Below, piece by piece: positions 1 to 64,000 of a DNA stretch of 64,000 bases (positions are counted from its first letter, which is position 1; every line of letters begins with the position of its first letter). Origin of the DNA: Zootoca vivipara (taxonomy: Eukaryota). The notes beneath the pieces were generated by a model, which made no database searches, was not told the origin of the DNA, and was given only the letters and a program-made list of their open reading frames with translations. Both the position numbers and the translations under genes were made by a program. Location: the NCBI RefSeq assembly GCF_963506605.1, contig NC_083282.1, positions 38,750,001 to 38,814,000 of the forward strand, in the 5' to 3' direction.

Positions 1-215
1 GTGGCATTTTGGTGAGCCTTGTTGCCTCCTGGGCTTTTGCCCAACTAGAGCTCGACATCTTCTTATTCAGATGACTAGAACTGAAGCCTCCATAGTCAAT
101 ACTGTAGGTGCCTGGTCCTAATTTTCGGTTCTAAAGGAAGATATGGTTATTTCCTGCATTTGCTTGCATAGCTACAGTTCCTTGGGAAAACGGCATTGCC
201 AGGGCTAGATAAACC

Positions 216-353
216 AGTGTTTCTCAACCAGTGTGCCTCCAGATGTTTTGGGACTACAACTCCCATCATTCCTGACCACTGGTCTTGCTAGCTAGGGATG
301 ATGGGAGTTGTAGTCCCAAAACATCTGGAGGCACACTGGTTGAGAAACACTGA
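216..353. mobile_element. Non-autonomous hAT MITE
   Basis: TIR CAGTGTTTCTCAACC/GGTTGAGAAACACTG, 8-bp TSD agataaac, internal GGGACTACAACTCCC palindrome. Confidence 0.85.
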
Positions 354-645
354 GATAAACTATTAGGTAAAAAGTCTGTACATTCTGAAGCACCCTGGTT
401 CAATGGGTATCCTTCAGCATTCGTTATCCCATTTCAGCAGGATATTTTAATATGCTAATGAAGGCCTCTACTGATATCTGTTAAACTACAGATATTGCTC
501 TTGGATCTCCACCCACCTACCCACATCACTGATTAATAGACCTCTGACATCCACAAATGAAACCATAATACTCCCTCTCCAGCGTAGCATAATTCATATT
601 CTAGAACAGAATGGCATGAGGTTAGTTGCACCAGCGGGAAAGACA

Positions 646-778
646 CAGAATCATAGAATTGTAAAGTTGGAAGGGACCACAAGGGTCATCTAGTCCAACC
701 CCCTGCAATACAGGAATCTCTGACTTGAACCCACGACCCTGAGATTAAGAGTCTCATGCTATACCGACTGAGCTATCA
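646..778 (-). mobile_element. tRNA-Lys(CTT)-derived SINE with CR1-type 3' tail
   Basis: Minus strand reads gatagctcagtcggtatagcatgagactcttaatctcagggtcgtgggttc, then ggttggactagatgaccct...attctatgattctg. Confidence 0.7.
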
Positions 779-2478
779 TTGTAGAGCAGAAGCAAGTAAT
801 TAAATGAGTGAGGGGGGAAAGAAACAGAGGGTATCATTAAGTTGAGGTGCAGTATTTCAATATGAGTAGGAAAATGAGAGTGCCCCTAAACATTTTTTTA
901 GGGGGGGGGGAAGCACTGACTATAAAAGATATTAAAACAAACCCTCAGGAGGCAAAATAAGGAAAGAAAAAAAGGAGGATCAAGCACATTTAGTAGCCAC
1001 AGAATGTTGAGTATCAGTTGGGAAAGAAAAGAAAACTGAAGTGGGGATGGAGGTGGAATGGCATATCCTGGAGGAAGGCACAGCTGGATGGAACCATGAA
1101 GAAGAGCATTCCTATTAGACTTGGAGTCACAGTCCATTTCATTAGAGAAAAACCAAGTATGTCTTGATTGCGCTCTAGTATGATCAAGGAGTGGAAGCCC
1201 TCTAGGCAATGTACCTCTAAATTAGCTTGTATGATACTCCACACGGGTGGCATGCAAGCAACTGCTTCTATGGGCAGACTACTCAGATGAAATAGTTTGA
1301 CATCACAACGGCAAACTCCCAAGAGATTATCCCTCTGTAAATAGTCAGTTTGCAGCTATAGTGGGAGACAAAGTTCTGGATGGTCTAAATTAGATGCGGG
1401 GCAGGGGTGGGGTGGGGTAGAGGAAATACTGTACATAAAAAAATATTTTTTGTTCAACCACACATACAGTAAAACTTAAGACTACATTTGCTTTGTGCAT
1501 GTGAGGCACCCTGAGGTATAGACTCACCAAGTCTGAGCAGACAGTTTTGGAGTATGGGGCCTGCAGGTAAGTACTTGGTCTCTTGAAATTTGGATAAATC
1601 GCTGACACATCAAATCTAGCCAGAAAAATACAAATATGAAGAGCTGAATGATCCTACTGGGGGCATTTGAATCAAAGTCATGTAACACAGTTGCTTTCAA
1701 TTTTTGACACTCCGAGCTATATAACCACAATAATAGCTGCAGGATATATATATAGAGGCAGCCAACCTGTGTTTGGAACGATGCAGAGTGCTGCTTCAAA
1801 ATCCAGATCCTGCATCGCAGTGTCTCCAGCAGTGCTAGTATTCTAGAAAAAGAGTCACCATGAACACCTCCCTTGTTCTCTTAGAATGGCAATGGCACCC
1901 ACCTGAGAGGTGCCGGAACTGAGTTCCGGCAAGTTCCGGCTGAGAAAAAGCCCTCGTCTCCAGTTAATCGGTCTATAAGGTTAGAACCAGTCCAGGTGTT
2001 TTGCTGGCCGACTTGGAGCCTGGAGGACAAGGTGGTGCTTCCCTCCCTCCCCCACCCTTCCATATACAGAAGCTAAGCAGGTGGGCACTTGACTCTTACT
2101 TCAATGCTGCCTGGTAATGATGAGCAGCATCGCCCATCGTACCTGAGGGCAGCAGGGGGTATATGCCACTTGATCCTTCAACACCTTTGCACCACTCCTT
2201 ACCTACCAGCACCTGCTGCCTGAGGAAGGGCCAGCCCTGTATGAGGCTGTTTCAGAGCTCAATCTGACTTGCAGAATTATGGCACAGGGTAATACATTAA
2301 AATCCTTCCCCCTAAATGCCCCCCTGCCCCCTGAAATTGGTTCAAGGGGATGTTGGGAGGATCCTCAGAACAGCACGTGAAAGGGGGGTGTTTGTTCCAT
2401 CTGGCAAGCTGGTGTGCTTGCAGAGATGAAGCATTTGTAATAGAAGTAACATTTGAATTGAATTTGAAGTGTCTAACA

Positions 2479-2614
2479 CAGGCTTCCACAACCTCGGCCC
2501 TCCAGATGTTTTGAGATTACAATTCCCATCATCCCTGACCACTGGTCCTGCTAGCTAAGGATCATGGGAGTTGTAGGCCAAAAACATCCGGAGGGCAGAG
2601 TTTGAGGAAGCCTG
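2479..2614. mobile_element. hAT MITE (~136 bp CAGGC...GCCTG family)
   Basis: TIRs and 8-bp TSD gtctaaca. Confidence 0.85.
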
Positions 2615-3924
2615 GTCTAACAGCTAAGGCAGATGGGAAGCCCTTAAAGGTGTGAATTGGCGGCGCCCAACTTGTGACCCTGCAGATGTTGTTGGACTCC
2701 TTTTTAAAATGTTTGATGTTTTATTATGCTTTTATATGTGTTGGAAGCCATCCAAAGTTTCTGGGGTAACCCAGTCAGATGGGTGGGGTATAAATAATAA
2801 AATTATTATTAGTATAATTATTATTATTTTATTGGCACCAGCCAGTGTGGCCAATGTTCTAGAATGATGGAGTCAAACATCTGCAAAGCCACAGGTTACA
2901 CACTCCTGCTATGGAAGGAAACTCTACAACCCTGTTATGTCTTATTATATTTGTGCATGCAAGTGTGATTTACATGCATGGTTGAAGTTGTCTTCTATTA
3001 AGGAGCCAACAGATCTGTGATCTAGGCTGATGGGATGTGCAGAATGCAGTTCTGAGCAGGTTCAGGGGTATGTTTGTTTGCTTGTGTAGGATTGTGACTT
3101 AGCGTATGTCTACATGAACTTTGATTCAAGAAAAATACAGATCTACAAGAAAGAAACTGTATATGATCCATACTTGTGTGAATATTTGTATGTGGCAACT
3201 CACACGCTTCTTGCAAACTTCAAATCCATGGTGAATTATTTGTAAGCATTGTAACAGGAACACAAGTGGCATATGAACTGTAGCTTGGTTTTTAAAACAC
3301 AAAATGCCCGCGTTACTCCAAGAAAAGAGCTGCCAGAAAAGAGCACTCTCTGCTCAGAATCCCAGAAATCTGGAAGGATGGCTGTGGGTTCTCAAGTGGG
3401 AAAGCCACTCACCACATGCTCAGAGACTCTTACATTTTCCGCCTTTCAGGACTGATCGTTGACAAGCCCCAGCACAAGATATGCCCTGTCTTCGAGAAGG
3501 TGTCGTTTTATTTTATTTTTTTTAAAAAGAAACCAACCCAATTCCTGTGGGAGCAGCCCTTACCTTGCTGTTTGACTCCCAAAGGGGGCACCTGTGAATC
3601 CCTTAGGCTCCTCCATCCTCTGATGCTTGGAGCAGAAGGAGGAGGAGCACCACCTTTCTTCTTGGAAGACGGCTTCTGACAAGAGCTCTGGAACTTCACT
3701 GCCATGACAACACCAGACGCTTGGCTTTCTGTTTCCAAGTGGCTGGGAGGAGCAGGTCTTCAGACAGCCTGATATGCTGATGAGGATTTCTCAGTGCTGC
3801 AGACACCTGTGGTGGTTCAGTGCCAGAAATCCCATGTGGTACACAAGGACGTTGTTGTGTACCACAATGTCCTTGTCCAGCTGATAAGAGTCTTCCACAG
3901 TTTATCTCGCTAAAGTAAAAATAT

Positions 3925-4994
3925 TGTTGTAAGCCAAAAAATGGCTTATCTTCTGAGTTAGCCAATTAAAACTCAGAGACAAGAGGAGTTAGGAGTCCGT
4001 TTTGTTTATTGCAAAGCAATAAGGTTACAGTCGAATCTTTTCGCAAAACTGCAACCCCGCCCAAAGGTCGGACAGGAATTTATAACATTTCAGACAAAGG
4101 ATTTTGATTTAACCAATCACATAAAGCATTACATCATTTAATATTTTATTTTTAAAATATATTTTTATTGATTTTATGGCAAATACAGAAAAAAGAAAAC
4201 AAAATATAAAAAGACAAAAATCAGAAAGAAACAAGAAAAAAACAAAAAACATTTCTTTAACAATATCTAGTATAATTCTTAATCTGTCGACTTCCTCCTT
4301 CCCCCCCTTCCACGCTTCTATTTATAACTAATACAGCACTCTCTATCTCTTAAACCATTTCTTCTTCTAACATACTTATTATGAAAAATTTTCTTGATCC
4401 ATCTTAACCACACATTCCCAATATTTCAAAATGTCCTTTGAATCTAGAAATCTTGATTATCATTTTACATTTATACTTATTCCCTTCTTATTATATCTAA
4501 ATGCTTCTTCAGCCTCTTTGTACTTTCATTTCCCTTATTATCTATTTTTAATCTTACAATTCTTTTCCAGATAAATCTTAAATTTCTTCCAATCTTCTTC
4601 CACCATCTCATTTCCCTGCTCATTTAATATTTTAATATTCATCATTATCTCATTTCATATTTAATACGTATGTCATTACCTAATCTAATACGCATGCGCA
4701 ATAAGCGTTGCTAACTAAACTTTGATTCTTAAAGTGACCTGTTACATATTGTTAGTTTGCATGTATGGGAACCTGTGTTACGTGTGGATGTAACAATTTA
4801 TGTTCTAGTTTATGAATTGCTTCTTTGTGATTTACGTATTAGCTGACCTTCTATCCCAGTAGGGATGGCTTCTTGCTGAATCATCAGTTTCTGTAAAGCA
4901 ACAGGTTACCATAATTCACTAATATAAGCATATTCCAGGATTTATAGGGAATTACATTATTACTTTAATTGGGGCCCTTTGGGCCCCTGCTACA
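3925..4994. mobile_element. Probable solo LTR (TG...CA, 4-bp TSD atat) with a nested L1 3' fragment (~4145-4620, minus strand)
   Basis: atat|TGTTG...CTACA|atat; the inner T-rich L1-like tail is flanked by the direct repeat tcatttaatattt. Confidence 0.55.
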
Positions 4995-5012
4995 ATATGG
5001 GGAAGGTTTAGG

Positions 5013-5149
5013 GCAGGCACCCCCAAACTGCGGTCCTCCAGATGTTTTGGCCTACAACTCCCATGATCCTTAGCTAACAGGACCAGTGGTCGGGGAAGAT
5101 GGGAATTGTAGTCCAAAACATCTGGAGGGCCGAAGTTTGGGGATGCCTG
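5013..5149. mobile_element. hAT MITE
   Basis: TIR CAGGCA.CCCCAAAC/GTTTGGGGATGCCTG; TSD gtttaggg. Confidence 0.85.
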
Positions 5150-5803
5150 GTTTAGGGAGTGGGAGAGGTGGTGTACAACAGTTGCTCTTTCGGGACTGTC
5201 ACCACTTGTTTTGATTGCGACATGTGGAAGGATCAGCCCCTCCATCCAACCTTCAGGAGCCAATGCCTTTCAGCTAAAGGGAGAGGCAGCAAAACAGCTG
5301 TAACCTGCAGCCAGTTTTGCAGCAAATAAAGAATCACTTCTTTATATGTTTATGATACACCAAGATTTCTATATTTATAATATATCAGGCTGCCTGAAGA
5401 CCTTTCTGCATGGCCTCCAGGCTAACTGAAAGGTGATAATGGTACAAAAATAATACAACAACAAGGTTCTTTTACAAGGCAGTGGTGACTTATGAACATA
5501 GCTGCCAAGTTATCCCCTTTTTAAAGGGATTTTCCCTTATGCTGAATAGGCTTCCTCGCGAGAAAAGGGAAAACTTGGCAGCTATGCTTATGAACTTCAG
5601 GGTGGGGAGGTAATAGTGGCAGTTGTCCCTCTCCAGGCCTCAGCTGATGTGGCAGTTTCAACTGCCGCTTTTCAGAGGTTCCATGGGGACCACAGAGGAG
5701 ACTAGCACCCCCATCCATGAGAGCTCCCCAGCAACCATGACCAGGTAGTACCAGGTGTTTTAATCACTGGGAGAAAGTAATCTCCTCACACATGCAATTA
5801 GAC

Positions 5804-5939
5804 CAGGCATAGGCAAACAAGGCCCTCCAGATGTTTTGGGACTACAACTCCCATCATCCCTAGCTAACAGGACCAGTGGTCAGGGATGATGGGAGTTGTA
5901 GTCCCAAAACATCTGGAGGGCCGAATTTGCCTATGCCTG
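5804..5939. mobile_element. hAT MITE
   Basis: TIR CAGGCATAGGCAAA/TTTGCCTATGCCTG; TSD aattagac. Confidence 0.85.
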
Positions 5940-7220
5940 AATTAGACACTCTGCTGTTGGGAGCAGTGAAGGATGATAACCATGTCCCAGCCTGGTGGTG
6001 ATGGTAGTGTGGCTGAAAGTTCAGATCAGTGGTTTGGAACCTGCAGCCCATGGAACTATTCAGGCCTGCCAGGCCTCAGAAATTGGACTGCCAAGCCATA
6101 CCTACCATGCTGTCATATATGACATCAAGCAGGGGAAGTTCAAGCCATGAGGTCCTCATTTCTTCCTTGGTAGGGAAAACTGGCACTTTTAAAAGATGCC
6201 AAATAATGACAAGAGCCAAGTCTTGGCTGCAAAGGAAAAACCAGGAGTGCATTTCTGATTCATTCTTTGCAGCTGCACCTTGAATTCAAGCCAGGGAGGC
6301 AAAGGTAGTCTTCTTAAGGAGCTGCAGCTGCAAAGGGAGCTTTCCCCTTCACACCTGAAGGTACAATCACCTGATAGACAGATTGTGTTCCCCATCCCTG
6401 TTTTAGATGGCAGTAGGTAAACTGGGGTGCAATCTGAGGCTGTATCAGCTGCACTCTGATGCAAGGTTAGCAGCTGCACTACCTGCTGAAGGAATGTTTT
6501 TGTCTTCATGATACAAGTAATAAAATTCTTATGAAGACACCATCAATCTCCAGAGTTGCCTCATTCAAAGGAAACCCAAGACTACCTCTGGAACTTCCCA
6601 CCACTAGGGGAAAAGGAACAAGGAATGGTAACTTGTCCTTTTATATTGCTGTGAGTTTGTGGGTGCCAGGCTCCTATAATCTCTGGATCCAGCAAGCGTC
6701 GGCATTTAATCAAGGCTGATAGTGTTAAACCCCTGTGCCCAGCAAGTGTTAAAATATAAGCCAGGGTAGCTTCCTGTGTTTAGGTGATGGGCCGTTAAGA
6801 GAACCAAGAAAAGGGGTTTTGTGCCAGGTGACAAATGGGTGGGCCCCCTCCTTTCCTACTTAGATACTAGTAAGAAAGACAAAAACCAGAGATTAGACTT
6901 GAAAGTGTGTATAATGTGACCTAGAAGTTAAGTTGCAGGCTGGAAAGCCAGAGAGACTGAGCACAATGCTTGACTCCAAGGCTGCAGCTTTGGGAGAAGC
7001 AAGGCCCTTTTGAGACGCTAATGCTGTGAACCCCTCCATTGTAGGCTTGGGTTGTGTAAGGTAGGGAAAAGAAAAGCAGTGCATTTTTTCTTAAAAAAAT
7101 GTTATGGGGTACTCTCATTTTCCTCCTCCTATTGAAATACTGCTCCTCAGTGAGGCCAAACTTAGATTCACAAAATGTTTAGGGGTATGCGTACCCCCAG
7201 AAAAAAAGCACTGGTGAAAA

Positions 7221-7558
7221 GTAAAGGTAAAGGACCCCTGGATGGTTAAGTCCAGTCAAAGGTGACTATGGAGTGCGGCACTCATCTCGCTTCCAGGCCA
7301 AGGGAGCTCGCGGTCGTCCATAGACAGCTTTCTGGGTCATGTGGCCAGCATGACTAAGCCGCTTCTGGCCATGACGGAAGCCAGAGCACATGGAAATGCT
7401 GCTTACCTTCCTGGCGCAGTGGTACCTATTTATCTTCTTGCACTGGCATGATTTCAAATGGCTAGGTTGGCAGAAGCTGAGACAAAGCAACGGGAGCTCA
7501 CCCCGTCATGCAGATTTGAACTGCGGGCCTTCCGATGGGCAAGTCCAAGAGGCTCAGT
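7221..7558 (-). mobile_element. Sauria SINE (diverged)
   Basis: Reverse (ACCTTT)n tail; body homologous to the other Sauria copies. Confidence 0.75.
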
Positions 7559-8298
7559 ATTTTCGAATCTCCACTGTGTCTCATTTCCAAAAGGAAACTG
7601 TTCAGCGGAGGCGGCCCAAGGCCCGCGCCCCCCGCGTGCCTCCGGATAGCGGCCTGAAGCCGCTCAACAGCTGAGAGGCGCAGTGGAGGTGACCCCAGGC
7701 AGCACCGGGGGGCGGCGGGCGGCGGGCAGGCTGGCCAGCGCCCCCTCCATTTTGGCACCCTAGGCAGCTGCCTAGTTCACCTTGATGGATGCACCGGCCC
7801 TGAATGTGGTTTGTACTAGGTTGCATCCCACTCCACTCCAAACTGGACATTCTAAACCTTTTCTCGTAATGGGTAGGCATTATGGGTAGCTGGGATGAAG
7901 CACAATTTGCTCTCCCTGCTGCTAGCCTTTTGAAAGGCATGGTAATAATGTATAGCCTTCTAGGACCTGGAGCTTTTTCCTTTGTTGACAAATGAAGGGC
8001 TGCTTGAGTAGTTCTTGTCTCTGCTTTCTGTGATTCACTGACCAAATGAGAACCCTGAACCAGCAGGTTGGCTGTGGAATGACAAGCGTTTTATTTTGCT
8101 CCTCCCTTTGCAGACTTCATGTGAATCAGCTAAACCAGAAATACAGGTAGAGAAAGAGGTGGAGGATTTCTAAAGGCAAACACCCTGACAGAACAGTAAA
8201 AAAACAAACAAAAACACCACGTCTTGAATGGAAAAATAACAGGGGAAAGTAGCTGTTTGAGAGAGCCTGGAGTGGTTGATACTCTTTCCAACGTGAAA

Positions 8299-20842
<12,544 letters not shown>

Positions 20843-22171
20843 ATGGGTGGTTTGCTTTTCAGCCACATGGCATAGCAAAAGGTTTAGCTCTCCCCATAGT
20901 TTGTGGAAAGAATTATGATAAAAACTATATAATAAAATGTGATGCTTTCTAGAGCACCCACCAAGTATTAGTCTCCATATACATGGAGGAGTCGAGGTAT
21001 GTGTGCTCATATTAAAAAATGAGTGTGCTTATTTTTCCCCAAAGCAAAACATTAAACAAGCACAAAACGTTTACACTATGTATGTATGTATGCATAGCAC
21101 ACAGAAGCAGGTCAACGGGAGATAAAATACACCTTACCTGCTTCTCAGTAATAAATGAAGGCTAAAACTCTGATAACATTTTACATGTATCATTTCTCAA
21201 CCATCAAAACTTAATGTGACCAGATATTGATGCTTATGTCCTTGCTTTGGATATAGACATTCATTTAACTTAATTGTAGCAACCTAGGGATGTGCTCTTC
21301 CCTTTGGAAGAAAACCACCACCATCACCCCGTATGTTTCACTTAATGAAAAAGAGATATAATAGCAGAAGTTTATTTAGATTTTTTTAAAAAACAAGTTA
21401 AGAATATGTGTGCACCTGTTTGGTTTTGTCTGTTGAAAATATAGAATGAAAATCTCCAAATTCACAATTTTTTTGTGGTTAGGTATGTTTTACATTTTCT
21501 GCACCTTCCTTTGAATCAATGGTTATCTTCACTTATCATGTGGGCTTCTTGCTAGGCCACATATTGAACTCATAGAATGGATTAATTCTGAATGGATTGT
21601 GGGGGTCACATTTCCAGAGCAAATCATTAAAATCACCAGATAAGTTTACAGTACAGTCATATTCAGAATGACATATTCAGTAACTTATTTACTGATCTTA
21701 TCAAGTATGCAACCCGTGGGTACCAACTCCCTGAGGCCCCGCGTGGCTGAGCACCTACAAAATACCCCATGAAGAGGACGGGCACCCAAACATTTCAGTG
21801 CCCAGGCCATAGTGCTGCTATTCTGAGATGTACTCACTGCATTTAAATAATGAATTTCTTGCGGGACTCTCCGAATAGCCAACACCTGTTGATTCATGCT
21901 TGGACATTAGGTCATGTGATAGTTTAAGCTATTCCTGGCCAACAAGACATGTTGTTGAAATCAGTTAGCCTGGCAAGGAAAAGATAGTATCTCAATTGTC
22001 AATACGCCCTTCATTCTGATCTTACAGGGATGTTTCAAGTGGCATTATAATTCATGTGGCATTATAATAAAAGAAAAACAGCACATGCTACACAGCAAAT
22101 ATCAACCAAGAGAGAACTGGGTGATGTTGAGAAGGATGAAACCCTCAGGGATGATGACAGTGCACCTGTGC

Positions 22172-22351
22172 TCAGCACCCTCCATTCTGACTCTGCTCTG
22201 AATGCACAGATCCATTCTTCAGGAGTTCTTTAGCGACAGGGCTGCTGGGATATAGCCGGGTAAAGCGGGCAAGTGCAAAGATAGGGAAGATGATTCGGTA
22301 GGCATTGTAATGCAGAGTACCAGATTTGTAGAATGCTCCAGCGATGTCACC
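22172..22351 (-). CDS. LSS: LSS-like exon 22 ([30 protein letters not shown]...QNGGC*)
   Basis: cctcag|GGT; TGA at 22174-22172; candidate minus-strand AATAAA at 21376-21371. Confidence 0.92.
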   Translation of the reverse strand, partial: GDIAGAFYKSGTLHYNAYRIIFPIFALARFTRLYPSSPVAKELLKNGSVHSEQSQNGGC

Positions 22352-25300
22352 CTGAGGAGAGGCAAGAGAAATTCCTGAACAACCTACATGCAGTCTTCTG
22401 CCCTGATTTCACGGTGATTAAATTCCATTTGAGAACCCAGTTGTATGATCACTGTAACCTCTTTTAAGAGCAACTGTCACATACAGTACCACCGAGCTTT
22501 TGTTTGGCAAACAAGACTCTGGAAGCAGGAAGCAGAGACCAGAGCCAATTAAAATGCAGGAAAAGCAACTAAAGACATTGTGGCATCTCAGGCCGAATAT
22601 CAAAATGGTTCCATGATTAAAAAAATAAAAGAATCAACTGGCCGTCTACAGCTTTTGAAGGGCACCCCTCTGACCTGCCACATGTATGTAACAGTAGGGC
22701 CAGCTGTGTCCTGTGCTCTGATACCACACAAACTCAATCCCAATGGCACATTTCAATGCCACAGCAGTAACAGGTAGCTGCACTTGGGTGCCTAAGGCAA
22801 CAGAATACTTCCCACAGGAACATCAGAGTGTCCGATTGAGGGCGAATATGGGAAGCACTTGTAAGAGCTCACCTGCCAATGCCACACAGGTGTCCATGTG
22901 TGCCCACAATACATTGCAGCCATCTATGAGAAGCATCTTTATGACCGCAATGATGCCAATGAGAGTACACACTGATCTGGGTCATTCTGTAAGTGAGGGG
23001 TGGATAACCTTCGATCCTCCAAATATTGCTGACCCCCCACACTCTGAGGACTTGTTGGGAAATGCTCTGCGTTCATTCATTCATTTTATGTGTATTTGGA
23101 GGACATGATCCTTTCCATAGGTGGCTGAAATATACTGTTTCTGTCAACCTTGAAATTATATTGCTATGAGGATATTTGATTAAGAAATTAAAAGTTGTAA
23201 CACACCTGAGGCCACTCCCCAATCGATGTCTGTCTGTCAATCAAAACTTGTATTCCTCTTTCCAGAACCCGAACATCAGGATATCTGCAAAGCCACACGA
23301 ATACTGGTCATTCCGTTCTGTTATCAGCACCCAGTTGAGGGCTGGTGGCTGGAGCGAGGGGAAAGCCTGTCAGTTTTCTTCTGGGGAGAAGCTTATATGA
23401 CCACAATTTCTTTTTAAAAGAAAGAAAAAAAACCCTCATGGGTTCCCAGGATTCTCTAGGGAAAGTCATGTGCTTTAAAGGTACACAGCTCACTGCTTTT
23501 GGGTGCTGATAGCTCCATTTCCCATGACTAGCCTGCTTTGGCTAACAGGCCCAGAACAAATTTATGCGAGTGATGCAGTGCACTCATAGTGTATGGATAA
23601 TGGATTTTTTGTGGGAAAGTCTTTGGAGGAAATGGACTTGGGGCAGATCAGCCCAACCAAAGATACTTCCAGAAAGAAGCACCTCTTGTGATGGAGGATT
23701 AGGCTGCATACACACCATAGGTTTAGAGCAAATCACTTCCTGCAAAGAATCCTGGGAACTGCAGCTCTGTGAAGGATAAAGTACAGTTCCCAGGATTCTC
23801 TAGGGAAAGTCATGTGCTTTAAAGGTACACAGCTTACTGCTTTTGGGTGCTGGTAGCTCCATTTCCCATGACTAGCCTGCTTTGGCTAACAGCCCCAGAA
23901 GAAATTTATGCGAGTGATGCAGTGCACTCATAGTGTATGGATAATGTTTTTGGTTTTTTTGTGTGAAAAAGTCTTTGGAGGAAATGGACTTGGGGCAGAT
24001 CAGCCCCCTCTCGCCAAAGCCCCATGAACTTAGAAGCATGGTTCTTTAGCACACCTTAATTGGTTTGTCTAACTGCTGCAGAAACCACTTGGCCAAAAGC
24101 AGACAGAAGCCTTTTCTAAGGTAGGTAACTGCCAGCTTCTGTGCTTACCTAACAGCCATTAGCCCCAACAGAGCCCAAGAGGTTTGGTGGATCTGGGATA
24201 CGGTGTGCTGAATATATTTGCGAAACCTGTAGGATTCAAATTCCTCTCCCCAGCCACCGTCTTCCATTTGCTTGGAGACTAAGAATTCACAGGCTTTGGT
24301 CACTTCCTTGCATGCCTCCCTAGAAAACATGAGAGGAGAAAGAAGGGGAAAAACAGCCCATGAGATGCCTCATTGGGTTTTGTTCCACTGTTGGCCTTGA
24401 CTGCACCCCCCCCCCAAAATTGTGCACACTTACCTGCAGGTAAGACCCACTAAGTTCAGTTGGATTTACTTCTGAGAAAGCATGCATAGGGGCTGGAGCT
24501 GTCAATATTATATGCACATGACTCCCCCGAATTTGATATTTTGGGTGGAGGAGCCTTACGATCTTTCCACTTCACCACCCTGAAGCTAAGCTCCATCAAG
24601 GGCTCCCAGCAGAGCAACATTCATACTAATCTTCTATCCGAAAGGCTGCTTACTCACCCACCACGGTAGATGAATCCCATACATGCAAATGCCTCGAGTC
24701 CAAACCAGGTGCCATATGTGAAGCATACGCCCCATCGCCTGTCAGGGAGGGGAAAACCCATCAGCCGCTGAATGAATGATACAGAGACAAATGACAGACT
24801 ACAACCTTTGAGCATGCCCTTCCATTCACTGTTTCATAGAATCAGAGTTGGAAGGGACCATGAGGGTCATCTAGTCCAACCCCCTTGCAATGCGGGAATC
24901 TTTTGAGTCTCATGTTCCTAGTCAAAGTCAGAATCTCTTATAACTTTTTATTTTATTTTTTTCTTGTTGTACATTTAACTAGATCTAATTTATATAACCA
25001 GTTATTTTACTTCAATCAATAACCTTTATTAGGCATCAGTTGTTTTTTCTTCTTCTTGTACATTTAACTAGATCTAATTTATATAACCAGTTATTTTACT
25101 TACTGGTTGTAGATCTAAGGGTGTGAATTTTCATGACGATTCATGAAGGGATCGGTATGGGATCAGTACACAATGTTACTGACAAAAGGATCCCCATCCC
25201 TCCCCCCCATTTTAAAACACCAGCATGTTTTCCCTCTAAGCCTAATGATAATGTGAAGGTTTGTGCAACTACCTTATGCAGACACATCATTAGAACACTG

Positions 25301-25806
25301 CTCATCTGAATGGTCACAAAATCCTGCCTCAGAACAGGCATAGATTTACTGTTGCCGCTGATGCCTAGATATTGGTACTACATTTTAGGCTGCTGGTTTC
25401 AAATCACTCCTCAGACAGGCTAACATCAGTTATTTGTTGTGAAGAAGACCTCTAACTGCCAACTTAGCTGTCACATGCTGAATTTGCCCATTTCATGCAT
25501 CAGGGTTAAGTCTGATCCGGCTCGCATTGTTCATTTAGGATCTCATTACCTCAAAAAAGAGGCTGCATACTCATCTTTTCTTTCCAGTGCATAGAGTTAG
25601 GCTGTAGCGCACCCCTCCACAGTGGGAAGGCAATTCCGTGCATTCATGAGAAACCCCATTCCTTGCTTGTGTTTTACCCTCCATCCCAAAATAGTTTCAT
25701 ATTTGTAGAACATATCAAAAGAGCAAGCTGCCACCAGTGCCAATGCAGATAAACAGGACTGTGCCTGAGTAAAGGGTCACCTCAAGACACAGGTCAACCA
25801 AACTGA

Positions 25807-25853
<47 letters not shown>

Positions 25854-28800
25854 ACCCGGCCTGAATCTATGCCTTCTGGACAATCTTCTACCAAAACCCC
25901 TTTACCGGGGTTCCCTTCATCCCGCCAGATGAAGGCGGTGATGCACCATTTCACCCCCTAAGAAACAGACCAGACATCCCCAAACTTCGGCCCTCCAGAT
26001 GTTTTGGACTACAATTCCCATCCTCCCTGACCACTGGTTCTGTTAGCTAGGGATCATGGGAGTTGTAGGCCAAAACATCTGAAGGGCCGCAGTTTGGGGA
26101 TGCCTGAAATAGACCCCAAATTCATCTTCAAATTCACCTTAGCCACTGAAAGTTGTGACAATTGCTATGAGAAGACAAAACCACCAAATGGGCCCAATTA
26201 GTCTGCTTCCTGGCCCTGAAAACGGTGGCCGATTATCTCCTCAGCAAGGTCCTCCATACACATTGCCCACTTACCTCAAAGGCAATGCCAATTTTTAGGG
26301 TGGGCAGGATGATCAGCTGCCAACTATGTTGCTGGCTCCCACTCCAGATGGCTTAAATACTCCAGCAGAGGACTGGAGTGAACCCTCAGTATCTCTCTCT
26401 GCTGCTGAAGCTCCACTGTTGGGCCAATTTATATTTTAAAAATTGACAGGCTTTCCCATCATCCCCTCTGGTCAGTTGAGGAAAACAATTGGCCTGCCCC
26501 ACCCAAGTCCCCCGAGGGGTTGCACTGGGCCACAATCATAGTCCGTATCAACATAGGACAGCTGACTGTCAACTACTGTACACTACAAGTGGTCCGCAGC
26601 ACTTCCTCTACTAGGATGACACACCAGCTGAAACAATGGAACAGCGTGTTGCATTAGCTAGTTCTCTCAAACTGCTATGTAGGAAAGACATTCAAAAGGT
26701 GAAGGTTTCCACTGCTCAGTCAGCAAGTCATTCTTTCAGAACGCTATGTATGCATTCAGAAACTCCGCCAATCAGTGCCGCAGTCAAGTTCAGTGTGGGA
26801 TATTTGTAAGCCACTCACCCTAACCAGGAGCCATCAGCTTTCTGCATTTTACGACAAAACTGCAAAGCCTTACTTAGAGTATCACTGGGAAGAAAAACAA
26901 AGGGGTCTTACATTTCAAGCTAAACAGCTTCTGGATGAGAGAATAATTAAGGCAAGCTCCTTGTAACAATGGCATTCAGTAACCTAAAGAAGCCTTCCAC
27001 TTTTTCAGAACTTGGTCCCACCCAAAACATTCATTTTGTGGCCTACTTCTTAATGTTTTAACAACGTTTGTGTTGCTATTGTGACCCGCCTTAGAGGAGG
27101 CTGTGATCCAGTAGTGGTTCCTCCCAGCCTCCCAGGTGATGGCTACTGGTAATTAAGATCAAGAGTGTTCATCATCAGTCTTTGTTTAAACCACCAGCAG
27201 CAACTTTACATAAGTATCACTTCTATGTTGGAAATAACATGTATGCTGTAAGTTACATGTACATATACATTTTCCAGAGGGGTAGCTGTGCTGGTTTGCT
27301 GCAGCAAAAACAACTAAGAGTCTTGTGCCACCTTAAAGCCTAACACATTTTATTGTGGCAAAAGTTTTTTATGGACTGGAGTACCCTTCAGATGTACCGC
27401 GTGGTCATTAGTTGGCAGGTATTTAAGCGGATGGAGGTATATGTATATATTTTAAATAATGACTGGAGTTGCAATCAAATATCAAAAAAATACAGTCTTT
27501 GACAAATTCAACTCCTGAACTCTTAACATGGAATAGTCTATTAGAATATAGAATTCAAGACTATAGAACAGGCATCCCCAAACTTCGGCCCTCCCGATGT
27601 TTTGGACTACAATTCCCATCATCCCTGACCACTGGTCCTCTTAGTTAGGGATCATGGGAGTTGTAGGCCAAAACATCTGGAGGGCCGCAGTTTGGGGATG
27701 CCTGCTATAGAAGATGAATATCATGATGTAACAATAACATCCTTCTCAGCTTCTGAGGATCTCACCCCAGACCTTTACCTGATTTCATCTTCCCGGTGAT
27801 TTGGGAATCTTTTCCCAAAATGTTTCAATCCCTGCATTATGGATGAAGTGCATTCTGTATAGGTGTGGTCTATCATACAGTCAGCTGAAAAACATAAAGT
27901 ATTTTACTTTATGTTTCAAGATGGTTTACAGATTTATAAAATCCTTGAAAATATCCTTTAAAACGGAGCCAAAACCTAGCAGTTTAAACAGCAGGAAGAG
28001 GGAAAAAAACTCTATAAAAGCAACAGCCACCAAAAGCTTATCAGGAAAACAGGCCATGCATTTTGTGCAGAGGACTATCAGCGAGAGCCTTCCTTGTCTA
28101 GATCAGGGGTGGCCAAGCTGCATCCAGAGGGTCACATACAGACCTCAGCCTATTTTTAGAAGCACAGGAAGAGCCAGAAGGGAGATGAAGATGGTGGTGG
28201 AGGTGAAACAGATGGGGCGATGTGAGAGGAAATCCCTTTGCAAGCAAACAGTTGAGAACCCTGCAAGAATTATTGGTCTCTCCCCAAGCAGCCTGCTGGG
28301 CACGGAGCAAAAGAGAGAGAGGAAGATAAAAGGGTGTGGCAAAAGGAGGGAGAGATGGCTCTGGCCACACTCACTGCTGACATGCAGTTCACAGCAGAAT
28401 GCCCTCAAGGGAAAGTGTCCCCCCCCCCTTGAAGGCTGTCATCCTGGGAGAGGTGGCTTCTAAAATAGACCCATGTGGTGTAGCTGAAAACCAATTAACT
28501 TGAACTAGGCCCATAGACTCATTGGCAGCCACTAAACACTACTTTGATGTTTAGACAAGTAGCTTGCTTCGCCCACAAAGGTTGAGTTCTGCAGGTCCAT
28601 GCATAAAGTTAGGAACTCCCAGAACCAGCCTCCACCCCCCCCCCCAATTTTATGAATTTTGCTTCCTTCCTAAAGCCCAGTAAGCACTTGCCCATCTCTG
28701 AGAAGCTGCGTAAGCCCAAATTCACAGCTGTGCATTTATTTATTTCTACCCAGCCACACAAAGCTGTGATTGTGTAAGTAAAATGAGAGTAAGACGTGAG

Positions 28801-31800
28801 TTACTGTGCATTATTGGCTCCCTCCTATCGTCTAGTGCAGGCATCCCCAAACCGCGGCCCTCCAGATGTTTTGGCCTACAACTCCCATGATCCCTAGCTA
28901 ACAGGACCAGTGGTCGGGAAAGATGGGAATTGTAGTCCAAAACATCTGGAGGGCCAAAGTTTGGGGATTCCTGGTCTGGAGGCATGCTGTGCCATTGTGA
29001 GCCAGTCACAGTTTGCAGACCACCTTCAAAGCCAGAGCCAATCTGCAAGGATTTGTAAAGAACCACAGGACACAAACAAGGGACTCTGCACAGCACAGCC
29101 TTGGTACCTTGCTATCCTGCACCGTTTATCTTTATTGGGATGCACTGCCACCCACATAATAGCCAAAAAAGAACATGTGTGATGTGAGGAGACCATTGAT
29201 TTCTAGCTAACTTTGTGTACCTGTTGCTCATTTGGGTTCTGAAATATACTCGGAGTCGAGAGTGAGTTTCATGCTCTTTATTCAGCTCATATTCATCAAG
29301 GAGAAGAAGAGAAGACGAATGGCTCTTTTCCCAAAACCATCTGCTTATATACATTATTTACACAATGGGCCTTGCGTGATTGGCTACTTCAGGGCTACAC
29401 CTGTGGGCCAATTATATTGTGGATTGACTTCTGCCTGCAGCCTGATTGGCTGCTCCTACAGGCCAATCAGGTAGCAGATTCACTTCTGCCAGCCGCCTGA
29501 TTGGCTGCTCCAGCAGGCCAATCAGGTTGCGGATTCACTTCCACCTGGAGTTGGATTGGGTAGCTCCTGCTGATTCTGAATCCTATTGTTCTAGGATTCA
29601 GCTCAGTACATAACAGGTTCCATGTTCAGAGCCACATGGACTGTCCGTATCACGTCATCTTTGTTCTGCCTATTCCAGAAACCAACCACCAGCCTGCCTT
29701 AGAACATCTCTCCTATCAGCACCTGCAGTGGACTCTGACAACGTGAACAATTGCCAAGGTCCTATGGCCAAAACAAACTGCCTTCAAACATGTGACTTCA
29801 GTTCATGGTCTCTAGCCCCAAAACTATGAAATAGGCCTTGCTTGTAAAGATGACCAGAATTCACAAAAGATTCCCATTTAAGTTGTTCTGATATCAAGGC
29901 TGTGTTCTTACCATATAACTCCGTGCAGTTCATTATCTCCAGTAGCCTACTCCCTCGTCTGGTTTCATAAGCAGCAAAACCGCCATCAGAATTTCTCATG
30001 CTCAGAATCTGCAAAAAAGTACAAGTGGGATGGGGGAGGGGGAGAGGGTTTAAGAACAGGCATGGTGTTCCTTGTCCTACTTGCAGAGGCACATGACTGG
30101 TCACTCCTGCACAACCCCACAAGCCACTCCTGTGCCCCTTTCACGCTTGCCTTTTTTTACAAACTAAAAAACCCCCCAAATGTTACAGAGACCCTTGATC
30201 ATTTTAGTTGCCCCTTTCTACCCAAGTGCTTTGATTCCTGCTGTTTCAGGCTTTGCCACAAGCACCAAATGCAATTCAGGCGCCATTCCACCCGGCTACA
30301 ATGCTGTGTAAAATCAGAGCCTGTGCTCTTGACAAACCAATCTCTTTATTTTAAGTGGCGCTCAACAAAAGGAGAGTGGCTCTCTGTACATATATGTAGT
30401 CGTGCCAGTTGGCCCTCTCTCACCATATTAGGCCAATGGAGAACTCGGTGGATGGGGAGATTCTGTTGTTCTAGCAAACCCTAGAAAGTGCCCTTGCTCA
30501 TCACGACTATGATGAGGATTCCAGGACAAAATTTGCTAATTTGCACTATTTCTACCAAATGTGATTTATCTCCAAATTACCAGTGTAGGGAAAGAGATTA
30601 ACTCATTATGTATTTGACTTCAAATTGATTACCGTAAGTAACGTGTAAGGATGCAATAGCTGCTTTCTAAAGAGCAAGATCAACAGTCCATCTGTTCTCA
30701 ACCCTAACGCCCAGTGAGCTTTCGATCCAGCTTACTGGGGGAGATTGCTCTCAGTCCCACTACATTGCATCCCTTTACCTGAGCTTCAGGAACTCAAACT
30801 TTAAGACTGATCATCCTTCACAGAGGATAAAATGCTGCCATAGGGACACTTCCACCAATTCTCTTAGCCTACGGCCCCACAAAACTCAGCACTATTACTG
30901 AATGCTAGATGACTTCAGTCTTCCCACAATAGCTTCCTCCTGCCTGCTTCCCATTTTCTCTTCTGGGCTTTCCCCCTTCTCACCACGTTGACAGCATCAA
31001 AGAGGCGCTGAGGTGCCACATGATCTTCTATGAAGGGGCATTTTTCCTCCAGCAGCATCAGTGTCCTCATGGCCTCAGCAGTGCAGTCAGACACTATCCA
31101 GTCATTCTCTCGAGTGCTGAAGGGGAATCCACCCTGGTAATTGAAGTGAATACATTAGGACTCCATTGGCAGCTGCCAGTGTAGAGGCATCTCCTCCCAA
31201 GCAATGCCCAAGAAAGCAATCAGGGAGTTGATGGGTGATCCATATTTCTTCTTCAGGATTCTAGATTAGATGGGCACTGGCCTAATGCAGCAGGCTCTTC
31301 TCGTGTCCTTACATTCTCAGAATTAACACTTAAAAGCTCTCTTTTTGCTGGCTATGTGTCAGACAGACAGGTCACGATTCTGGATGTACCTTGTTCATCT
31401 GGCGATAATATCTCTGGTAGTTAGGTGGGTTATCTACAACCTGAAAAACAGATTAGCAGCATATTAATAAAAGGCGATCAGATTATATTTGTAACCAGTG
31501 GGAAAGCCAGTGTGGCATAACAGTTTGAGTGTTGGACCTCAGAGACCAGGGTGCTAATCCCCACTGCCTCTCACCCTAGACTTCCTCACAGGGTTGTTGT
31601 GTGGATTCATTAAGGAGGAAGAAAACCATGTATGCCACCTTAAGCTCCTTGGAGAAAAAGGTGGGCTATGCAATAACTAAGAAACAAAACAAAACAAATA
31701 AATTAACTCAGTCAGAAATATGGCCTGTAATTTAGAAGACAGAATGTGGCTACAGCCTGATGCAATGGCAGCACATAGGGTTATGTTCAGTGCTAGTGCT

Positions 31801-34800
31801 ACTCAAAGTAGACTCACTGAAATTTATGAACTCAAGTTGGTCATGTTTATTAGCCTGAATGGGTTTGCTCTGAATAGGATTCATACTGGGTACAACCCAT
31901 AGTGCTGGTTGAGGTAAATTGCCGTAGATATACAAGGTTTTACACAGGACTGAAGCCACACTATAAAACCAAATTGATATTACTTGTCAAGGATCACATG
32001 GGCTTCAGATTAAAAACCTATTATTCTGTAGTCCTGCCATGACACATTATTCAGCTGAACGAATCTCATGTGATCAAGAGGCAGCTAAGCAACACTCTGG
32101 CTCTGCCTCCAAGGTCACACAGCATCTCATGACCACAACATCCACACATTAAGCTTTGCCTATGCAGGCATCCAGGTCTAAATGCATGGATATCAGAGGC
32201 AGGGCTGGGGGAAACCATACAACCTTGGAAGCTGTCCTTCAACATCTAGGTCAGGCATCCCAAAACTGTGGCCCTCCAGATGTTTTGGCATACAACTCCT
32301 ATGATCCCTAGCTAACAGGACCACTGCTCGGGGAAGATGAGAATTGTAGTCCAAAACATCTGGAGGGGTGAAGTTTGGGGATGCCTGATCTAGGTCAAGT
32401 AATGGCCCACTGCCTTGGATCCCCTAATAGCTCCTTCTCATGATGAAAGGGGCTCATGTTACTTTGCAAAAAGAGACAAGCGTTTTCCTCCTGATTGTTT
32501 TGCTGAGACAGCTGAAAGCAGTATTGATTCCCTATGTATATTATTCCAATATCATGCTTTACCTGAGAGGCTTTCAAGAATTCATGGGCTTTTTTCAGAC
32601 AGGATGCATAGTCAGGATTGTTCTGAACCCCAGCCTAGAAAAAGAAAGAAGTTATGCTTAAGAATTCTGACCCAGGAAAGTCACAGAGAAAATCTCAGAC
32701 ACTTACACAAAAGCATCACTTTGGACAGCTACAAAAATAAACGCAAGTTCTTGAGGGATAACTTCAGTGTTACACAAGGAATACTCAGTGTGTGAATTTC
32801 TGGATCTCATGTCATAAATTACCTGGAGAACCATGACAGGCATACAAGGTGTTCAGATCTCGTAAGGTGTGTGCTTTGGTTAAACACACACCATCTACAT
32901 GCCAGTTCATTCATCTAATATATATATATGTAAATGGAAATTATTATGGAGAGAACAAAAGTAGAATATTTGACAATATAAAATGGTACCTCCAATAAGC
33001 CTTGAATGGTAAATGATGTATCCCAGGTCTGTGATCCTATGAACTGATATAAAGAAAGGAAGAACAGTTTTGTCCTTTTAGATCAGGGCTGGAGAACCAC
33101 TAGCCTGGGAGCTGAATGCAGTCCTCTCTAACCAGCCCTTGGGATGCTTCCCCAGTCATGGCCACTTCCCAGCCTACAGCCTCCCCCACTGGCCTTGCTC
33201 TGCATCAATCAAGAACACTGGGAGTAAATCAGTAACTAAAGGGCTCCTCCACACTTTCGCTTGGCCCTTGTTTTGATTGTATTGTGTACTGATCAATTCC
33301 CCCCAAGTCCAATAGTTTTTCCTCTTGTTCTCTCAGTTAAGCAGCATGTGTTTTGGGGATTCTTGGCACATCATATAACATCTGAATCAGCATTTTAAAA
33401 AGGTGCCACATGACCTGGTGTTATCTTACATCTTATCTCCTAGCCCTAACCCTGGGGTGAAGCTACACATTATGCAGAAGATCCATGCCTGGATCTCCTG
33501 ATATTTTGATATTCACTTCAAATAAGCTGGTGCTGTCAGGCAGGGAGAAGACAGCTGAGCTTGAGAGTCACCAATGCAATGCAAATTGCAGCCCATAATA
33601 TTTCAAAACATATTGGTTCACACTATTGTACCTTTATTAACATACCATCTTGTCCCATCCTGCAGAGATATAAAAAGAAGAGATTATAGCAGTCACAAGA
33701 CCATGTAGTTACCTATCTGCATTGCATAATAAGAGACCAAAATCTTCCTGATATCTCTCCCATACAACACAACGAGTGAGCCACGGGTGTGCATGAGATC
33801 TGCCTATACAGTACTGCAAATAAGGATATGTTCACATCACTGGCCTAAAACGCAGCAAAGTCATTTTATCCCACTGCTTTGCAAAGCTGCATTTGCACAG
33901 GGTTGTTCACATCAGAGAGGGGGCAGAGATGTTTTTACAGAGTGTGCATGCCCTTTCTGGTTTCCCCACCACTGCAACCCCCTGGAACGCCTAGTGATGA
34001 AGCTGCCATCTGAGCATCTGTGCTCATCTGTGCACATACGACGGTTGTCGCAGGTAAACACACCATTCTGAAGTACGATGTGAATGTGCTTTATGTTTTC
34101 TAGTCTGATTGACCCTTTTTTGAGGAAAGATCAAGGTCTGCAAAACCACACTTATGCAAGACCATATTCAGGACACTACAAAGATGGGTGGAATAAATAT
34201 GCCAGTCTTACCAAAGGTAGTCATAAAGTCTGGAGATATGTTCTTGAAAAGCTGGAGAATTGGCTCCATCAACTTGCTTTCTTATTAGCATATGAAACAC
34301 TTTACAAATCTACAGGACAAAAGATATATCATTCCAGTTAGGAATTTTCCTCTGCTATACCTCCATGCTTAGCACAGTCATCTGTTGCATGGCTATGTCT
34401 CTGCATGTCACCAGCCCAACACAGAAACTCCTTCAATTGGGCAAAACAAGATCGCTACAAGCATAGCTCTACCTTTGGAAGTATACTGGTTTTGGGGGCA
34501 AATCTTCCTCAGGAGAAGGAACATATGCTGCCATCAAAAGTAACTTGTTCCTGATACAATTATTTCTGAAAGACATTCACAAAGGACCTACCGGACTAGA
34601 ATTGGTGGCATTTGAGAATATGTCATCAGCTTTGATTTGCTCATACATTTCTGCAATGGCTTTCTTTCTGAAACTGGTGAAATGGTATCTCTCGTACAAA
34701 TTTAAGGTAGCTGCAGAAGGAATAAGAGACACTATGAACATCGCAATCATGTTAATACGGTTCTATCTTCCTCGTGCGTTTTGGGCTGCAATCCTCCATG

Positions 34801-37800
34801 CAATTACCTGGAAGAAGGCACCATTGAATTCAATGGCACTTGCTTCCAAAAGATACTGTATTTTGCTCAAAATAGAGGCAGGATTTCAGCCCCCAAATTT
34901 CAAAGATGATTTCAGGGGGAAATCTGCAAAAGGAACATGGGTGTGAACAAGGGGTTTACCACAGATGGGTACCAGTGGTTTAGGGTCATTTGTTTTTTTT
35001 CCCTTTCCCTTTGCCCTTCTAAAAGTGAGGAGCTTGTGTCCCAAGCCACCATGACCCCATTGCCCCCATTATAGGGAAATAACCAGACAGGACAAAAAGA
35101 GTAAATGTAAAATGGGTCAAATAGGCCACAAATTTATTGATGTGATGTGAATGTTAGCCATAGGCATTGGGTATATCATTTGAAGTCCAGCCTACCAACT
35201 GGAAGTGTTTCTAGGGTCAGCCCAATACTATGACCTACCCCAAATTGTGGTACCCCCCCCAAAAGGGTCCCTGGTCAATGAGTGCTATGGCCCTAACCCC
35301 CGCCTGGATGTTCAGACAGAAGCAACTCCTTGTGGATCCCTTTAATGGGACACCCTCTTTCATGGAAGGGCTAATACCCATGTGTGGACCCAAGTGACAC
35401 CACTTAATAACAACAACAATAATAATAATAAATTTTTATCTATACCCCGCCCTTCCCGATTCAAAAACCTGGGCTCAGGGCGGCTAACAACAAATTTAAA
35501 ACACTTAATTGTAATACAACATAAAAGCAACATAAAATACAGTATAAAAGCACGAATAACAATAAAATTCAAGTTCAAGAATCAATTTGGGGGAAATCCA
35601 TCCAATAAACATTAGATAGTCACCAGAGATAGCTGGCTAAATTAGACCTATCTGGGCCAGCAAGGAGGCCAGGAGAGAATTAGCTGTGGGGTCCCAGAGC
35701 GGGTAATCTTCATAAAAGAGGGGATGGGGGAAGAGAAGGGACTATGTTTAGGGCACCTTGTCTAGCCCCTCTCCCTTTTCGGGGTAAGCAGAGTGGATCC
35801 TAAAAGGTGCTGCTCAGGCATGGATACAGCTGCCGAGCTGCTCAACTGCCTCATTCCTTGAGTCAGAATGACTGAATCTGTATCCACCGCCCATGTGCCG
35901 GTTCATGACTAGGGGCTTCCAGATTTCACGATTCTGCCCCCGTTACCATTTGCTGATCGCCATGGGACTTTGGGGGTTTGGGTCGGGTTTTTGGAAGACG
36001 CCTGTGCGTGAATTTGTTTTATGTGTGTAGATCAGTGCACACTGACCAACGCACAGTCTTCGCAGTAGGGTTCTGTTCCGAGGGCATGAAGTAGTCCTAT
36101 CTGCTGCAGCCTTCATCCACCTTCACAGCCATTGCAACATGCCACTTGTTATCATCCACCTGTTCTGCTGTTGAGGACTTCTTGGATCATTCTTTGTCTA
36201 GCTCCTTCACTTTGACCTTACTGCCTTGGGTGACCCTGCTGGGAGTATGAGATTCCTGACGGCTCACAAGGGTCATAGGAACATGCAAGCCCACTCACCA
36301 CGACAATGTGATGATCCAGCGAGTGGGACTACCCTGTAGTCTGACAGGCAAAACCCTAGTGATGATCACCATGGGTGGTTCTAAGACTACAAAACCCATA
36401 ATGCCATGGCATGTGTCCATAGCATGGTTCAGGCCTCTTGCTCACAAAGCAATGTTCTTACTTGTATTTGCTACAAAGGTTTGTATTGTGTTTGTTCCAG
36501 CTAACAAGCTGTGATAATATGAAACTTGGAAGATGTATGTTTCCATGGATATGTGTCTGCGTCAAGGACATGCAAAGCATCCATGTCTTATTCCTCAGAC
36601 AATGTGTTTGCCTATAACAACAGAAGTCTCTTCCTCTCTTTCTCTGTGCCAAGTAAACCCTAGGAAACCTACATTGAAGGCCTGAACTCCTGGAATAAGA
36701 CTTGCCAATTCCTACATCACTCACCATATGCGGCATCCAGCATCCAGCTGTGTGCAGCTTGCAAATCGGTTTCGTGAATATTGTTCCTCTGGGCTTGCCA
36801 ATCAATAGTGGAAAAGTCCTCCACATAAATCTCCTAGGAGGAAACCATGAAGTGAAATGACTTTCATAGTAAAGAAGAAGCAGGATACTAGTGTACTTGA
36901 CAAATGCCATTTCATGGCTTTAAAAAAACCAAGAAAATTCATGCTAGTGTGGCAAAATCTGCTCTGTACCCATATAACACTTCTCCCTGTGTTATGGCAT
37001 CAGCTTTCATGGTCCTCTTCATCCATTTTTATACTTATATGAAAAGTGGTATGTCTTAAGAAATAATATTAATTAATTAATTAATTAATTAATTAATTAA
37101 ACACTAGAGGAGGAAGAGGAGGGTACTCCATAGGAGATTAATGGTTCAACAGTTCTTCATTGATTTGTTTTTTAGTAGTTCTGAAGAGGGGAGGAGAAAA
37201 CACCTTTTACCACCCAAAAAGAAAGGGAGAAAGAAATTAAAAGATGCATTAAAAAGGGGGAGTCTGGTATTACTGTGATGGAGGAGGCAACATGGGTGTA
37301 GTCTGTCAGTTTTTAGGAGAAGAGGCAAGGGTCTAAAAGCAATACTCTGTGGAGCATGAAGCACAGAGTCATTAAAATAAATTAAAAGAAAAGCATGGAA
37401 GGTGAGAGACATATGATTTGGGAGGGTGATACCATGGGCACCATCTCCACTCCAAATTCTACCCTCCCAAAGTTGCCCTCCCCTGTGGAATAGGGATGGC
37501 CAAGTGGCATGTTTCCATGCCCCCGCCTCTCTCCAAAATAAATATTCCCATGGCATTTTTAAACACTGTTGCTCTGAGCTTGACTTCTGCCTTAAATGGA
37601 AAATAAGACATCCAATTTAGCCTTCTCCCTGTCAGATACAAGCAAGCAATCTCCCAAGTGCAGATACGAGGGAGTACGAGGGTCCTACTCTGACCGAGGA
37701 TGATGGGATGTTTGGAGAATGCTGCCTTGCCTGTCTTAGACTCTGGATCAATTCATCTTCTTCCATAGTCAGGCGAGAGGCATAGCAGTAGCTCATCACA

Positions 37801-40800
37801 AGGGTGATATGGCGAGCATGACACCAGTATGTTGAAGGATGTGCTGGAATCCATGTAGGGAACAGCCTGTTTCAGAAAGATGGAAGAAACAGGTTCATGG
37901 AAAACAATGTCAGGAATCCTGGATATAGGGGTAAAACTAAGGGCAGGCTATATTGCCCTTCATCCGAGGATCACAGGGCAGTTTATGGTATAACACAATA
38001 AGAAACAAAACAATAATTCATCCTCCACTAGATTTTTTTGTGAAAACTAGTATCTTTTGCAACCTTCTGGTTACTTCTTTCTTAAAACCAGAGCTTTTTT
38101 CTGCGGATACACAGGGGTATGCATACCCCTAAACATTTTGTGAATCTAAGTTTGGCCTCACTGAGGGCAGTATTTCAATATGAGCAATATGAGTAGGAAA
38201 ATGAGAGTACCCCTAAACATTTTTTAGGGGAAAAAAGCACTGTTTAAAACAGTCCTAAAATCATTTCCCAGGCCTATGGGCTGCAGTTTGAGCTCCATTT
38301 GCGGCTTGCAATTTTTGCTCATTAACATGCGCCATATGTCACATCCATGACATGTGTCTACTCACCAATCAGGCAGAGGTATGGCAACTAGCCATACCTC
38401 ACTCTGACTCATGAGTAGATGTTCTTCATCTGAGTAACCTCTACATGAAATCCTGTGAGGAACAGGTTCTGTCACAAATGGACACGAAGTAGTGAAGATT
38501 CATATGAATGTGTCTATTTCCAAGTCATTGCTGTTTCGTGAAGGATCCGTCTACTGTGCAATACTGTTGCCGCAGAGACCTTTCTTTGGCAATTCATGAT
38601 TGGCAGGGTGGGTTGGGGATGAGAAAACTTTAGGACACATACCATAACTCAGGAAACAGTGAATTCATTCCCTCCCAGCTGTACAAATTCATAGTAGCCA
38701 GCCAAACTTTGCCCAGATGAGGGATTCCAAGAGCACCACCTGGAAAGAGAATTATCAAAGTCTTTGTTTCCATAGACTGAAGGGGCAAAGTCAAATAAAC
38801 CTTTAATGAAAACCTAGATATGTTTATAGCCTTGTGTGATTGAAAGCTCAACTTGTTTAGAGTTTAGTGATGCAATGCCTCAGATTTCCACCAGAGTGCT
38901 GTGCCGCAGCCTCCTTTTGATTGGTTGTGGGTACAGGTAGCCAGAGGGAGGTGGTGACAGCACTTGCCGTGGGCATGAGAAAAAAACAGTTAAGGGATTG
39001 GAGTTCTGGCATTTAGCTGCATAGTAGTATAGCTCCTGAGCTGTGTGTTAAATTCACTCTGTAGTCAGAGAAAGAAGTCTCTGAACTTAAGTTTGAGAGA
39101 CAGTGATTAGCGCATTTTAAGAGTATACAGACAAGAGAAAACTGGGAAGCTGAATTGGGAACAGGAGAAGTAGAATTGTGAGAGGACATATTATTTGGAT
39201 TCTCAATTCAGTAAGAAGGGGAGAGATCTTCTTGAAAGAGAAGAATCCCAGACCAGTCAGAGGGGTGAGCTGATCCCCTGGTCTGTTACACTACTAGAGG
39301 AGCCTCACGAGTAAGATTTATAGAAGGTTGGGAAACTGACAGAAAGTACCACCCTGAATTACATCCTTAAGGACTGTAATTCATGGAGATCAGGCTGGTG
39401 TTTTTTTACCAGGTAGATATATGAAAGATAATTTATGAAACATTATTGATGTGATTGAATATCTAGAAGTTAGAAATGATAAGCAAGCAGCTTTGATTTT
39501 TATTGATGCAGAGAAAGCGTTTGATAATATATAATGGACTTATATGAAAAACGTAATTGAAATAATGAATTTTGGACAGGTCTTTGCTAATAGTATTGAG
39601 GAAATTTATTCTGAGCAACAGGCTAAATTAATAGTAAACAATACCGTTACTGAAAAATGTAATATAATAAAGGGAACAAGACAGGGGTGTCCATTGTCGT
39701 CCCTGTTATTTATTCTGGTGTTAGAGCCTTTGTTGAGAAAGATAAGAACAGATGAAGAAGTCAAAGGCATCACAATTGGAACTAGGTCATGCAAACTTAA
39801 GGCATTTGCAGATGATTTAGTATTAATGGTAGAGAATCCTTTGGAATCGGTACCAAAAGTATTTGAGAAATTGAATGAATTTGGCCAAGTGGCAGGGTTA
39901 AAGTTAAATAAAGGAAAAACAAAAATGCTGGTTAAAAATATGACAGAACAAAATAAAAATGAATTTGAACAAATAACAGAATTAAAGATAGAAAAGGTGG
40001 AATATTTAGGGGTCTGGTTAACATCAAAAATTATAAACTTTTTTCAAGATAATTATGTAAAAGTATGGAATGATATCAAAAGAAATATGGAAATATGGGG
40101 TAGAATGAACTTATTTTTTTATGGGAAGAATCTCAACAATAAAGATGAATGTGCTGCCAAGAATGTTATTTTTATTTCAATCAATTCCGGTAGCCTATGG
40201 AAAAGAACACTTCAAACACTGGCAAAGAGATATATCTAAGTTTGCATAGCAGGGGAAGAAACCAAGGATTGAATTTAAATTACTGACAGATGTAAAAGAA
40301 AGAGGGGGACTTGCTCTGCCAGACTTAAAATTATATTATGAAGTATCCTGTATTTGTTGGCTTTTATAGAATGGATGAGTTTAGAAAATCCAGGCATATG
40401 AGATATGGAAGGATATGATAATAGATTTGGGTGGCATGCTTATTTGTAGTATGAAAAGGTGAAAATACATAAAGGTTTTTTGAATCATATTGTAAGAAAA
40501 TCATTATATTATACATGGGGGAAGTATAAGAATCTATTGGAAAATAAGACCCTGTGGTGGATAGCACCACTTGAAGTATTAAAATTAAATATGGAAAGAG
40601 GGTGGTTAACTTACAGAGAGTTGTTGATAGAGGAGGAAAACCAGTTGAAACTGAAGAAGTATGAAAATATAAAGCATTTGTTTTCTGACTGGCTCCAATA
40701 TCATCAACTAAATGATATATTTAAAAGGGATAAAAAGTAGGTTTTGGGAAAGAAATCTCAAGACTACAAAAAGATCTGTTGGAGAGTAATGAAAAGGTTC

Positions 40801-43800
40801 TATCGGAAGTATATAAACTGCTGTGGGAGTGGGAAACAAAAGATGAAGAAGTGAAATCGGTAATGATACATTGGGCAAAAGATGTGGGCATAATATACAA
40901 TTTGAGGCATGGGAAAAGCTATGGAAGGTGATTTAAAGTTTACGCCATGCTGTACGTTAAAGGAAAACTATATGAAAATGAGGTATAGATGGTATCTAAT
41001 TCCGGTAAAACATGCAAAAATGTACAAAAAAAGTCGAGTATGTGTTGGAGATGTAAAGATAATGAGGGCACATTTTTCCATATGTGGTGGACCTGCAAAT
41101 TAGCAAAAGCGTATTGGGAAATGATATATAATGAATTAAATAAAATGTTTAAAATAACTTTTATTTAAAAAACCAGAGGCTTTTACCGTGTTTCCCCGAA
41201 AATAAGCCATAGTGATAGGCAGTTTAACCTTGTACCGTACTTAATTAAAAAAAAGAAGACATTCCCTGAAAATAAGCCACTGTGGGTTTTTTTTAAAGGA
41301 AGAATAAATATAAGACGGTGTCTTATTTTTGGAGAAACACGGGTAGGTATAACAGGAGAAGATATCCCAAAGGAGAAAAAGGTCTTATTTATGTATGCAA
41401 CGACAGCATTGAGAATGTTATATGCCCAGGGATGAAAGGAAGAAAGAAAGAAAGAAAGAACCCCATCGAAAGAAGAATGAATAATGAAATTAATGGACTA
41501 TGCCGAAATGGCAAAAATGACTGGGAAGATCAGACACCAAGAGGACAAAAGATTTTAAAATGAATGCACTAATTTTGTAGAATATCTGAAGGAGCATTGT
41601 AAACACTTAAAAACATTAGCAGGCTTAGAATAGTGCTGGTGATATAATTAGGGTAAAATTTGTAATAAGGGAAATGAATAAATTAGATAAAGATATAAAG
41701 ATGCAGAAAAGATAAGAGATAATGATAGGAAACCGGGGAGGAGGGTGGGGGGAAGTCTGGGGGTTGAGAACCTCCAAAAGATAATGTTTTGTTGCGTTGA
41801 TATGAATGTAAAATGTAAGCAACAAATTCNNNNNNNNNNNNNNNNNNNNNNNNNNNNNNNNNNNNNNNNNNNNNNNNNNNNNNNNNNNNNNNNNNNNNNN
41901 NNNNNNNNNNNNNNNNNNNNNNNNNNNNNNNNNNNNNNNNNNNNNNNNNNNNNNNNNNNNACCAAAGTATTAAGACCTAAGCTGTAGCACCTAGGCTGAA
42001 AAAATTGAAGTGAAAATAAGCTGTGTTTTCTACCTTGTTTAGACACCTGTAACAACAACTGAATTTAATATATTTGTATATGTTAACTGCCCTGTCACAC
42101 TGTCATTGCCTGGCTCGGCCACACTCCACACACTGGAGGGCAAGTCTAGTAGCAGATGCAGTTTTCAGCTACGTTCAGTGTAGAGTTTCTGAACAGGTTG
42201 GAGCCAAAGGGTCCCCCCTTCATTTCTATATTGGACAGAGTGAATGCCCTGATCATCCTCAAACCATATGCATGTGTTTCTCAGACTGTATCCACGCAGA
42301 AGTAACTACTTCACCTCCCACTGTGCCAATAAACCCTATGTGTGAACGCTACTGCAATAAAAAGGGTATAACTCACCTCATTCTTTGTATTTATGAAATA
42401 ACTAGCTGACCCGGCCACCCGTTGCTGTGGTTCTTTCCTGTGATCCCCCCCACCCTGTCATGATTCATGACGTATCCTGCCCCTCCTCCCTCCACCCCGG
42501 CTCATCCCTGTGTTTCGGTAGGATACCCTTCCCTCTGTTGTCCCTGGGGAGTGTTGGCCTCTCCCCCCTGTATCTCCATACCTTGGCCCCCACCCTCGAA
42601 AAGGAACTGTTTGGTTCTGGGTTCTATTTCCCAGCATGCACTTTTGTCTGAACCCTCTGTTGTTCCTGGGGAGTGTTGGCCCCTACCCCTGGTATCTTCC
42701 TACATTGGCCCCCATCCTTGGAGAAGGAGCTGTCAGTTTCTGGGTTCCATTTCCCAGTATTTACTTTTGTCTGAGCCCTCTGTTGTCCCCTCCCCCCTGT
42801 ATCTCCATACATTGGCCCCTGCACACGCATCATGAACATTTCTATATGTTTAGATTAAGGATCGGGGGTGATGATGTGCCCTGGGACCCAGAGAACTACA
42901 TAAAGAATCCCAACCCGGGGAGGGGGGGTCAAATAGCGAAGCCCCACAGCCCTGTAGCAACAGACAGGCCCAGACAGAAGGAAGAGGGTCATATGGGGCA
43001 CTTGGCGCGGGCCTCCAAATCTAAAGGGGGCCTCGGTCAGCATATTCTCAATCAGTAAAATGGAAGAAGTAACTAAGGGGTTAAAAACAGGGACACATTA
43101 TCTTATCTATCTGGGCTGGGCCTCTGTCTGGCCCTGCAAGGGCCTGGCAACAGAAGGCGCGTTCAGAAGTCACCGGGTTGTTCAGTTCCATAAAAAAACC
43201 CAGGAAGTGGCAAGGGGAAGGTAGGGAATTGTAAATGGGGTGGGAGGTGTGTACTGCAAATATCTGAGGACTTAAACTGGGGAGAGAAAGTGAATGGTTG
43301 TTGTTGTTTTTTTAAAAAAAGACACAGAGGCTTACAATCAGTTGTTTCTCCTAAAATAAGACATACCCATAAAATAAGTCATATTTATTTTTGTCTTGTG
43401 GATTTTTTGGGGGTAGTGGTGCTAAATTGTAAAGTAAAAACCCCTTGCAGTGTAGGGGCCTACATAAATCAAAGGTCGTGCTGCGGTCTGTGGCAAACCC
43501 CTCCTCCGGCAGGCCCCGACCTCCACTTGGCAATGTTGGTTCTTTGGTGGGGTTTTTTTTGGGTGGGGGTAGTGTTGCTAAATGGTAAAGTAAAACCCCT
43601 TGCAGTGTAGGGGCCTACATAAATCAAAGGCCGTGCTGCGGCCTGTGGCAAACCCCTCCCCTCCAGGCAGGCCCCCGACCTCCACTTGGCAATGTTGGTT
43701 CTTTGGTGGGGTTTTTTTGGGGTGGGGGTAGTGTTGCTAAATGGTAAAGTAAAACCCCTTGCAGTGTAGGGGCCTACATAAATCAAAGGCTGTGCTGCGG

Positions 43801-46800
43801 TCTGTGGCAACCCCCCCCCCCAGGCAGGCCCCAACCTCCACTTGGCAATGTTGGTTCTTTGGTGGGGATTTTTTTTGGGGGGGGGGTAGTGGTGCTAAAT
43901 GGTAAAGTAAAGCCCCAAGTGTGTTGCTGTGGGTTATCCCCCTCCCCGGGCCTAGTGGAGGCCTGTCAGCCTGTCAGGGGCCTAAAACAAAGGCCTAGAT
44001 AAAATGGCTGGCTTGGTGTGTTTCAGTTGCTTGGTTGATGATGATGTCATTCGGTTTGTGGGTGTGGCTTAGATTTCTCAGGAAGGGAGGGGGTGGAGGA
44101 GGTTACAACGCCACTTGAGGGCGCTGTTTGAATTGGTGGGAAAGCATTTCTGTACCTGCGCAGGTGTGTGATTTGAGGGATTTTTGCCTCCAACAACGCT
44201 CTAGGAGTGGCCTGGATCGTTGTGTCCAAATTTCAGGACGATCGGTCAAGCGGTTACGGAGAAAAGTGGAACCCCGGATTTCATGATTTTTACATTTTTA
44301 TATATATAGATATTTTATCACTGCATTTGTGCTTTACGGAGTGGTACAAAACGGCCCATGTCCCGACCCTCCCAAGAGTTCCCAATACAGTGGTACCTTG
44401 GGTTAAGAACTTAAATCGTTCTGGAGGTCCGTTCTTAACCTGAAACTGTTCTTAACCTGAGGTACCACTTTAGCTAATGGGGCCGCTGCCGCACAATTTC
44501 TGTTCTCATCCTGAAGCAAAGTTCTTAACCCAAGGTACTATTTCTGGGTTAGCAGAGTCTGTAACCTGAAGCGTCTGTAACCTGAGGTAACACTGTATAA
44601 TTGTTAGAGGAGGAAAAATCAGGAGGGAAGATATGACCAGCATCTTCTGTTTGATCATAGAAATGGTGTCCATTTGCCAATCTATGNNNNNNNNNNNNNN
44701 NNNNNNNNNNNNNNNNNNNNNNNNNNNNNNNNNNNNNNNNNNNNNNNNNNNNNNNNNNNNNNNNNNNNNNNNNNNNNNNNNNNNNNNNNNNNNNNNNNNN
44801 NNNNNNNNNNNNNNNNNNGCTCCCAAATAACTGTACAACATCAGGACTGCCAAGTTTTGCCTGGGCACTACGCTCGAGCAAAATGGATTGATCCAGCCCT
44901 GCCAGAGAGTTCTGCCTTACCTTTTTTGTGGAGATTTATCCGAGCCCGCACTACATTTGGATGGTCAGGCCCAAGTCCAAGGATTCGCATAGCTATATAG
45001 CTGAAGGTTGTGCCTAATACTGTTGACTGTTCTGTAAGATGGCTACCATAAAGAGAGATCAAAGAGCCATTAGAAAATAGACCAGAGTGTTTGGATGTCT
45101 AGAAACCTGTTTGAATTGTTTAGTTTCCATTAACTTAAATTCAAAAACTTCTCTGAGAATTTGTCAGAATACTCCAACAATACCCAGTCAGCTAGCCATT
45201 AGCCAGGCTACCACAGAATACCTACTTTTGTTTTCTATTTCCTTTTTTTAAAGTAATGCCTTAATGGAGGACATGTAGTGCTTTGAAATGTTTCTTTTCA
45301 GGAGACAGCATGGGCTTGAGAGCAGCTCATACAGCCGGAATACCAGATGAAATTCCATTCCAAATAAATAAGAGCTGATCTTGGTTAATGAGAATGTAGA
45401 TTCTGAATTCAGATTCAAAGCTGAGTCAAACCCCGAACTATTTTGTGGTTTGCTATTGGTTTGACAGGATACATTTGGATGGAGGCAACCTGGCTTCCCC
45501 AGACCATTTATCAGTTGTAATACTTCCTACAGGTGGTACTTTTTAAAGGCAAGAGGGATGTCAGAAATCATGTCTTCATTATTGTTGCCTCTCTCCACCC
45601 CTCATGCCACAATTCTATTTTTCTCTGCCACAGCTGGGCAGCTTCAGTACATGCTGAGTCCAGCTTGCATTTTGGTCATCTACCCTGCTGCCCTGTCCGC
45701 ATGGTGAGTATTGCTCACAGTCAAAAGACAGCAGAATGCAGAAGTGATTTAAAGTAGCCTTCATGGGGGAATTGCATCATGGACCAGCCCAAGACAAAGA
45801 TATGCAGAATTAGAGCATCTCTTCCCAGGCCACTCTAAAGAAGCTCACACCCTCCTTGGACTACTCACAAACTCCAGCCACCATCTGGAAGCTGTTGTGA
45901 GAAGATGTAACGCAGGAGCTCTCTCTCGTACTCTTCTGGCAGTGAGATCTTGGCAGCATAGCATGACATCAAAAAACCTGTTTGATTTTTTTTAAAAAAG
46001 ATAACAATGTATAATACTTCACAATCTCAGTTTTGGCTTGATTTGTTTGGATACCGCCTGTTTGGATATCGAAATGTAACTTGTGCTTTTGTACCCCTGG
46101 TAGGTAAAAGGTCAAACATAACAAGATTTAATTGGCTTTTCCAATTGCCAAAGCCATGTTAAAAACTAGGTTATGGGACATAGAGCGCCAGGAACTGACT
46201 TTAGCTGCAAGAAAAACATGTTCCCCTCTTTATTTCCAACTCTCTTGGGCGCAGGAATCTAATTCCAGCTATTTACAATTTCCGTTTAACCCACAAGAAA
46301 GAAGGGCTTTCTCACTAGCTAGGTTCAGTGCTAACCCCTCTAACCTCCTCTGGGGTAGGTTCGCAGGGACTGCTGAAGGAGACAGGATCTGCCCATGAGA
46401 CGCCCATCTGGTTGAAACTTTAGCTCATATAGTCCTTAAATGTATGACGATATCCGCCAGCAATACCTGGACCAACTATGTGTTCCAAAATGGAAACCGG
46501 AGATAGAGGTTATAGGGGGAGAGACCAGGAGCGTACCAAGACTGTAGCTAAGTTCCTCTATTTGATCTTTTGCCGCCAAAGTACACTACAGGATCCTGCC
46601 CCCATTGGAGACCCACAGAGGTGAAATAGATTGCTGGCCTTCTCCCCCTTTTGGCAAGTGACTGTACTGATAAGTTGGCGACGTGATTGTACAGGACTAT
46701 GTATTTTAAATGTTTGAAAATTATGCCAATAAAGGTTTTGATTGATTGATTGACAAGATTTAATTATCTAGCAAGTTTAGGCAAAAGATAATCACTTCTG

Positions 46801-49800
46801 CCCCCTCACTAGAAGGTGCATAATTTCATTCTGGACTATTCAATGTTGGATGCTGCTTACAGTAATTGCCTGGAGCTCTATGCACTTCCCCTGTGTGGTG
46901 AACCACTGAACAACAGGCAGCAGGATTCTCAGTGAACTATCTTCAAATTGCTGGTCCAGGTGGGGATTCAGAGGGGTATTACCCAATCCTATCAGGTGAT
47001 GCCAGAGGGCAAACCTAGGACCTTCTGCATGCAGGGACTGAACTGAATTCAGCTTCTCTCACTTCATTTCAAAGTTTGGTTCACTTTTTTGCATCAGTTT
47101 GTGATTGATTTATTTTTAAGTCTTCATGAAAATTCATCATCTCAATATACACATTTTTGCAAAGCTATTATTATTATTGTTGTTGTTGCTGCTGCTGCTG
47201 TTGTTACTCTAGTATATGGCATTCTACACATTATGTAACTGGAGAAGTGCACTACAAAATTCAGTGAATAGCAAATGTCAATGGATGCCTGTGCTTCAGT
47301 TCTCATACTGTTTCCGAAAGCACTAATAAAGCCTTTACTGCAAACTAAATCAAATTTCTCTCACATCTCTATCTCTACGCAAACCACATTTATTTATTAA
47401 TATTTATTTATATACCACTTCAGTGTAGTAAAGCTTCTAAGTGGTTTACAAGAAATATTAAAATTTTCTGTAAAACAGTTAAAAATAATACAGATTTATT
47501 TTTTTTAAACCATCTGGTCTACCACATCCCCATACAGCTATGTGATGCCAACAATGAGCAATATCCTGTGCAATGGAGTCAATGGATTACCCCCCTGCTT
47601 GGAATGCACTGAAGTGGTATTCTGTTTTGTGAGAGAGGCTAGACTTAGTTTTCCAAAACAGGTGGGAATTGTTTAGTTTAAAATATTCTGAGAATGAAGA
47701 CTATTCCAGAAAGTTGACCAAAGTCAGTCTGAACTGGCTTGAATAAGATAAACACCTCTGCTTACCCAAGAAGAAGAAAACCTATTTAGCTGAATTACAG
47801 TTAAATTCACAGGTGAGATCTCTTTGTTCCTTTCATAGCTAAAGGCTTACAGGTCCATTATTCTAGATTATTCTGACTTCATTGGAAAGCGCGATAGCTT
47901 TTGCTTTGTTGCAGAAAATCCCAAGTTGGATCCTGGGCATAGAGCTGGGGAAACCAAAGAGGGTTGCCAGCAGTTCAGTGTTCAGATAGATGTGCCAGTG
48001 GGATAAGGCAGCTTCCTATGTTATTATGATGAACAGCTTTGTAGAGGCAAAAGAAAGACAACTAATTTAAGCAGTTTCAGGGGTTTCTGAAAATGTTCAC
48101 CTATTTGTGCCTAGCCTATCTGGTAAAAAAAAGAAAAGAAACAGATTTATAGAAAATATACAGGGAGGCCAGTTAATGTATTTGTGGTAAGTCTGTTAGC
48201 GTCCCTGTACCTGGTCCAAGAGCGACGACACCAGAGCACTCCATAGGCCAATGGCCATCTTCCGCTTGCAGGCCAGAGAAGAATTTAATCGCTTTCTGGA
48301 CTGCTTCCTGGGCCGTATTGGCTTTGGGCAAGTCTGGAAAGAACTTACTCTGTAAAACAAAATGGGGGAAGTAAGAGAAATGTACAGAAATTAAAAAGGC
48401 TGGCTACAGTACAAAGTACCGGTATGCATAGTGTTAACTGTCCTGCTACATATAATGCAACTGTTTGGTCATTTTAAAATAAATATAGCCTAGAGACATC
48501 TCTGAGCTCTTAGATCAGTGATCCACAAGGGACCAGAAGATCATGTAGCCCAACTCCCTTTCCACAAGTAAGAACCCAACACTGACTCTGGCTTGCCGAT
48601 GAACTCACTCAGCACAAGCTCAGATAACAATCACAGAGCAGCTACCTTGTAGAAAGTGATATCAAAGTTATGTATTCCAGTATTTCCAGTAGATCGGCAT
48701 ATTCATCTTATTCAGGGTTGTCTGTCTTTCAAGTATAAGATAAGCCTGACCAAGTGGCAGGCAGTTGGACTAGATGACCCTCACGATCCCTTCTACAATC
48801 TATGATTCAATGAAAGCAATAACCAAGCTCCTGTGTTCCTGAGGTGTCAGAAAATGAGAAGCCAAAAGAAAAATGACCCAGCCCTTGGGAATCTGCAGCA
48901 AGCCAAGCCCAAGCCAGCAGTCCTCATGCCCTCTACTCCTTTTGTAGACTTTCAGTGTTGTACCATCTGTTATCATTAAGCCACTTACAATGTCCAGCCC
49001 TAAAGTGTAAGCCTCTAGTGCGTTCTGTTCACGGGCACATTCTTCATTGTCTGCCACGTAGTACCATTTATGCCGCCCTTCCACGGAGCTGAATCGCCAG
49101 CGAGTAAGATCAGTTTTGGGTTCTATTTCATGTGCACCTTTTCTTCTGCGCAGACATCTACCAAAGAACACAGAGGGGGGAGTTTGAAACATGCAGGCAG
49201 ATTTTCAGTTTGTCATCCTGCCACAGGAAATTAATCTGAAACCAATTTTGTGCTCATTCCTGCCAAATGTGAGGGACAGACTTTTCTATTGATTTCAGTG
49301 GGTCTATTCATGACTAATTTGTCCACTGATTTCAGTGAGTCTACTCTGAATATGGCATATTCATACACCACCCATAGATCCTTTGCTTTTTCTAACTAGC
49401 TCATTATGGAAACACTTCCTATCGCTTATCCATCGGCTGCTTCCCAAGAATGGCTCCTCTTCTTTGTGTGCAGGTAAGCCTACCTGACCCTACCTGGCCA
49501 ATCCCCCTGGCACGCCTACCTCTGGCTGGATTGGTCAGCTTACTGAGTGGGCGGCGACTCCAGCCTCAGGTAGCCAGTGCCAGCCTCCAAACTTCTAGAA
49601 CTGCCCTAGGGATCCCAGGGGGGGCTGCACGCGACTGCGCAAAATGCGCCTCCCCTTTATGTTGGATAAGCGGTCATTCTCTCCAACCATATTTTTGTCC
49701 CAGTTGTTCAGAGCACAAAGAGGGATGGTTTATAAGTTTCTTTTATATCCTGCTTCATTCCAATGACAGAACTCATTTTAGGGTTCTTAAGTATGGAAGT

Positions 49801-51030
49801 CACAGATTGATCAACAGGACTTATTGCTGCAATCTCTTGCATACCTTTCCTGGAGGAAAGCCCCAGGGAAACAGTGGTACTTCCTTCCGAGTAAGCCTGC
49901 ATAGGATTGTCCTAGTAGACTAAAGGTAAAGGTAAAGGGACCCCTGACCATTAGGTCCAGTCGTGACCGACTCTGGGGTTGCGCGCTCATCTGGCCGAGG
50001 GAGCCGGCGTATAGCTTCCAGGTCATGTGGCCAGCATGACAAAGCTGCTTCTGGCAAACCAGAGCAGCACATGGAAACGCCGTTTAGCTTCCCGCCATAG
50101 CGGTTCCTATTTATCTACTTGCATTTTGATGTGCTTTCGAACTGCTAGGTTGGCAGGAGCTGGGACCAAGCAACGGGAGCTCACCCCGTCACAGGGATTC
50201 GAACCGCCGACCTTCTGATCAGCAAGCCCCCTAGTAGACTATTCCATGTTTAAAATTTAGGGGTGATTTTCTCATAATTGGCCTATTATACACCTCCACT
50301 ATGGGACCCGGGTGGCGCTGTGGGTTAAACCACTGAGCCTAGGGCAGTTCGAAAGCATGTCAAAATGCAAGTAGATAAATAGGAACCGCTACAGCGGGAA
50401 GGTAAACGGCGTTTCCATGTGCTGCTCTGGTTTGCCAGAAGCGGCTTTGTCATGCTGCCCACATGACCTGGAAGCTATACGCCGGCTCCCTCGGCCAATA
50501 ATGTGAGATGAGCGCGCAGCCCCAGAGTCGGTCACGACTGGACCTAATGGTCAGGGGTCCCTTTACCTTTACCCTTATACACCTCCACTAATTGAACTGT
50601 TTTCGACATCAATAATTGACAAATAATAAGGACCACTGATTCAGTTCCAAAGAGAGTTAATATGTATGTACTGTGCTGCACTCTGCTTTAGTCACTAATT
50701 TATTTGCAGCCAGATATTTTGCCCATCTTCTGCTTATCCCCTTCATTTATCTAATTGGGTTTGCTAAACTTAACATCAACACATCCAGTTTCATGTCATT
50801 TATCAACTGTATTTCTGAATCAAGAAAAGCCAAAATGCTGCCTTTTTATTACTTAAATCATCAGGTTAATTGCCCTTCCCATCTTATTTCTGCAAATGTT
50901 TCCTGTAATAAAGCTTGCTTAATCAATATGAATGATGTCAAGCACTGGCACACTTTGTTATTTTATTTAACCATCATCCTAATTCAAAGCATATAGATTG
51001 CACACGATGTACTTACGTCCCAGCAGACAT
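22172..51030 (-). CDS. LSS: Lanosterol-synthase-like 2,3-oxidosqualene cyclase (divergent LSS paralog), complete 22 coding exons, 748 aa
   Basis: All 22 exons located by hand. The spliced frame is 2247 nt with no internal stop. Exon boundaries follow the human LSS protein, with length changes only in exon 2 (+1 codon), exon 12 (-1 codon) and exon 22 (extended). QW repeats ([30 protein letters not shown]) and DCTAE are present. The symbol denotes the family; orthology to canonical LSS is doubtful. Confidence 0.93.
23206..23284 (-). CDS. LSS: LSS-like exon 21 ([10 protein letters not shown]...GEWPQ)
   Basis: ttgcag|A...CAG|gtgtg; 79 nt. Confidence 0.92.
23442..24005. repeat. ~215-bp direct duplication (23442-23654 and 23786-24005) in LSS-like intron 20
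   Basis: gttcccaggattctctagggaaagtcatgtg...gggcagatcagccc occurs twice. Confidence 0.9.
24149..24319 (-). CDS. LSS: LSS-like exon 20 (EACKEV...[13 protein letters not shown]...LMAVR)
   Basis: ttctag|G...AG|gtaag; 171 nt. Confidence 0.93.
24658..24738 (-). CDS. LSS: LSS-like exon 19 ([26 protein letters not shown])
   Basis: gacag|G...GG|gtgagt; 81 nt. Confidence 0.93.
25808..25855. repeat. (CA)n microsatellite
   Basis: Direct reading. Confidence 0.95.
25971..26106. mobile_element. hAT MITE
   Basis: TIRs; imperfect TSD aaacagac/aaatagac. Confidence 0.8.
26819..26884 (-). CDS. LSS: LSS-like exon 18 ([22 protein letters not shown])
   Basis: cccag|T...GG|gtgagt; 66 nt. Confidence 0.92.
27568..27704. 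mobile_element. hAT MITE
   Basis: TIRs; TSD ctatagaa. Confidence 0.85.
27779..27884 (-). CDS. LSS: LSS-like exon 17 ([14 protein letters not shown]...EDEI)
   Basis: tttcag|CT...AG|gtaaa; 106 nt. Confidence 0.92.
28838..28974. mobile_element. hAT MITE
   Basis: Same ~136-bp family, TIRs. Confidence 0.8.
29912..30008 (-). CDS. LSS: LSS-like exon 16 ([15 protein letters not shown]...NCTELY)
   Basis: ttgcag|ATT...G|gtaag; 97 nt. Confidence 0.92.
30984..31133 (-). CDS. LSS: LSS-like exon 15 with catalytic motif ([22 protein letters not shown]...DAVNV)
   Basis: accag|GGT...GTG|gtgag; 150 nt; DCTAE at 31074-31088. Confidence 0.95.
31390..31440 (-). CDS. LSS: LSS-like exon 14 ([17 protein letters not shown])
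   Basis: ttttcag|GTT...AAG|gtac; 51 nt. Confidence 0.92.
32252..32387. mobile_element. hAT MITE
   Basis: TIRs; TSD atctaggt. Confidence 0.85.
32563..32634 (-). CDS. LSS: LSS-like exon 13 (AGVQNNPDY...LKASQ)
   Basis: ttctag|GCT...CAG|gtaaa; 72 nt. Confidence 0.92.
32990..33043 (-). CDS. LSS: LSS-like exon 12 ([18 protein letters not shown])
   Basis: tatatcag|TTC...GAG|gtacc; 54 nt, one codon shorter than human GTNGSQIWDTAFAIQALLE. Confidence 0.9.
33632..33659 (-). CDS. LSS: LSS-like exon 11 (MGQDGMLIK)
   Basis: ctgcag|G...AAG|gtac; 28 nt. Confidence 0.88.
34212..34309 (-). CDS. LSS: LSS-like exon 10 ([10 protein letters not shown]...YDYLW)
   Basis: ctgtag|ATT...TG|gtaag; 98 nt. Confidence 0.92.
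34592..34710 (-). CDS. LSS: LSS-like exon 9 (TLNLYE...[13 protein letters not shown])
   Basis: ctgcag|CT...CCG|gtagg; 119 nt. Confidence 0.92.
36725..36833 (-). CDS. LSS: LSS-like exon 8 ([12 protein letters not shown]...AAY)
   Basis: cctag|GAG...G|gtgagt; 109 nt. Confidence 0.92.
37731..37866 (-). CDS. LSS: LSS-like exon 7 ([26 protein letters not shown]...SLRQ)
   Basis: aaacag|G...CAG|gcaagg (GC donor); 136 nt. Confidence 0.9.
38643..38739 (-). CDS. LSS: LSS-like exon 6 ([13 protein letters not shown]...FPELW)
   Basis: ttccag|GT...TG|gtatg; 97 nt. Confidence 0.92.
39380..41829 (+). mobile_element. Degenerate L1 LINE ORF2 (RT to CCHC and 3' UTR) in LSS-like intron 5
   Basis: [33 protein letters not shown] and CWRC..H motifs with stops and frameshifts. 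Confidence 0.9.
41186..41343. mobile_element. Tc1/mariner-pogo-type MITE nested in the L1
   Basis: TIR CCGTGTTTCCCCGAAAATAAG/CTTATTTTTGGAGAAACACGG, TA flanks. Confidence 0.8.
41830..41960. other. Assembly gap
   Basis: N run. Confidence 1.
42402..44310 (-). mobile_element. Non-autonomous Helitron with internal minisatellites
   Basis: Minus strand starts A|TCTATATATATAAAA and ends CAGCTAG|T with a short subterminal hairpin; inserted between A and T, no TSD. Confidence 0.75.
43400..43915. repeat. ~160-bp unit tandem repeat (about 3 copies) inside the Helitron
   Basis: gtaaagtaaaaccccttgcagtgtaggggcctacataaatcaaagg...ctccacttggcaatgttggttctttggtgggg repeated. Confidence 0.9.
44388..44596. mobile_element. 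Tigger/pogo-like MITE
   Basis: TA|CAGTGGTACCT...AGGTAACACTG|TA. Confidence 0.75.
44687..44818. other. Assembly gap
   Basis: N run. Confidence 1.
44921..45042 (-). CDS. LSS: LSS-like exon 5 ([11 protein letters not shown]...LHKK)
   Basis: ggtag|C...AAAG|gtaag; 122 nt. Confidence 0.92.
45869..45977 (-). CDS. LSS: LSS-like exon 4 (FLMSCYAAK...QQLPDGGWS)
   Basis: aaacag|GT...TT|gtgagt; 109 nt. Confidence 0.92.
46134..46752 (+). mobile_element. Non-LTR retrotransposon 3' fragment (RTE-X-like)
   Basis: [25 protein letters not shown]; AATAAA then (TTGA)n tail; 13-bp TSD acaagatttaatt. Confidence 0.75.
48211..48349 (-). CDS. LSS: LSS-like exon 3 ([10 protein letters not shown]...[20 protein letters not shown])
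   Basis: ttttacag|AGT...CCAG|gtac; 139 nt. Confidence 0.92.
48989..49157 (-). CDS. LSS: LSS-like exon 2 (CLRRRKG...YTLGLDI)
   Basis: ggtag|ATGT...ATT|gtaagt; TDLTRWR and GRHKW motifs. Confidence 0.92.
49921..50230 (-). mobile_element. Sauria SINE
   Basis: (AAAGGT)n tail; TSD cctagtagacta. Confidence 0.85.
50303..50575 (+). mobile_element. Sauria SINE
   Basis: Head GGGACCCGGGTGGCGCTGTGGGTTAAACC; TSD ttatacacctccacta. Confidence 0.85.
51017..51030 (-). CDS. LSS: LSS-like exon 1 (MSAGT)
   Basis: gaagATGTCTGCTGGGAC|gtaagt; 14 nt, matching human MTEGT. Confidence 0.8.
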
Positions 51031-52251
51031 CTTCTTGGGTTGATGAAACTGCCTCAGATTGTTCTGGTTATATTTTAGATGTTGCCAGACAGGCACAAAG
51101 GACACTGAATAGGACGCTGAACTCTTGTACTCTGGGCTAGAGTTCCTGCCTCTGAAGGTCCACAATTCCTAAAAACATGCAGGCTCACATCCAGTAAAAT
51201 ACTTGAAGGCTACCGTATTTAAAGACTGACCTAACCAATCACAGCAAGAATAACTTTACAGGGTGGGATCAGGAGTGTTAATGTAATCAATGAAAGGCAA
51301 ACCCACAATAACAAATGTATGGCAGGGCTATCCTTGATGCATTCCACAGACTGGTTCTGAAGATAAAAATCTATCATGAGTAAAGTAACTTACTGTATAT
51401 ATATATTTCGAAACCTGGTTGAGAGTGCAAGGGAAGGAGGAGCAAAAGAACTGGAACCTGTGGCAACCAGTGAGAGAGGGAACACAGGACATAGATTTAA
51501 ACCAACAACCTCTGGAATATGAGATTTGGGAACAGGTTCTCCTAGTGAGAGGGGGAGAGCCTGCCCCAATCAGAGACTATGATGCTTGGGCAAAAGAACA
51601 AGAAGGGGTATAGAGAGGTGCTTTCCTAGTGGGAGTAGGAGAGCACAATCCATACGGTGCGCAAGTTGTGGGATTGGAAACTGTAAAAAATGAAAACTAG
51701 CATGGGGAATGTGCTAAAGAATATACACAACAGAAACAGAATGGGAGGGTGGGAAAACAGCAGGGATGGGAGTGGACGAAAGTTGGTATAGGATGAAAGA
51801 CTTAGGGATTTTGTAATTGATGGATGGATTAAAAAGGTCTGAACTGGATTGTTTTAAGGGACTGGTCGGGACTCCTAGGGAAACGTTTTCCGGGGAAGGG
51901 GGGGGACCTAGAGGGGTTTGTCATTTGATTTCAGATTTCTGAATCACTATTTCCCCTGCACACATGCACACTTTTATTCAATTTTGATGCAAATAAGCAC
52001 TGATTTAGGTGTAGTCCTGTCCATTTCTGTATACTCTATACTGACTAAATAATCTGGGCTTGTCTTTGGCTTTTATTTCGTTGTAACCACTGTAGCACAG
52101 GGAATTCATAAAAGAGTTTTTTATACCGTGTTGTTCTGAATGTATCATGGCCAAAACAGAAACCAAAGAGATGCCAAAGATGGGTGTATTGCCAGATTGC
52201 TTCCGCAAAGAGATTATATGTTTCTATAGCTGGCTAAACGTTTGACTATTC

Positions 52252-52252
<1 letters not shown>

Positions 52253-52297
<45 letters not shown>
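52253..52297. repeat. (AAT)n microsatellite
   Basis: Direct reading. Confidence 0.95.
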
Positions 52298-52960
52298 TGT
52301 CCAGTAGCACCTTACAGACCAACTAAGTTTGTTCTGGTATAAGCTTTTGTGTGCATGCACACTTCTTCAGATAATGATTGACTATTGTCACTCATGTGAA
52401 TCTGCTGTTTCAATTTATTGATTTCTTAATTTTCCCATTTTCTTCACATGCCATTCCGCTGCAAATGTTCACTTGAGGATTATTATTCTTACATTCTTCA
52501 TGGAAGAATGGGGCTGCATGCTCCTTATGATGTGGATACAGCCCTAGTCTTCTATGTAGAGTTGACTCTGTGGAATAATCCTCAAGTGAACATTTGAAGC
52601 ACATTTCCCTCTCCCAAAGAATCTTGGGAGATGTCGTTTGTTAAGTGTTCCTAGGATTCTTTGGGAAGGATGCTCTGAGTGTGTGGTGCGTATGTAGCTG
52701 AGGTGGAAAAGACAAAGGGAATCCAAATTCATAACTCATTTGTCCTCACCCTAACCTAGTGGTGTGGTTTTAACTGAGAAGCACCGTCTGGCCAAAGTTG
52801 TCCATGCAACTCAGGGTGAATCTGCACTTGAACATGGGTCTCCCATGTTGACACCCAACACTGTGTTCCTACTACAGTGGTGCCTCGACTTACGAATTCA
52901 ATCCGTTCTGAAGGCACCTTTGTAGGTCTAAAAATTCGTAAAATTCGTAAGTTGAAAAGC

Positions 52961-53785
52961 TGGCTCCGTCTAAATACTGGCTCTGTCTAAATCTAAATCC
53001 ACCTGGGCTATTGCCTCTAGTCACACAGGATGTACACAAAGGTGCATGGGCAAAGGCTGTGCACCAAAAACTCCTCACATGTGTCCTGCAAGCACAGCAT
53101 TTACTCATAATGGGCCCATCCAAGGCAAACAGCCTCATATACCAGCGCCTGAAGAACATTGAACAACAAAACAATATGGCCATTATTAAGAAATTTAGCG
53201 CATGGTATATCCGTCTTCCACCTTCCTACATGGACTTCCGGTCACTATACCTGTCCAACCTAACCATCCCAAAATACAGACGAGCCTTCACGCTGGCCAG
53301 ACTGGACATGCTACCCTCCGCTGTCCTTGAAGGTCGATTCTCAAAAACACCATACCAGAATCGACTATGTCCCTGTGGAGTTGGCAGCGTGGAGACAGTA
53401 TCACATGTACTCCTGTCCTGTCCCCTATATAAAGACCTCAGGGATGAGATCATCACACCGCTGATATCCACCATTTCGGGCCGCCCATCCGAGGATATAC
53501 TGTTTTTCCTCCTGGCAGACCAGACTGCCCAGACAACAGAGAAGGTAGCCAGATTTACTGAGAGGGCCATGAGACTGAGGGCCGCCAGCTGAAGGACAAT
53601 AGCGCCTCCTGTGTGAACATATAATTAAGATCTCATCTGTTTCATTTTAATTGTGTTATGCTGAATCCCGAGACAGCACATTTTATTGTTATATATAGCA
53701 TTTTTCTTTTTTCTTTCCTTTTTACCAGGTTATGTAATATGAATCCTTTGTTGCAATGGCCTGTAGGCCACGCAAATAAATAAAG

Positions 53786-53822
<37 letters not shown>
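52961..53822 (+). mobile_element. Non-LTR retrotransposon 3' fragment (RTE-X-like), 193-aa open frame
   Basis: RRAFTLAR..EGRF..RLCPCG..ETVSHVLLSCPLY CCHC knuckle; 3' hairpin tggcctgtaggcca, AATAAA, (TTAC)n tail. Confidence 0.8.
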
Positions 53823-53923
53823 ACCAAGAAGCACCGTCTGGCCAAATTCGTCCATGCAACTCAGGGTGAATCTGCACTTGAACATGGGTCTCCCATGTTG
53901 ACACCCAACACTGTGTTCCTACT

Positions 53924-54197
53924 ACAGTGGTGCCTCGACTTACGAATTCAATCCATTCCGAAGGCACCATTGTAGGTCGAAAAATTCGTAAGCTGAAAAG
54001 CCCCATTGGAAACGCGATTTCCCATAGGAATGCATTGGAAAGGAAAAAATTCATGAGTCGAAGCAACCCCATCTAAAAATTTGTACGTCGAAAAAACCCG
54101 TTCGGATGTCGAGAAATTCATAAGTGTGCTGCCATTTGCCCCACTTGTAAGTCGAAAAATTCGGTTGTCGAGTCGTTCGTAAGTTGAGGTACCACTG
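53924..54197. mobile_element. Tigger/pogo-like MITE
   Basis: TA|CAGTGGTGCCTCGACTTACGAA...TTCGTAAGTTGAGGTACCACTG|TA. Confidence 0.85.
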
Positions 54198-54705
54198 TAA
54201 TAAGAAAACTTTATCAGAATTGGTTCTACCCTGATGTACTACTGTTCAGATAAACTGAAGACTACAGATAGACAAAACACCATGTTGCATTTGCACCAGC
54301 GAAGCCAGATATCTTCTGCAATAAAATATATCTCTCCCATATTGCTCTCTATAGCCATGGCAGGCACTATACCTCTCCAACAGTTTGACTTTACCCCCAA
54401 TGGCACACTCTTCCATCATCTTTCAAGACAGGTGGATGCCTTTTGATAACTTTAATCACTGTGCTCCACTGCACAATCCTGCCTCTTCAAATCTTTACAG
54501 TAGACTTAGCCTTTGATGAATTGAATTGTCACACTCCTACCCCTTTTTGTTCATGCATGACAAACGTCTAAAAGCAAGGAAAACAAGAATTTCGTGTCCA
54601 AAGACCAGAACAGTTCTGTGAAGAATTTGGAAAGCCAGGAGTTTTGTTGTTGGTCCTCATTTATCCAAAGCTATTCGTCATTCACTTGGGACATAGTAAT
54701 TTCAT

Positions 54706-55189
54706 GTTGTTGTTTAGTCGTTTAGTCGTGTCCGACTCTTCGTGACCCCATGGACCATAGCACGCCAGGCACTCCTGTCTTGCACTGCCTCCCGTAGTTT
54801 GGTCAAACTCATGTTCGTAGCTTCGAGAACACTGTCCAACCATCTTGTCCTCTGTCGTCCCCTTCTCCTAGTGCCCTCAATCTTTCCCAACATCAGGGTC
54901 TTTTCCAAGGATTCTTCTCTTCTCATGAGGTGGCCAAAGTATTGGAGCCTCAGCTTCACGATCTGTCCTTCCAGGGAGCACTCAGGGCTGATTTCCTTAA
55001 GAATTGATAGGTTTGATCTTCTAGCAGTCCATGGGACTCTCAAGAGTCTCCTCCAGCACCATAATTCAAAAGCATCAATTCTTCGGCGATCAGCCTTCTT
55101 TATGGTCCAGCTCTCACTTCCATACATCACTACTGGGAAAACCATAGCTTTAACTATACGGACCTTTGTCGGCAAGGTGATGTCTCTGC
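54706..55189 (-). mobile_element. BovB (RTE) LINE, 5'-truncated
   Basis: Intact 153-aa C-terminal frame; 12-bp TSD tagtaatttcat (54694-54705 and 55190-55201). Confidence 0.92.
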
Positions 55190-56061
55190 TAGTAATTTCA
55201 TACTATGTTATATAAGGCGGGATTTATTAGGAATATACATGCCTATTGCTCATTGGTTCATACTCCAAATCTTCAGGGGCTATTAATTACAGTATGTCAG
55301 TAATTACATTAATTATGCCACAGACATTATTTCAAAATATCTTGCTATACTCATAAATAACATATTATATATATAACATATTATACTACATATATAACGT
55401 AGTAACAAACAAAAAATACCCCAACAGACACCACAGTTTAAAAACCATTGTTTGCTTAAGTACCCAAAGGTTAACCAGCGCAAATTAACCTGAGCCTTGC
55501 CTTTGGGAAGGGGAATGACTGGTGAAGGGAGAAGCAATCAGGAAGAGAGATACCCATGGCACACTTTCAAAATTCAAAAGTGATTACGAGCCCAAAAATG
55601 TTGGCAACCCTTGATGTAAAATGAAGCTCATTGGTACAAAAACAACAATAGCCCTAATGACTGCACATAACTGAATTTGCCACAATTACCTTGGGATAGT
55701 CTGAAAATGCCCACTCAGTGAAGGTCAATTTTTCTACCCTCCACTCCCTTTCCCCACCCCCATGTTGTTGCCCTGAGGAAACCACCCAGTGCTTAAGGGA
55801 GGAAGAAGCAGAAGGAACTAGTAAAATTTCCCTATATTACCAAAACTCTACCCTACCGCTACCAGGCTTCCTCAACTTGAAAAAAAAAAACCTCACTGCT
55901 ATTATGCCTGATCAGATAACGAAAGAACAAACCTGAAATTTATGGCTGATAAGGTTTTGAAAAATGTATACTGTATTGTGCAAGTAACAGTGAAGCAAGC
56001 TTTGGAGAAGAATCACCACCGTGAAGAACAGTGACAGACTTCAGTAGGAAAAGGTTTAGAA

Positions 56062-56920
56062 CAGGGGTCAACAAACTTTTTCAGCAGGGGGCCGGTCCAC
56101 TGCCCCTCACACCTTGGGGGGGGGGGGGCGGACTTTATTTTGGGAAAAAAATATGAACGGATTCCTATGCCCCACAAATAACCCAGAGATGCATTTTAAA
56201 TAAAAGGACACATTCTACTCAAGGCCGGTGCTAGGGTTTTTGGCACCCTAGGCAAGGTCACCTTCTGGTGCCCCCCCCCCACAGTTTGAATGGCAGGAGG
56301 GATGAAAAGGGGCACAGAGCCCATGTTGCTGGCCTGGGCAGCAGACGCTGTCTCCGTGCCACTGCCAGCGCCGCTTCCTTCCTGCTCTCGACCGCTTCTG
56401 GCCGCTTCCTCCCGCTCGGCCCAGGGGTGCTCCTGCAGCCAATCAGAAGCTGCGGGCGCCTCTGGGCCGAGCAGGAGGAAGCGGCCGGAAACGGCCGAGA
56501 GCAGGAAAGAAGTGGCGCCGGCAGTGCCACGGAGACAGTGTCCGCCGCCCAGGCCAACCTCCAGAAGGCGCGCAGAGCGGCGGCGGCCTCAGAGGAGGAT
56601 CGCCTCCCGCATCCTCCTCCCTACACTGCCCCTGTTCGCCAGGTGCCCTGGCGCCCCCCAGCCCGAACCGAGGGACGGCCCTGCAGGCAGTGGCGGGCGA
56701 TGGCGGGCAGCAGGCTGGCCAGCGCAGTGCCCCTCAATTTCGGCGCTCTAGGCAGTGGCCTAGTTTGCCTTTATTAGCGCGCCGGCCCTGATTCCACTCA
56801 TGTAAAAACATGCTGATTCCCAGACTGTCCACGGGCAGAAGGCGATTGGACCGCATCCGGCCCCCGGGCAGAAGGCGATTGGACCGCATCCGGCCCCCGG
56901 GCCTTAGTTTGGGGACTCTG
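56062..56920. mobile_element. hAT MITE (TSD gtttagaa) interrupted by a GC-rich hAT element (56220-56790, TSD attctact/attccact)
   Basis: Both elements have CAGGG-type TIRs and 8-bp TSDs; the outer family also occurs at ~17070 and ~60860. Confidence 0.8.
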
Positions 56921-57418
56921 GTTTAGAACCAGAAAGTTGTTGACAACAGAGAGACAAGCATCAAGCCAACTGAAAGTATCAAATGGAGCTACTGAAAGAG
57001 CAAGATTTTTTACTTTGGTACAGAACCATATAAAAGGATTGCCTGTCCTTTAGTTATATGGATCCCAGATCATGTAAAGCATTAAAGTTCACAGATAGTA
57101 CCTAAACGGGCCCCAAAGCACAGTGATAGTCAGTGCAACAGATGCAAAGAAGCTATATTTGCATTTTCCCATCCGTAAAAAGGCACACAGCTGCCTTCTA
57201 CACCAAGTGTTGCTTCAGAGGTTTCCGTAAGGGCAGATGCACACAGACCACCTGGCATTACCCAAGCCTAGAAGTTACAAAAGCACGAGTAAGTGTAGCA
57301 CAGCAACAACATTCAAAAAAGGTAGAGACCATCCTCAGTTCTTACCTTCCTTTCCTTTTGTGTGATGTCTTTTATCCAGACAGGGGCTGCCCTAACGGCT
57401 GATCTTTGAAAGTCATTC

Positions 57419-63067
<5,649 letters not shown>

Positions 63068-64000
63068 CTGAAGGCATAATATATCCAATCTTTGTTTTGC
63101 TAGAATATGGTAACCTTGGTTCCTTTTCCGTTTTGAGTTCAGTCCATTCGAGTTCCATGACAGAATCCTCAACGACATCTTAAATTGCAGCAGCTGCGCC
63201 TTCTCCTAAGTAAGAATCGGAGTCTAGCTCGATTGGGGCGTTTAGTTGTCCTGGAGTTGAAGTTAGCAGTCCTGGTCGTAGTAGCTCTCTCTCGTATTTC
63301 TGGAGGAATTCCTTCTTCTGCTCCACTGACTTGATTTTAAACTTCTTCTGTTGGAATTGGAAATTTAAGCCTTCCAGGAAATCCCACTTGTGATTCATTC
63401 CTTTCCGTTTCAAGATGGTTACCAGGTCAGAATATTGGGATCTCAGGTCCAGAAAGAATTTTGGCAAATCTTTAAAAAGGATGATCCGTGTTCCTTGAAC
63501 CTTCAAGGTCTTCTCGTAATGTAGACTCAGGATTCTATCTCTTTGTTCTTTGGTTTGGAATGATATCATACAATCACTAACAAAATTTTTGTCTTTCTTT
63601 GGTCTTGCTCCAAACCTGAATGCTTTGATGATCTGTGATTCCAATTTTTCCTTCGATAGTTCCCAAGCTTTCACATGTCACAAGAGCCCATTGAAGAATT
63701 TTGCAAAATAAGAAATTGGGTCAAGAATTCATCTCTTCAGATGAAGTTAAGAAGTGAGGAGTGGTGCTCTATGCTAAAGAGAAATTAAGTCCCAAATTAA
63801 TATTTAAAGATGAAAAGGGAAGATATGTTGCAGTTGAAATAACATCGCAAGGCGAAAAAATCTTAATTCTGGGAATTTATGCACCAAATGAAGGAAAATC
63901 TGACTTTTTAAAAAAGTTACATGAAAAACTCTTGGACTATTTGGATTACAAACTATGCTTGTTGGGAGACTTGAATGGAGTGGTCTCTACATTAATGGAT
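63068..64000. mobile_element. L1 LINE with 5' inversion: ORF1 C-terminus and ORF2 start on - (63674-63068), ORF2 endonuclease continuing on + (63673-64000, runs off the window)
   Basis: Minus: ORF1 ...IILFKDLP...AAAI* then MSLRILSWNSNGLNSKRKR...DILCLQ. Plus: HVTRAH*...GVVLY...GRYV...GIYAPN...LGDLN. Confidence 0.88.

Follow-up and report, generated by a model that had tools for sequence, protein, structure and literature searches.

To our knowledge, textbook animal sterol biochemistry gets by with one oxidosqualene cyclase (OSC), lanosterol synthase (LSS). A cyclase gene in the window (the whole 64,000-nt stretch of Zootoca vivipara DNA analysed here) raises the question whether it represents the LSS of this animal, a copy of LSS in decay, or a cyclase with a product of its own.

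Gene structure

Splice-aware modelling resolves the gene, which runs on the minus strand from 51030 to 22172, into 22 coding exons that together (2247 nt) encode an OSC of 748 aa; the model is identical to the stop-free 22-exon gene with one GC donor described in the first-pass annotation. The reading frame starts with the ATG at 51030, ends with the stop codon at 22174-22172 and has zero internal stops; 20 of its 21 introns are GT-AG, one (intron 7, donor after 37731) is GC-AG, and every acceptor is AG. The exon-by-exon layout (Table 1) is that of the LSS guide proteins, and the N-terminus, MSAGTCLRRRKG, is identical in the Zootoca RefSeq models P0388 and P0389. An in-frame ATG at 49192 constitutes an alternative start, which would yield a 755-aa form.

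Two assembly gaps (N runs 41830-41960 and 44687-44818) both lie between exon 5 and exon 6, the second beginning approximately 100 nt beyond the exon 5 donor. Judging from the sequence, these gaps conceal no coding exon, because the exon 5/exon 6 junction is in frame (..HKKG joined to GALGIP..) and because the window protein aligns with the full-length Lacerta agilis and Podarcis orthologues, which stem from independent assemblies, over 748 columns with zero indels. The repeated flank defines a tandem unit of approximately 48.4 kb, so a further cyclase copy should adjoin the upper end of the window; one Zootoca contig indeed carries several "lanosterol synthase-like" models.

Table 1. Features of the cyclase gene and its surroundings (window coordinates; residue numbers are those of human LSS)
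Feature	Position	Strand	Content
Exon 1	51017..51030	-	ATG TCT GCT GGG AC, then GTAAGT donor; with exon 2 encodes MSAGT
Exon 2	48989..49157	-	Coding
Exon 3	48211..48349	-	Y98C (human HWTGDYGGPLF); aligned to 1W6K residues 62-103
Exon 4	45869..45977	-	Coding
Exon 5	44921..45042	-	Coding; last before gap-bearing intron 5
Intron 5	38740..44920	-	Both assembly gaps, LINE fragment, tandem repeat
Tandem repeat, ~155 bp	43408-43916		In intron 5
LINE reverse-transcriptase fragment	39544-40239	+	In intron 5
Exon 6	38643..38739	-	W192L
Exon 7	37731..37866	-	W230, H232 kept; C233A, V236I, Y237T; then sole GC donor (cagGCAAGG)
Exon 8	36725..36833	-	Coding
Exon 9	34592..34710	-	I335S, G336S; P337 kept
Exon 10	34212..34309	-	I338 kept; S339C
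Exon 11	33632..33659	-	28-nt micro-exon, MGQDGMLIK
Exon 12	32990..33043	-	FIGSQTWD.., one residue shorter than canonical GTNGSQ.WD; W387 kept
Exon 13	32563..32634	-	Coding
Exon 14	31390..31440	-	Coding
Exon 15	30984..31133	-	F444 and VSDCTAE acid motif (V453, D455, C456) kept; C449N, G450D
Exon 16	29912..30008	-	Y503 kept; T502A, F521Y
Exon 17	27779..27884	-	C533 kept; G522A, I524C, Y528H; aligned to 1W6K residues 523-556
Exon 18	26819..26884	-	Joined to 24738 in X2 spliced contig
Exon 19	24658..24738	-	W581, Y587 kept; inside X2 spliced contig
Exon 20	24149..24319	-	QW-type repeat, Pfam SQHop_cyclase_C; inside X2 spliced contig
Exon 21	23206..23284	-	Inside X2 spliced contig
Exon 22	22172..22351	-	Stop codon; F696, Y704 kept; N697Y, C700G, A701T, I702L, S703H (read from alignment to 1W6K residues 691-728)
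3' flank of cyclase gene	9000..19198		Within plus-strand TTC22-like gene
Second flank copy, start of next tandem unit	57419..63067		94-97% identity to 9000..19198 flank

Origin and distribution

Zootoca, Podarcis, Lacerta and Rhineura each possess a second, canonical LSS (models P0344, P0410 of P. muralis, P0409 and P0408, respectively), in every case on a different chromosome-sized contig, which agrees with the proposal that the window gene is a paralogue and not the sole LSS. The window protein is 58.9% identical to P0344. In a tree (LG+C20 PMSF, 45 rows) it belongs to a clade of paralogues with 100/100 support and a stem of 0.56 substitutions per site; the clade is sister to canonical squamate LSS (support 85/86) and the branching within it mirrors the species tree. 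With a separate, fully supported clade and a canonical LSS in the same species, LSS proper (EC 5.4.99.7, the cyclase of the sterol pathway) was ruled out as the identity of the gene.

The clade comprises lacertids (with at least two copies), an amphisbaenian, snakes and Sceloporus; representative models are XP_033007922.1 (Lacerta agilis), XP_028589200.2 (Podarcis muralis), XP_061489113.1 (Rhineura floridana), XP_039175936.1 (Crotalus tigris) and XP_063155921.1 (Candoia aspera), and their identity to the window protein is 90-94% in lacertids, 84% in Rhineura and 73-75% in snakes. The locus is a member of a squamate-specific OSC family which was born by duplication of LSS and has given rise to tandem copies in lacertids since; it lies on a chromosome different from that of LSS and adjoins a TTC22-like gene. 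Of the novelty originally ascribed to the gene, only part stands: RefSeq already labels such genes "lanosterol synthase-like" in at least 15 squamates, while their biology appears undescribed, and a literature search for the squamate "lanosterol synthase-like" gene found no paper or functional annotation. At this locus, the public Zootoca models are either fragments of 201-512 aa or a 671-aa model flagged LOW QUALITY; the window, which partial RefSeq models match at 100% identity in exons 1-5 and 12-22, supports instead a complete gene of 748 aa.

Catalytic residues and fold

Residues were called exon by exon against human LSS (chain 1W6K) and against 78-109 canonical LSS sequences, and both the kept and the changed positions listed in the first-pass annotation were borne out. 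Kept are V453, D455, C456, C533, W230, H232, W387, F444, Y503, W581, Y587, F696 and Y704. The acid motif (V/I)xDCTAE, in which Asp455 is the proton donor with C456 and C533 as its partners, occurs as VSDCTAE in exon 15; the H232/Y503 deprotonation dyad (the base pair) and the cation-stabilising aromatics F444, W387, W581 and F696 are present as in LSS proper. Among the paralogues, 16-18 of 17-18 retain the catalytic residues, D455, T457, A458 and E459 being found in 18/18 and C456 in 17/18.

Changed are Y98C, W192L, C233A, Y237T, I335S, G336S, C449N, F521Y, I524C and N697Y, and one residue is lost from the G380-N382 loop (KFIGSQ in the window versus QGTNGSQ). Beyond this initial list we find G99S, P101V, L102V, F103A, V236I, G450D, T502A, G522A, Y528H, C700G, A701T, I702L and S703H. 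Across the 109 canonical LSS, Y98, W192, C233, V236, Y237, F521, I524, I702, N697 and the 380-382 loop, all replaced here, are shared by 102-109 sequences (Y98 by all of them, whereas every paralogue has Cys), and the remodelled residues are absent from other canonical reptile LSS. At sites at least 97% conserved in the 109 canonical LSS, the window protein is altered in 89 of 321 (28%), and 43 such sites are fixed to another residue (a different one at least 80% conserved among paralogues) across the clade, among them Y98C, W192L, C233A, F521Y, I524C and N697Y, in addition to the one-residue loop deletion. The window cyclase carries this deletion together with the signature of the squamate clade (C98, L192, A233, S335/S336, N449, Y521, A522, C524, H528, Y697, G700, T701, L702, H703); residue 237 is variable among the paralogues.

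According to the alignments, replacements affect residues lining the substrate channel and the cavity's tail end (W192L, C233A, V236I, Y237T, F521Y, G522A, I524C, Y528H), the B-ring wall, which forces the B-ring boat (Y98C and its neighbours), the 380-382 loop and the 697-703 strand; all of them are fixed in lacertids, amphisbaenians, snakes and one iguanian alike. A concentration of changes in the pocket finds little support when all changes are counted: with the pocket/channel contact list taken from PMC8911567, 6 of 16 contacts are altered as compared to 28% of all ultra-conserved LSS sites (Fisher p = 0.26), which means that a good part of the divergence may have nothing to do with catalysis; for clade-fixed changes there is a marginal excess (5/16 contacts versus 38/305, p = 0.048).

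For the Lacerta agilis orthologue P0393, which shares 93.7% identity with the window protein, the AlphaFold model (pLDDT 87) superimposes in Foldseek on 1W6K/1W6J with a TM of 0.94/0.97 (rmsd to 1W6K 2.3 Å) and on squalene-hopene cyclase (SHC) with 0.73/0.87, its low-confidence parts being the 501-530 channel loop and the region around 690-700. The double alpha/alpha-barrel OSC fold is kept in this prediction, which was made for the orthologue rather than for the joined protein of the window. Exon 20 matches PF13243 (E = 7.5e-13), and the orthologues carry PF13243 and PF13249.

Constraint and transcription

The open frame was initially read as a mark of constraint, not decay, and the family supports this: other species, from lacertids to snakes, have 16 orthologues that are full-length and intact, 17 full-length paralogues agree in 432 of the 748 columns (58%), the acid motif is retained in 18/18, and 43 sites are clade-fixed. 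Pseudogene marks (stops, frameshifts, lost splice sites) were looked for across the 2247 nt and none was found. The gene is almost certainly a real, constrained paralogue. As read from these sequences, the clade went through a burst of change along its stem and has been constrained since, over a time span of well over 100 million years; the window and Crotalus paralogues are 73.8% identical, versus 82.9% between the canonical proteins. At sites where the other 16 paralogues are invariant, the window copy differs 10 times (V381F and M382I among the changes), a number at the top of the range of 0-10 private changes per copy, which could mean mild relaxation of this tandem copy.

A 428-nt contig of the public run X2 matches the window with 0 mismatches and joins four exons (23284 to 24149, 24319 to 24658, 24738 to 26819) at precisely the predicted GT..AG sites; a spliced transcript of the gene thus exists. 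In two deep Zootoca RNA-seq runs, of which approximately 6% of the reads were sampled, there were almost no exon reads, so that expression must be low or restricted.

Possible products

The paralogue is likely a catalytically active cyclase. The epoxide-triggered polyene cyclisation of 2,3-oxidosqualene would still be initiated, and substrate folding or termination would differ from LSS, resulting in a triterpenoid other than lanosterol that would serve purposes apart from bulk sterol synthesis; alternative substrates may be 2,3;22,23-dioxidosqualene or a related epoxy-isoprenoid. We lean towards a main product other than lanosterol, or a different substrate, and would put the full explanation, that is, a squamate paralogue family with redirected cyclisation to a non-lanosterol triterpenoid, at a probability of about 0.6. 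The putative product-steering positions 237, 338, 381 and 382 vary from copy to copy. H232, Y503 and F696, residues credited with guiding the late protosteryl steps, are unchanged, a counter-point which is compatible with a lanosterol-like product.

More tentatively, squamates, with over 11,000 species, might possess a dedicated ancient second OSC lineage making non-sterol triterpenoids or unusual protosterols/epoxy-sterols, the products possibly being skin-barrier lipids or serving chemical signalling or defence. The femoral gland, suggested at first as an outlet, has lost appeal because snakes, which are without femoral glands, carry the gene too.

Beside the position which reportedly separates lanosterol from cycloartenol synthases (CAS1 Y410, LSS T381), the 380-382 loop is shortened and replaced; this, the Cys of all paralogues in place of Y98 (invariant in 109/109 canonical LSS), the rewritten residues 697-703, and a burst of 0.56 substitutions per site followed by conservation, which is unlike simple regulatory subfunctionalisation, make it unlikely that the paralogue is a subfunctionalised isozyme forming lanosterol or 24,25-epoxylanosterol and differing from LSS in tissue, regulation, kinetics or membrane/channel access. 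Such an isozyme would nevertheless accord with the complete acid, cation-pi and base apparatus (D455, C456, C533, W387, F444, W581, F696, H232, Y503), with the non-significant pocket enrichment and with the location of many changed residues in the entry channel, not the ring-forming cavity (contacts from PMC8911567). Slightly less probable still is a non-catalytic derivative, a sterol/triterpene-binding or regulatory protein with the fold kept and cyclase activity lost: 89 of 321 invariant LSS positions are gone, the AlphaFold model is of low confidence in the channel loop and around 690-700, and expression is low, but without catalysis it would be hard to understand why 17-18 of 18 paralogues have retained DCTAE together with its Cys partners for >100 million years. 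A duplicate in decay (an unprocessed pseudogene), or a chimera in which the assembly joined two tandem copies across the N gaps, is very improbable despite two gaps inside a gene at a tandemly duplicated locus, fragmentary or LOW QUALITY RefSeq models and slightly more private changes than in most copies, since the frame is free of stops and frameshifts, 21/21 introns have canonical sites, the orthologues are intact, the X2 spliced RNA is identical to the window, and on both sides of the exon 5/6 junction Lacerta_a is the nearest lacertid copy, while a 444-aa Zootoca model (possibly of the same assembly and then not independent) is 100% and 99% identical on the two sides.

Comparison with known cyclases

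The redirected cyclase favoured here resembles vertebrate LSS (human 1W6K/1W6J) in fold, full-length identity (~58%), VSDCTAE, C456/C533, the H232/Y503 dyad, W387, F444, W581, F696 and Y704; it differs in forming a separate clade that coexists with canonical LSS on another chromosome, in the 89 of 321 near-invariant sites changed in the window, the 43 clade-fixed ones and the loop deletion. Lizards, amphisbaenians and snakes have conserved a second cyclase beside LSS, with catalytic residues intact and the channel, B-ring wall and C-terminal strand rewritten. Should it have a new product, the lipid metabolism of vertebrates would gain a branch that has so far gone unrecognised, and the squamate paralogues would offer enzymologists a "mutant series" of a human-type OSC, made by nature and sampled in depth.

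We know of only one described animal case of neofunctionalised LSS duplicates, a pair in sea cucumbers. There, the parkeol and lanostadienol synthases are tandem duplicates which feed specialised triterpenoid (saponin) metabolism, LSS itself was lost, and a single residue within 5 Å of the product (position 444) suffices to change the product (PMC9236903). The squamate genes are likewise LSS-derived duplicates, in tandem in lacertids; in contrast, they keep F444, at least 12 of their cavity/channel residues differ, and canonical LSS is retained.

Tandem duplication and pocket remodelling are also shared with the plant OSCs (cycloartenol, beta-amyrin, lupeol and further synthases), whose radiations proceeded by duplication, often in tandem, and remodelling of the pocket with a redirected cyclisation, few residues deciding the product (AoPDS/AoCAS, PMC10246894). 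The position which turns plant CAS into a protostadienol synthase (human F696, PMC10246894) is unchanged in the window cyclase, identity to the plant OSC TwOSC1 (structure 8J5Z) is only 32%, and the squamate clade, unlike plant OSCs, lies inside vertebrate LSS and is not plant-derived. If the products of the squamate clade are non-sterol triterpenoids, vertebrates too would have a specialised triterpene pathway, of the kind seen in plants and sea cucumbers.

Gene structure

The full set of cyclase-like pieces, located by TBLASTN with oxidosqualene cyclases (OSC) recovered from protein libraries, occupies 22.2–49.2 kb of the minus strand; none was found elsewhere in the window. Exons were fixed junction by junction, using GT/GC..AG pairs, preservation of the frame and best fit to the guide proteins. 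A 28-nt micro-exon and its neighbour were completed by direct reading of the sequence, and exon 1 (14 nt, with the ATG at 51030) was located via the N-termini of lacertid RefSeq models. The resulting gene has 22 coding exons, 2247 nt and 748 codons with a single terminal stop; every acceptor is AG, and the donors are 20 GT and one GC (after 37731). Splice-aware modelling has in this way reproduced the 22-exon, stop-free gene for a 748-aa protein proposed in the first-pass annotation. Translation from a second in-frame ATG at 49192, within intron 1 and upstream of exon 2, would yield a protein of 755 aa; the older Zootoca RefSeq model XP_034959520.1 starts there. Database, Pfam and PDB searches were run exon by exon, the joined 748-aa model was used to check the frame and to build local alignments and trees, and the structure was predicted for an orthologue from Lacerta agilis (P0393).

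Both assembly gaps lie in intron 5, which separates exons 5 and 6; the two exons join in frame. As the window model and the full-length orthologues from independent assemblies align over 748 columns with zero indels, no coding exon is missing in the gaps. Since the locus is tandemly duplicated, the question arises whether a gap joins two different copies; segment-wise identities spoke against such a chimera, the nearest lacertid copy being the same on both sides of the exon 5/6 junction. A Zootoca model spanning this junction is 100% and 99% identical to the window on its two sides, although it may derive from the same assembly. Between the gaps lies a tandem repeat of some three units, each about 155 bp long and 92–94% identical to one another, which is the likely reason for the gaps.

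Features of the window (positions in nt)
Feature	Position	Strand	Remarks
Multi-exon TPR-protein gene	8224-20842	+	directly 3′ of the cyclase gene, tail-to-tail; large ORFs 8224-9120, 17894-18199, 20324-20842
Duplicated segment, first copy	9000-19198		carries 3′ part of TTC22-like gene
Stretch lacking in second copy	11741-16371		holds retroelement insertion
Retroelement ORF	13857-14564	-	
Lanosterol synthase-like gene	51030-22172	-	
Short interspersed repeats	24786-24984, 25980-26178, 27572-27770		introns 17 and 18
Exon 6	38739-38643	-	
Reverse-transcriptase fragment	39544-40239	+	Pfam RVT_1, E = 7e-18; inside intron 5
N run	41830-41960		intron 5
Tandem units	43408-43916		intron 5
N run	44687-44818		intron 5
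Exon 5	45042-44921	-	
Retroelement ORF	54714-55175	-	
GC-rich island	56000-57000		just before second duplication unit
Duplicated segment, second copy	57419-63067		94-97% identical to first

Genomic neighbourhood

The best language-model look-alikes (ESM-Atlas) of the neighbouring TPR-protein gene are TTC22 clusters (score 0.93); its Pfam TPR matches are weak and sub-threshold. In human, TTC22 adjoins DHCR24, so the paralogue may be located in another sterol-gene neighbourhood. The segmental duplication is tandem with a period of about 48.4 kb, so a further cyclase copy should follow just past the window end (beyond 64000); several Zootoca “LSS-like” models on one contig are consistent with this. 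The retroelement ORFs at 13857-14564 and 54714-55175 belong to the same element and share 96.5% identity across 486 nt. The island has a GC content of 0.58–0.63, against about 0.43 around it, and may represent a CpG-island promoter, either for the truncated TTC22-like copy or for a different gene.

Transcription

In sequencing run X2 of Zootoca, whose type was guessed as RNA, a 428-nt contig (depth 12) is identical to the window and joins 23284|24149, 24319|24658 and 24738|26819. These joins coincide exactly with model introns 20, 19 and 18, which have GT..AG borders on the minus strand; a second contig covers exon 17. Two deep raw RNA-seq runs (X8 and X9), sampled at about 6% of their reads, yielded hardly any exon reads, which is not evidence of silence; their deep pile-ups fall on intronic repeats. 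The paralogue is therefore transcribed and spliced as modelled, but its expression is low or confined to certain tissues. In introns 17 and 18, RNA coverage is very deep on the short interspersed repeats; it amounts to hundreds of reads, with many variants and many continuing into unrelated sequence, and reflects repeat copies expressed genome-wide, not expression of the paralogue.

Distribution and origin of the paralogue

Canonical LSS of vertebrates, be they fish or mammals, share only 56–60% identity with the window protein, and the canonical LSS of Zootoca itself (P0344) shares 58.9%. The latter is encoded on a different contig (the two measure 135.7 and 96.1 Mb), so the gene is not the only LSS of the genome; had it been, this would have spoken against the paralogy first proposed. 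The family, recovered by profile searches seeded with the exons and a partial rattlesnake protein and filled by cluster look-ups, bears the RefSeq name “lanosterol synthase-like”. It comprises Podarcis lilfordi, Podarcis muralis, P. raffonei (two genes), Lacerta agilis (three proteins), Zootoca vivipara (fragments only), Rhineura floridana, Sceloporus undulatus and at least nine snakes, from Candoia to Crotalus and Pseudonaja; in the same species a “lanosterol synthase” protein is present on another chromosome-sized contig. Across exons 1–5 and 12–22 the window is 100% identical to the partial Zootoca models. The range seen here is squamates only, and among the best 120 matches there was no paralogue of geckos, skinks/cordylids, anguimorphs, Anolis or tuatara, which does not show that these groups lack it.

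“Lanosterol synthase-like” proteins of the turtles Chrysemys and Mauremys were set aside as a different family, since their residues are canonical and they group with turtle LSS. A protein of the same name from the side-necked turtle Emydura macquarii (P0373) is divergent (branch 0.24), with another set of pocket changes (W230Y, C233S, Y237H, P337S, I524T, F696K, N697T, I702N, Y704V); it is placed with turtle LSS, outside the squamate clade, and might have arisen by a separate duplication, be in decay or reflect a faulty gene model. In elapids, the Ensembl/GenBank models of the paralogue (P0349, P0435, P0436 and P0342, from Naja, Pseudonaja, Laticauda and Ophiophagus) form a separate 90% cluster and are 63–69% identical to the window protein. 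They are probably alternative or faulty models and not a second snake gene, because Pseudonaja_b clusters closely with the paralogue that RefSeq lists for Pseudonaja.

In a maximum likelihood tree of 45 rows (LG+C20+F+G4 PMSF) the paralogues, the window gene among them, form a single clade (support 100/100), whose stem measures 0.56 substitutions per site; all canonical squamate LSS together are its sister (85/86), within Sauropsida (96/91). Inside the clade, Sceloporus, the snakes, and Rhineura plus lacertids form three groups, consistent with the species tree; the lacertids have at least three copy lineages predating the Podarcis/Lacerta split, and the window copy shares a group with copies a and c of Lacerta and copy b of P. 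raffonei. A duplication on the squamate stem is favoured by this tree, but AU tests reject neither a somewhat younger one, at the base of lacertoids plus toxicoferans (p = 0.26), nor an older one, before crown sauropsids (p = 0.19).

Residues kept and replaced

Human numbering was taken from exon-wise alignments to the LSS chain of 1W6K, and the usual conservation of each position from an alignment with 78, then 109, canonical LSS (sea urchin to mammals). Unchanged in the window protein are V453, D455, C456, C533, W230, H232, W387, F444, Y503, W581, Y587, F696, Y704 and Y707. Positions (near-)invariant in LSS are changed in the N-terminal part (Y98C, G99S, P101V, L102V, F103A, W192L, C233A, V236I, Y237T), in the middle (I335S, G336S, S339C, C449N, G450D, T502A, F521Y, G522A, I524C, Y528H) and in the C-terminal part (N697Y, C700G, A701T, I702L, S703H); in the Q379–N382 loop, K-F-I replaces Q-G-T-N, one residue shorter. 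All kept and altered residues listed in the first-pass annotation proved correct in these alignments. Positions 237, 338, 381 and 382 differ from copy to copy and from lineage to lineage, F381 and I382 being peculiar to the window copy.

In functional terms, the acid, the cation-π residues and the base of the pocket are kept; replaced are the constriction of the channel, the cavity's tail end (both within 192, 233, 236, 237, 521, 522, 524, 528), the 380–382 loop, the 697–703 strand and the Tyr98 wall. Tyr98 reportedly enforces the B-ring boat (Thoma et al. 2004). An AlphaFold model of the Lacerta orthologue P0393 keeps the human OSC fold (TM 0.94/0.97, rmsd 2.3 Å), with confidence falling in the 501–530 loop and around 690–700, the rewritten parts.

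It had further been claimed that the changes are concentrated in the pocket, which as stated does not hold. The window protein differs at 89 of 321 sites that are ≥97% conserved in the 109 canonical LSS. With ligand contacts taken from a docking paper on 1W6K (PMC8911567, Table 3), changes occur at 6 of 16 conserved contacts and at 83 of the 305 conserved sites outside the contact list, which is no enrichment (p = 0.26, or 0.20 once six residues attributed to Thoma 2004 are added to the contacts); only the clade-fixed changes reach about 0.05 (5/16 against 38/305, p = 0.048). The changes thus affect the whole protein, with the pocket at most mildly over-represented.

Constraint

Constraint was assessed from protein sequences only. 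After the burst on its stem, the paralogue clade outpaces canonical LSS by a factor of only about 1.5 to 2.5: identities are 73.8% (window–Crotalus) against 82.9% (Zootoca–Protobothrops) between lacertids and vipers, 84.1% against 89.0% between lacertids and Rhineura, and 90–94% against 96.8% within lacertids. Among 17 full-length paralogues, 432 of 748 columns are invariant. D455, T457, A458, E459 and W387 are retained in 18 of 18 paralogues and C456 in 17 of 18; C533, W581 and Y587 are found in all 17, H232 and Y503 in 16 of 17. At 43 of the 89 altered sites the paralogues share another residue, itself ≥80% conserved, a pattern that reads as the signature of a changed yet maintained function. 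A decaying copy, already disfavoured in the first-pass annotation on the strength of the open frame, is unlikely: 16 other paralogue genes, whose lineages have evolved separately for over 100 million years, have intact frames of 748–753 aa, which is incompatible with decay.

Putative function

Most economically, the paralogue would be read as an active triterpene cyclase with epoxide initiation; its substrate channel and folding template would have been rebuilt once, early in squamate history, and conserved since. Either its product or its substrate would be unlike that of LSS; dioxidosqualene is a candidate substrate because the tail pocket is more polar. An isozyme still producing lanosterol remains an alternative, as H232, Y503 and F696 are intact; in enzymes of plants and fungi, a change at the position of F696 is what makes them protostadienol synthases (PMC10246894). 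A non-catalytic binder is a further alternative. The femoral glands, suggested initially as an outlet, lose weight because snakes carry the paralogue too; one paper gives sterols, squalene and other compounds as the known putative lizard pheromones, with no cyclic non-sterol triterpene named (PMC7062908).

In the searchable literature library nothing relevant was found on squamate, snake or lizard OSC/LSS duplicates, nor on a second OSC in any vertebrate. The sequences are already in RefSeq under an uninformative name and hence not new; we file the paralogue as an LSS-derived OSC with a conserved, rebuilt pocket in a major vertebrate clade, and its function is readily testable. One cavity residue is enough to shift the LSS-derived enzymes of sea cucumbers to parkeol or lanostadienol as product (PMC9236903); in the squamate paralogue a dozen differ.

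What the first reader, a model, noticed from the sequence alone, without database searches (positions are those of the whole stretch)
32990..33659. One-residue deletion in the MQGTNGSQ loop, matching the length of plant dammarenyl-type synthases
Seen: exons 11-12 splice to [15 protein letters not shown], versus human DGMKMQ-GTNGSQIWDT. Exon 12 is 54 nt rather than 57, and there is no AG three bases upstream that would restore the length. Known (from memory): sterol-type (protosteryl) OSCs have MQG[T/Y]NGSQ, where T381/Y410 helps choose lanosterol versus cycloartenol. Plant beta-amyrin and lupeol synthases have the one-residue-shorter MQSFGSQ. Inference: possible convergence on the non-sterol loop architecture and a changed folding or deprotonation outcome.
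Basis: partly seen in the sequence, partly recalled or inferred. Interest (0 to 1): 0.88.

Follow-up and report, generated by a model that had tools for sequence, protein, structure and literature searches.

The report
Short loop in lizard cyclase paralogue
A lizard gene copied long ago from the cholesterol-pathway enzyme lanosterol synthase has lost one amino acid in a loop that lines the active site; the loss is real, is shared with the same gene in other lizards and snakes, and gives the loop the length seen in plant enzymes that make non-sterol triterpenes, so the copy may make a different product, though this is untested.

Summary
On the minus strand a 28-nt exon (33632-33659, ..MGQDGMLIK) joins a 54-nt exon (32990-33043, [18 protein letters not shown]). 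No other canonical splice pair restores the missing codon without stops. Against human OSC (1W6K) the loop lacks one residue (G380), and T381/N382 become F/I.

The gene is not the lanosterol synthase itself. It is an intact 21-coding-exon, 755-aa 'lanosterol synthase-like' paralogue. It is about 58% identical to canonical LSS and 90/82/75% identical to annotated LSS-like proteins of Podarcis, Rhineura and Candoia. All three carry the same short loop (K-VM-GSQ), so the deletion is ancestral to a squamate paralogue clade. 164 other OSC sequences have the long loop.

Plant beta-amyrin and lupeol synthases have MQSF-GSQ (literature). The Podarcis orthologue aligns without a gap to the solved plant enzyme TwOSC1 (8J5Z). 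The protein also shares E97, loss of Tyr98 and L702-H703 with plant enzymes, but keeps D455/C456, C533, H232, Y503, F444, W387 and W581.

Three RNA runs gave no reads on any exon, so the junction rests on cross-species conservation. A changed product is plausible but untested.

The parts
22172..49192 (-). Whole coding span of the lanosterol-synthase-like (OSC) paralogue: 21 coding exons, CDS 2268 nt, 755 aa, no internal stop. 19 introns are GT-AG and 1 is GC-AG.
   Evidence: Exon map from tblastn with canonical LSS and splice-site reading. Frame and splice check. 90% identity to P0348 'lanosterol synthase-like [Podarcis lilfordi]'.
33632..33659 (-). Coding exon 10 (28 nt): (W)MGQDGMLIK. Its last codon AAG (K) stands where canonical LSS has Q379.
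   Evidence: Residues DGML[IM]K / EGMMMK are conserved in orthologues.
33044..33631 (-). Intron between the two exons (588 nt), phase 0. Donor gtacaa, acceptor tttctttatatcag. No alternative canonical site pair restores the lost codon.
32990..33043 (-). Coding exon 11 (54 nt): [19 protein letters not shown] (33041-33043) and I (33038-33040) replace T381 and N382; W387 is kept.
   Evidence: alignment to 1W6K residues 382-399.
48211..48349 (-). Coding exon 2 with [15 protein letters not shown], where canonical LSS has HW[AT]GDYGGPLFLLPG. Tyr98 is Cys here (codon 48236-48238) and D97 is Glu.
   Evidence: Plant BAS/LUS motif HWPAE[IS]AGPLFFLPP in PMC13046990. TwOSC1 HWPAENGGV.
37731..37866 (-). 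Coding exon 6 with [11 protein letters not shown]230 and His232 are kept; C233 is Ala and Y237 is Thr. Its donor is the single GC-AG intron.
30984..31133 (-). Coding exon 14 with [21 protein letters not shown]444, V453, D455 and C456 are kept; C449 is Asn and G450 is Asp.
22175..22351 (-). Last coding exon with [16 protein letters not shown]696, Y704 and Y707 are kept; N697 is Tyr, I702 is Leu and S703 is His. L702 and H703 are as in plant TwOSC1 (..NCMLHY).

Best explanation
**What is shown**
- The 54-nt exon and the one-residue-shorter loop are genuine, inherited features of a squamate-specific duplicate of lanosterol synthase ('LSS-like').
- The duplicate kept the intron-exon layout. It also kept the machinery that starts and carries the cyclisation: the D455/C456/C533 acid, the aromatic residues W387, F444, W581 and F696, and the H232/Y503 pair.
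- After a burst of change it became fixed in a new state at parts of the pocket believed to steer substrate folding and the end of the reaction.
- The loop 377-382 changed from K-M-Q-G-T-N to [LIM]-[IM]-K-(gap)-[VF]-[MI], so it is shorter and hydrophobic.
- The Tyr98 motif, the three residues at the channel constriction, and residues 697-703 also changed.
- The missing codon is the first of the exon, which would fit a 3-nt slide of the acceptor, but that is only inference.

**What is inferred**
- The protein is most likely an active oxidosqualene cyclase whose product is not lanosterol, or not only lanosterol.
- In this reading the shortened apolar loop removes the Thr381 hydroxyl and Asn382 next to the deprotonation site. 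Together with the loss of Tyr98 it relaxes the constraint that forces the sterol-type fold.
- Activity, substrate and product are all inferred.
For: - **Sequence and splice sites:**. One search shows no other site pair works.
- **Intact gene:** 755 aa, no stop, all 20 introns with canonical ends.
- **Paralogue, not the LSS:** 58-59% identity to canonical LSS of Zootoca and Saimiri. Against LSS-like proteins of Podarcis, Rhineura, Candoia and Pogona it is 90/82/75/64%.
- **Tree:** the LSS-like proteins form a clade with 100% SH-aLRT support on a stem of 0.62 changes per site. Canonical squamate LSS, including a lacertid, sit elsewhere.
- **Timing of the duplication:** holding LSS-like and canonical squamate LSS together as one clade is not rejected, p-AU 0.54.
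- **Same short loop in three orthologues**.
- **New states are fixed across the clade:** D97E, Y98C, C449N and F521Y in all nine rows; W192L in eight of nine (Tyr in Pogona). There are 69 clade-wide differences at sites conserved in at least 28 of 31 canonical LSS. This argues for selection on the new state.
- **Catalytic residues kept**, and five QW motifs plus DCTAE.
- **Fold:** the predicted structure of the orthologue matches human OSC with TM 0.94/0.97 and rmsd 1.9 A.
- **Loop length equals plant non-sterol OSCs:** PMC4346913, and a gap-free alignment to TwOSC1.
- **Further parallels with plant enzymes** at residues 97/98 and 702/703.
- **From memory, not checked here:** substitutions at the T381-equivalent residue (yeast T384, Arabidopsis CAS1 Y410) change the deprotonation product, and Tyr98 enforces the B-ring boat (Thoma et al. 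2004).
Against: - No transcript evidence. About 1.1 billion bases read from each of three RNA runs gave zero reads on ten exons; the tissues are unknown.
- No biochemical data exist for any member of the clade. No paper in the searchable library joins lanosterol synthase with squamates.
- The divergence is spread over the whole protein. 120 of 412 canonical-conserved sites are changed (29%) against 8 of 22 pocket sites (36%), Fisher p 0.47. The pocket was therefore not singled out.
- The 22 pocket sites were listed from memory.
- His232 and Tyr503 remain sterol-type, and the loop residues differ from the plant Ser-Phe.
- The orthologue models are automatic annotations, so they may share a modelling habit.
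- From memory: yeast Tyr99 mutants still make some lanosterol.
Confidence: 0.5

Rival explanations
1. The paralogue is still a lanosterol synthase, acting as a tissue- or stage-specific isozyme. In this reading the shorter loop and the other replacements are tolerated or compensating changes that do not alter the product.
For: All residues tied directly to protonation, cation stabilisation and deprotonation are kept: D455, C456, C533, W387, F444, W581, F696, H232, Y503. Sea cucumber paralogues change product through F444 alone (PMC9236903), and F444 is unchanged here. The predicted fold is almost superimposable on human OSC.
Against: The loop, Tyr98, W192, C233, Y237, F521 and I524 are the same in nearly all canonical LSS sampled here, from Capsaspora to mammals. 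All are replaced here, and the replacements are then conserved within the clade. A canonical LSS is already present in squamates, including a lacertid. The stem branch of 0.62 changes per site is hard to square with an unchanged function.
Confidence: 0.2
2. The paralogue is under relaxed constraint. It would be catalytically dead or on the way to decay, or kept for a non-catalytic role, and the loop deletion would be one of many harmless losses.
For: There were no RNA reads in three runs. Divergence is spread over the whole protein and is not enriched in the pocket. The clade evolves faster than canonical LSS: the path from the window protein to Candoia is 0.42, against 0.26 from Zootoca to Protobothrops. 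Several database models of the gene are fragmentary or marked low quality.
Against: The 755-codon frame across 21 exons is open and all splice sites are intact. Full-length orthologues exist in Lacertidae, Amphisbaenia and Serpentes, with a partial one (702 aa) in Agamidae. The catalytic motif DCTAE and five QW motifs are kept. The derived residues are themselves conserved across the clade.
Confidence: 0.15
3. The short loop is an artefact of the exon model. In this reading real transcripts use another site, or an unrecognised micro-exon, and carry a loop of normal length.
For: No RNA read spans the junction. The upstream exon is only 28 nt. The supporting orthologue proteins are computational models.
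Against: Enumerating all canonical donors and acceptors finds no stop-free pairing that adds 3 nt. Three other genomes give the same length with conserved residues on both sides. The acceptor has a good pyrimidine tract and is the first AG after it.
Confidence: 0.03

Closest known systems
Canonical animal lanosterol synthase (human OSC/LSS, PDB 1W6K)
   Same: Same family, same predicted fold (TM 0.94/0.97 for the orthologue model) and the same order of coding exons. DCTAE, C533, W387, F444, W581, F696, H232, Y503, Y704 and Y707 are all kept.
   Different: Only about 58% identical, and it forms a separate clade on a long stem. The loop is one residue shorter, with T381/N382 replaced by F/I. Also changed: Tyr98 to Cys, W192 to Leu, C233 to Ala, Y237 to Thr, F521 to Tyr, I524 to Cys, N697 to Tyr, I702 to Leu.
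Plant dammarenyl-type pentacyclic triterpene synthases (beta-amyrin and lupeol synthases; TwOSC1, PDB 8J5Z)
   Same: The loop has the same length (MQSF-GSQ; gap-free alignment DGMLIKVMGSQTWD / DGMKVQSFGSQLWD). Glu at 97 and no Tyr at 98. Val101, His528, Leu702 and His703 as in TwOSC1.
   Different: There is no common descent beyond the OSC family: identity to TwOSC1 is about 31%, and the lizard gene groups with vertebrate LSS. The loop residues are K-V-M or K-F-I, not Q-S-F. His232 is kept where the plant enzymes have Tyr (WCYCR). I recall TwOSC1 as a friedelin synthase from memory and did not check it.
Sea cucumber parkeol synthase and lanostadienol synthase (LSS paralogues that took on new products)
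   Same: An animal LSS duplicate that diverged from a highly conserved ancestor. It is a precedent for an animal OSC with a non-lanosterol product (PMC9236903).
   Different: Those enzymes differ from LSS at a single residue within 5 A of lanosterol (F444 to Q or L) and keep the loop. The squamate paralogue keeps F444 and changes many other pocket residues as well as the loop length.
Engineered loop variants of sterol-type cyclases (Arabidopsis CAS1 Y410, yeast ERG7 T384)
   Same: They affect the residue aligned with human T381, in the same loop. From memory, such mutants shift the deprotonation product among lanosterol, parkeol and related sterols.
   Different: Those are single substitutions with the loop length kept. 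Here the loop is shortened in nature and fixed in a whole clade.

Membership tests
Oxidosqualene cyclase / terpene cyclase-mutase family (class II triterpene cyclases) | Catalytic DCTAE motif with the protonating Asp (human D455) and Cys456 | tested here: met
   [12 protein letters not shown] in exon 14; D455 and C456 columns.
Oxidosqualene cyclase / terpene cyclase-mutase family (class II triterpene cyclases) | Repeated QW motifs | tested here: met
   Five Q..G.W matches in the translated exons.
Oxidosqualene cyclase / terpene cyclase-mutase family (class II triterpene cyclases) | Pfam squalene-hopene cyclase N- and C-terminal domains | tested here: met
   Exon 19 alone hits PF13243 with E 6e-13. 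The orthologue P0348 carries PF13243 and PF13249.
Oxidosqualene cyclase / terpene cyclase-mutase family (class II triterpene cyclases) | Double alpha-barrel fold of human OSC | tested here: met
   The AlphaFold model of the 90%-identical orthologue P0348 (pLDDT 89.4) matches 1W6K with TM 0.94/0.97 and rmsd 1.9 A. The window protein itself was not folded, because the joined model has no reference.
Lanosterol synthase proper (LSS/ERG7 orthologue) | Groups with the canonical LSS of related species | tested here: not met
   It falls in a separate clade with 100% support, while canonical LSS of Zootoca, Elgaria, Anolis and others cluster elsewhere. Identity to canonical LSS is about 58%.
Lanosterol synthase proper (LSS/ERG7 orthologue) | Ten-residue loop M-K-M-Q-G-T-N-G-S-Q with Thr381 | tested here: not met
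   The window has M-L-I-K-F-I-G-S-Q, one residue shorter. 164 other OSC sequences have the long form.
Lanosterol synthase proper (LSS/ERG7 orthologue) | Tyr98 in the GDYGGP motif (B-ring boat) | tested here: not met
   The window has MECSGV, with Cys at 98 in all nine LSS-like rows. The role of Tyr98 is taken from memory of Thoma et al. 2004.
Lanosterol synthase proper (LSS/ERG7 orthologue) | His232/Tyr503 deprotonation pair and Phe444 | tested here: met
   All three are kept. Their roles are as stated in PMC9236903.
Lanosterol synthase proper (LSS/ERG7 orthologue) | Makes lanosterol from 2,3-oxidosqualene | not testable with these tools
   This needs expression and product analysis.
Plant dammarenyl-type (chair-chair-chair) triterpene synthases | Loop one residue shorter than in cycloartenol/lanosterol synthases (MQSF-GSQ) | tested here: met
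   The length matches. The residues differ: K-F-I or K-V-M against Q-S-F.
Plant dammarenyl-type (chair-chair-chair) triterpene synthases | No Tyr at the position of human Tyr98 (HWPAExxG) | tested here: met
   LSS-like has HW[PA][AM]ECSG. Plants have HWPAE[IS]AG and TwOSC1 has HWPAENGG.
Plant dammarenyl-type (chair-chair-chair) triterpene synthases | Tyr in place of His232 (M[WL]CYCR motif) | tested here: not met
   The window has YWCHAR with His kept. Plant BAS/LUS have MWCYCR/MLCYCR, and TwOSC1 has WCYCR.
Plant dammarenyl-type (chair-chair-chair) triterpene synthases | Descent from the plant OSC radiation | tested here: not met
   It groups with vertebrate LSS, and identity to TwOSC1 is about 31%. 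Any likeness is convergent.

The most novel reading that the evidence does not exclude
Lizards and snakes may carry an oxidosqualene cyclase that no longer folds its substrate the sterol way. Three changes would have arisen independently of plants: a shortened apolar 377-382 loop, loss of Tyr98 (with D97E), and L702-H703. Together they would let the enzyme form a dammarenyl-type or otherwise non-protosteryl cation. That would give squamates an endogenous non-sterol triterpenoid, for example a skin, gland or egg lipid, made by the first vertebrate OSC known not to make lanosterol.
Probability: 0.2. Interest if true: 0.92.

Novelty: new variant of a known kind. Interest (0 to 1): 0.7.

Why it matters
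Vertebrates are thought to have one oxidosqualene cyclase with one product, lanosterol. A 2026 review lists 348 characterised OSCs, of which those from animals come from only 7 animal and 5 sea cucumber species (PMC13657253).

This gene is a second, old, intact OSC in lizards and snakes. It keeps the catalytic core but changes pocket residues that are the same in nearly all canonical LSS sampled here, from Capsaspora to mammals. The one-residue loop shortening is the clearest structural mark of that remodelling, and it repeats what plants did when they evolved non-sterol triterpene synthases.

If the product differs, three things would follow:
- a new branch of vertebrate lipid metabolism would be opened;
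- there would be a natural experiment on how loop length and Tyr98 steer cyclisation;
- there would be a lead for odd triterpenoids in squamate skin or gland secretions.

If the product is still lanosterol, the gene would show that this loop and Tyr98 are far more tolerant of change than their conservation suggests.

Tried and rejected
- **RNA check of the junction.** The look-up of sequencing runs offered three raw-read RNA runs and some small contig sets of the same species label. Read laying gave zero depth on every exon in 29850-34750. Only an intronic repeat at about 32241-32390 was covered. The junction is therefore neither confirmed nor refuted, and the tissues are unknown.
I could not fetch the Crotalus or other orthologous loci, so I had no orthologue DNA and could not compute dN/dS.
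I could not list the species in the orthologue clusters or look for this genome's own annotated protein.
- **Exon-by-exon alignments A1 and A2** were scrambled by MAFFT and discarded. The clean subset A3 was used as the profile that found Candoia P0314.
- **Handling of the spliced model.** It was searched exon by exon, by reference. The joined 755-aa translation was never sent to any search, fold or database tool. It was assembled only inside local scripts from window.fa, for the frame check, the alignment and the tree. For the fold and PDB comparisons I used the database orthologue P0348 instead.
- **Enrichment test.** Changes are not enriched in pocket residues (8 of 22 against 112 of 390 other conserved sites, p 0.47), so I dropped the claim that the pocket was specifically targeted.
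- **Literature.** No paper joins lanosterol synthase with squamates. Searches for an open text on the role of Tyr98 found nothing, so that role is cited from memory. A sequence-motif search for GDYGGP-type strings found nothing. The supplements of a sand lizard femoral-gland proteome do not mention lanosterol, squalene or terpene cyclase.
- **Other splice choices.** All were rejected by frame or by stop codons.
- **Masked sequence.** The two N runs in intron 4 (41830-41960, 44687-44818) were left as they are.
Full report
**1. The observation**

The region lies on the minus strand. Reading 32700-33900 and the flanks of each exon gives two exons.
- A 28-nt exon, 33632-33659: acceptor ..tctctgcag|G ATG GGA CAA GAT GGT ATG TTA ATA AAG|gtacaata.
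- A 54-nt exon, 32990-33043: acceptor ..cctttctttatatcag|TTC ATA GGA TCA CAG ACC TGG GAT ACA TCA TTT ACC ATT CAA GGC TTA TTG GAG|gtaccatt.
- The joined reading is [24 protein letters not shown].

A phmmer search of the stop-free stretch around the 54-nt exon against the PDB aligns [17 protein letters not shown] to residues 382-399 of human oxidosqualene cyclase, 1W6K/1W6J. So Phe and Ile stand where the human enzyme has Thr381 and Asn382, and one residue is missing before them.

There is no AG 3 nt upstream of the acceptor. I listed every GT/GC donor and every AG acceptor around the junction.
- The only pairing that adds 3 nt reads through two stop codons.
- The other in-frame pairings remove GSQ or insert unrelated residues.

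By my count these are coding exons 10 and 11 of 21.

**2. What gene this is**

Motif scans and tblastn with canonical LSS proteins map 21 coding exons between 49192 and 22172 on the minus strand.
- In a local script the exons give a CDS of 2268 nt and 755 codons, with no internal stop.
- The 20 introns have 19 GT-AG ends and one GC-AG end.
- Two runs of N lie in intron 4 and were left alone.

The protein is only 55-58% identical to any of 120 canonical vertebrate LSS sequences. A search of the protein representatives with one exon found a partial 'lanosterol synthase-like' protein of Crotalus adamanteus as the nearest relative. A profile search and then a search with the Candoia protein brought in the full clade.

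| Relative | Identity to window protein |
|---|---|
| 'lanosterol synthase-like', Podarcis lilfordi (P0348) | 90% |
| Rhineura floridana (P0349) | 82% |
| Candoia aspera (P0314) | 75% |
| Pogona vitticeps (P0356) | 64% |
| Canonical LSS, Zootoca | 59% |
| Canonical LSS, Saimiri | 58% |

Partial models from Naja, Ophiophagus, Thamnophis and Podarcis muralis also belong to the clade. The window therefore comes from a lacertid-like lizard and holds a divergent paralogue, not the sterol-pathway LSS.

**3. History of the paralogue**

I built a maximum-likelihood tree of 40 proteins.
- The nine LSS-like rows form one clade with 100% SH-aLRT support, on a stem of 0.62 changes per site.
- Canonical squamate LSS, including that of the lacertid Zootoca, form their own clade inside the amniotes.
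- The free search hangs the long stem near the base of tetrapods.
- A tree with LSS-like and canonical squamate LSS held together is slightly better, with p-AU 0.54. A duplication within squamates followed by fast change is therefore compatible with the data.

Because the gene keeps introns, it arose by DNA duplication and not by retrocopying.

Within the clade it still changes about 1.6 times faster than canonical LSS. The path from the window protein to Candoia is 0.42, against 0.26 from Zootoca to Protobothrops.

I found no LSS-like protein from geckos or Anolis among the best 120 hits. That is only a hint of absence.

**4. The loop across species**

The three full-length orthologues read DGMLIKVMGSQTWD (Podarcis), DGMLMKVMGSQTWD (Rhineura) and EGMMMKVMGSQTWD (Candoia). 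The window reads [14 protein letters not shown].
- All four have 14 residues from DG (EG in Candoia) to WD.
They include fungal, protist and cycloartenol-type (GYNGSQ) forms.
- The deletion is therefore ancestral at least to the common ancestor of lacertids, amphisbaenians and snakes.
- The window lineage later changed V-M to F-I; each change needs one base.
- The Naja and Ophiophagus models skip this small exon, and the Pogona model lacks the region, so they say nothing about it.

This cross-species agreement is the main support for the junction, because the RNA evidence failed. About 1.1 billion bases from each of three RNA runs of the same species label gave no read on any of the ten exons laid.

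**5. The comparison with plants**

- PMC4346913 states that beta-amyrin, lupeol and mixed amyrin synthases share MQSF-GSQ, with two residues (Ser-Phe) where cycloartenol synthases have three (Gly-Tyr-Asn). It tabulates this for 20-odd enzymes.
- PMC13046990 gives a lupeol synthase motif ..DGMKMQSFGCQMWD.

A direct test became possible because the PDB now holds a plant OSC, TwOSC1 (8J5Z).
- phmmer aligns the Podarcis orthologue to human OSC with a single gap in this loop (dgmlik.vmgsq / DGMKMQgTNGSQ).
- It aligns the same protein to TwOSC1 with no gap there (DGMLIKVMGSQTWD / DGMKVQSFGSQLWD).

The same alignments and motif lists show further parallels.
- At the Tyr98 motif, canonical LSS have HW[AT]GDYGGP. 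The LSS-like clade has HW[PA][AM]ECSGV. Plant enzymes have HWPAE[IS]AGP, and TwOSC1 has HWPAENGGV.
- Near the C-terminus, canonical C-A-I-S-Y becomes G-T-L-H-Y, against TwOSC1 C-M-L-H-Y.

The match is not complete.
- The loop residues differ.
- His232 is kept where the plant enzymes have Tyr.
- The changes W192L, C233A, Y237T, F521Y and I524C have no counterpart in TwOSC1.

I could not test formally whether the number of shared states exceeds chance, because the TwOSC1 sequence is not held as a reference.

**6. The pocket as a whole**

The table below uses columns numbered on a 732-aa primate LSS, whose loop numbering matches the human enzyme.

| State in LSS-like | Residues |
|---|---|
| Kept | W230, H232, W387, F444, V453, D455, C456, Y503, C533, W581, F696, Y704, Y707 |
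| Changed across the clade | D97E, Y98C, G99S/A, P101V/I, F103x, W192L (Y in Pogona), C233A/T/I, V236I/T, Y237x, K377x, Q379K, G380 gap, T381V/F, N382M/I, C449N, F521Y, I524C (E in Thamnophis, Y in Pogona), N697Y/L, I702L/V |

- 120 of 412 sites that are identical in at least 28 of 31 canonical LSS are changed in the window protein.
- 69 such sites differ across the whole clade.
- Pocket sites are changed at 8 of 22, which is not more than the background (p 0.47). The remodelling is global rather than aimed at the pocket, and my pocket list is from memory.

The AlphaFold model of the orthologue is confident (mean pLDDT 89.4; 84-90 around the loop). It superimposes on 1W6K with TM 0.94/0.97 and rmsd 1.9 A, so the scaffold is intact.

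**7. Reading**

Shown:
- The loop is one residue shorter and apolar.
- This state is old and conserved.
- The gene is intact.
- The catalytic core is kept.

Inferred:
- The enzyme is active.
- Its product differs from lanosterol.

The mechanism I favour rests on established work recalled from memory.
- The residue aligned with T381 (yeast T384, Arabidopsis CAS1 Y410) tunes which proton is lost at the end of the reaction.
- Tyr98 forces the B-ring boat (Thoma et al. 2004).
- Losing both, in the way plant non-sterol cyclases have, should alter folding or termination.

I put this at about 0.5. The rivals are an isozyme that still makes lanosterol (0.2), a relaxed or non-catalytic copy (0.15), and a modelling artefact (0.03). 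The remaining probability covers readings I have not thought of.

The nearest animal precedent is the sea cucumber pair of LSS paralogues. These changed product through Phe444 alone (PMC9236903). Phe444 is unchanged here, so the route would be different.

**8. Novelty**

The gene is annotated as 'lanosterol synthase-like' in several squamates. I found no paper that treats it. A 2026 review of 348 characterised OSCs lists only 7 animal and 5 sea cucumber species among their sources.

I class it as a new variant of a known kind. The loop finding is one well-verified part of a larger picture that other notes on this window also describe:
- s1-849357, loss of Tyr98;
- s1-849444, channel residues;
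- s1-849410, C-terminal segment;
- s1-849363, flanking duplication.

**9. Limits**

I therefore had no orthologue DNA, no dN/dS and no list of cluster species.
- The joined exon model was never sent to a search or fold tool. It was used only in local scripts, and the orthologue P0348 stood in for it in the fold and PDB comparisons.

Noticed in passing
window 9000-19198 and 57419-63067: A direct segmental duplication flanks the cyclase gene, at 94-97% identity. The first copy is interrupted by an extra 4.6 kb at 11741-16371. The offset of about 48.4 kb suggests a tandem unit that could include a second copy of the cyclase gene beyond the window's end, as note s1-849363 also says.
   Followed up: partly
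window 8200-9117(+), 17837-18196(+), 20312-20839(+), 61707-62066(+): Long open stretches on the plus strand give weak tetratricopeptide-repeat hits (Pfam TPR_1/TPR_8, E about 0.004-0.007) and faint likeness to IFIT5 and TTC37 in the PDB search. 17837-18196 and 61707-62066 are near-identical copies. They probably belong to a TPR gene next to, and partly duplicated around, the cyclase gene. I did not look for the usual LSS neighbours.
   Followed up: partly
window 37729-37730 (donor of coding exon 6): This is the one GC-AG intron in the gene (CAG|gcaagg). The other 19 introns are GT-AG.
   Followed up: no
window about 32241-32390 (intron between coding exons 12 and 13): A short repeat is the only part of 29850-34750 covered by RNA reads. 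Depth is high, nearly all reads are only 95-99% alike, and most run on into unlike sequence. The reads therefore come from other copies of a dispersed element, not from this gene.
   Followed up: partly
window 13860-14570(-), 54717-55202(-), 39535-40236(+), 63183-63677(-): Retroelement remains. Two near-identical BovB/RTE-like stretches (96.5% alike over the aligned 13848-14333 / 54705-55190). A reverse-transcriptase fragment inside intron 4 (Pfam RVT_1, E 7.5e-18). An unidentified 165-aa open stretch, with no Pfam hit, at the window's end. The BovB label is from my own reading of the translation.
   Followed up: partly
proteins P0351, P0353 (Naja, Ophiophagus) and P0354, P0355, P0357 (Podarcis muralis): Database models of the same paralogue skip the 54-nt loop exon or neighbouring small exons (for example ..EGMIMK|AGVYNDPEY). 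Short exons of this gene are easily lost by automatic annotation.
   Followed up: partly
proteins P0360 (Oryzias latipes 'lanosterol synthase-like'), P0231 (Mauremys mutica), P0066: Some other OSC sequences change the loop residues without changing its length: MQSLVGSQ, MQSTSGSQ and MSGQVGSQ. The medaka protein may be another vertebrate LSS duplicate worth a look.
   Followed up: no
window 41830-41960 and 44687-44818: Two runs of N lie inside intron 4 of the gene. The protein alignment is continuous across this intron, so no coding exon seems to be hidden there. The runs were not filled.
   Followed up: no

Follow-up and report, generated by a model that had tools for sequence, protein, structure and literature searches.

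The window, a stretch of 64,000 nucleotides from Zootoca vivipara (NC_083282.1, positions 38,750,001 to 38,814,000), contains on its minus strand (51030-22172) a gene of 22 coding exons, whose open reading frame (ORF) of 2,247 nt is free of stops and frameshifts and encodes 748 amino acids. The introns are all of the GT-AG type except for one with GC-AG ends, and all 42 splice sites can be used. The sole GC donor is that of exon 7 (CAG/GCAAGG, at 37731) and is without RNA support. Joining the short exon 1 to position 49157 gives MSAGTCLRRR, the canonical N-terminus of lanosterol synthase (LSS), and the number of exons equals that of human LSS (22). The coding exons are as follows.

51017..51030, minus strand: coding exon 1, 14 nt, encoding MSAGT, with donor GTAAGT and A at -3 of the ATG
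48989..49157, minus strand: coding exon 2
48211..48349, minus strand: coding exon 3, 139 nt, loop MECSGVVA; splice to exon 4 seen in the X1 contig
45869..45977, minus strand: coding exon 4, first QW-type motif QQLPDGGW; joined to 48211 in the X1 contig
44921..45042, minus strand: coding exon 5, weak Pfam SQHop_cyclase_N match
38643..38739, minus strand: coding exon 6, holding W192L (IPHLGKVW)
37731..37866, minus strand: coding exon 7, H232 kept, C233A and Y237T; GC donor
36725..36833, minus strand: coding exon 8
34592..34710, minus strand: coding exon 9
34212..34309, minus strand: coding exon 10
33632..33659, minus strand: coding exon 11, 28 nt, MGQDGMLIK
32990..33043, minus strand: coding exon 12, W387 kept; forms the 380-382 loop LIKF-IGSQ together with exon 11
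32563..32634, minus strand: coding exon 13
31390..31440, minus strand: coding exon 14
30984..31133, minus strand: coding exon 15, GGFPFST; F444, V453, D455 and C456 kept, C449N and G450D
29912..30008, minus strand: coding exon 16, Y503 kept, T502A and F521Y
27779..27884, minus strand: coding exon 17, C533 kept, I524C
26819..26884, minus strand: coding exon 18, QW motif
24658..24738, minus strand: coding exon 19, W581 kept, S580R
24149..24319, minus strand: coding exon 20, QW motif; Pfam SQHop_cyclase_C
23206..23284, minus strand: coding exon 21
22172..22351, minus strand: coding exon 22 with the stop codon; F696 and Y704 kept

Sequence membership, the catalytic acid and the QW motifs all place the protein in the oxidosqualene/squalene cyclase superfamily (terpene cyclase/mutase; PF13243, PF13249). 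The Pfam profile SQHop_cyclase_C was matched at 24151-24318 with 48.6 bits (cut-off 26.1), and SQHop_cyclase_N was matched weakly at 44922-45041. Fold, family and alignability over the full length are shared with human and other vertebrate LSS (EC 5.4.99.7; PDB 1W6K), the identity being 57-61% in an end-to-end alignment of the model with 113 animal LSS. Also shared are the QW repeat motifs, among them RQTSIGEW, and the DCTAE motif with the catalytic acid Asp455, which is accompanied by Cys456 and Cys533; the motif TECTS is present. Residues kept are W230, H232, I338, W387, F444, V453, D455, C456, Y503, C533, W581, Y587, F696, Y704, and Y707. No further copy or fragment of an oxidosqualene cyclase (OSC) gene was found within the window, and the divergence of the gene, together with its locus, suggests that it is an extra copy of LSS.

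Exon 3 (48349-48211, from the translation of 48190-48352) is followed by a GT donor and aligned without gaps to residues 62-103 of human LSS 1W6K (phmmer against the PDB, E 5.9e-11), in which the segment between the anchors DGHW and PG reads TGDYGGPLFLL. Because this alignment is ungapped, human Tyr98 corresponds to a Cys in the window protein, with the following codon.

48236..48238, minus strand: Cys codon TGC at the human LSS Tyr98 position, residue 99 of the 748-aa model

The loss of Tyr98 to Cys, as proposed in the sequence-only reading, is thus borne out by alignment and codon. The interval which it gave for the change (48211-48253) covers 14 residues of the motif and the first base of the split Gly codon; the D and G that the motif also includes lie at 48259-48254. 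The whole loop is involved, as residues 96-103 read MECSGVVA versus GDYGGPLF in LSS, with seven of eight changed. Columns 97-101 hold D, Y, G, G, and P, respectively, in each of 105 vertebrate LSS, so that Tyr98 is invariant among them, and GDYGGP also occurs in Capsaspora LSS and in two further full-length OSCs (P0004 and P0018). Judged on these sequences, the Cys at the Tyr98 position is not chance variation. An exhaustive phmmer search with exon 3 returned 64 matches, among which P0002 (Logan) alone was of the same Cys type. This second, independent fragment reads HWPAECSGVLTLAPG, with an identical core (ECSGV) and different flanking residues, and could represent another paralog of the same genome. 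A word search with exon 3 gave no candidate and one with P0002 returned only P0002 itself; both cover only proteins of similar length and are therefore uninformative on full-length relatives.

Divergence from LSS extends well beyond exon 3. Among the near-invariant LSS columns (at least 98% conserved among 105 vertebrate LSS), 99 of 349 are changed in the model, against 72 in Capsaspora and at most 14 in any vertebrate, and the terminal branch of the window protein in a quick tree is 1.08, versus a median of 0.12. The LSS loop MQGTNGSQ, whose Thr381 occurs in all 105 vertebrate LSS compared, is replaced by LIKF-IGSQ (G380F, T381I, and N382 deleted), which is one residue shorter and contains a new Phe. 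Other differences from human and vertebrate LSS, besides Y98C with its 96-103 loop, are W192L, C233A, Y237T, T502A, F521Y, I524C, N697Y, and C700G, the last two being accompanied in exon 22 by A701T, I702L, S703H, and W714F. Of the features of LSS in the strict sense, Tyr98 within a GDYGGP loop, MQGTNGSQ with Thr381 and full conservation of the near-invariant core are lost, and the His232-Tyr503 deprotonation dyad, Val453, and Phe444 are all retained. A mixed signature had been pointed out in the sequence-only reading, and H232, V453, Y503, and D455 are indeed of the sterol type.

When neutral substitution of the coding sequence was simulated, none of 300 runs remained free of stops even at 20% amino-acid divergence, and the mean was 9.5 stops. 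A mismatch-free Logan contig from run X1 joins 48211 to 45977, which is the predicted junction, and the intron has GT..AG ends. Expression support consists of this one contig, which is of low depth (4.75) and comes from a run that is RNA only by conjecture; samples of approximately 6% from each of two raw RNA runs made of this organism contained no exon reads. A pseudogene reading was rejected because the ORF is intact, the splice sites are usable, stops would have been expected from the simulation, and a spliced contig exists.

We consider it fairly probable that the gene encodes a neofunctionalised OSC paralog which is derived from LSS and has a changed product. The product is probably other than lanosterol, and the Tyr98 change alone does not tell which. 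After duplication, the copy would have retained the oxidosqualene cyclase fold and the proton donor set (Asp455, Cys456, and Cys533), and the wall of the substrate cavity would have been largely rebuilt. Some two dozen departures are predicted to line the cavity or to sit just behind it, as placed by motifs and structural background, not by coordinates. Taken as such are the 96-103 loop, the 380-382 loop, W192L, C233A, Y237T, and C449N, and further T502A, F521Y, I524C, S580R, and the 697-703 segment. The enzyme would still bind 2,3-oxidosqualene, or a compound closely resembling it, and would begin cyclisation by protonating the epoxide, while the altered cluster of Tyr98, loop 381 and Tyr704, along with the distal cavity, would shift the extent and the endpoint of the cation cascade. 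The triterpene alcohol so formed would not be lanosterol, and its most likely precursor would still be the protosteryl cation. We infer catalytic activity, substrate and product of the window enzyme from its sequence, and S580R and W192L might represent impairment instead of retuned catalysis.

Tyr98 is said, after Thoma et al. 2004, to enforce the B-ring boat, and the sequence-only reading considered a chair-chair-chair fold or an otherwise altered cyclisation plausible upon its loss. Plant enzymes do not support the chair-chair-chair proposal. Tyr118 of AtCAS belongs to the GDY motif that also contains human Tyr98; cucurbitadienol synthases naturally carry Leu there, and the AtCAS mutant Y118L forms cucurbitadienol and cycloartenol, which are both protosteryl, i.e., chair-boat-chair (bioRxiv 10.64898/2026.05.26.727834). 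Since the products of cucurbitadienol synthase and of AtCAS Y118L are protosteryl, loss of the Tyr is compatible with a B-ring boat, and the Y118L data already call the enforcing role of Tyr98 into question. Loss of the Tyr seems to exert its effect in the late cation and deprotonation steps. In the same study, positions 118, 410, 477, 531, and 609 direct which product a protosteryl-type plant OSC makes, and the loop equivalent to 380-382 adjoins the Tyr98-equivalent residue (bioRxiv 10.64898/2026.05.26.727834). The window equivalents by motif matching, 98, 381, 449, 502, and 580, all differ from LSS. The new Phe in the 380-382 loop may in part provide another aromatic residue in the Tyr98 space, which the sequence-only reading had named as a finding that would speak against it. 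Cucurbitadienol synthase (CpCPQ) and AtCAS Y118L share with the window protein a non-aromatic residue at the Tyr98 equivalent in a protosteryl-type OSC, and neighbouring positions are changed as well (116, 531, and 609 in the plant enzymes; 96, 502, and 580 here). They differ in having Leu rather than Cys, in their plant lineage and in the retained length of loop 410.

Loss of Tyr98, the shortened 381 loop and the LHY-containing C-terminal segment might alternatively lead to a chair ring B and a dammarenyl-type triterpene, such that the window protein would converge on plant non-sterol OSCs, which we regard as rather unlikely. The resemblance to plant dammarenyl-type OSCs (TwOSC, PDB 8j5z, and the beta-amyrin-synthase-like P0012 and P0025) lies in the missing Tyr at 98 within a P-A/M-E-x context, in a 381 loop that is one residue shorter and contains Phe (LIKF-IGSQ versus MQSF-GSQ in P0025 and P0007), and in LHY in the C-terminal pocket strand (TLHY..FALA versus CMLHY..WAIA in P0025). 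The 98 motif reads DGHWPAENGGVS in TwOSC (PAENGG, a P-x-E-(not Tyr) segment as in the window protein), HWPAENAGP in P0012 and HWPAQNAG in P0025, all with Asn at the position that is Cys in the window protein; the earlier statement that plant non-sterol OSCs are without this Tyr therefore holds for these three. On the other hand, plant dammarenyl-type OSCs usually have Tyr at 232 (MWCYCR), P0038, the sole plant non-sterol sequence compared in which the 232 motif is visible, has Phe (MWCFSR), and position 503 is Trp in P0025, P0038, P0012, and P0007 (GG..A/V-WE), whereas the window protein has His232 (WCHAR) and Tyr503 (GGFAAYE). The window protein is, moreover, derived from vertebrate LSS and related to the plant enzymes only via an ancestral OSC. 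Leu at the Tyr98 site of cucurbitadienol synthases and the protosteryl products kept by AtCAS Y118L count against a chair ring B too, and in the literature examined no residue has been established as deciding between chair-boat-chair and chair-chair-chair folding.

Loss of cyclase function, either through recent inactivation of a gene that has kept an intact appearance or in a pseudoenzyme retained for a binding or regulatory role, would accommodate the GC donor, the charged Arg adjoining W581, the loss of W192, the two RNA runs (each sampled to approximately 6%) without exon reads, and the location of the gene within a recently duplicated, possibly unstable segment. We find this unlikely, as the ORF of 2,247 nt is intact and all 42 splice sites are usable, despite the many stops expected from neutral drift to such a divergence, a spliced contig exists, and the catalytic Asp has been kept together with both Cys partners. 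That the protein is still a lanosterol synthase, i.e., a redundant or tissue-specific copy in which many substitutions are tolerated, would agree with the retained lanosterol catalytic set (D455, C456, C533, the H232-Y503 dyad, V453, F444, W387, W581, and F696), but it is quite improbable in a protein with more near-invariant positions changed than Capsaspora LSS, including Tyr98 and Thr381, whose conservation through vertebrate history implies that normal LSS function depends on them. That the Cys stems from an error in sequencing or assembly, or from a rare allele, is hardly credible, as nothing was found in its favour, the entire loop and not a single base is altered, P0002 also carries the Cys, and a 154-nt contig of the independent run X1 matches 48209-48273 with zero differing letters, which shows that the codon did not arise as an artefact in this one assembly.

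The preferred reading, a paralog with a changed product, has a parallel in sea cucumbers, where OSC paralogs gained new products as parkeol synthase and lanostadienol synthase (Thimmappa et al. 2022, PMC9236903). Like the window protein as we read it, these are animal OSCs that arose by LSS duplication, theirs in tandem (PMC9236903). Within 5 Å of lanosterol, however, the echinoderm enzymes have residue 444 (F to L or Q; PMC9236903) as their sole difference from LSS, whereas the vertebrate protein keeps F444 and has many other predicted cavity residues changed. Animals are assumed to have one OSC, dedicated to sterol synthesis, with sea cucumbers as the only characterised exception, by one changed residue (PMC9236903), and no vertebrate OSC or LSS paralog was found described in the literature. 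The window protein may accordingly be the first vertebrate OSC other than LSS, a lineage-specific, tandemly amplified paralog that makes a specialised triterpene scaffold and possibly converges on plant dammarenyl-type chemistry; this wider proposal seems to us evenly balanced between holding and failing. If it is true, there would be an unrecognised vertebrate triterpenoid pathway, for defence, signalling, or skin or gland lipids, and a vertebrate triterpenoid that has so far not been looked for. A cavity rewritten around a catalytic core that was kept would also be a natural experiment on how the OSC cavity controls the product.

Regarding the placement of the protein among vertebrate LSS, the quick tree gave no resolved position, and the AU test rejected neither a grouping of the window protein with squamates (p 0.316) nor a single clade of all canonical vertebrate LSS that excludes it (p 0.323). 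The protein has 3 of 17 turtle and 1 of 7 squamate clade-diagnostic residues, which is uninformative. The top BLAST match of the model is P0176, the “lanosterol synthase-like isoform X2” of the reptile Mauremys mutica, which has active-site changes of its own (F444L, G380S, N382S, and V695L). With 94% identity to another turtle LSS, P0176 has barely diverged; it keeps Tyr98 and has only L108F and G509S in common with the window protein.

The substituted motif is encoded on the minus strand, where frame translation of window 48190-48352 yields ...[26 protein letters not shown] and then a GT donor. In a phmmer search of all PDB chains, this exon matches residues 62-103 of human lanosterol synthase (LSS; 1W6K, E 5.9e-11, whose numbering is used unless stated otherwise). 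The alignment is gapless, with [10 protein letters not shown] over DGHWTGDYGG, and Tyr98 of the human enzyme is thus Cys here (codon TGC, 48238-48236, minus strand). Spacing between the DGHW and PG anchors is equal in both proteins, which makes positional homology unambiguous. The sequence-only reading was therefore right that Tyr98 is replaced, while the mechanism it drew from the substitution is only partly supported.

Exons of this oxidosqualene cyclase (OSC) gene were mapped with tblastn, using as queries full-length OSCs that the searches had recovered, among them Capsaspora LSS (P0017), and boundaries were set by a junction search demanding AG/GT and an intact frame; three small exons were located by eye. 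The resulting CDS has 22 exons and 2,247 nt (748 aa), runs from 51030 to 22172 on the minus strand, and contains no stop codons or frameshifts. One intron is GC-AG and the rest are GT-AG, and the largest of the C-terminal exons matches Pfam SQHop_cyclase_C above its cut-off (48.6 bits). No further OSC-like sequence was found in the window by tblastn of the model.

Features of the gene model
51030-51017, minus strand: first coding exon, 14 nt, added to the model separately
37729-37731, minus strand: GC donor (CAG/GCAAGG) of coding exon 7, the sole non-GT donor among 21 introns in the model
41830-41960 and 44687-44818: runs of N, both intronic, left unfilled

The model was compared with 120 OSCs, nearly all animal LSS, obtained by a word search with Capsaspora LSS. 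Its identity to every one of them is 57-61%, highest for two turtles and Anolis, and in the tree the model falls among vertebrate LSS at a position without resolution, on a terminal branch of 1.08 substitutions per site vs a median of 0.12. Of 349 alignment columns conserved to 98% or more across 105 vertebrate LSS, 99 differ in the model and 72 in Capsaspora LSS; the most deviant vertebrate LSS departs at 14, mainly from N-terminal truncation. Human numbering was carried over via the Otolemur LSS-1W6K alignment. W230, H232, I338, W387, F444, V453, D455, C456, Y503, C533, W581, Y587, F696, Y704, and Y707 are kept, so that the epoxide-opening acid, the His-Tyr dyad, and the main cation-stabilizing aromatic residues are conserved at the sequence level. 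The mixed signature described earlier, with sterol-type H232 and V453 beside the lost Tyr98, holds. Much of the presumed cavity lining and second shell, as assigned from background on the 1W6K structure and from motif context, is new.

Changes in the model relative to human LSS
Loop 96-103: G96M, D97E, Y98C, G99S, P101V, L102V, F103A
Near 192-237: W192L, C233A, Q235H, Y237T
380-382: G380F, T381I, N382 deleted
449-502: C449N, G450D, T502A
521-580: F521Y, G522A, I524C, S580R
C-terminal: N697Y, C700G, A701T, I702L, S703H, W714F

Drift was simulated by random substitutions in the CDS until only 20% of residues differed; by then the CDS held 9.5 stops on average, and none of 300 runs stayed free of stops. 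Against every LSS, the real protein is changed at about 40% of its residues. A 154-nt Logan contig from run X1 (organism A) joins 45887-45975 straight to 48209-48273, exactly at the predicted junction 48211/45977 and with zero differing letters over the Cys codon. The 2,233 nt that it omits are bounded by CT..AC, or GT..AG when read on the minus strand. Our guess is that X1 is RNA, as 43 Mb of contigs is closer to what a transcriptome would give than to a vertebrate genome. No reads on these exons were found in two raw RNA runs of organism A, each sampled to about 6%, which indicates low or tissue-restricted expression. In small transcriptome-sized runs of five other organisms (X2-X14, organisms B-F), 5-9% of the sampled 31-mers from window 22000-24800, the 3' part of the gene, were matched, for which either orthologous exons of close relatives or a common repeat could account. 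A 31-nt piece at 46723-46753 (AATAAA, then TTGA repeats) draws contigs as well as reads from each of the four runs, and their flanks do not match; intron expression was rejected here in favor of a short repeat common to unrelated transcripts.

From the human OSC structure, Tyr98 has been proposed to force the B-ring boat. The OSC literature surveyed contains no residue established as a switch between the chair-boat-chair and chair-chair-chair folds. In AtCAS, according to a 2026 preprint on plant OSCs, Tyr118 lies within the same G116-D-Y118 motif and is one of four residues that set cucurbitadienol synthases, with Leu, apart from cycloartenol synthases, with Tyr (10.64898/2026.05.26.727834). 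The single mutant Y118L makes cucurbitadienol and still makes cycloartenol, both of which derive from the protosteryl, chair-boat-chair cation (10.64898/2026.05.26.727834), which argues that loss of this Tyr, natural as well as engineered, keeps the boat and shifts termination. Its authors assign Tyr118 to a hydrogen-bond cluster that also includes Tyr410 (human Thr381) and Tyr734 (human Tyr704) and that tunes the choice of late cation to be quenched (10.64898/2026.05.26.727834). Of these three members, the window protein has two altered, namely Tyr98 and the 381 loop, where a Phe is gained; motif matching shows changes also at the counterparts of plant positions 477, 531, and 609. Given the Y118L precedent, these changes favor a changed product, one that probably still derives from the protosteryl cation.

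The chair-chair-chair fold suggested earlier from the loss of Tyr98 appears unlikely, even though three separate segments of the paralog look like their counterparts in plant non-sterol OSCs, a striking pattern. Loop 98 reads P-M-E-C in the window vs P-A-E-N in TwOSC (8j5z) and P0012 and P-A-Q-N in P0025 (P0012 and P0025 being beta-amyrin-synthase-like), so that these plant enzymes do lack the Tyr, as had been stated, and carry Asn. The 381 loop is one residue shorter and has a Phe (LIKF-IGSQ vs plant MQSF-GSQ), and the C-terminal pocket strand reads TLHY...FALA vs plant CMLHY...WAIA. However, the plant non-sterol sequences compared have Trp at the Tyr503 position, where the window protein keeps the sterol-type Tyr. 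Plant non-sterol OSCs usually carry Tyr at 232 (MWCYCR), and P0038, the sole one compared that shows the 232 motif, has Phe, whereas the window protein keeps His232; the products of Y118L likewise remain protosteryl.

Exhaustive exon searching returned a single close fragment, P0002, which is an ORF of 52 aa within a Logan contig of 2.5 kb. It reads ...[29 protein letters not shown], with P-A-E-C in the loop. Its ECSGV core is identical to that of the window exon while the flanks differ (M/A, VA/LT, G/A), which suggests that the new loop itself is constrained, either in another species or in a copy of greater age.

Regarding origin, two placements of the model passed AU tests without being rejected, one grouping it with squamates (p 0.316) and the other putting it outside the whole set of canonical vertebrate LSS (p 0.323); clade-diagnostic residues were uninformative. 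A reptile host is hinted at by the C-terminal extension, loosely like sauropsid LSS tails, and by identities that are slightly higher to the LSS of turtles and lizards. The gene has a TPR-like gene as its tail-to-tail neighbor, and a duplicated segment flanks it on both sides, the copies having the same orientation and sharing several blocks of 94-97% identity, along with indels. These copies and the TPR-like neighbor are consistent with tandem duplication, in a unit of about 48 kb, at a non-LSS locus, possibly with another OSC copy past the window end. The 40001-42000 stretch holding the reverse-transcriptase ORF is A+T-rich (GC 0.31) and strongly G-skewed.

Features of the surrounding locus
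9000-19198 and 57419-63067: copies of the duplicated segment
8224-9120 and 20324-20842, plus strand: long ORFs of the TPR-like gene, with weak Pfam TPR_1 and TPR_8 matches; putative TTC22, as first labeled
39544-40236, plus strand: reverse-transcriptase ORF (Pfam RVT_1, E 7e-18) in the 6-kb intron between the exons at 44921 and 38739
13857-14564, minus strand: second retroelement-like ORF

No account of a vertebrate LSS paralog emerged from full-text literature searches. P0176, annotated as lanosterol synthase-like isoform X2 of the turtle Mauremys mutica, is 94% identical to Lepidochelys LSS and carries F444L, the residue behind parkeol synthases in sea cucumbers and Gemmata, along with G380S, N382S, and V695L. 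It may be a second, independent reptile case of OSC diversification.
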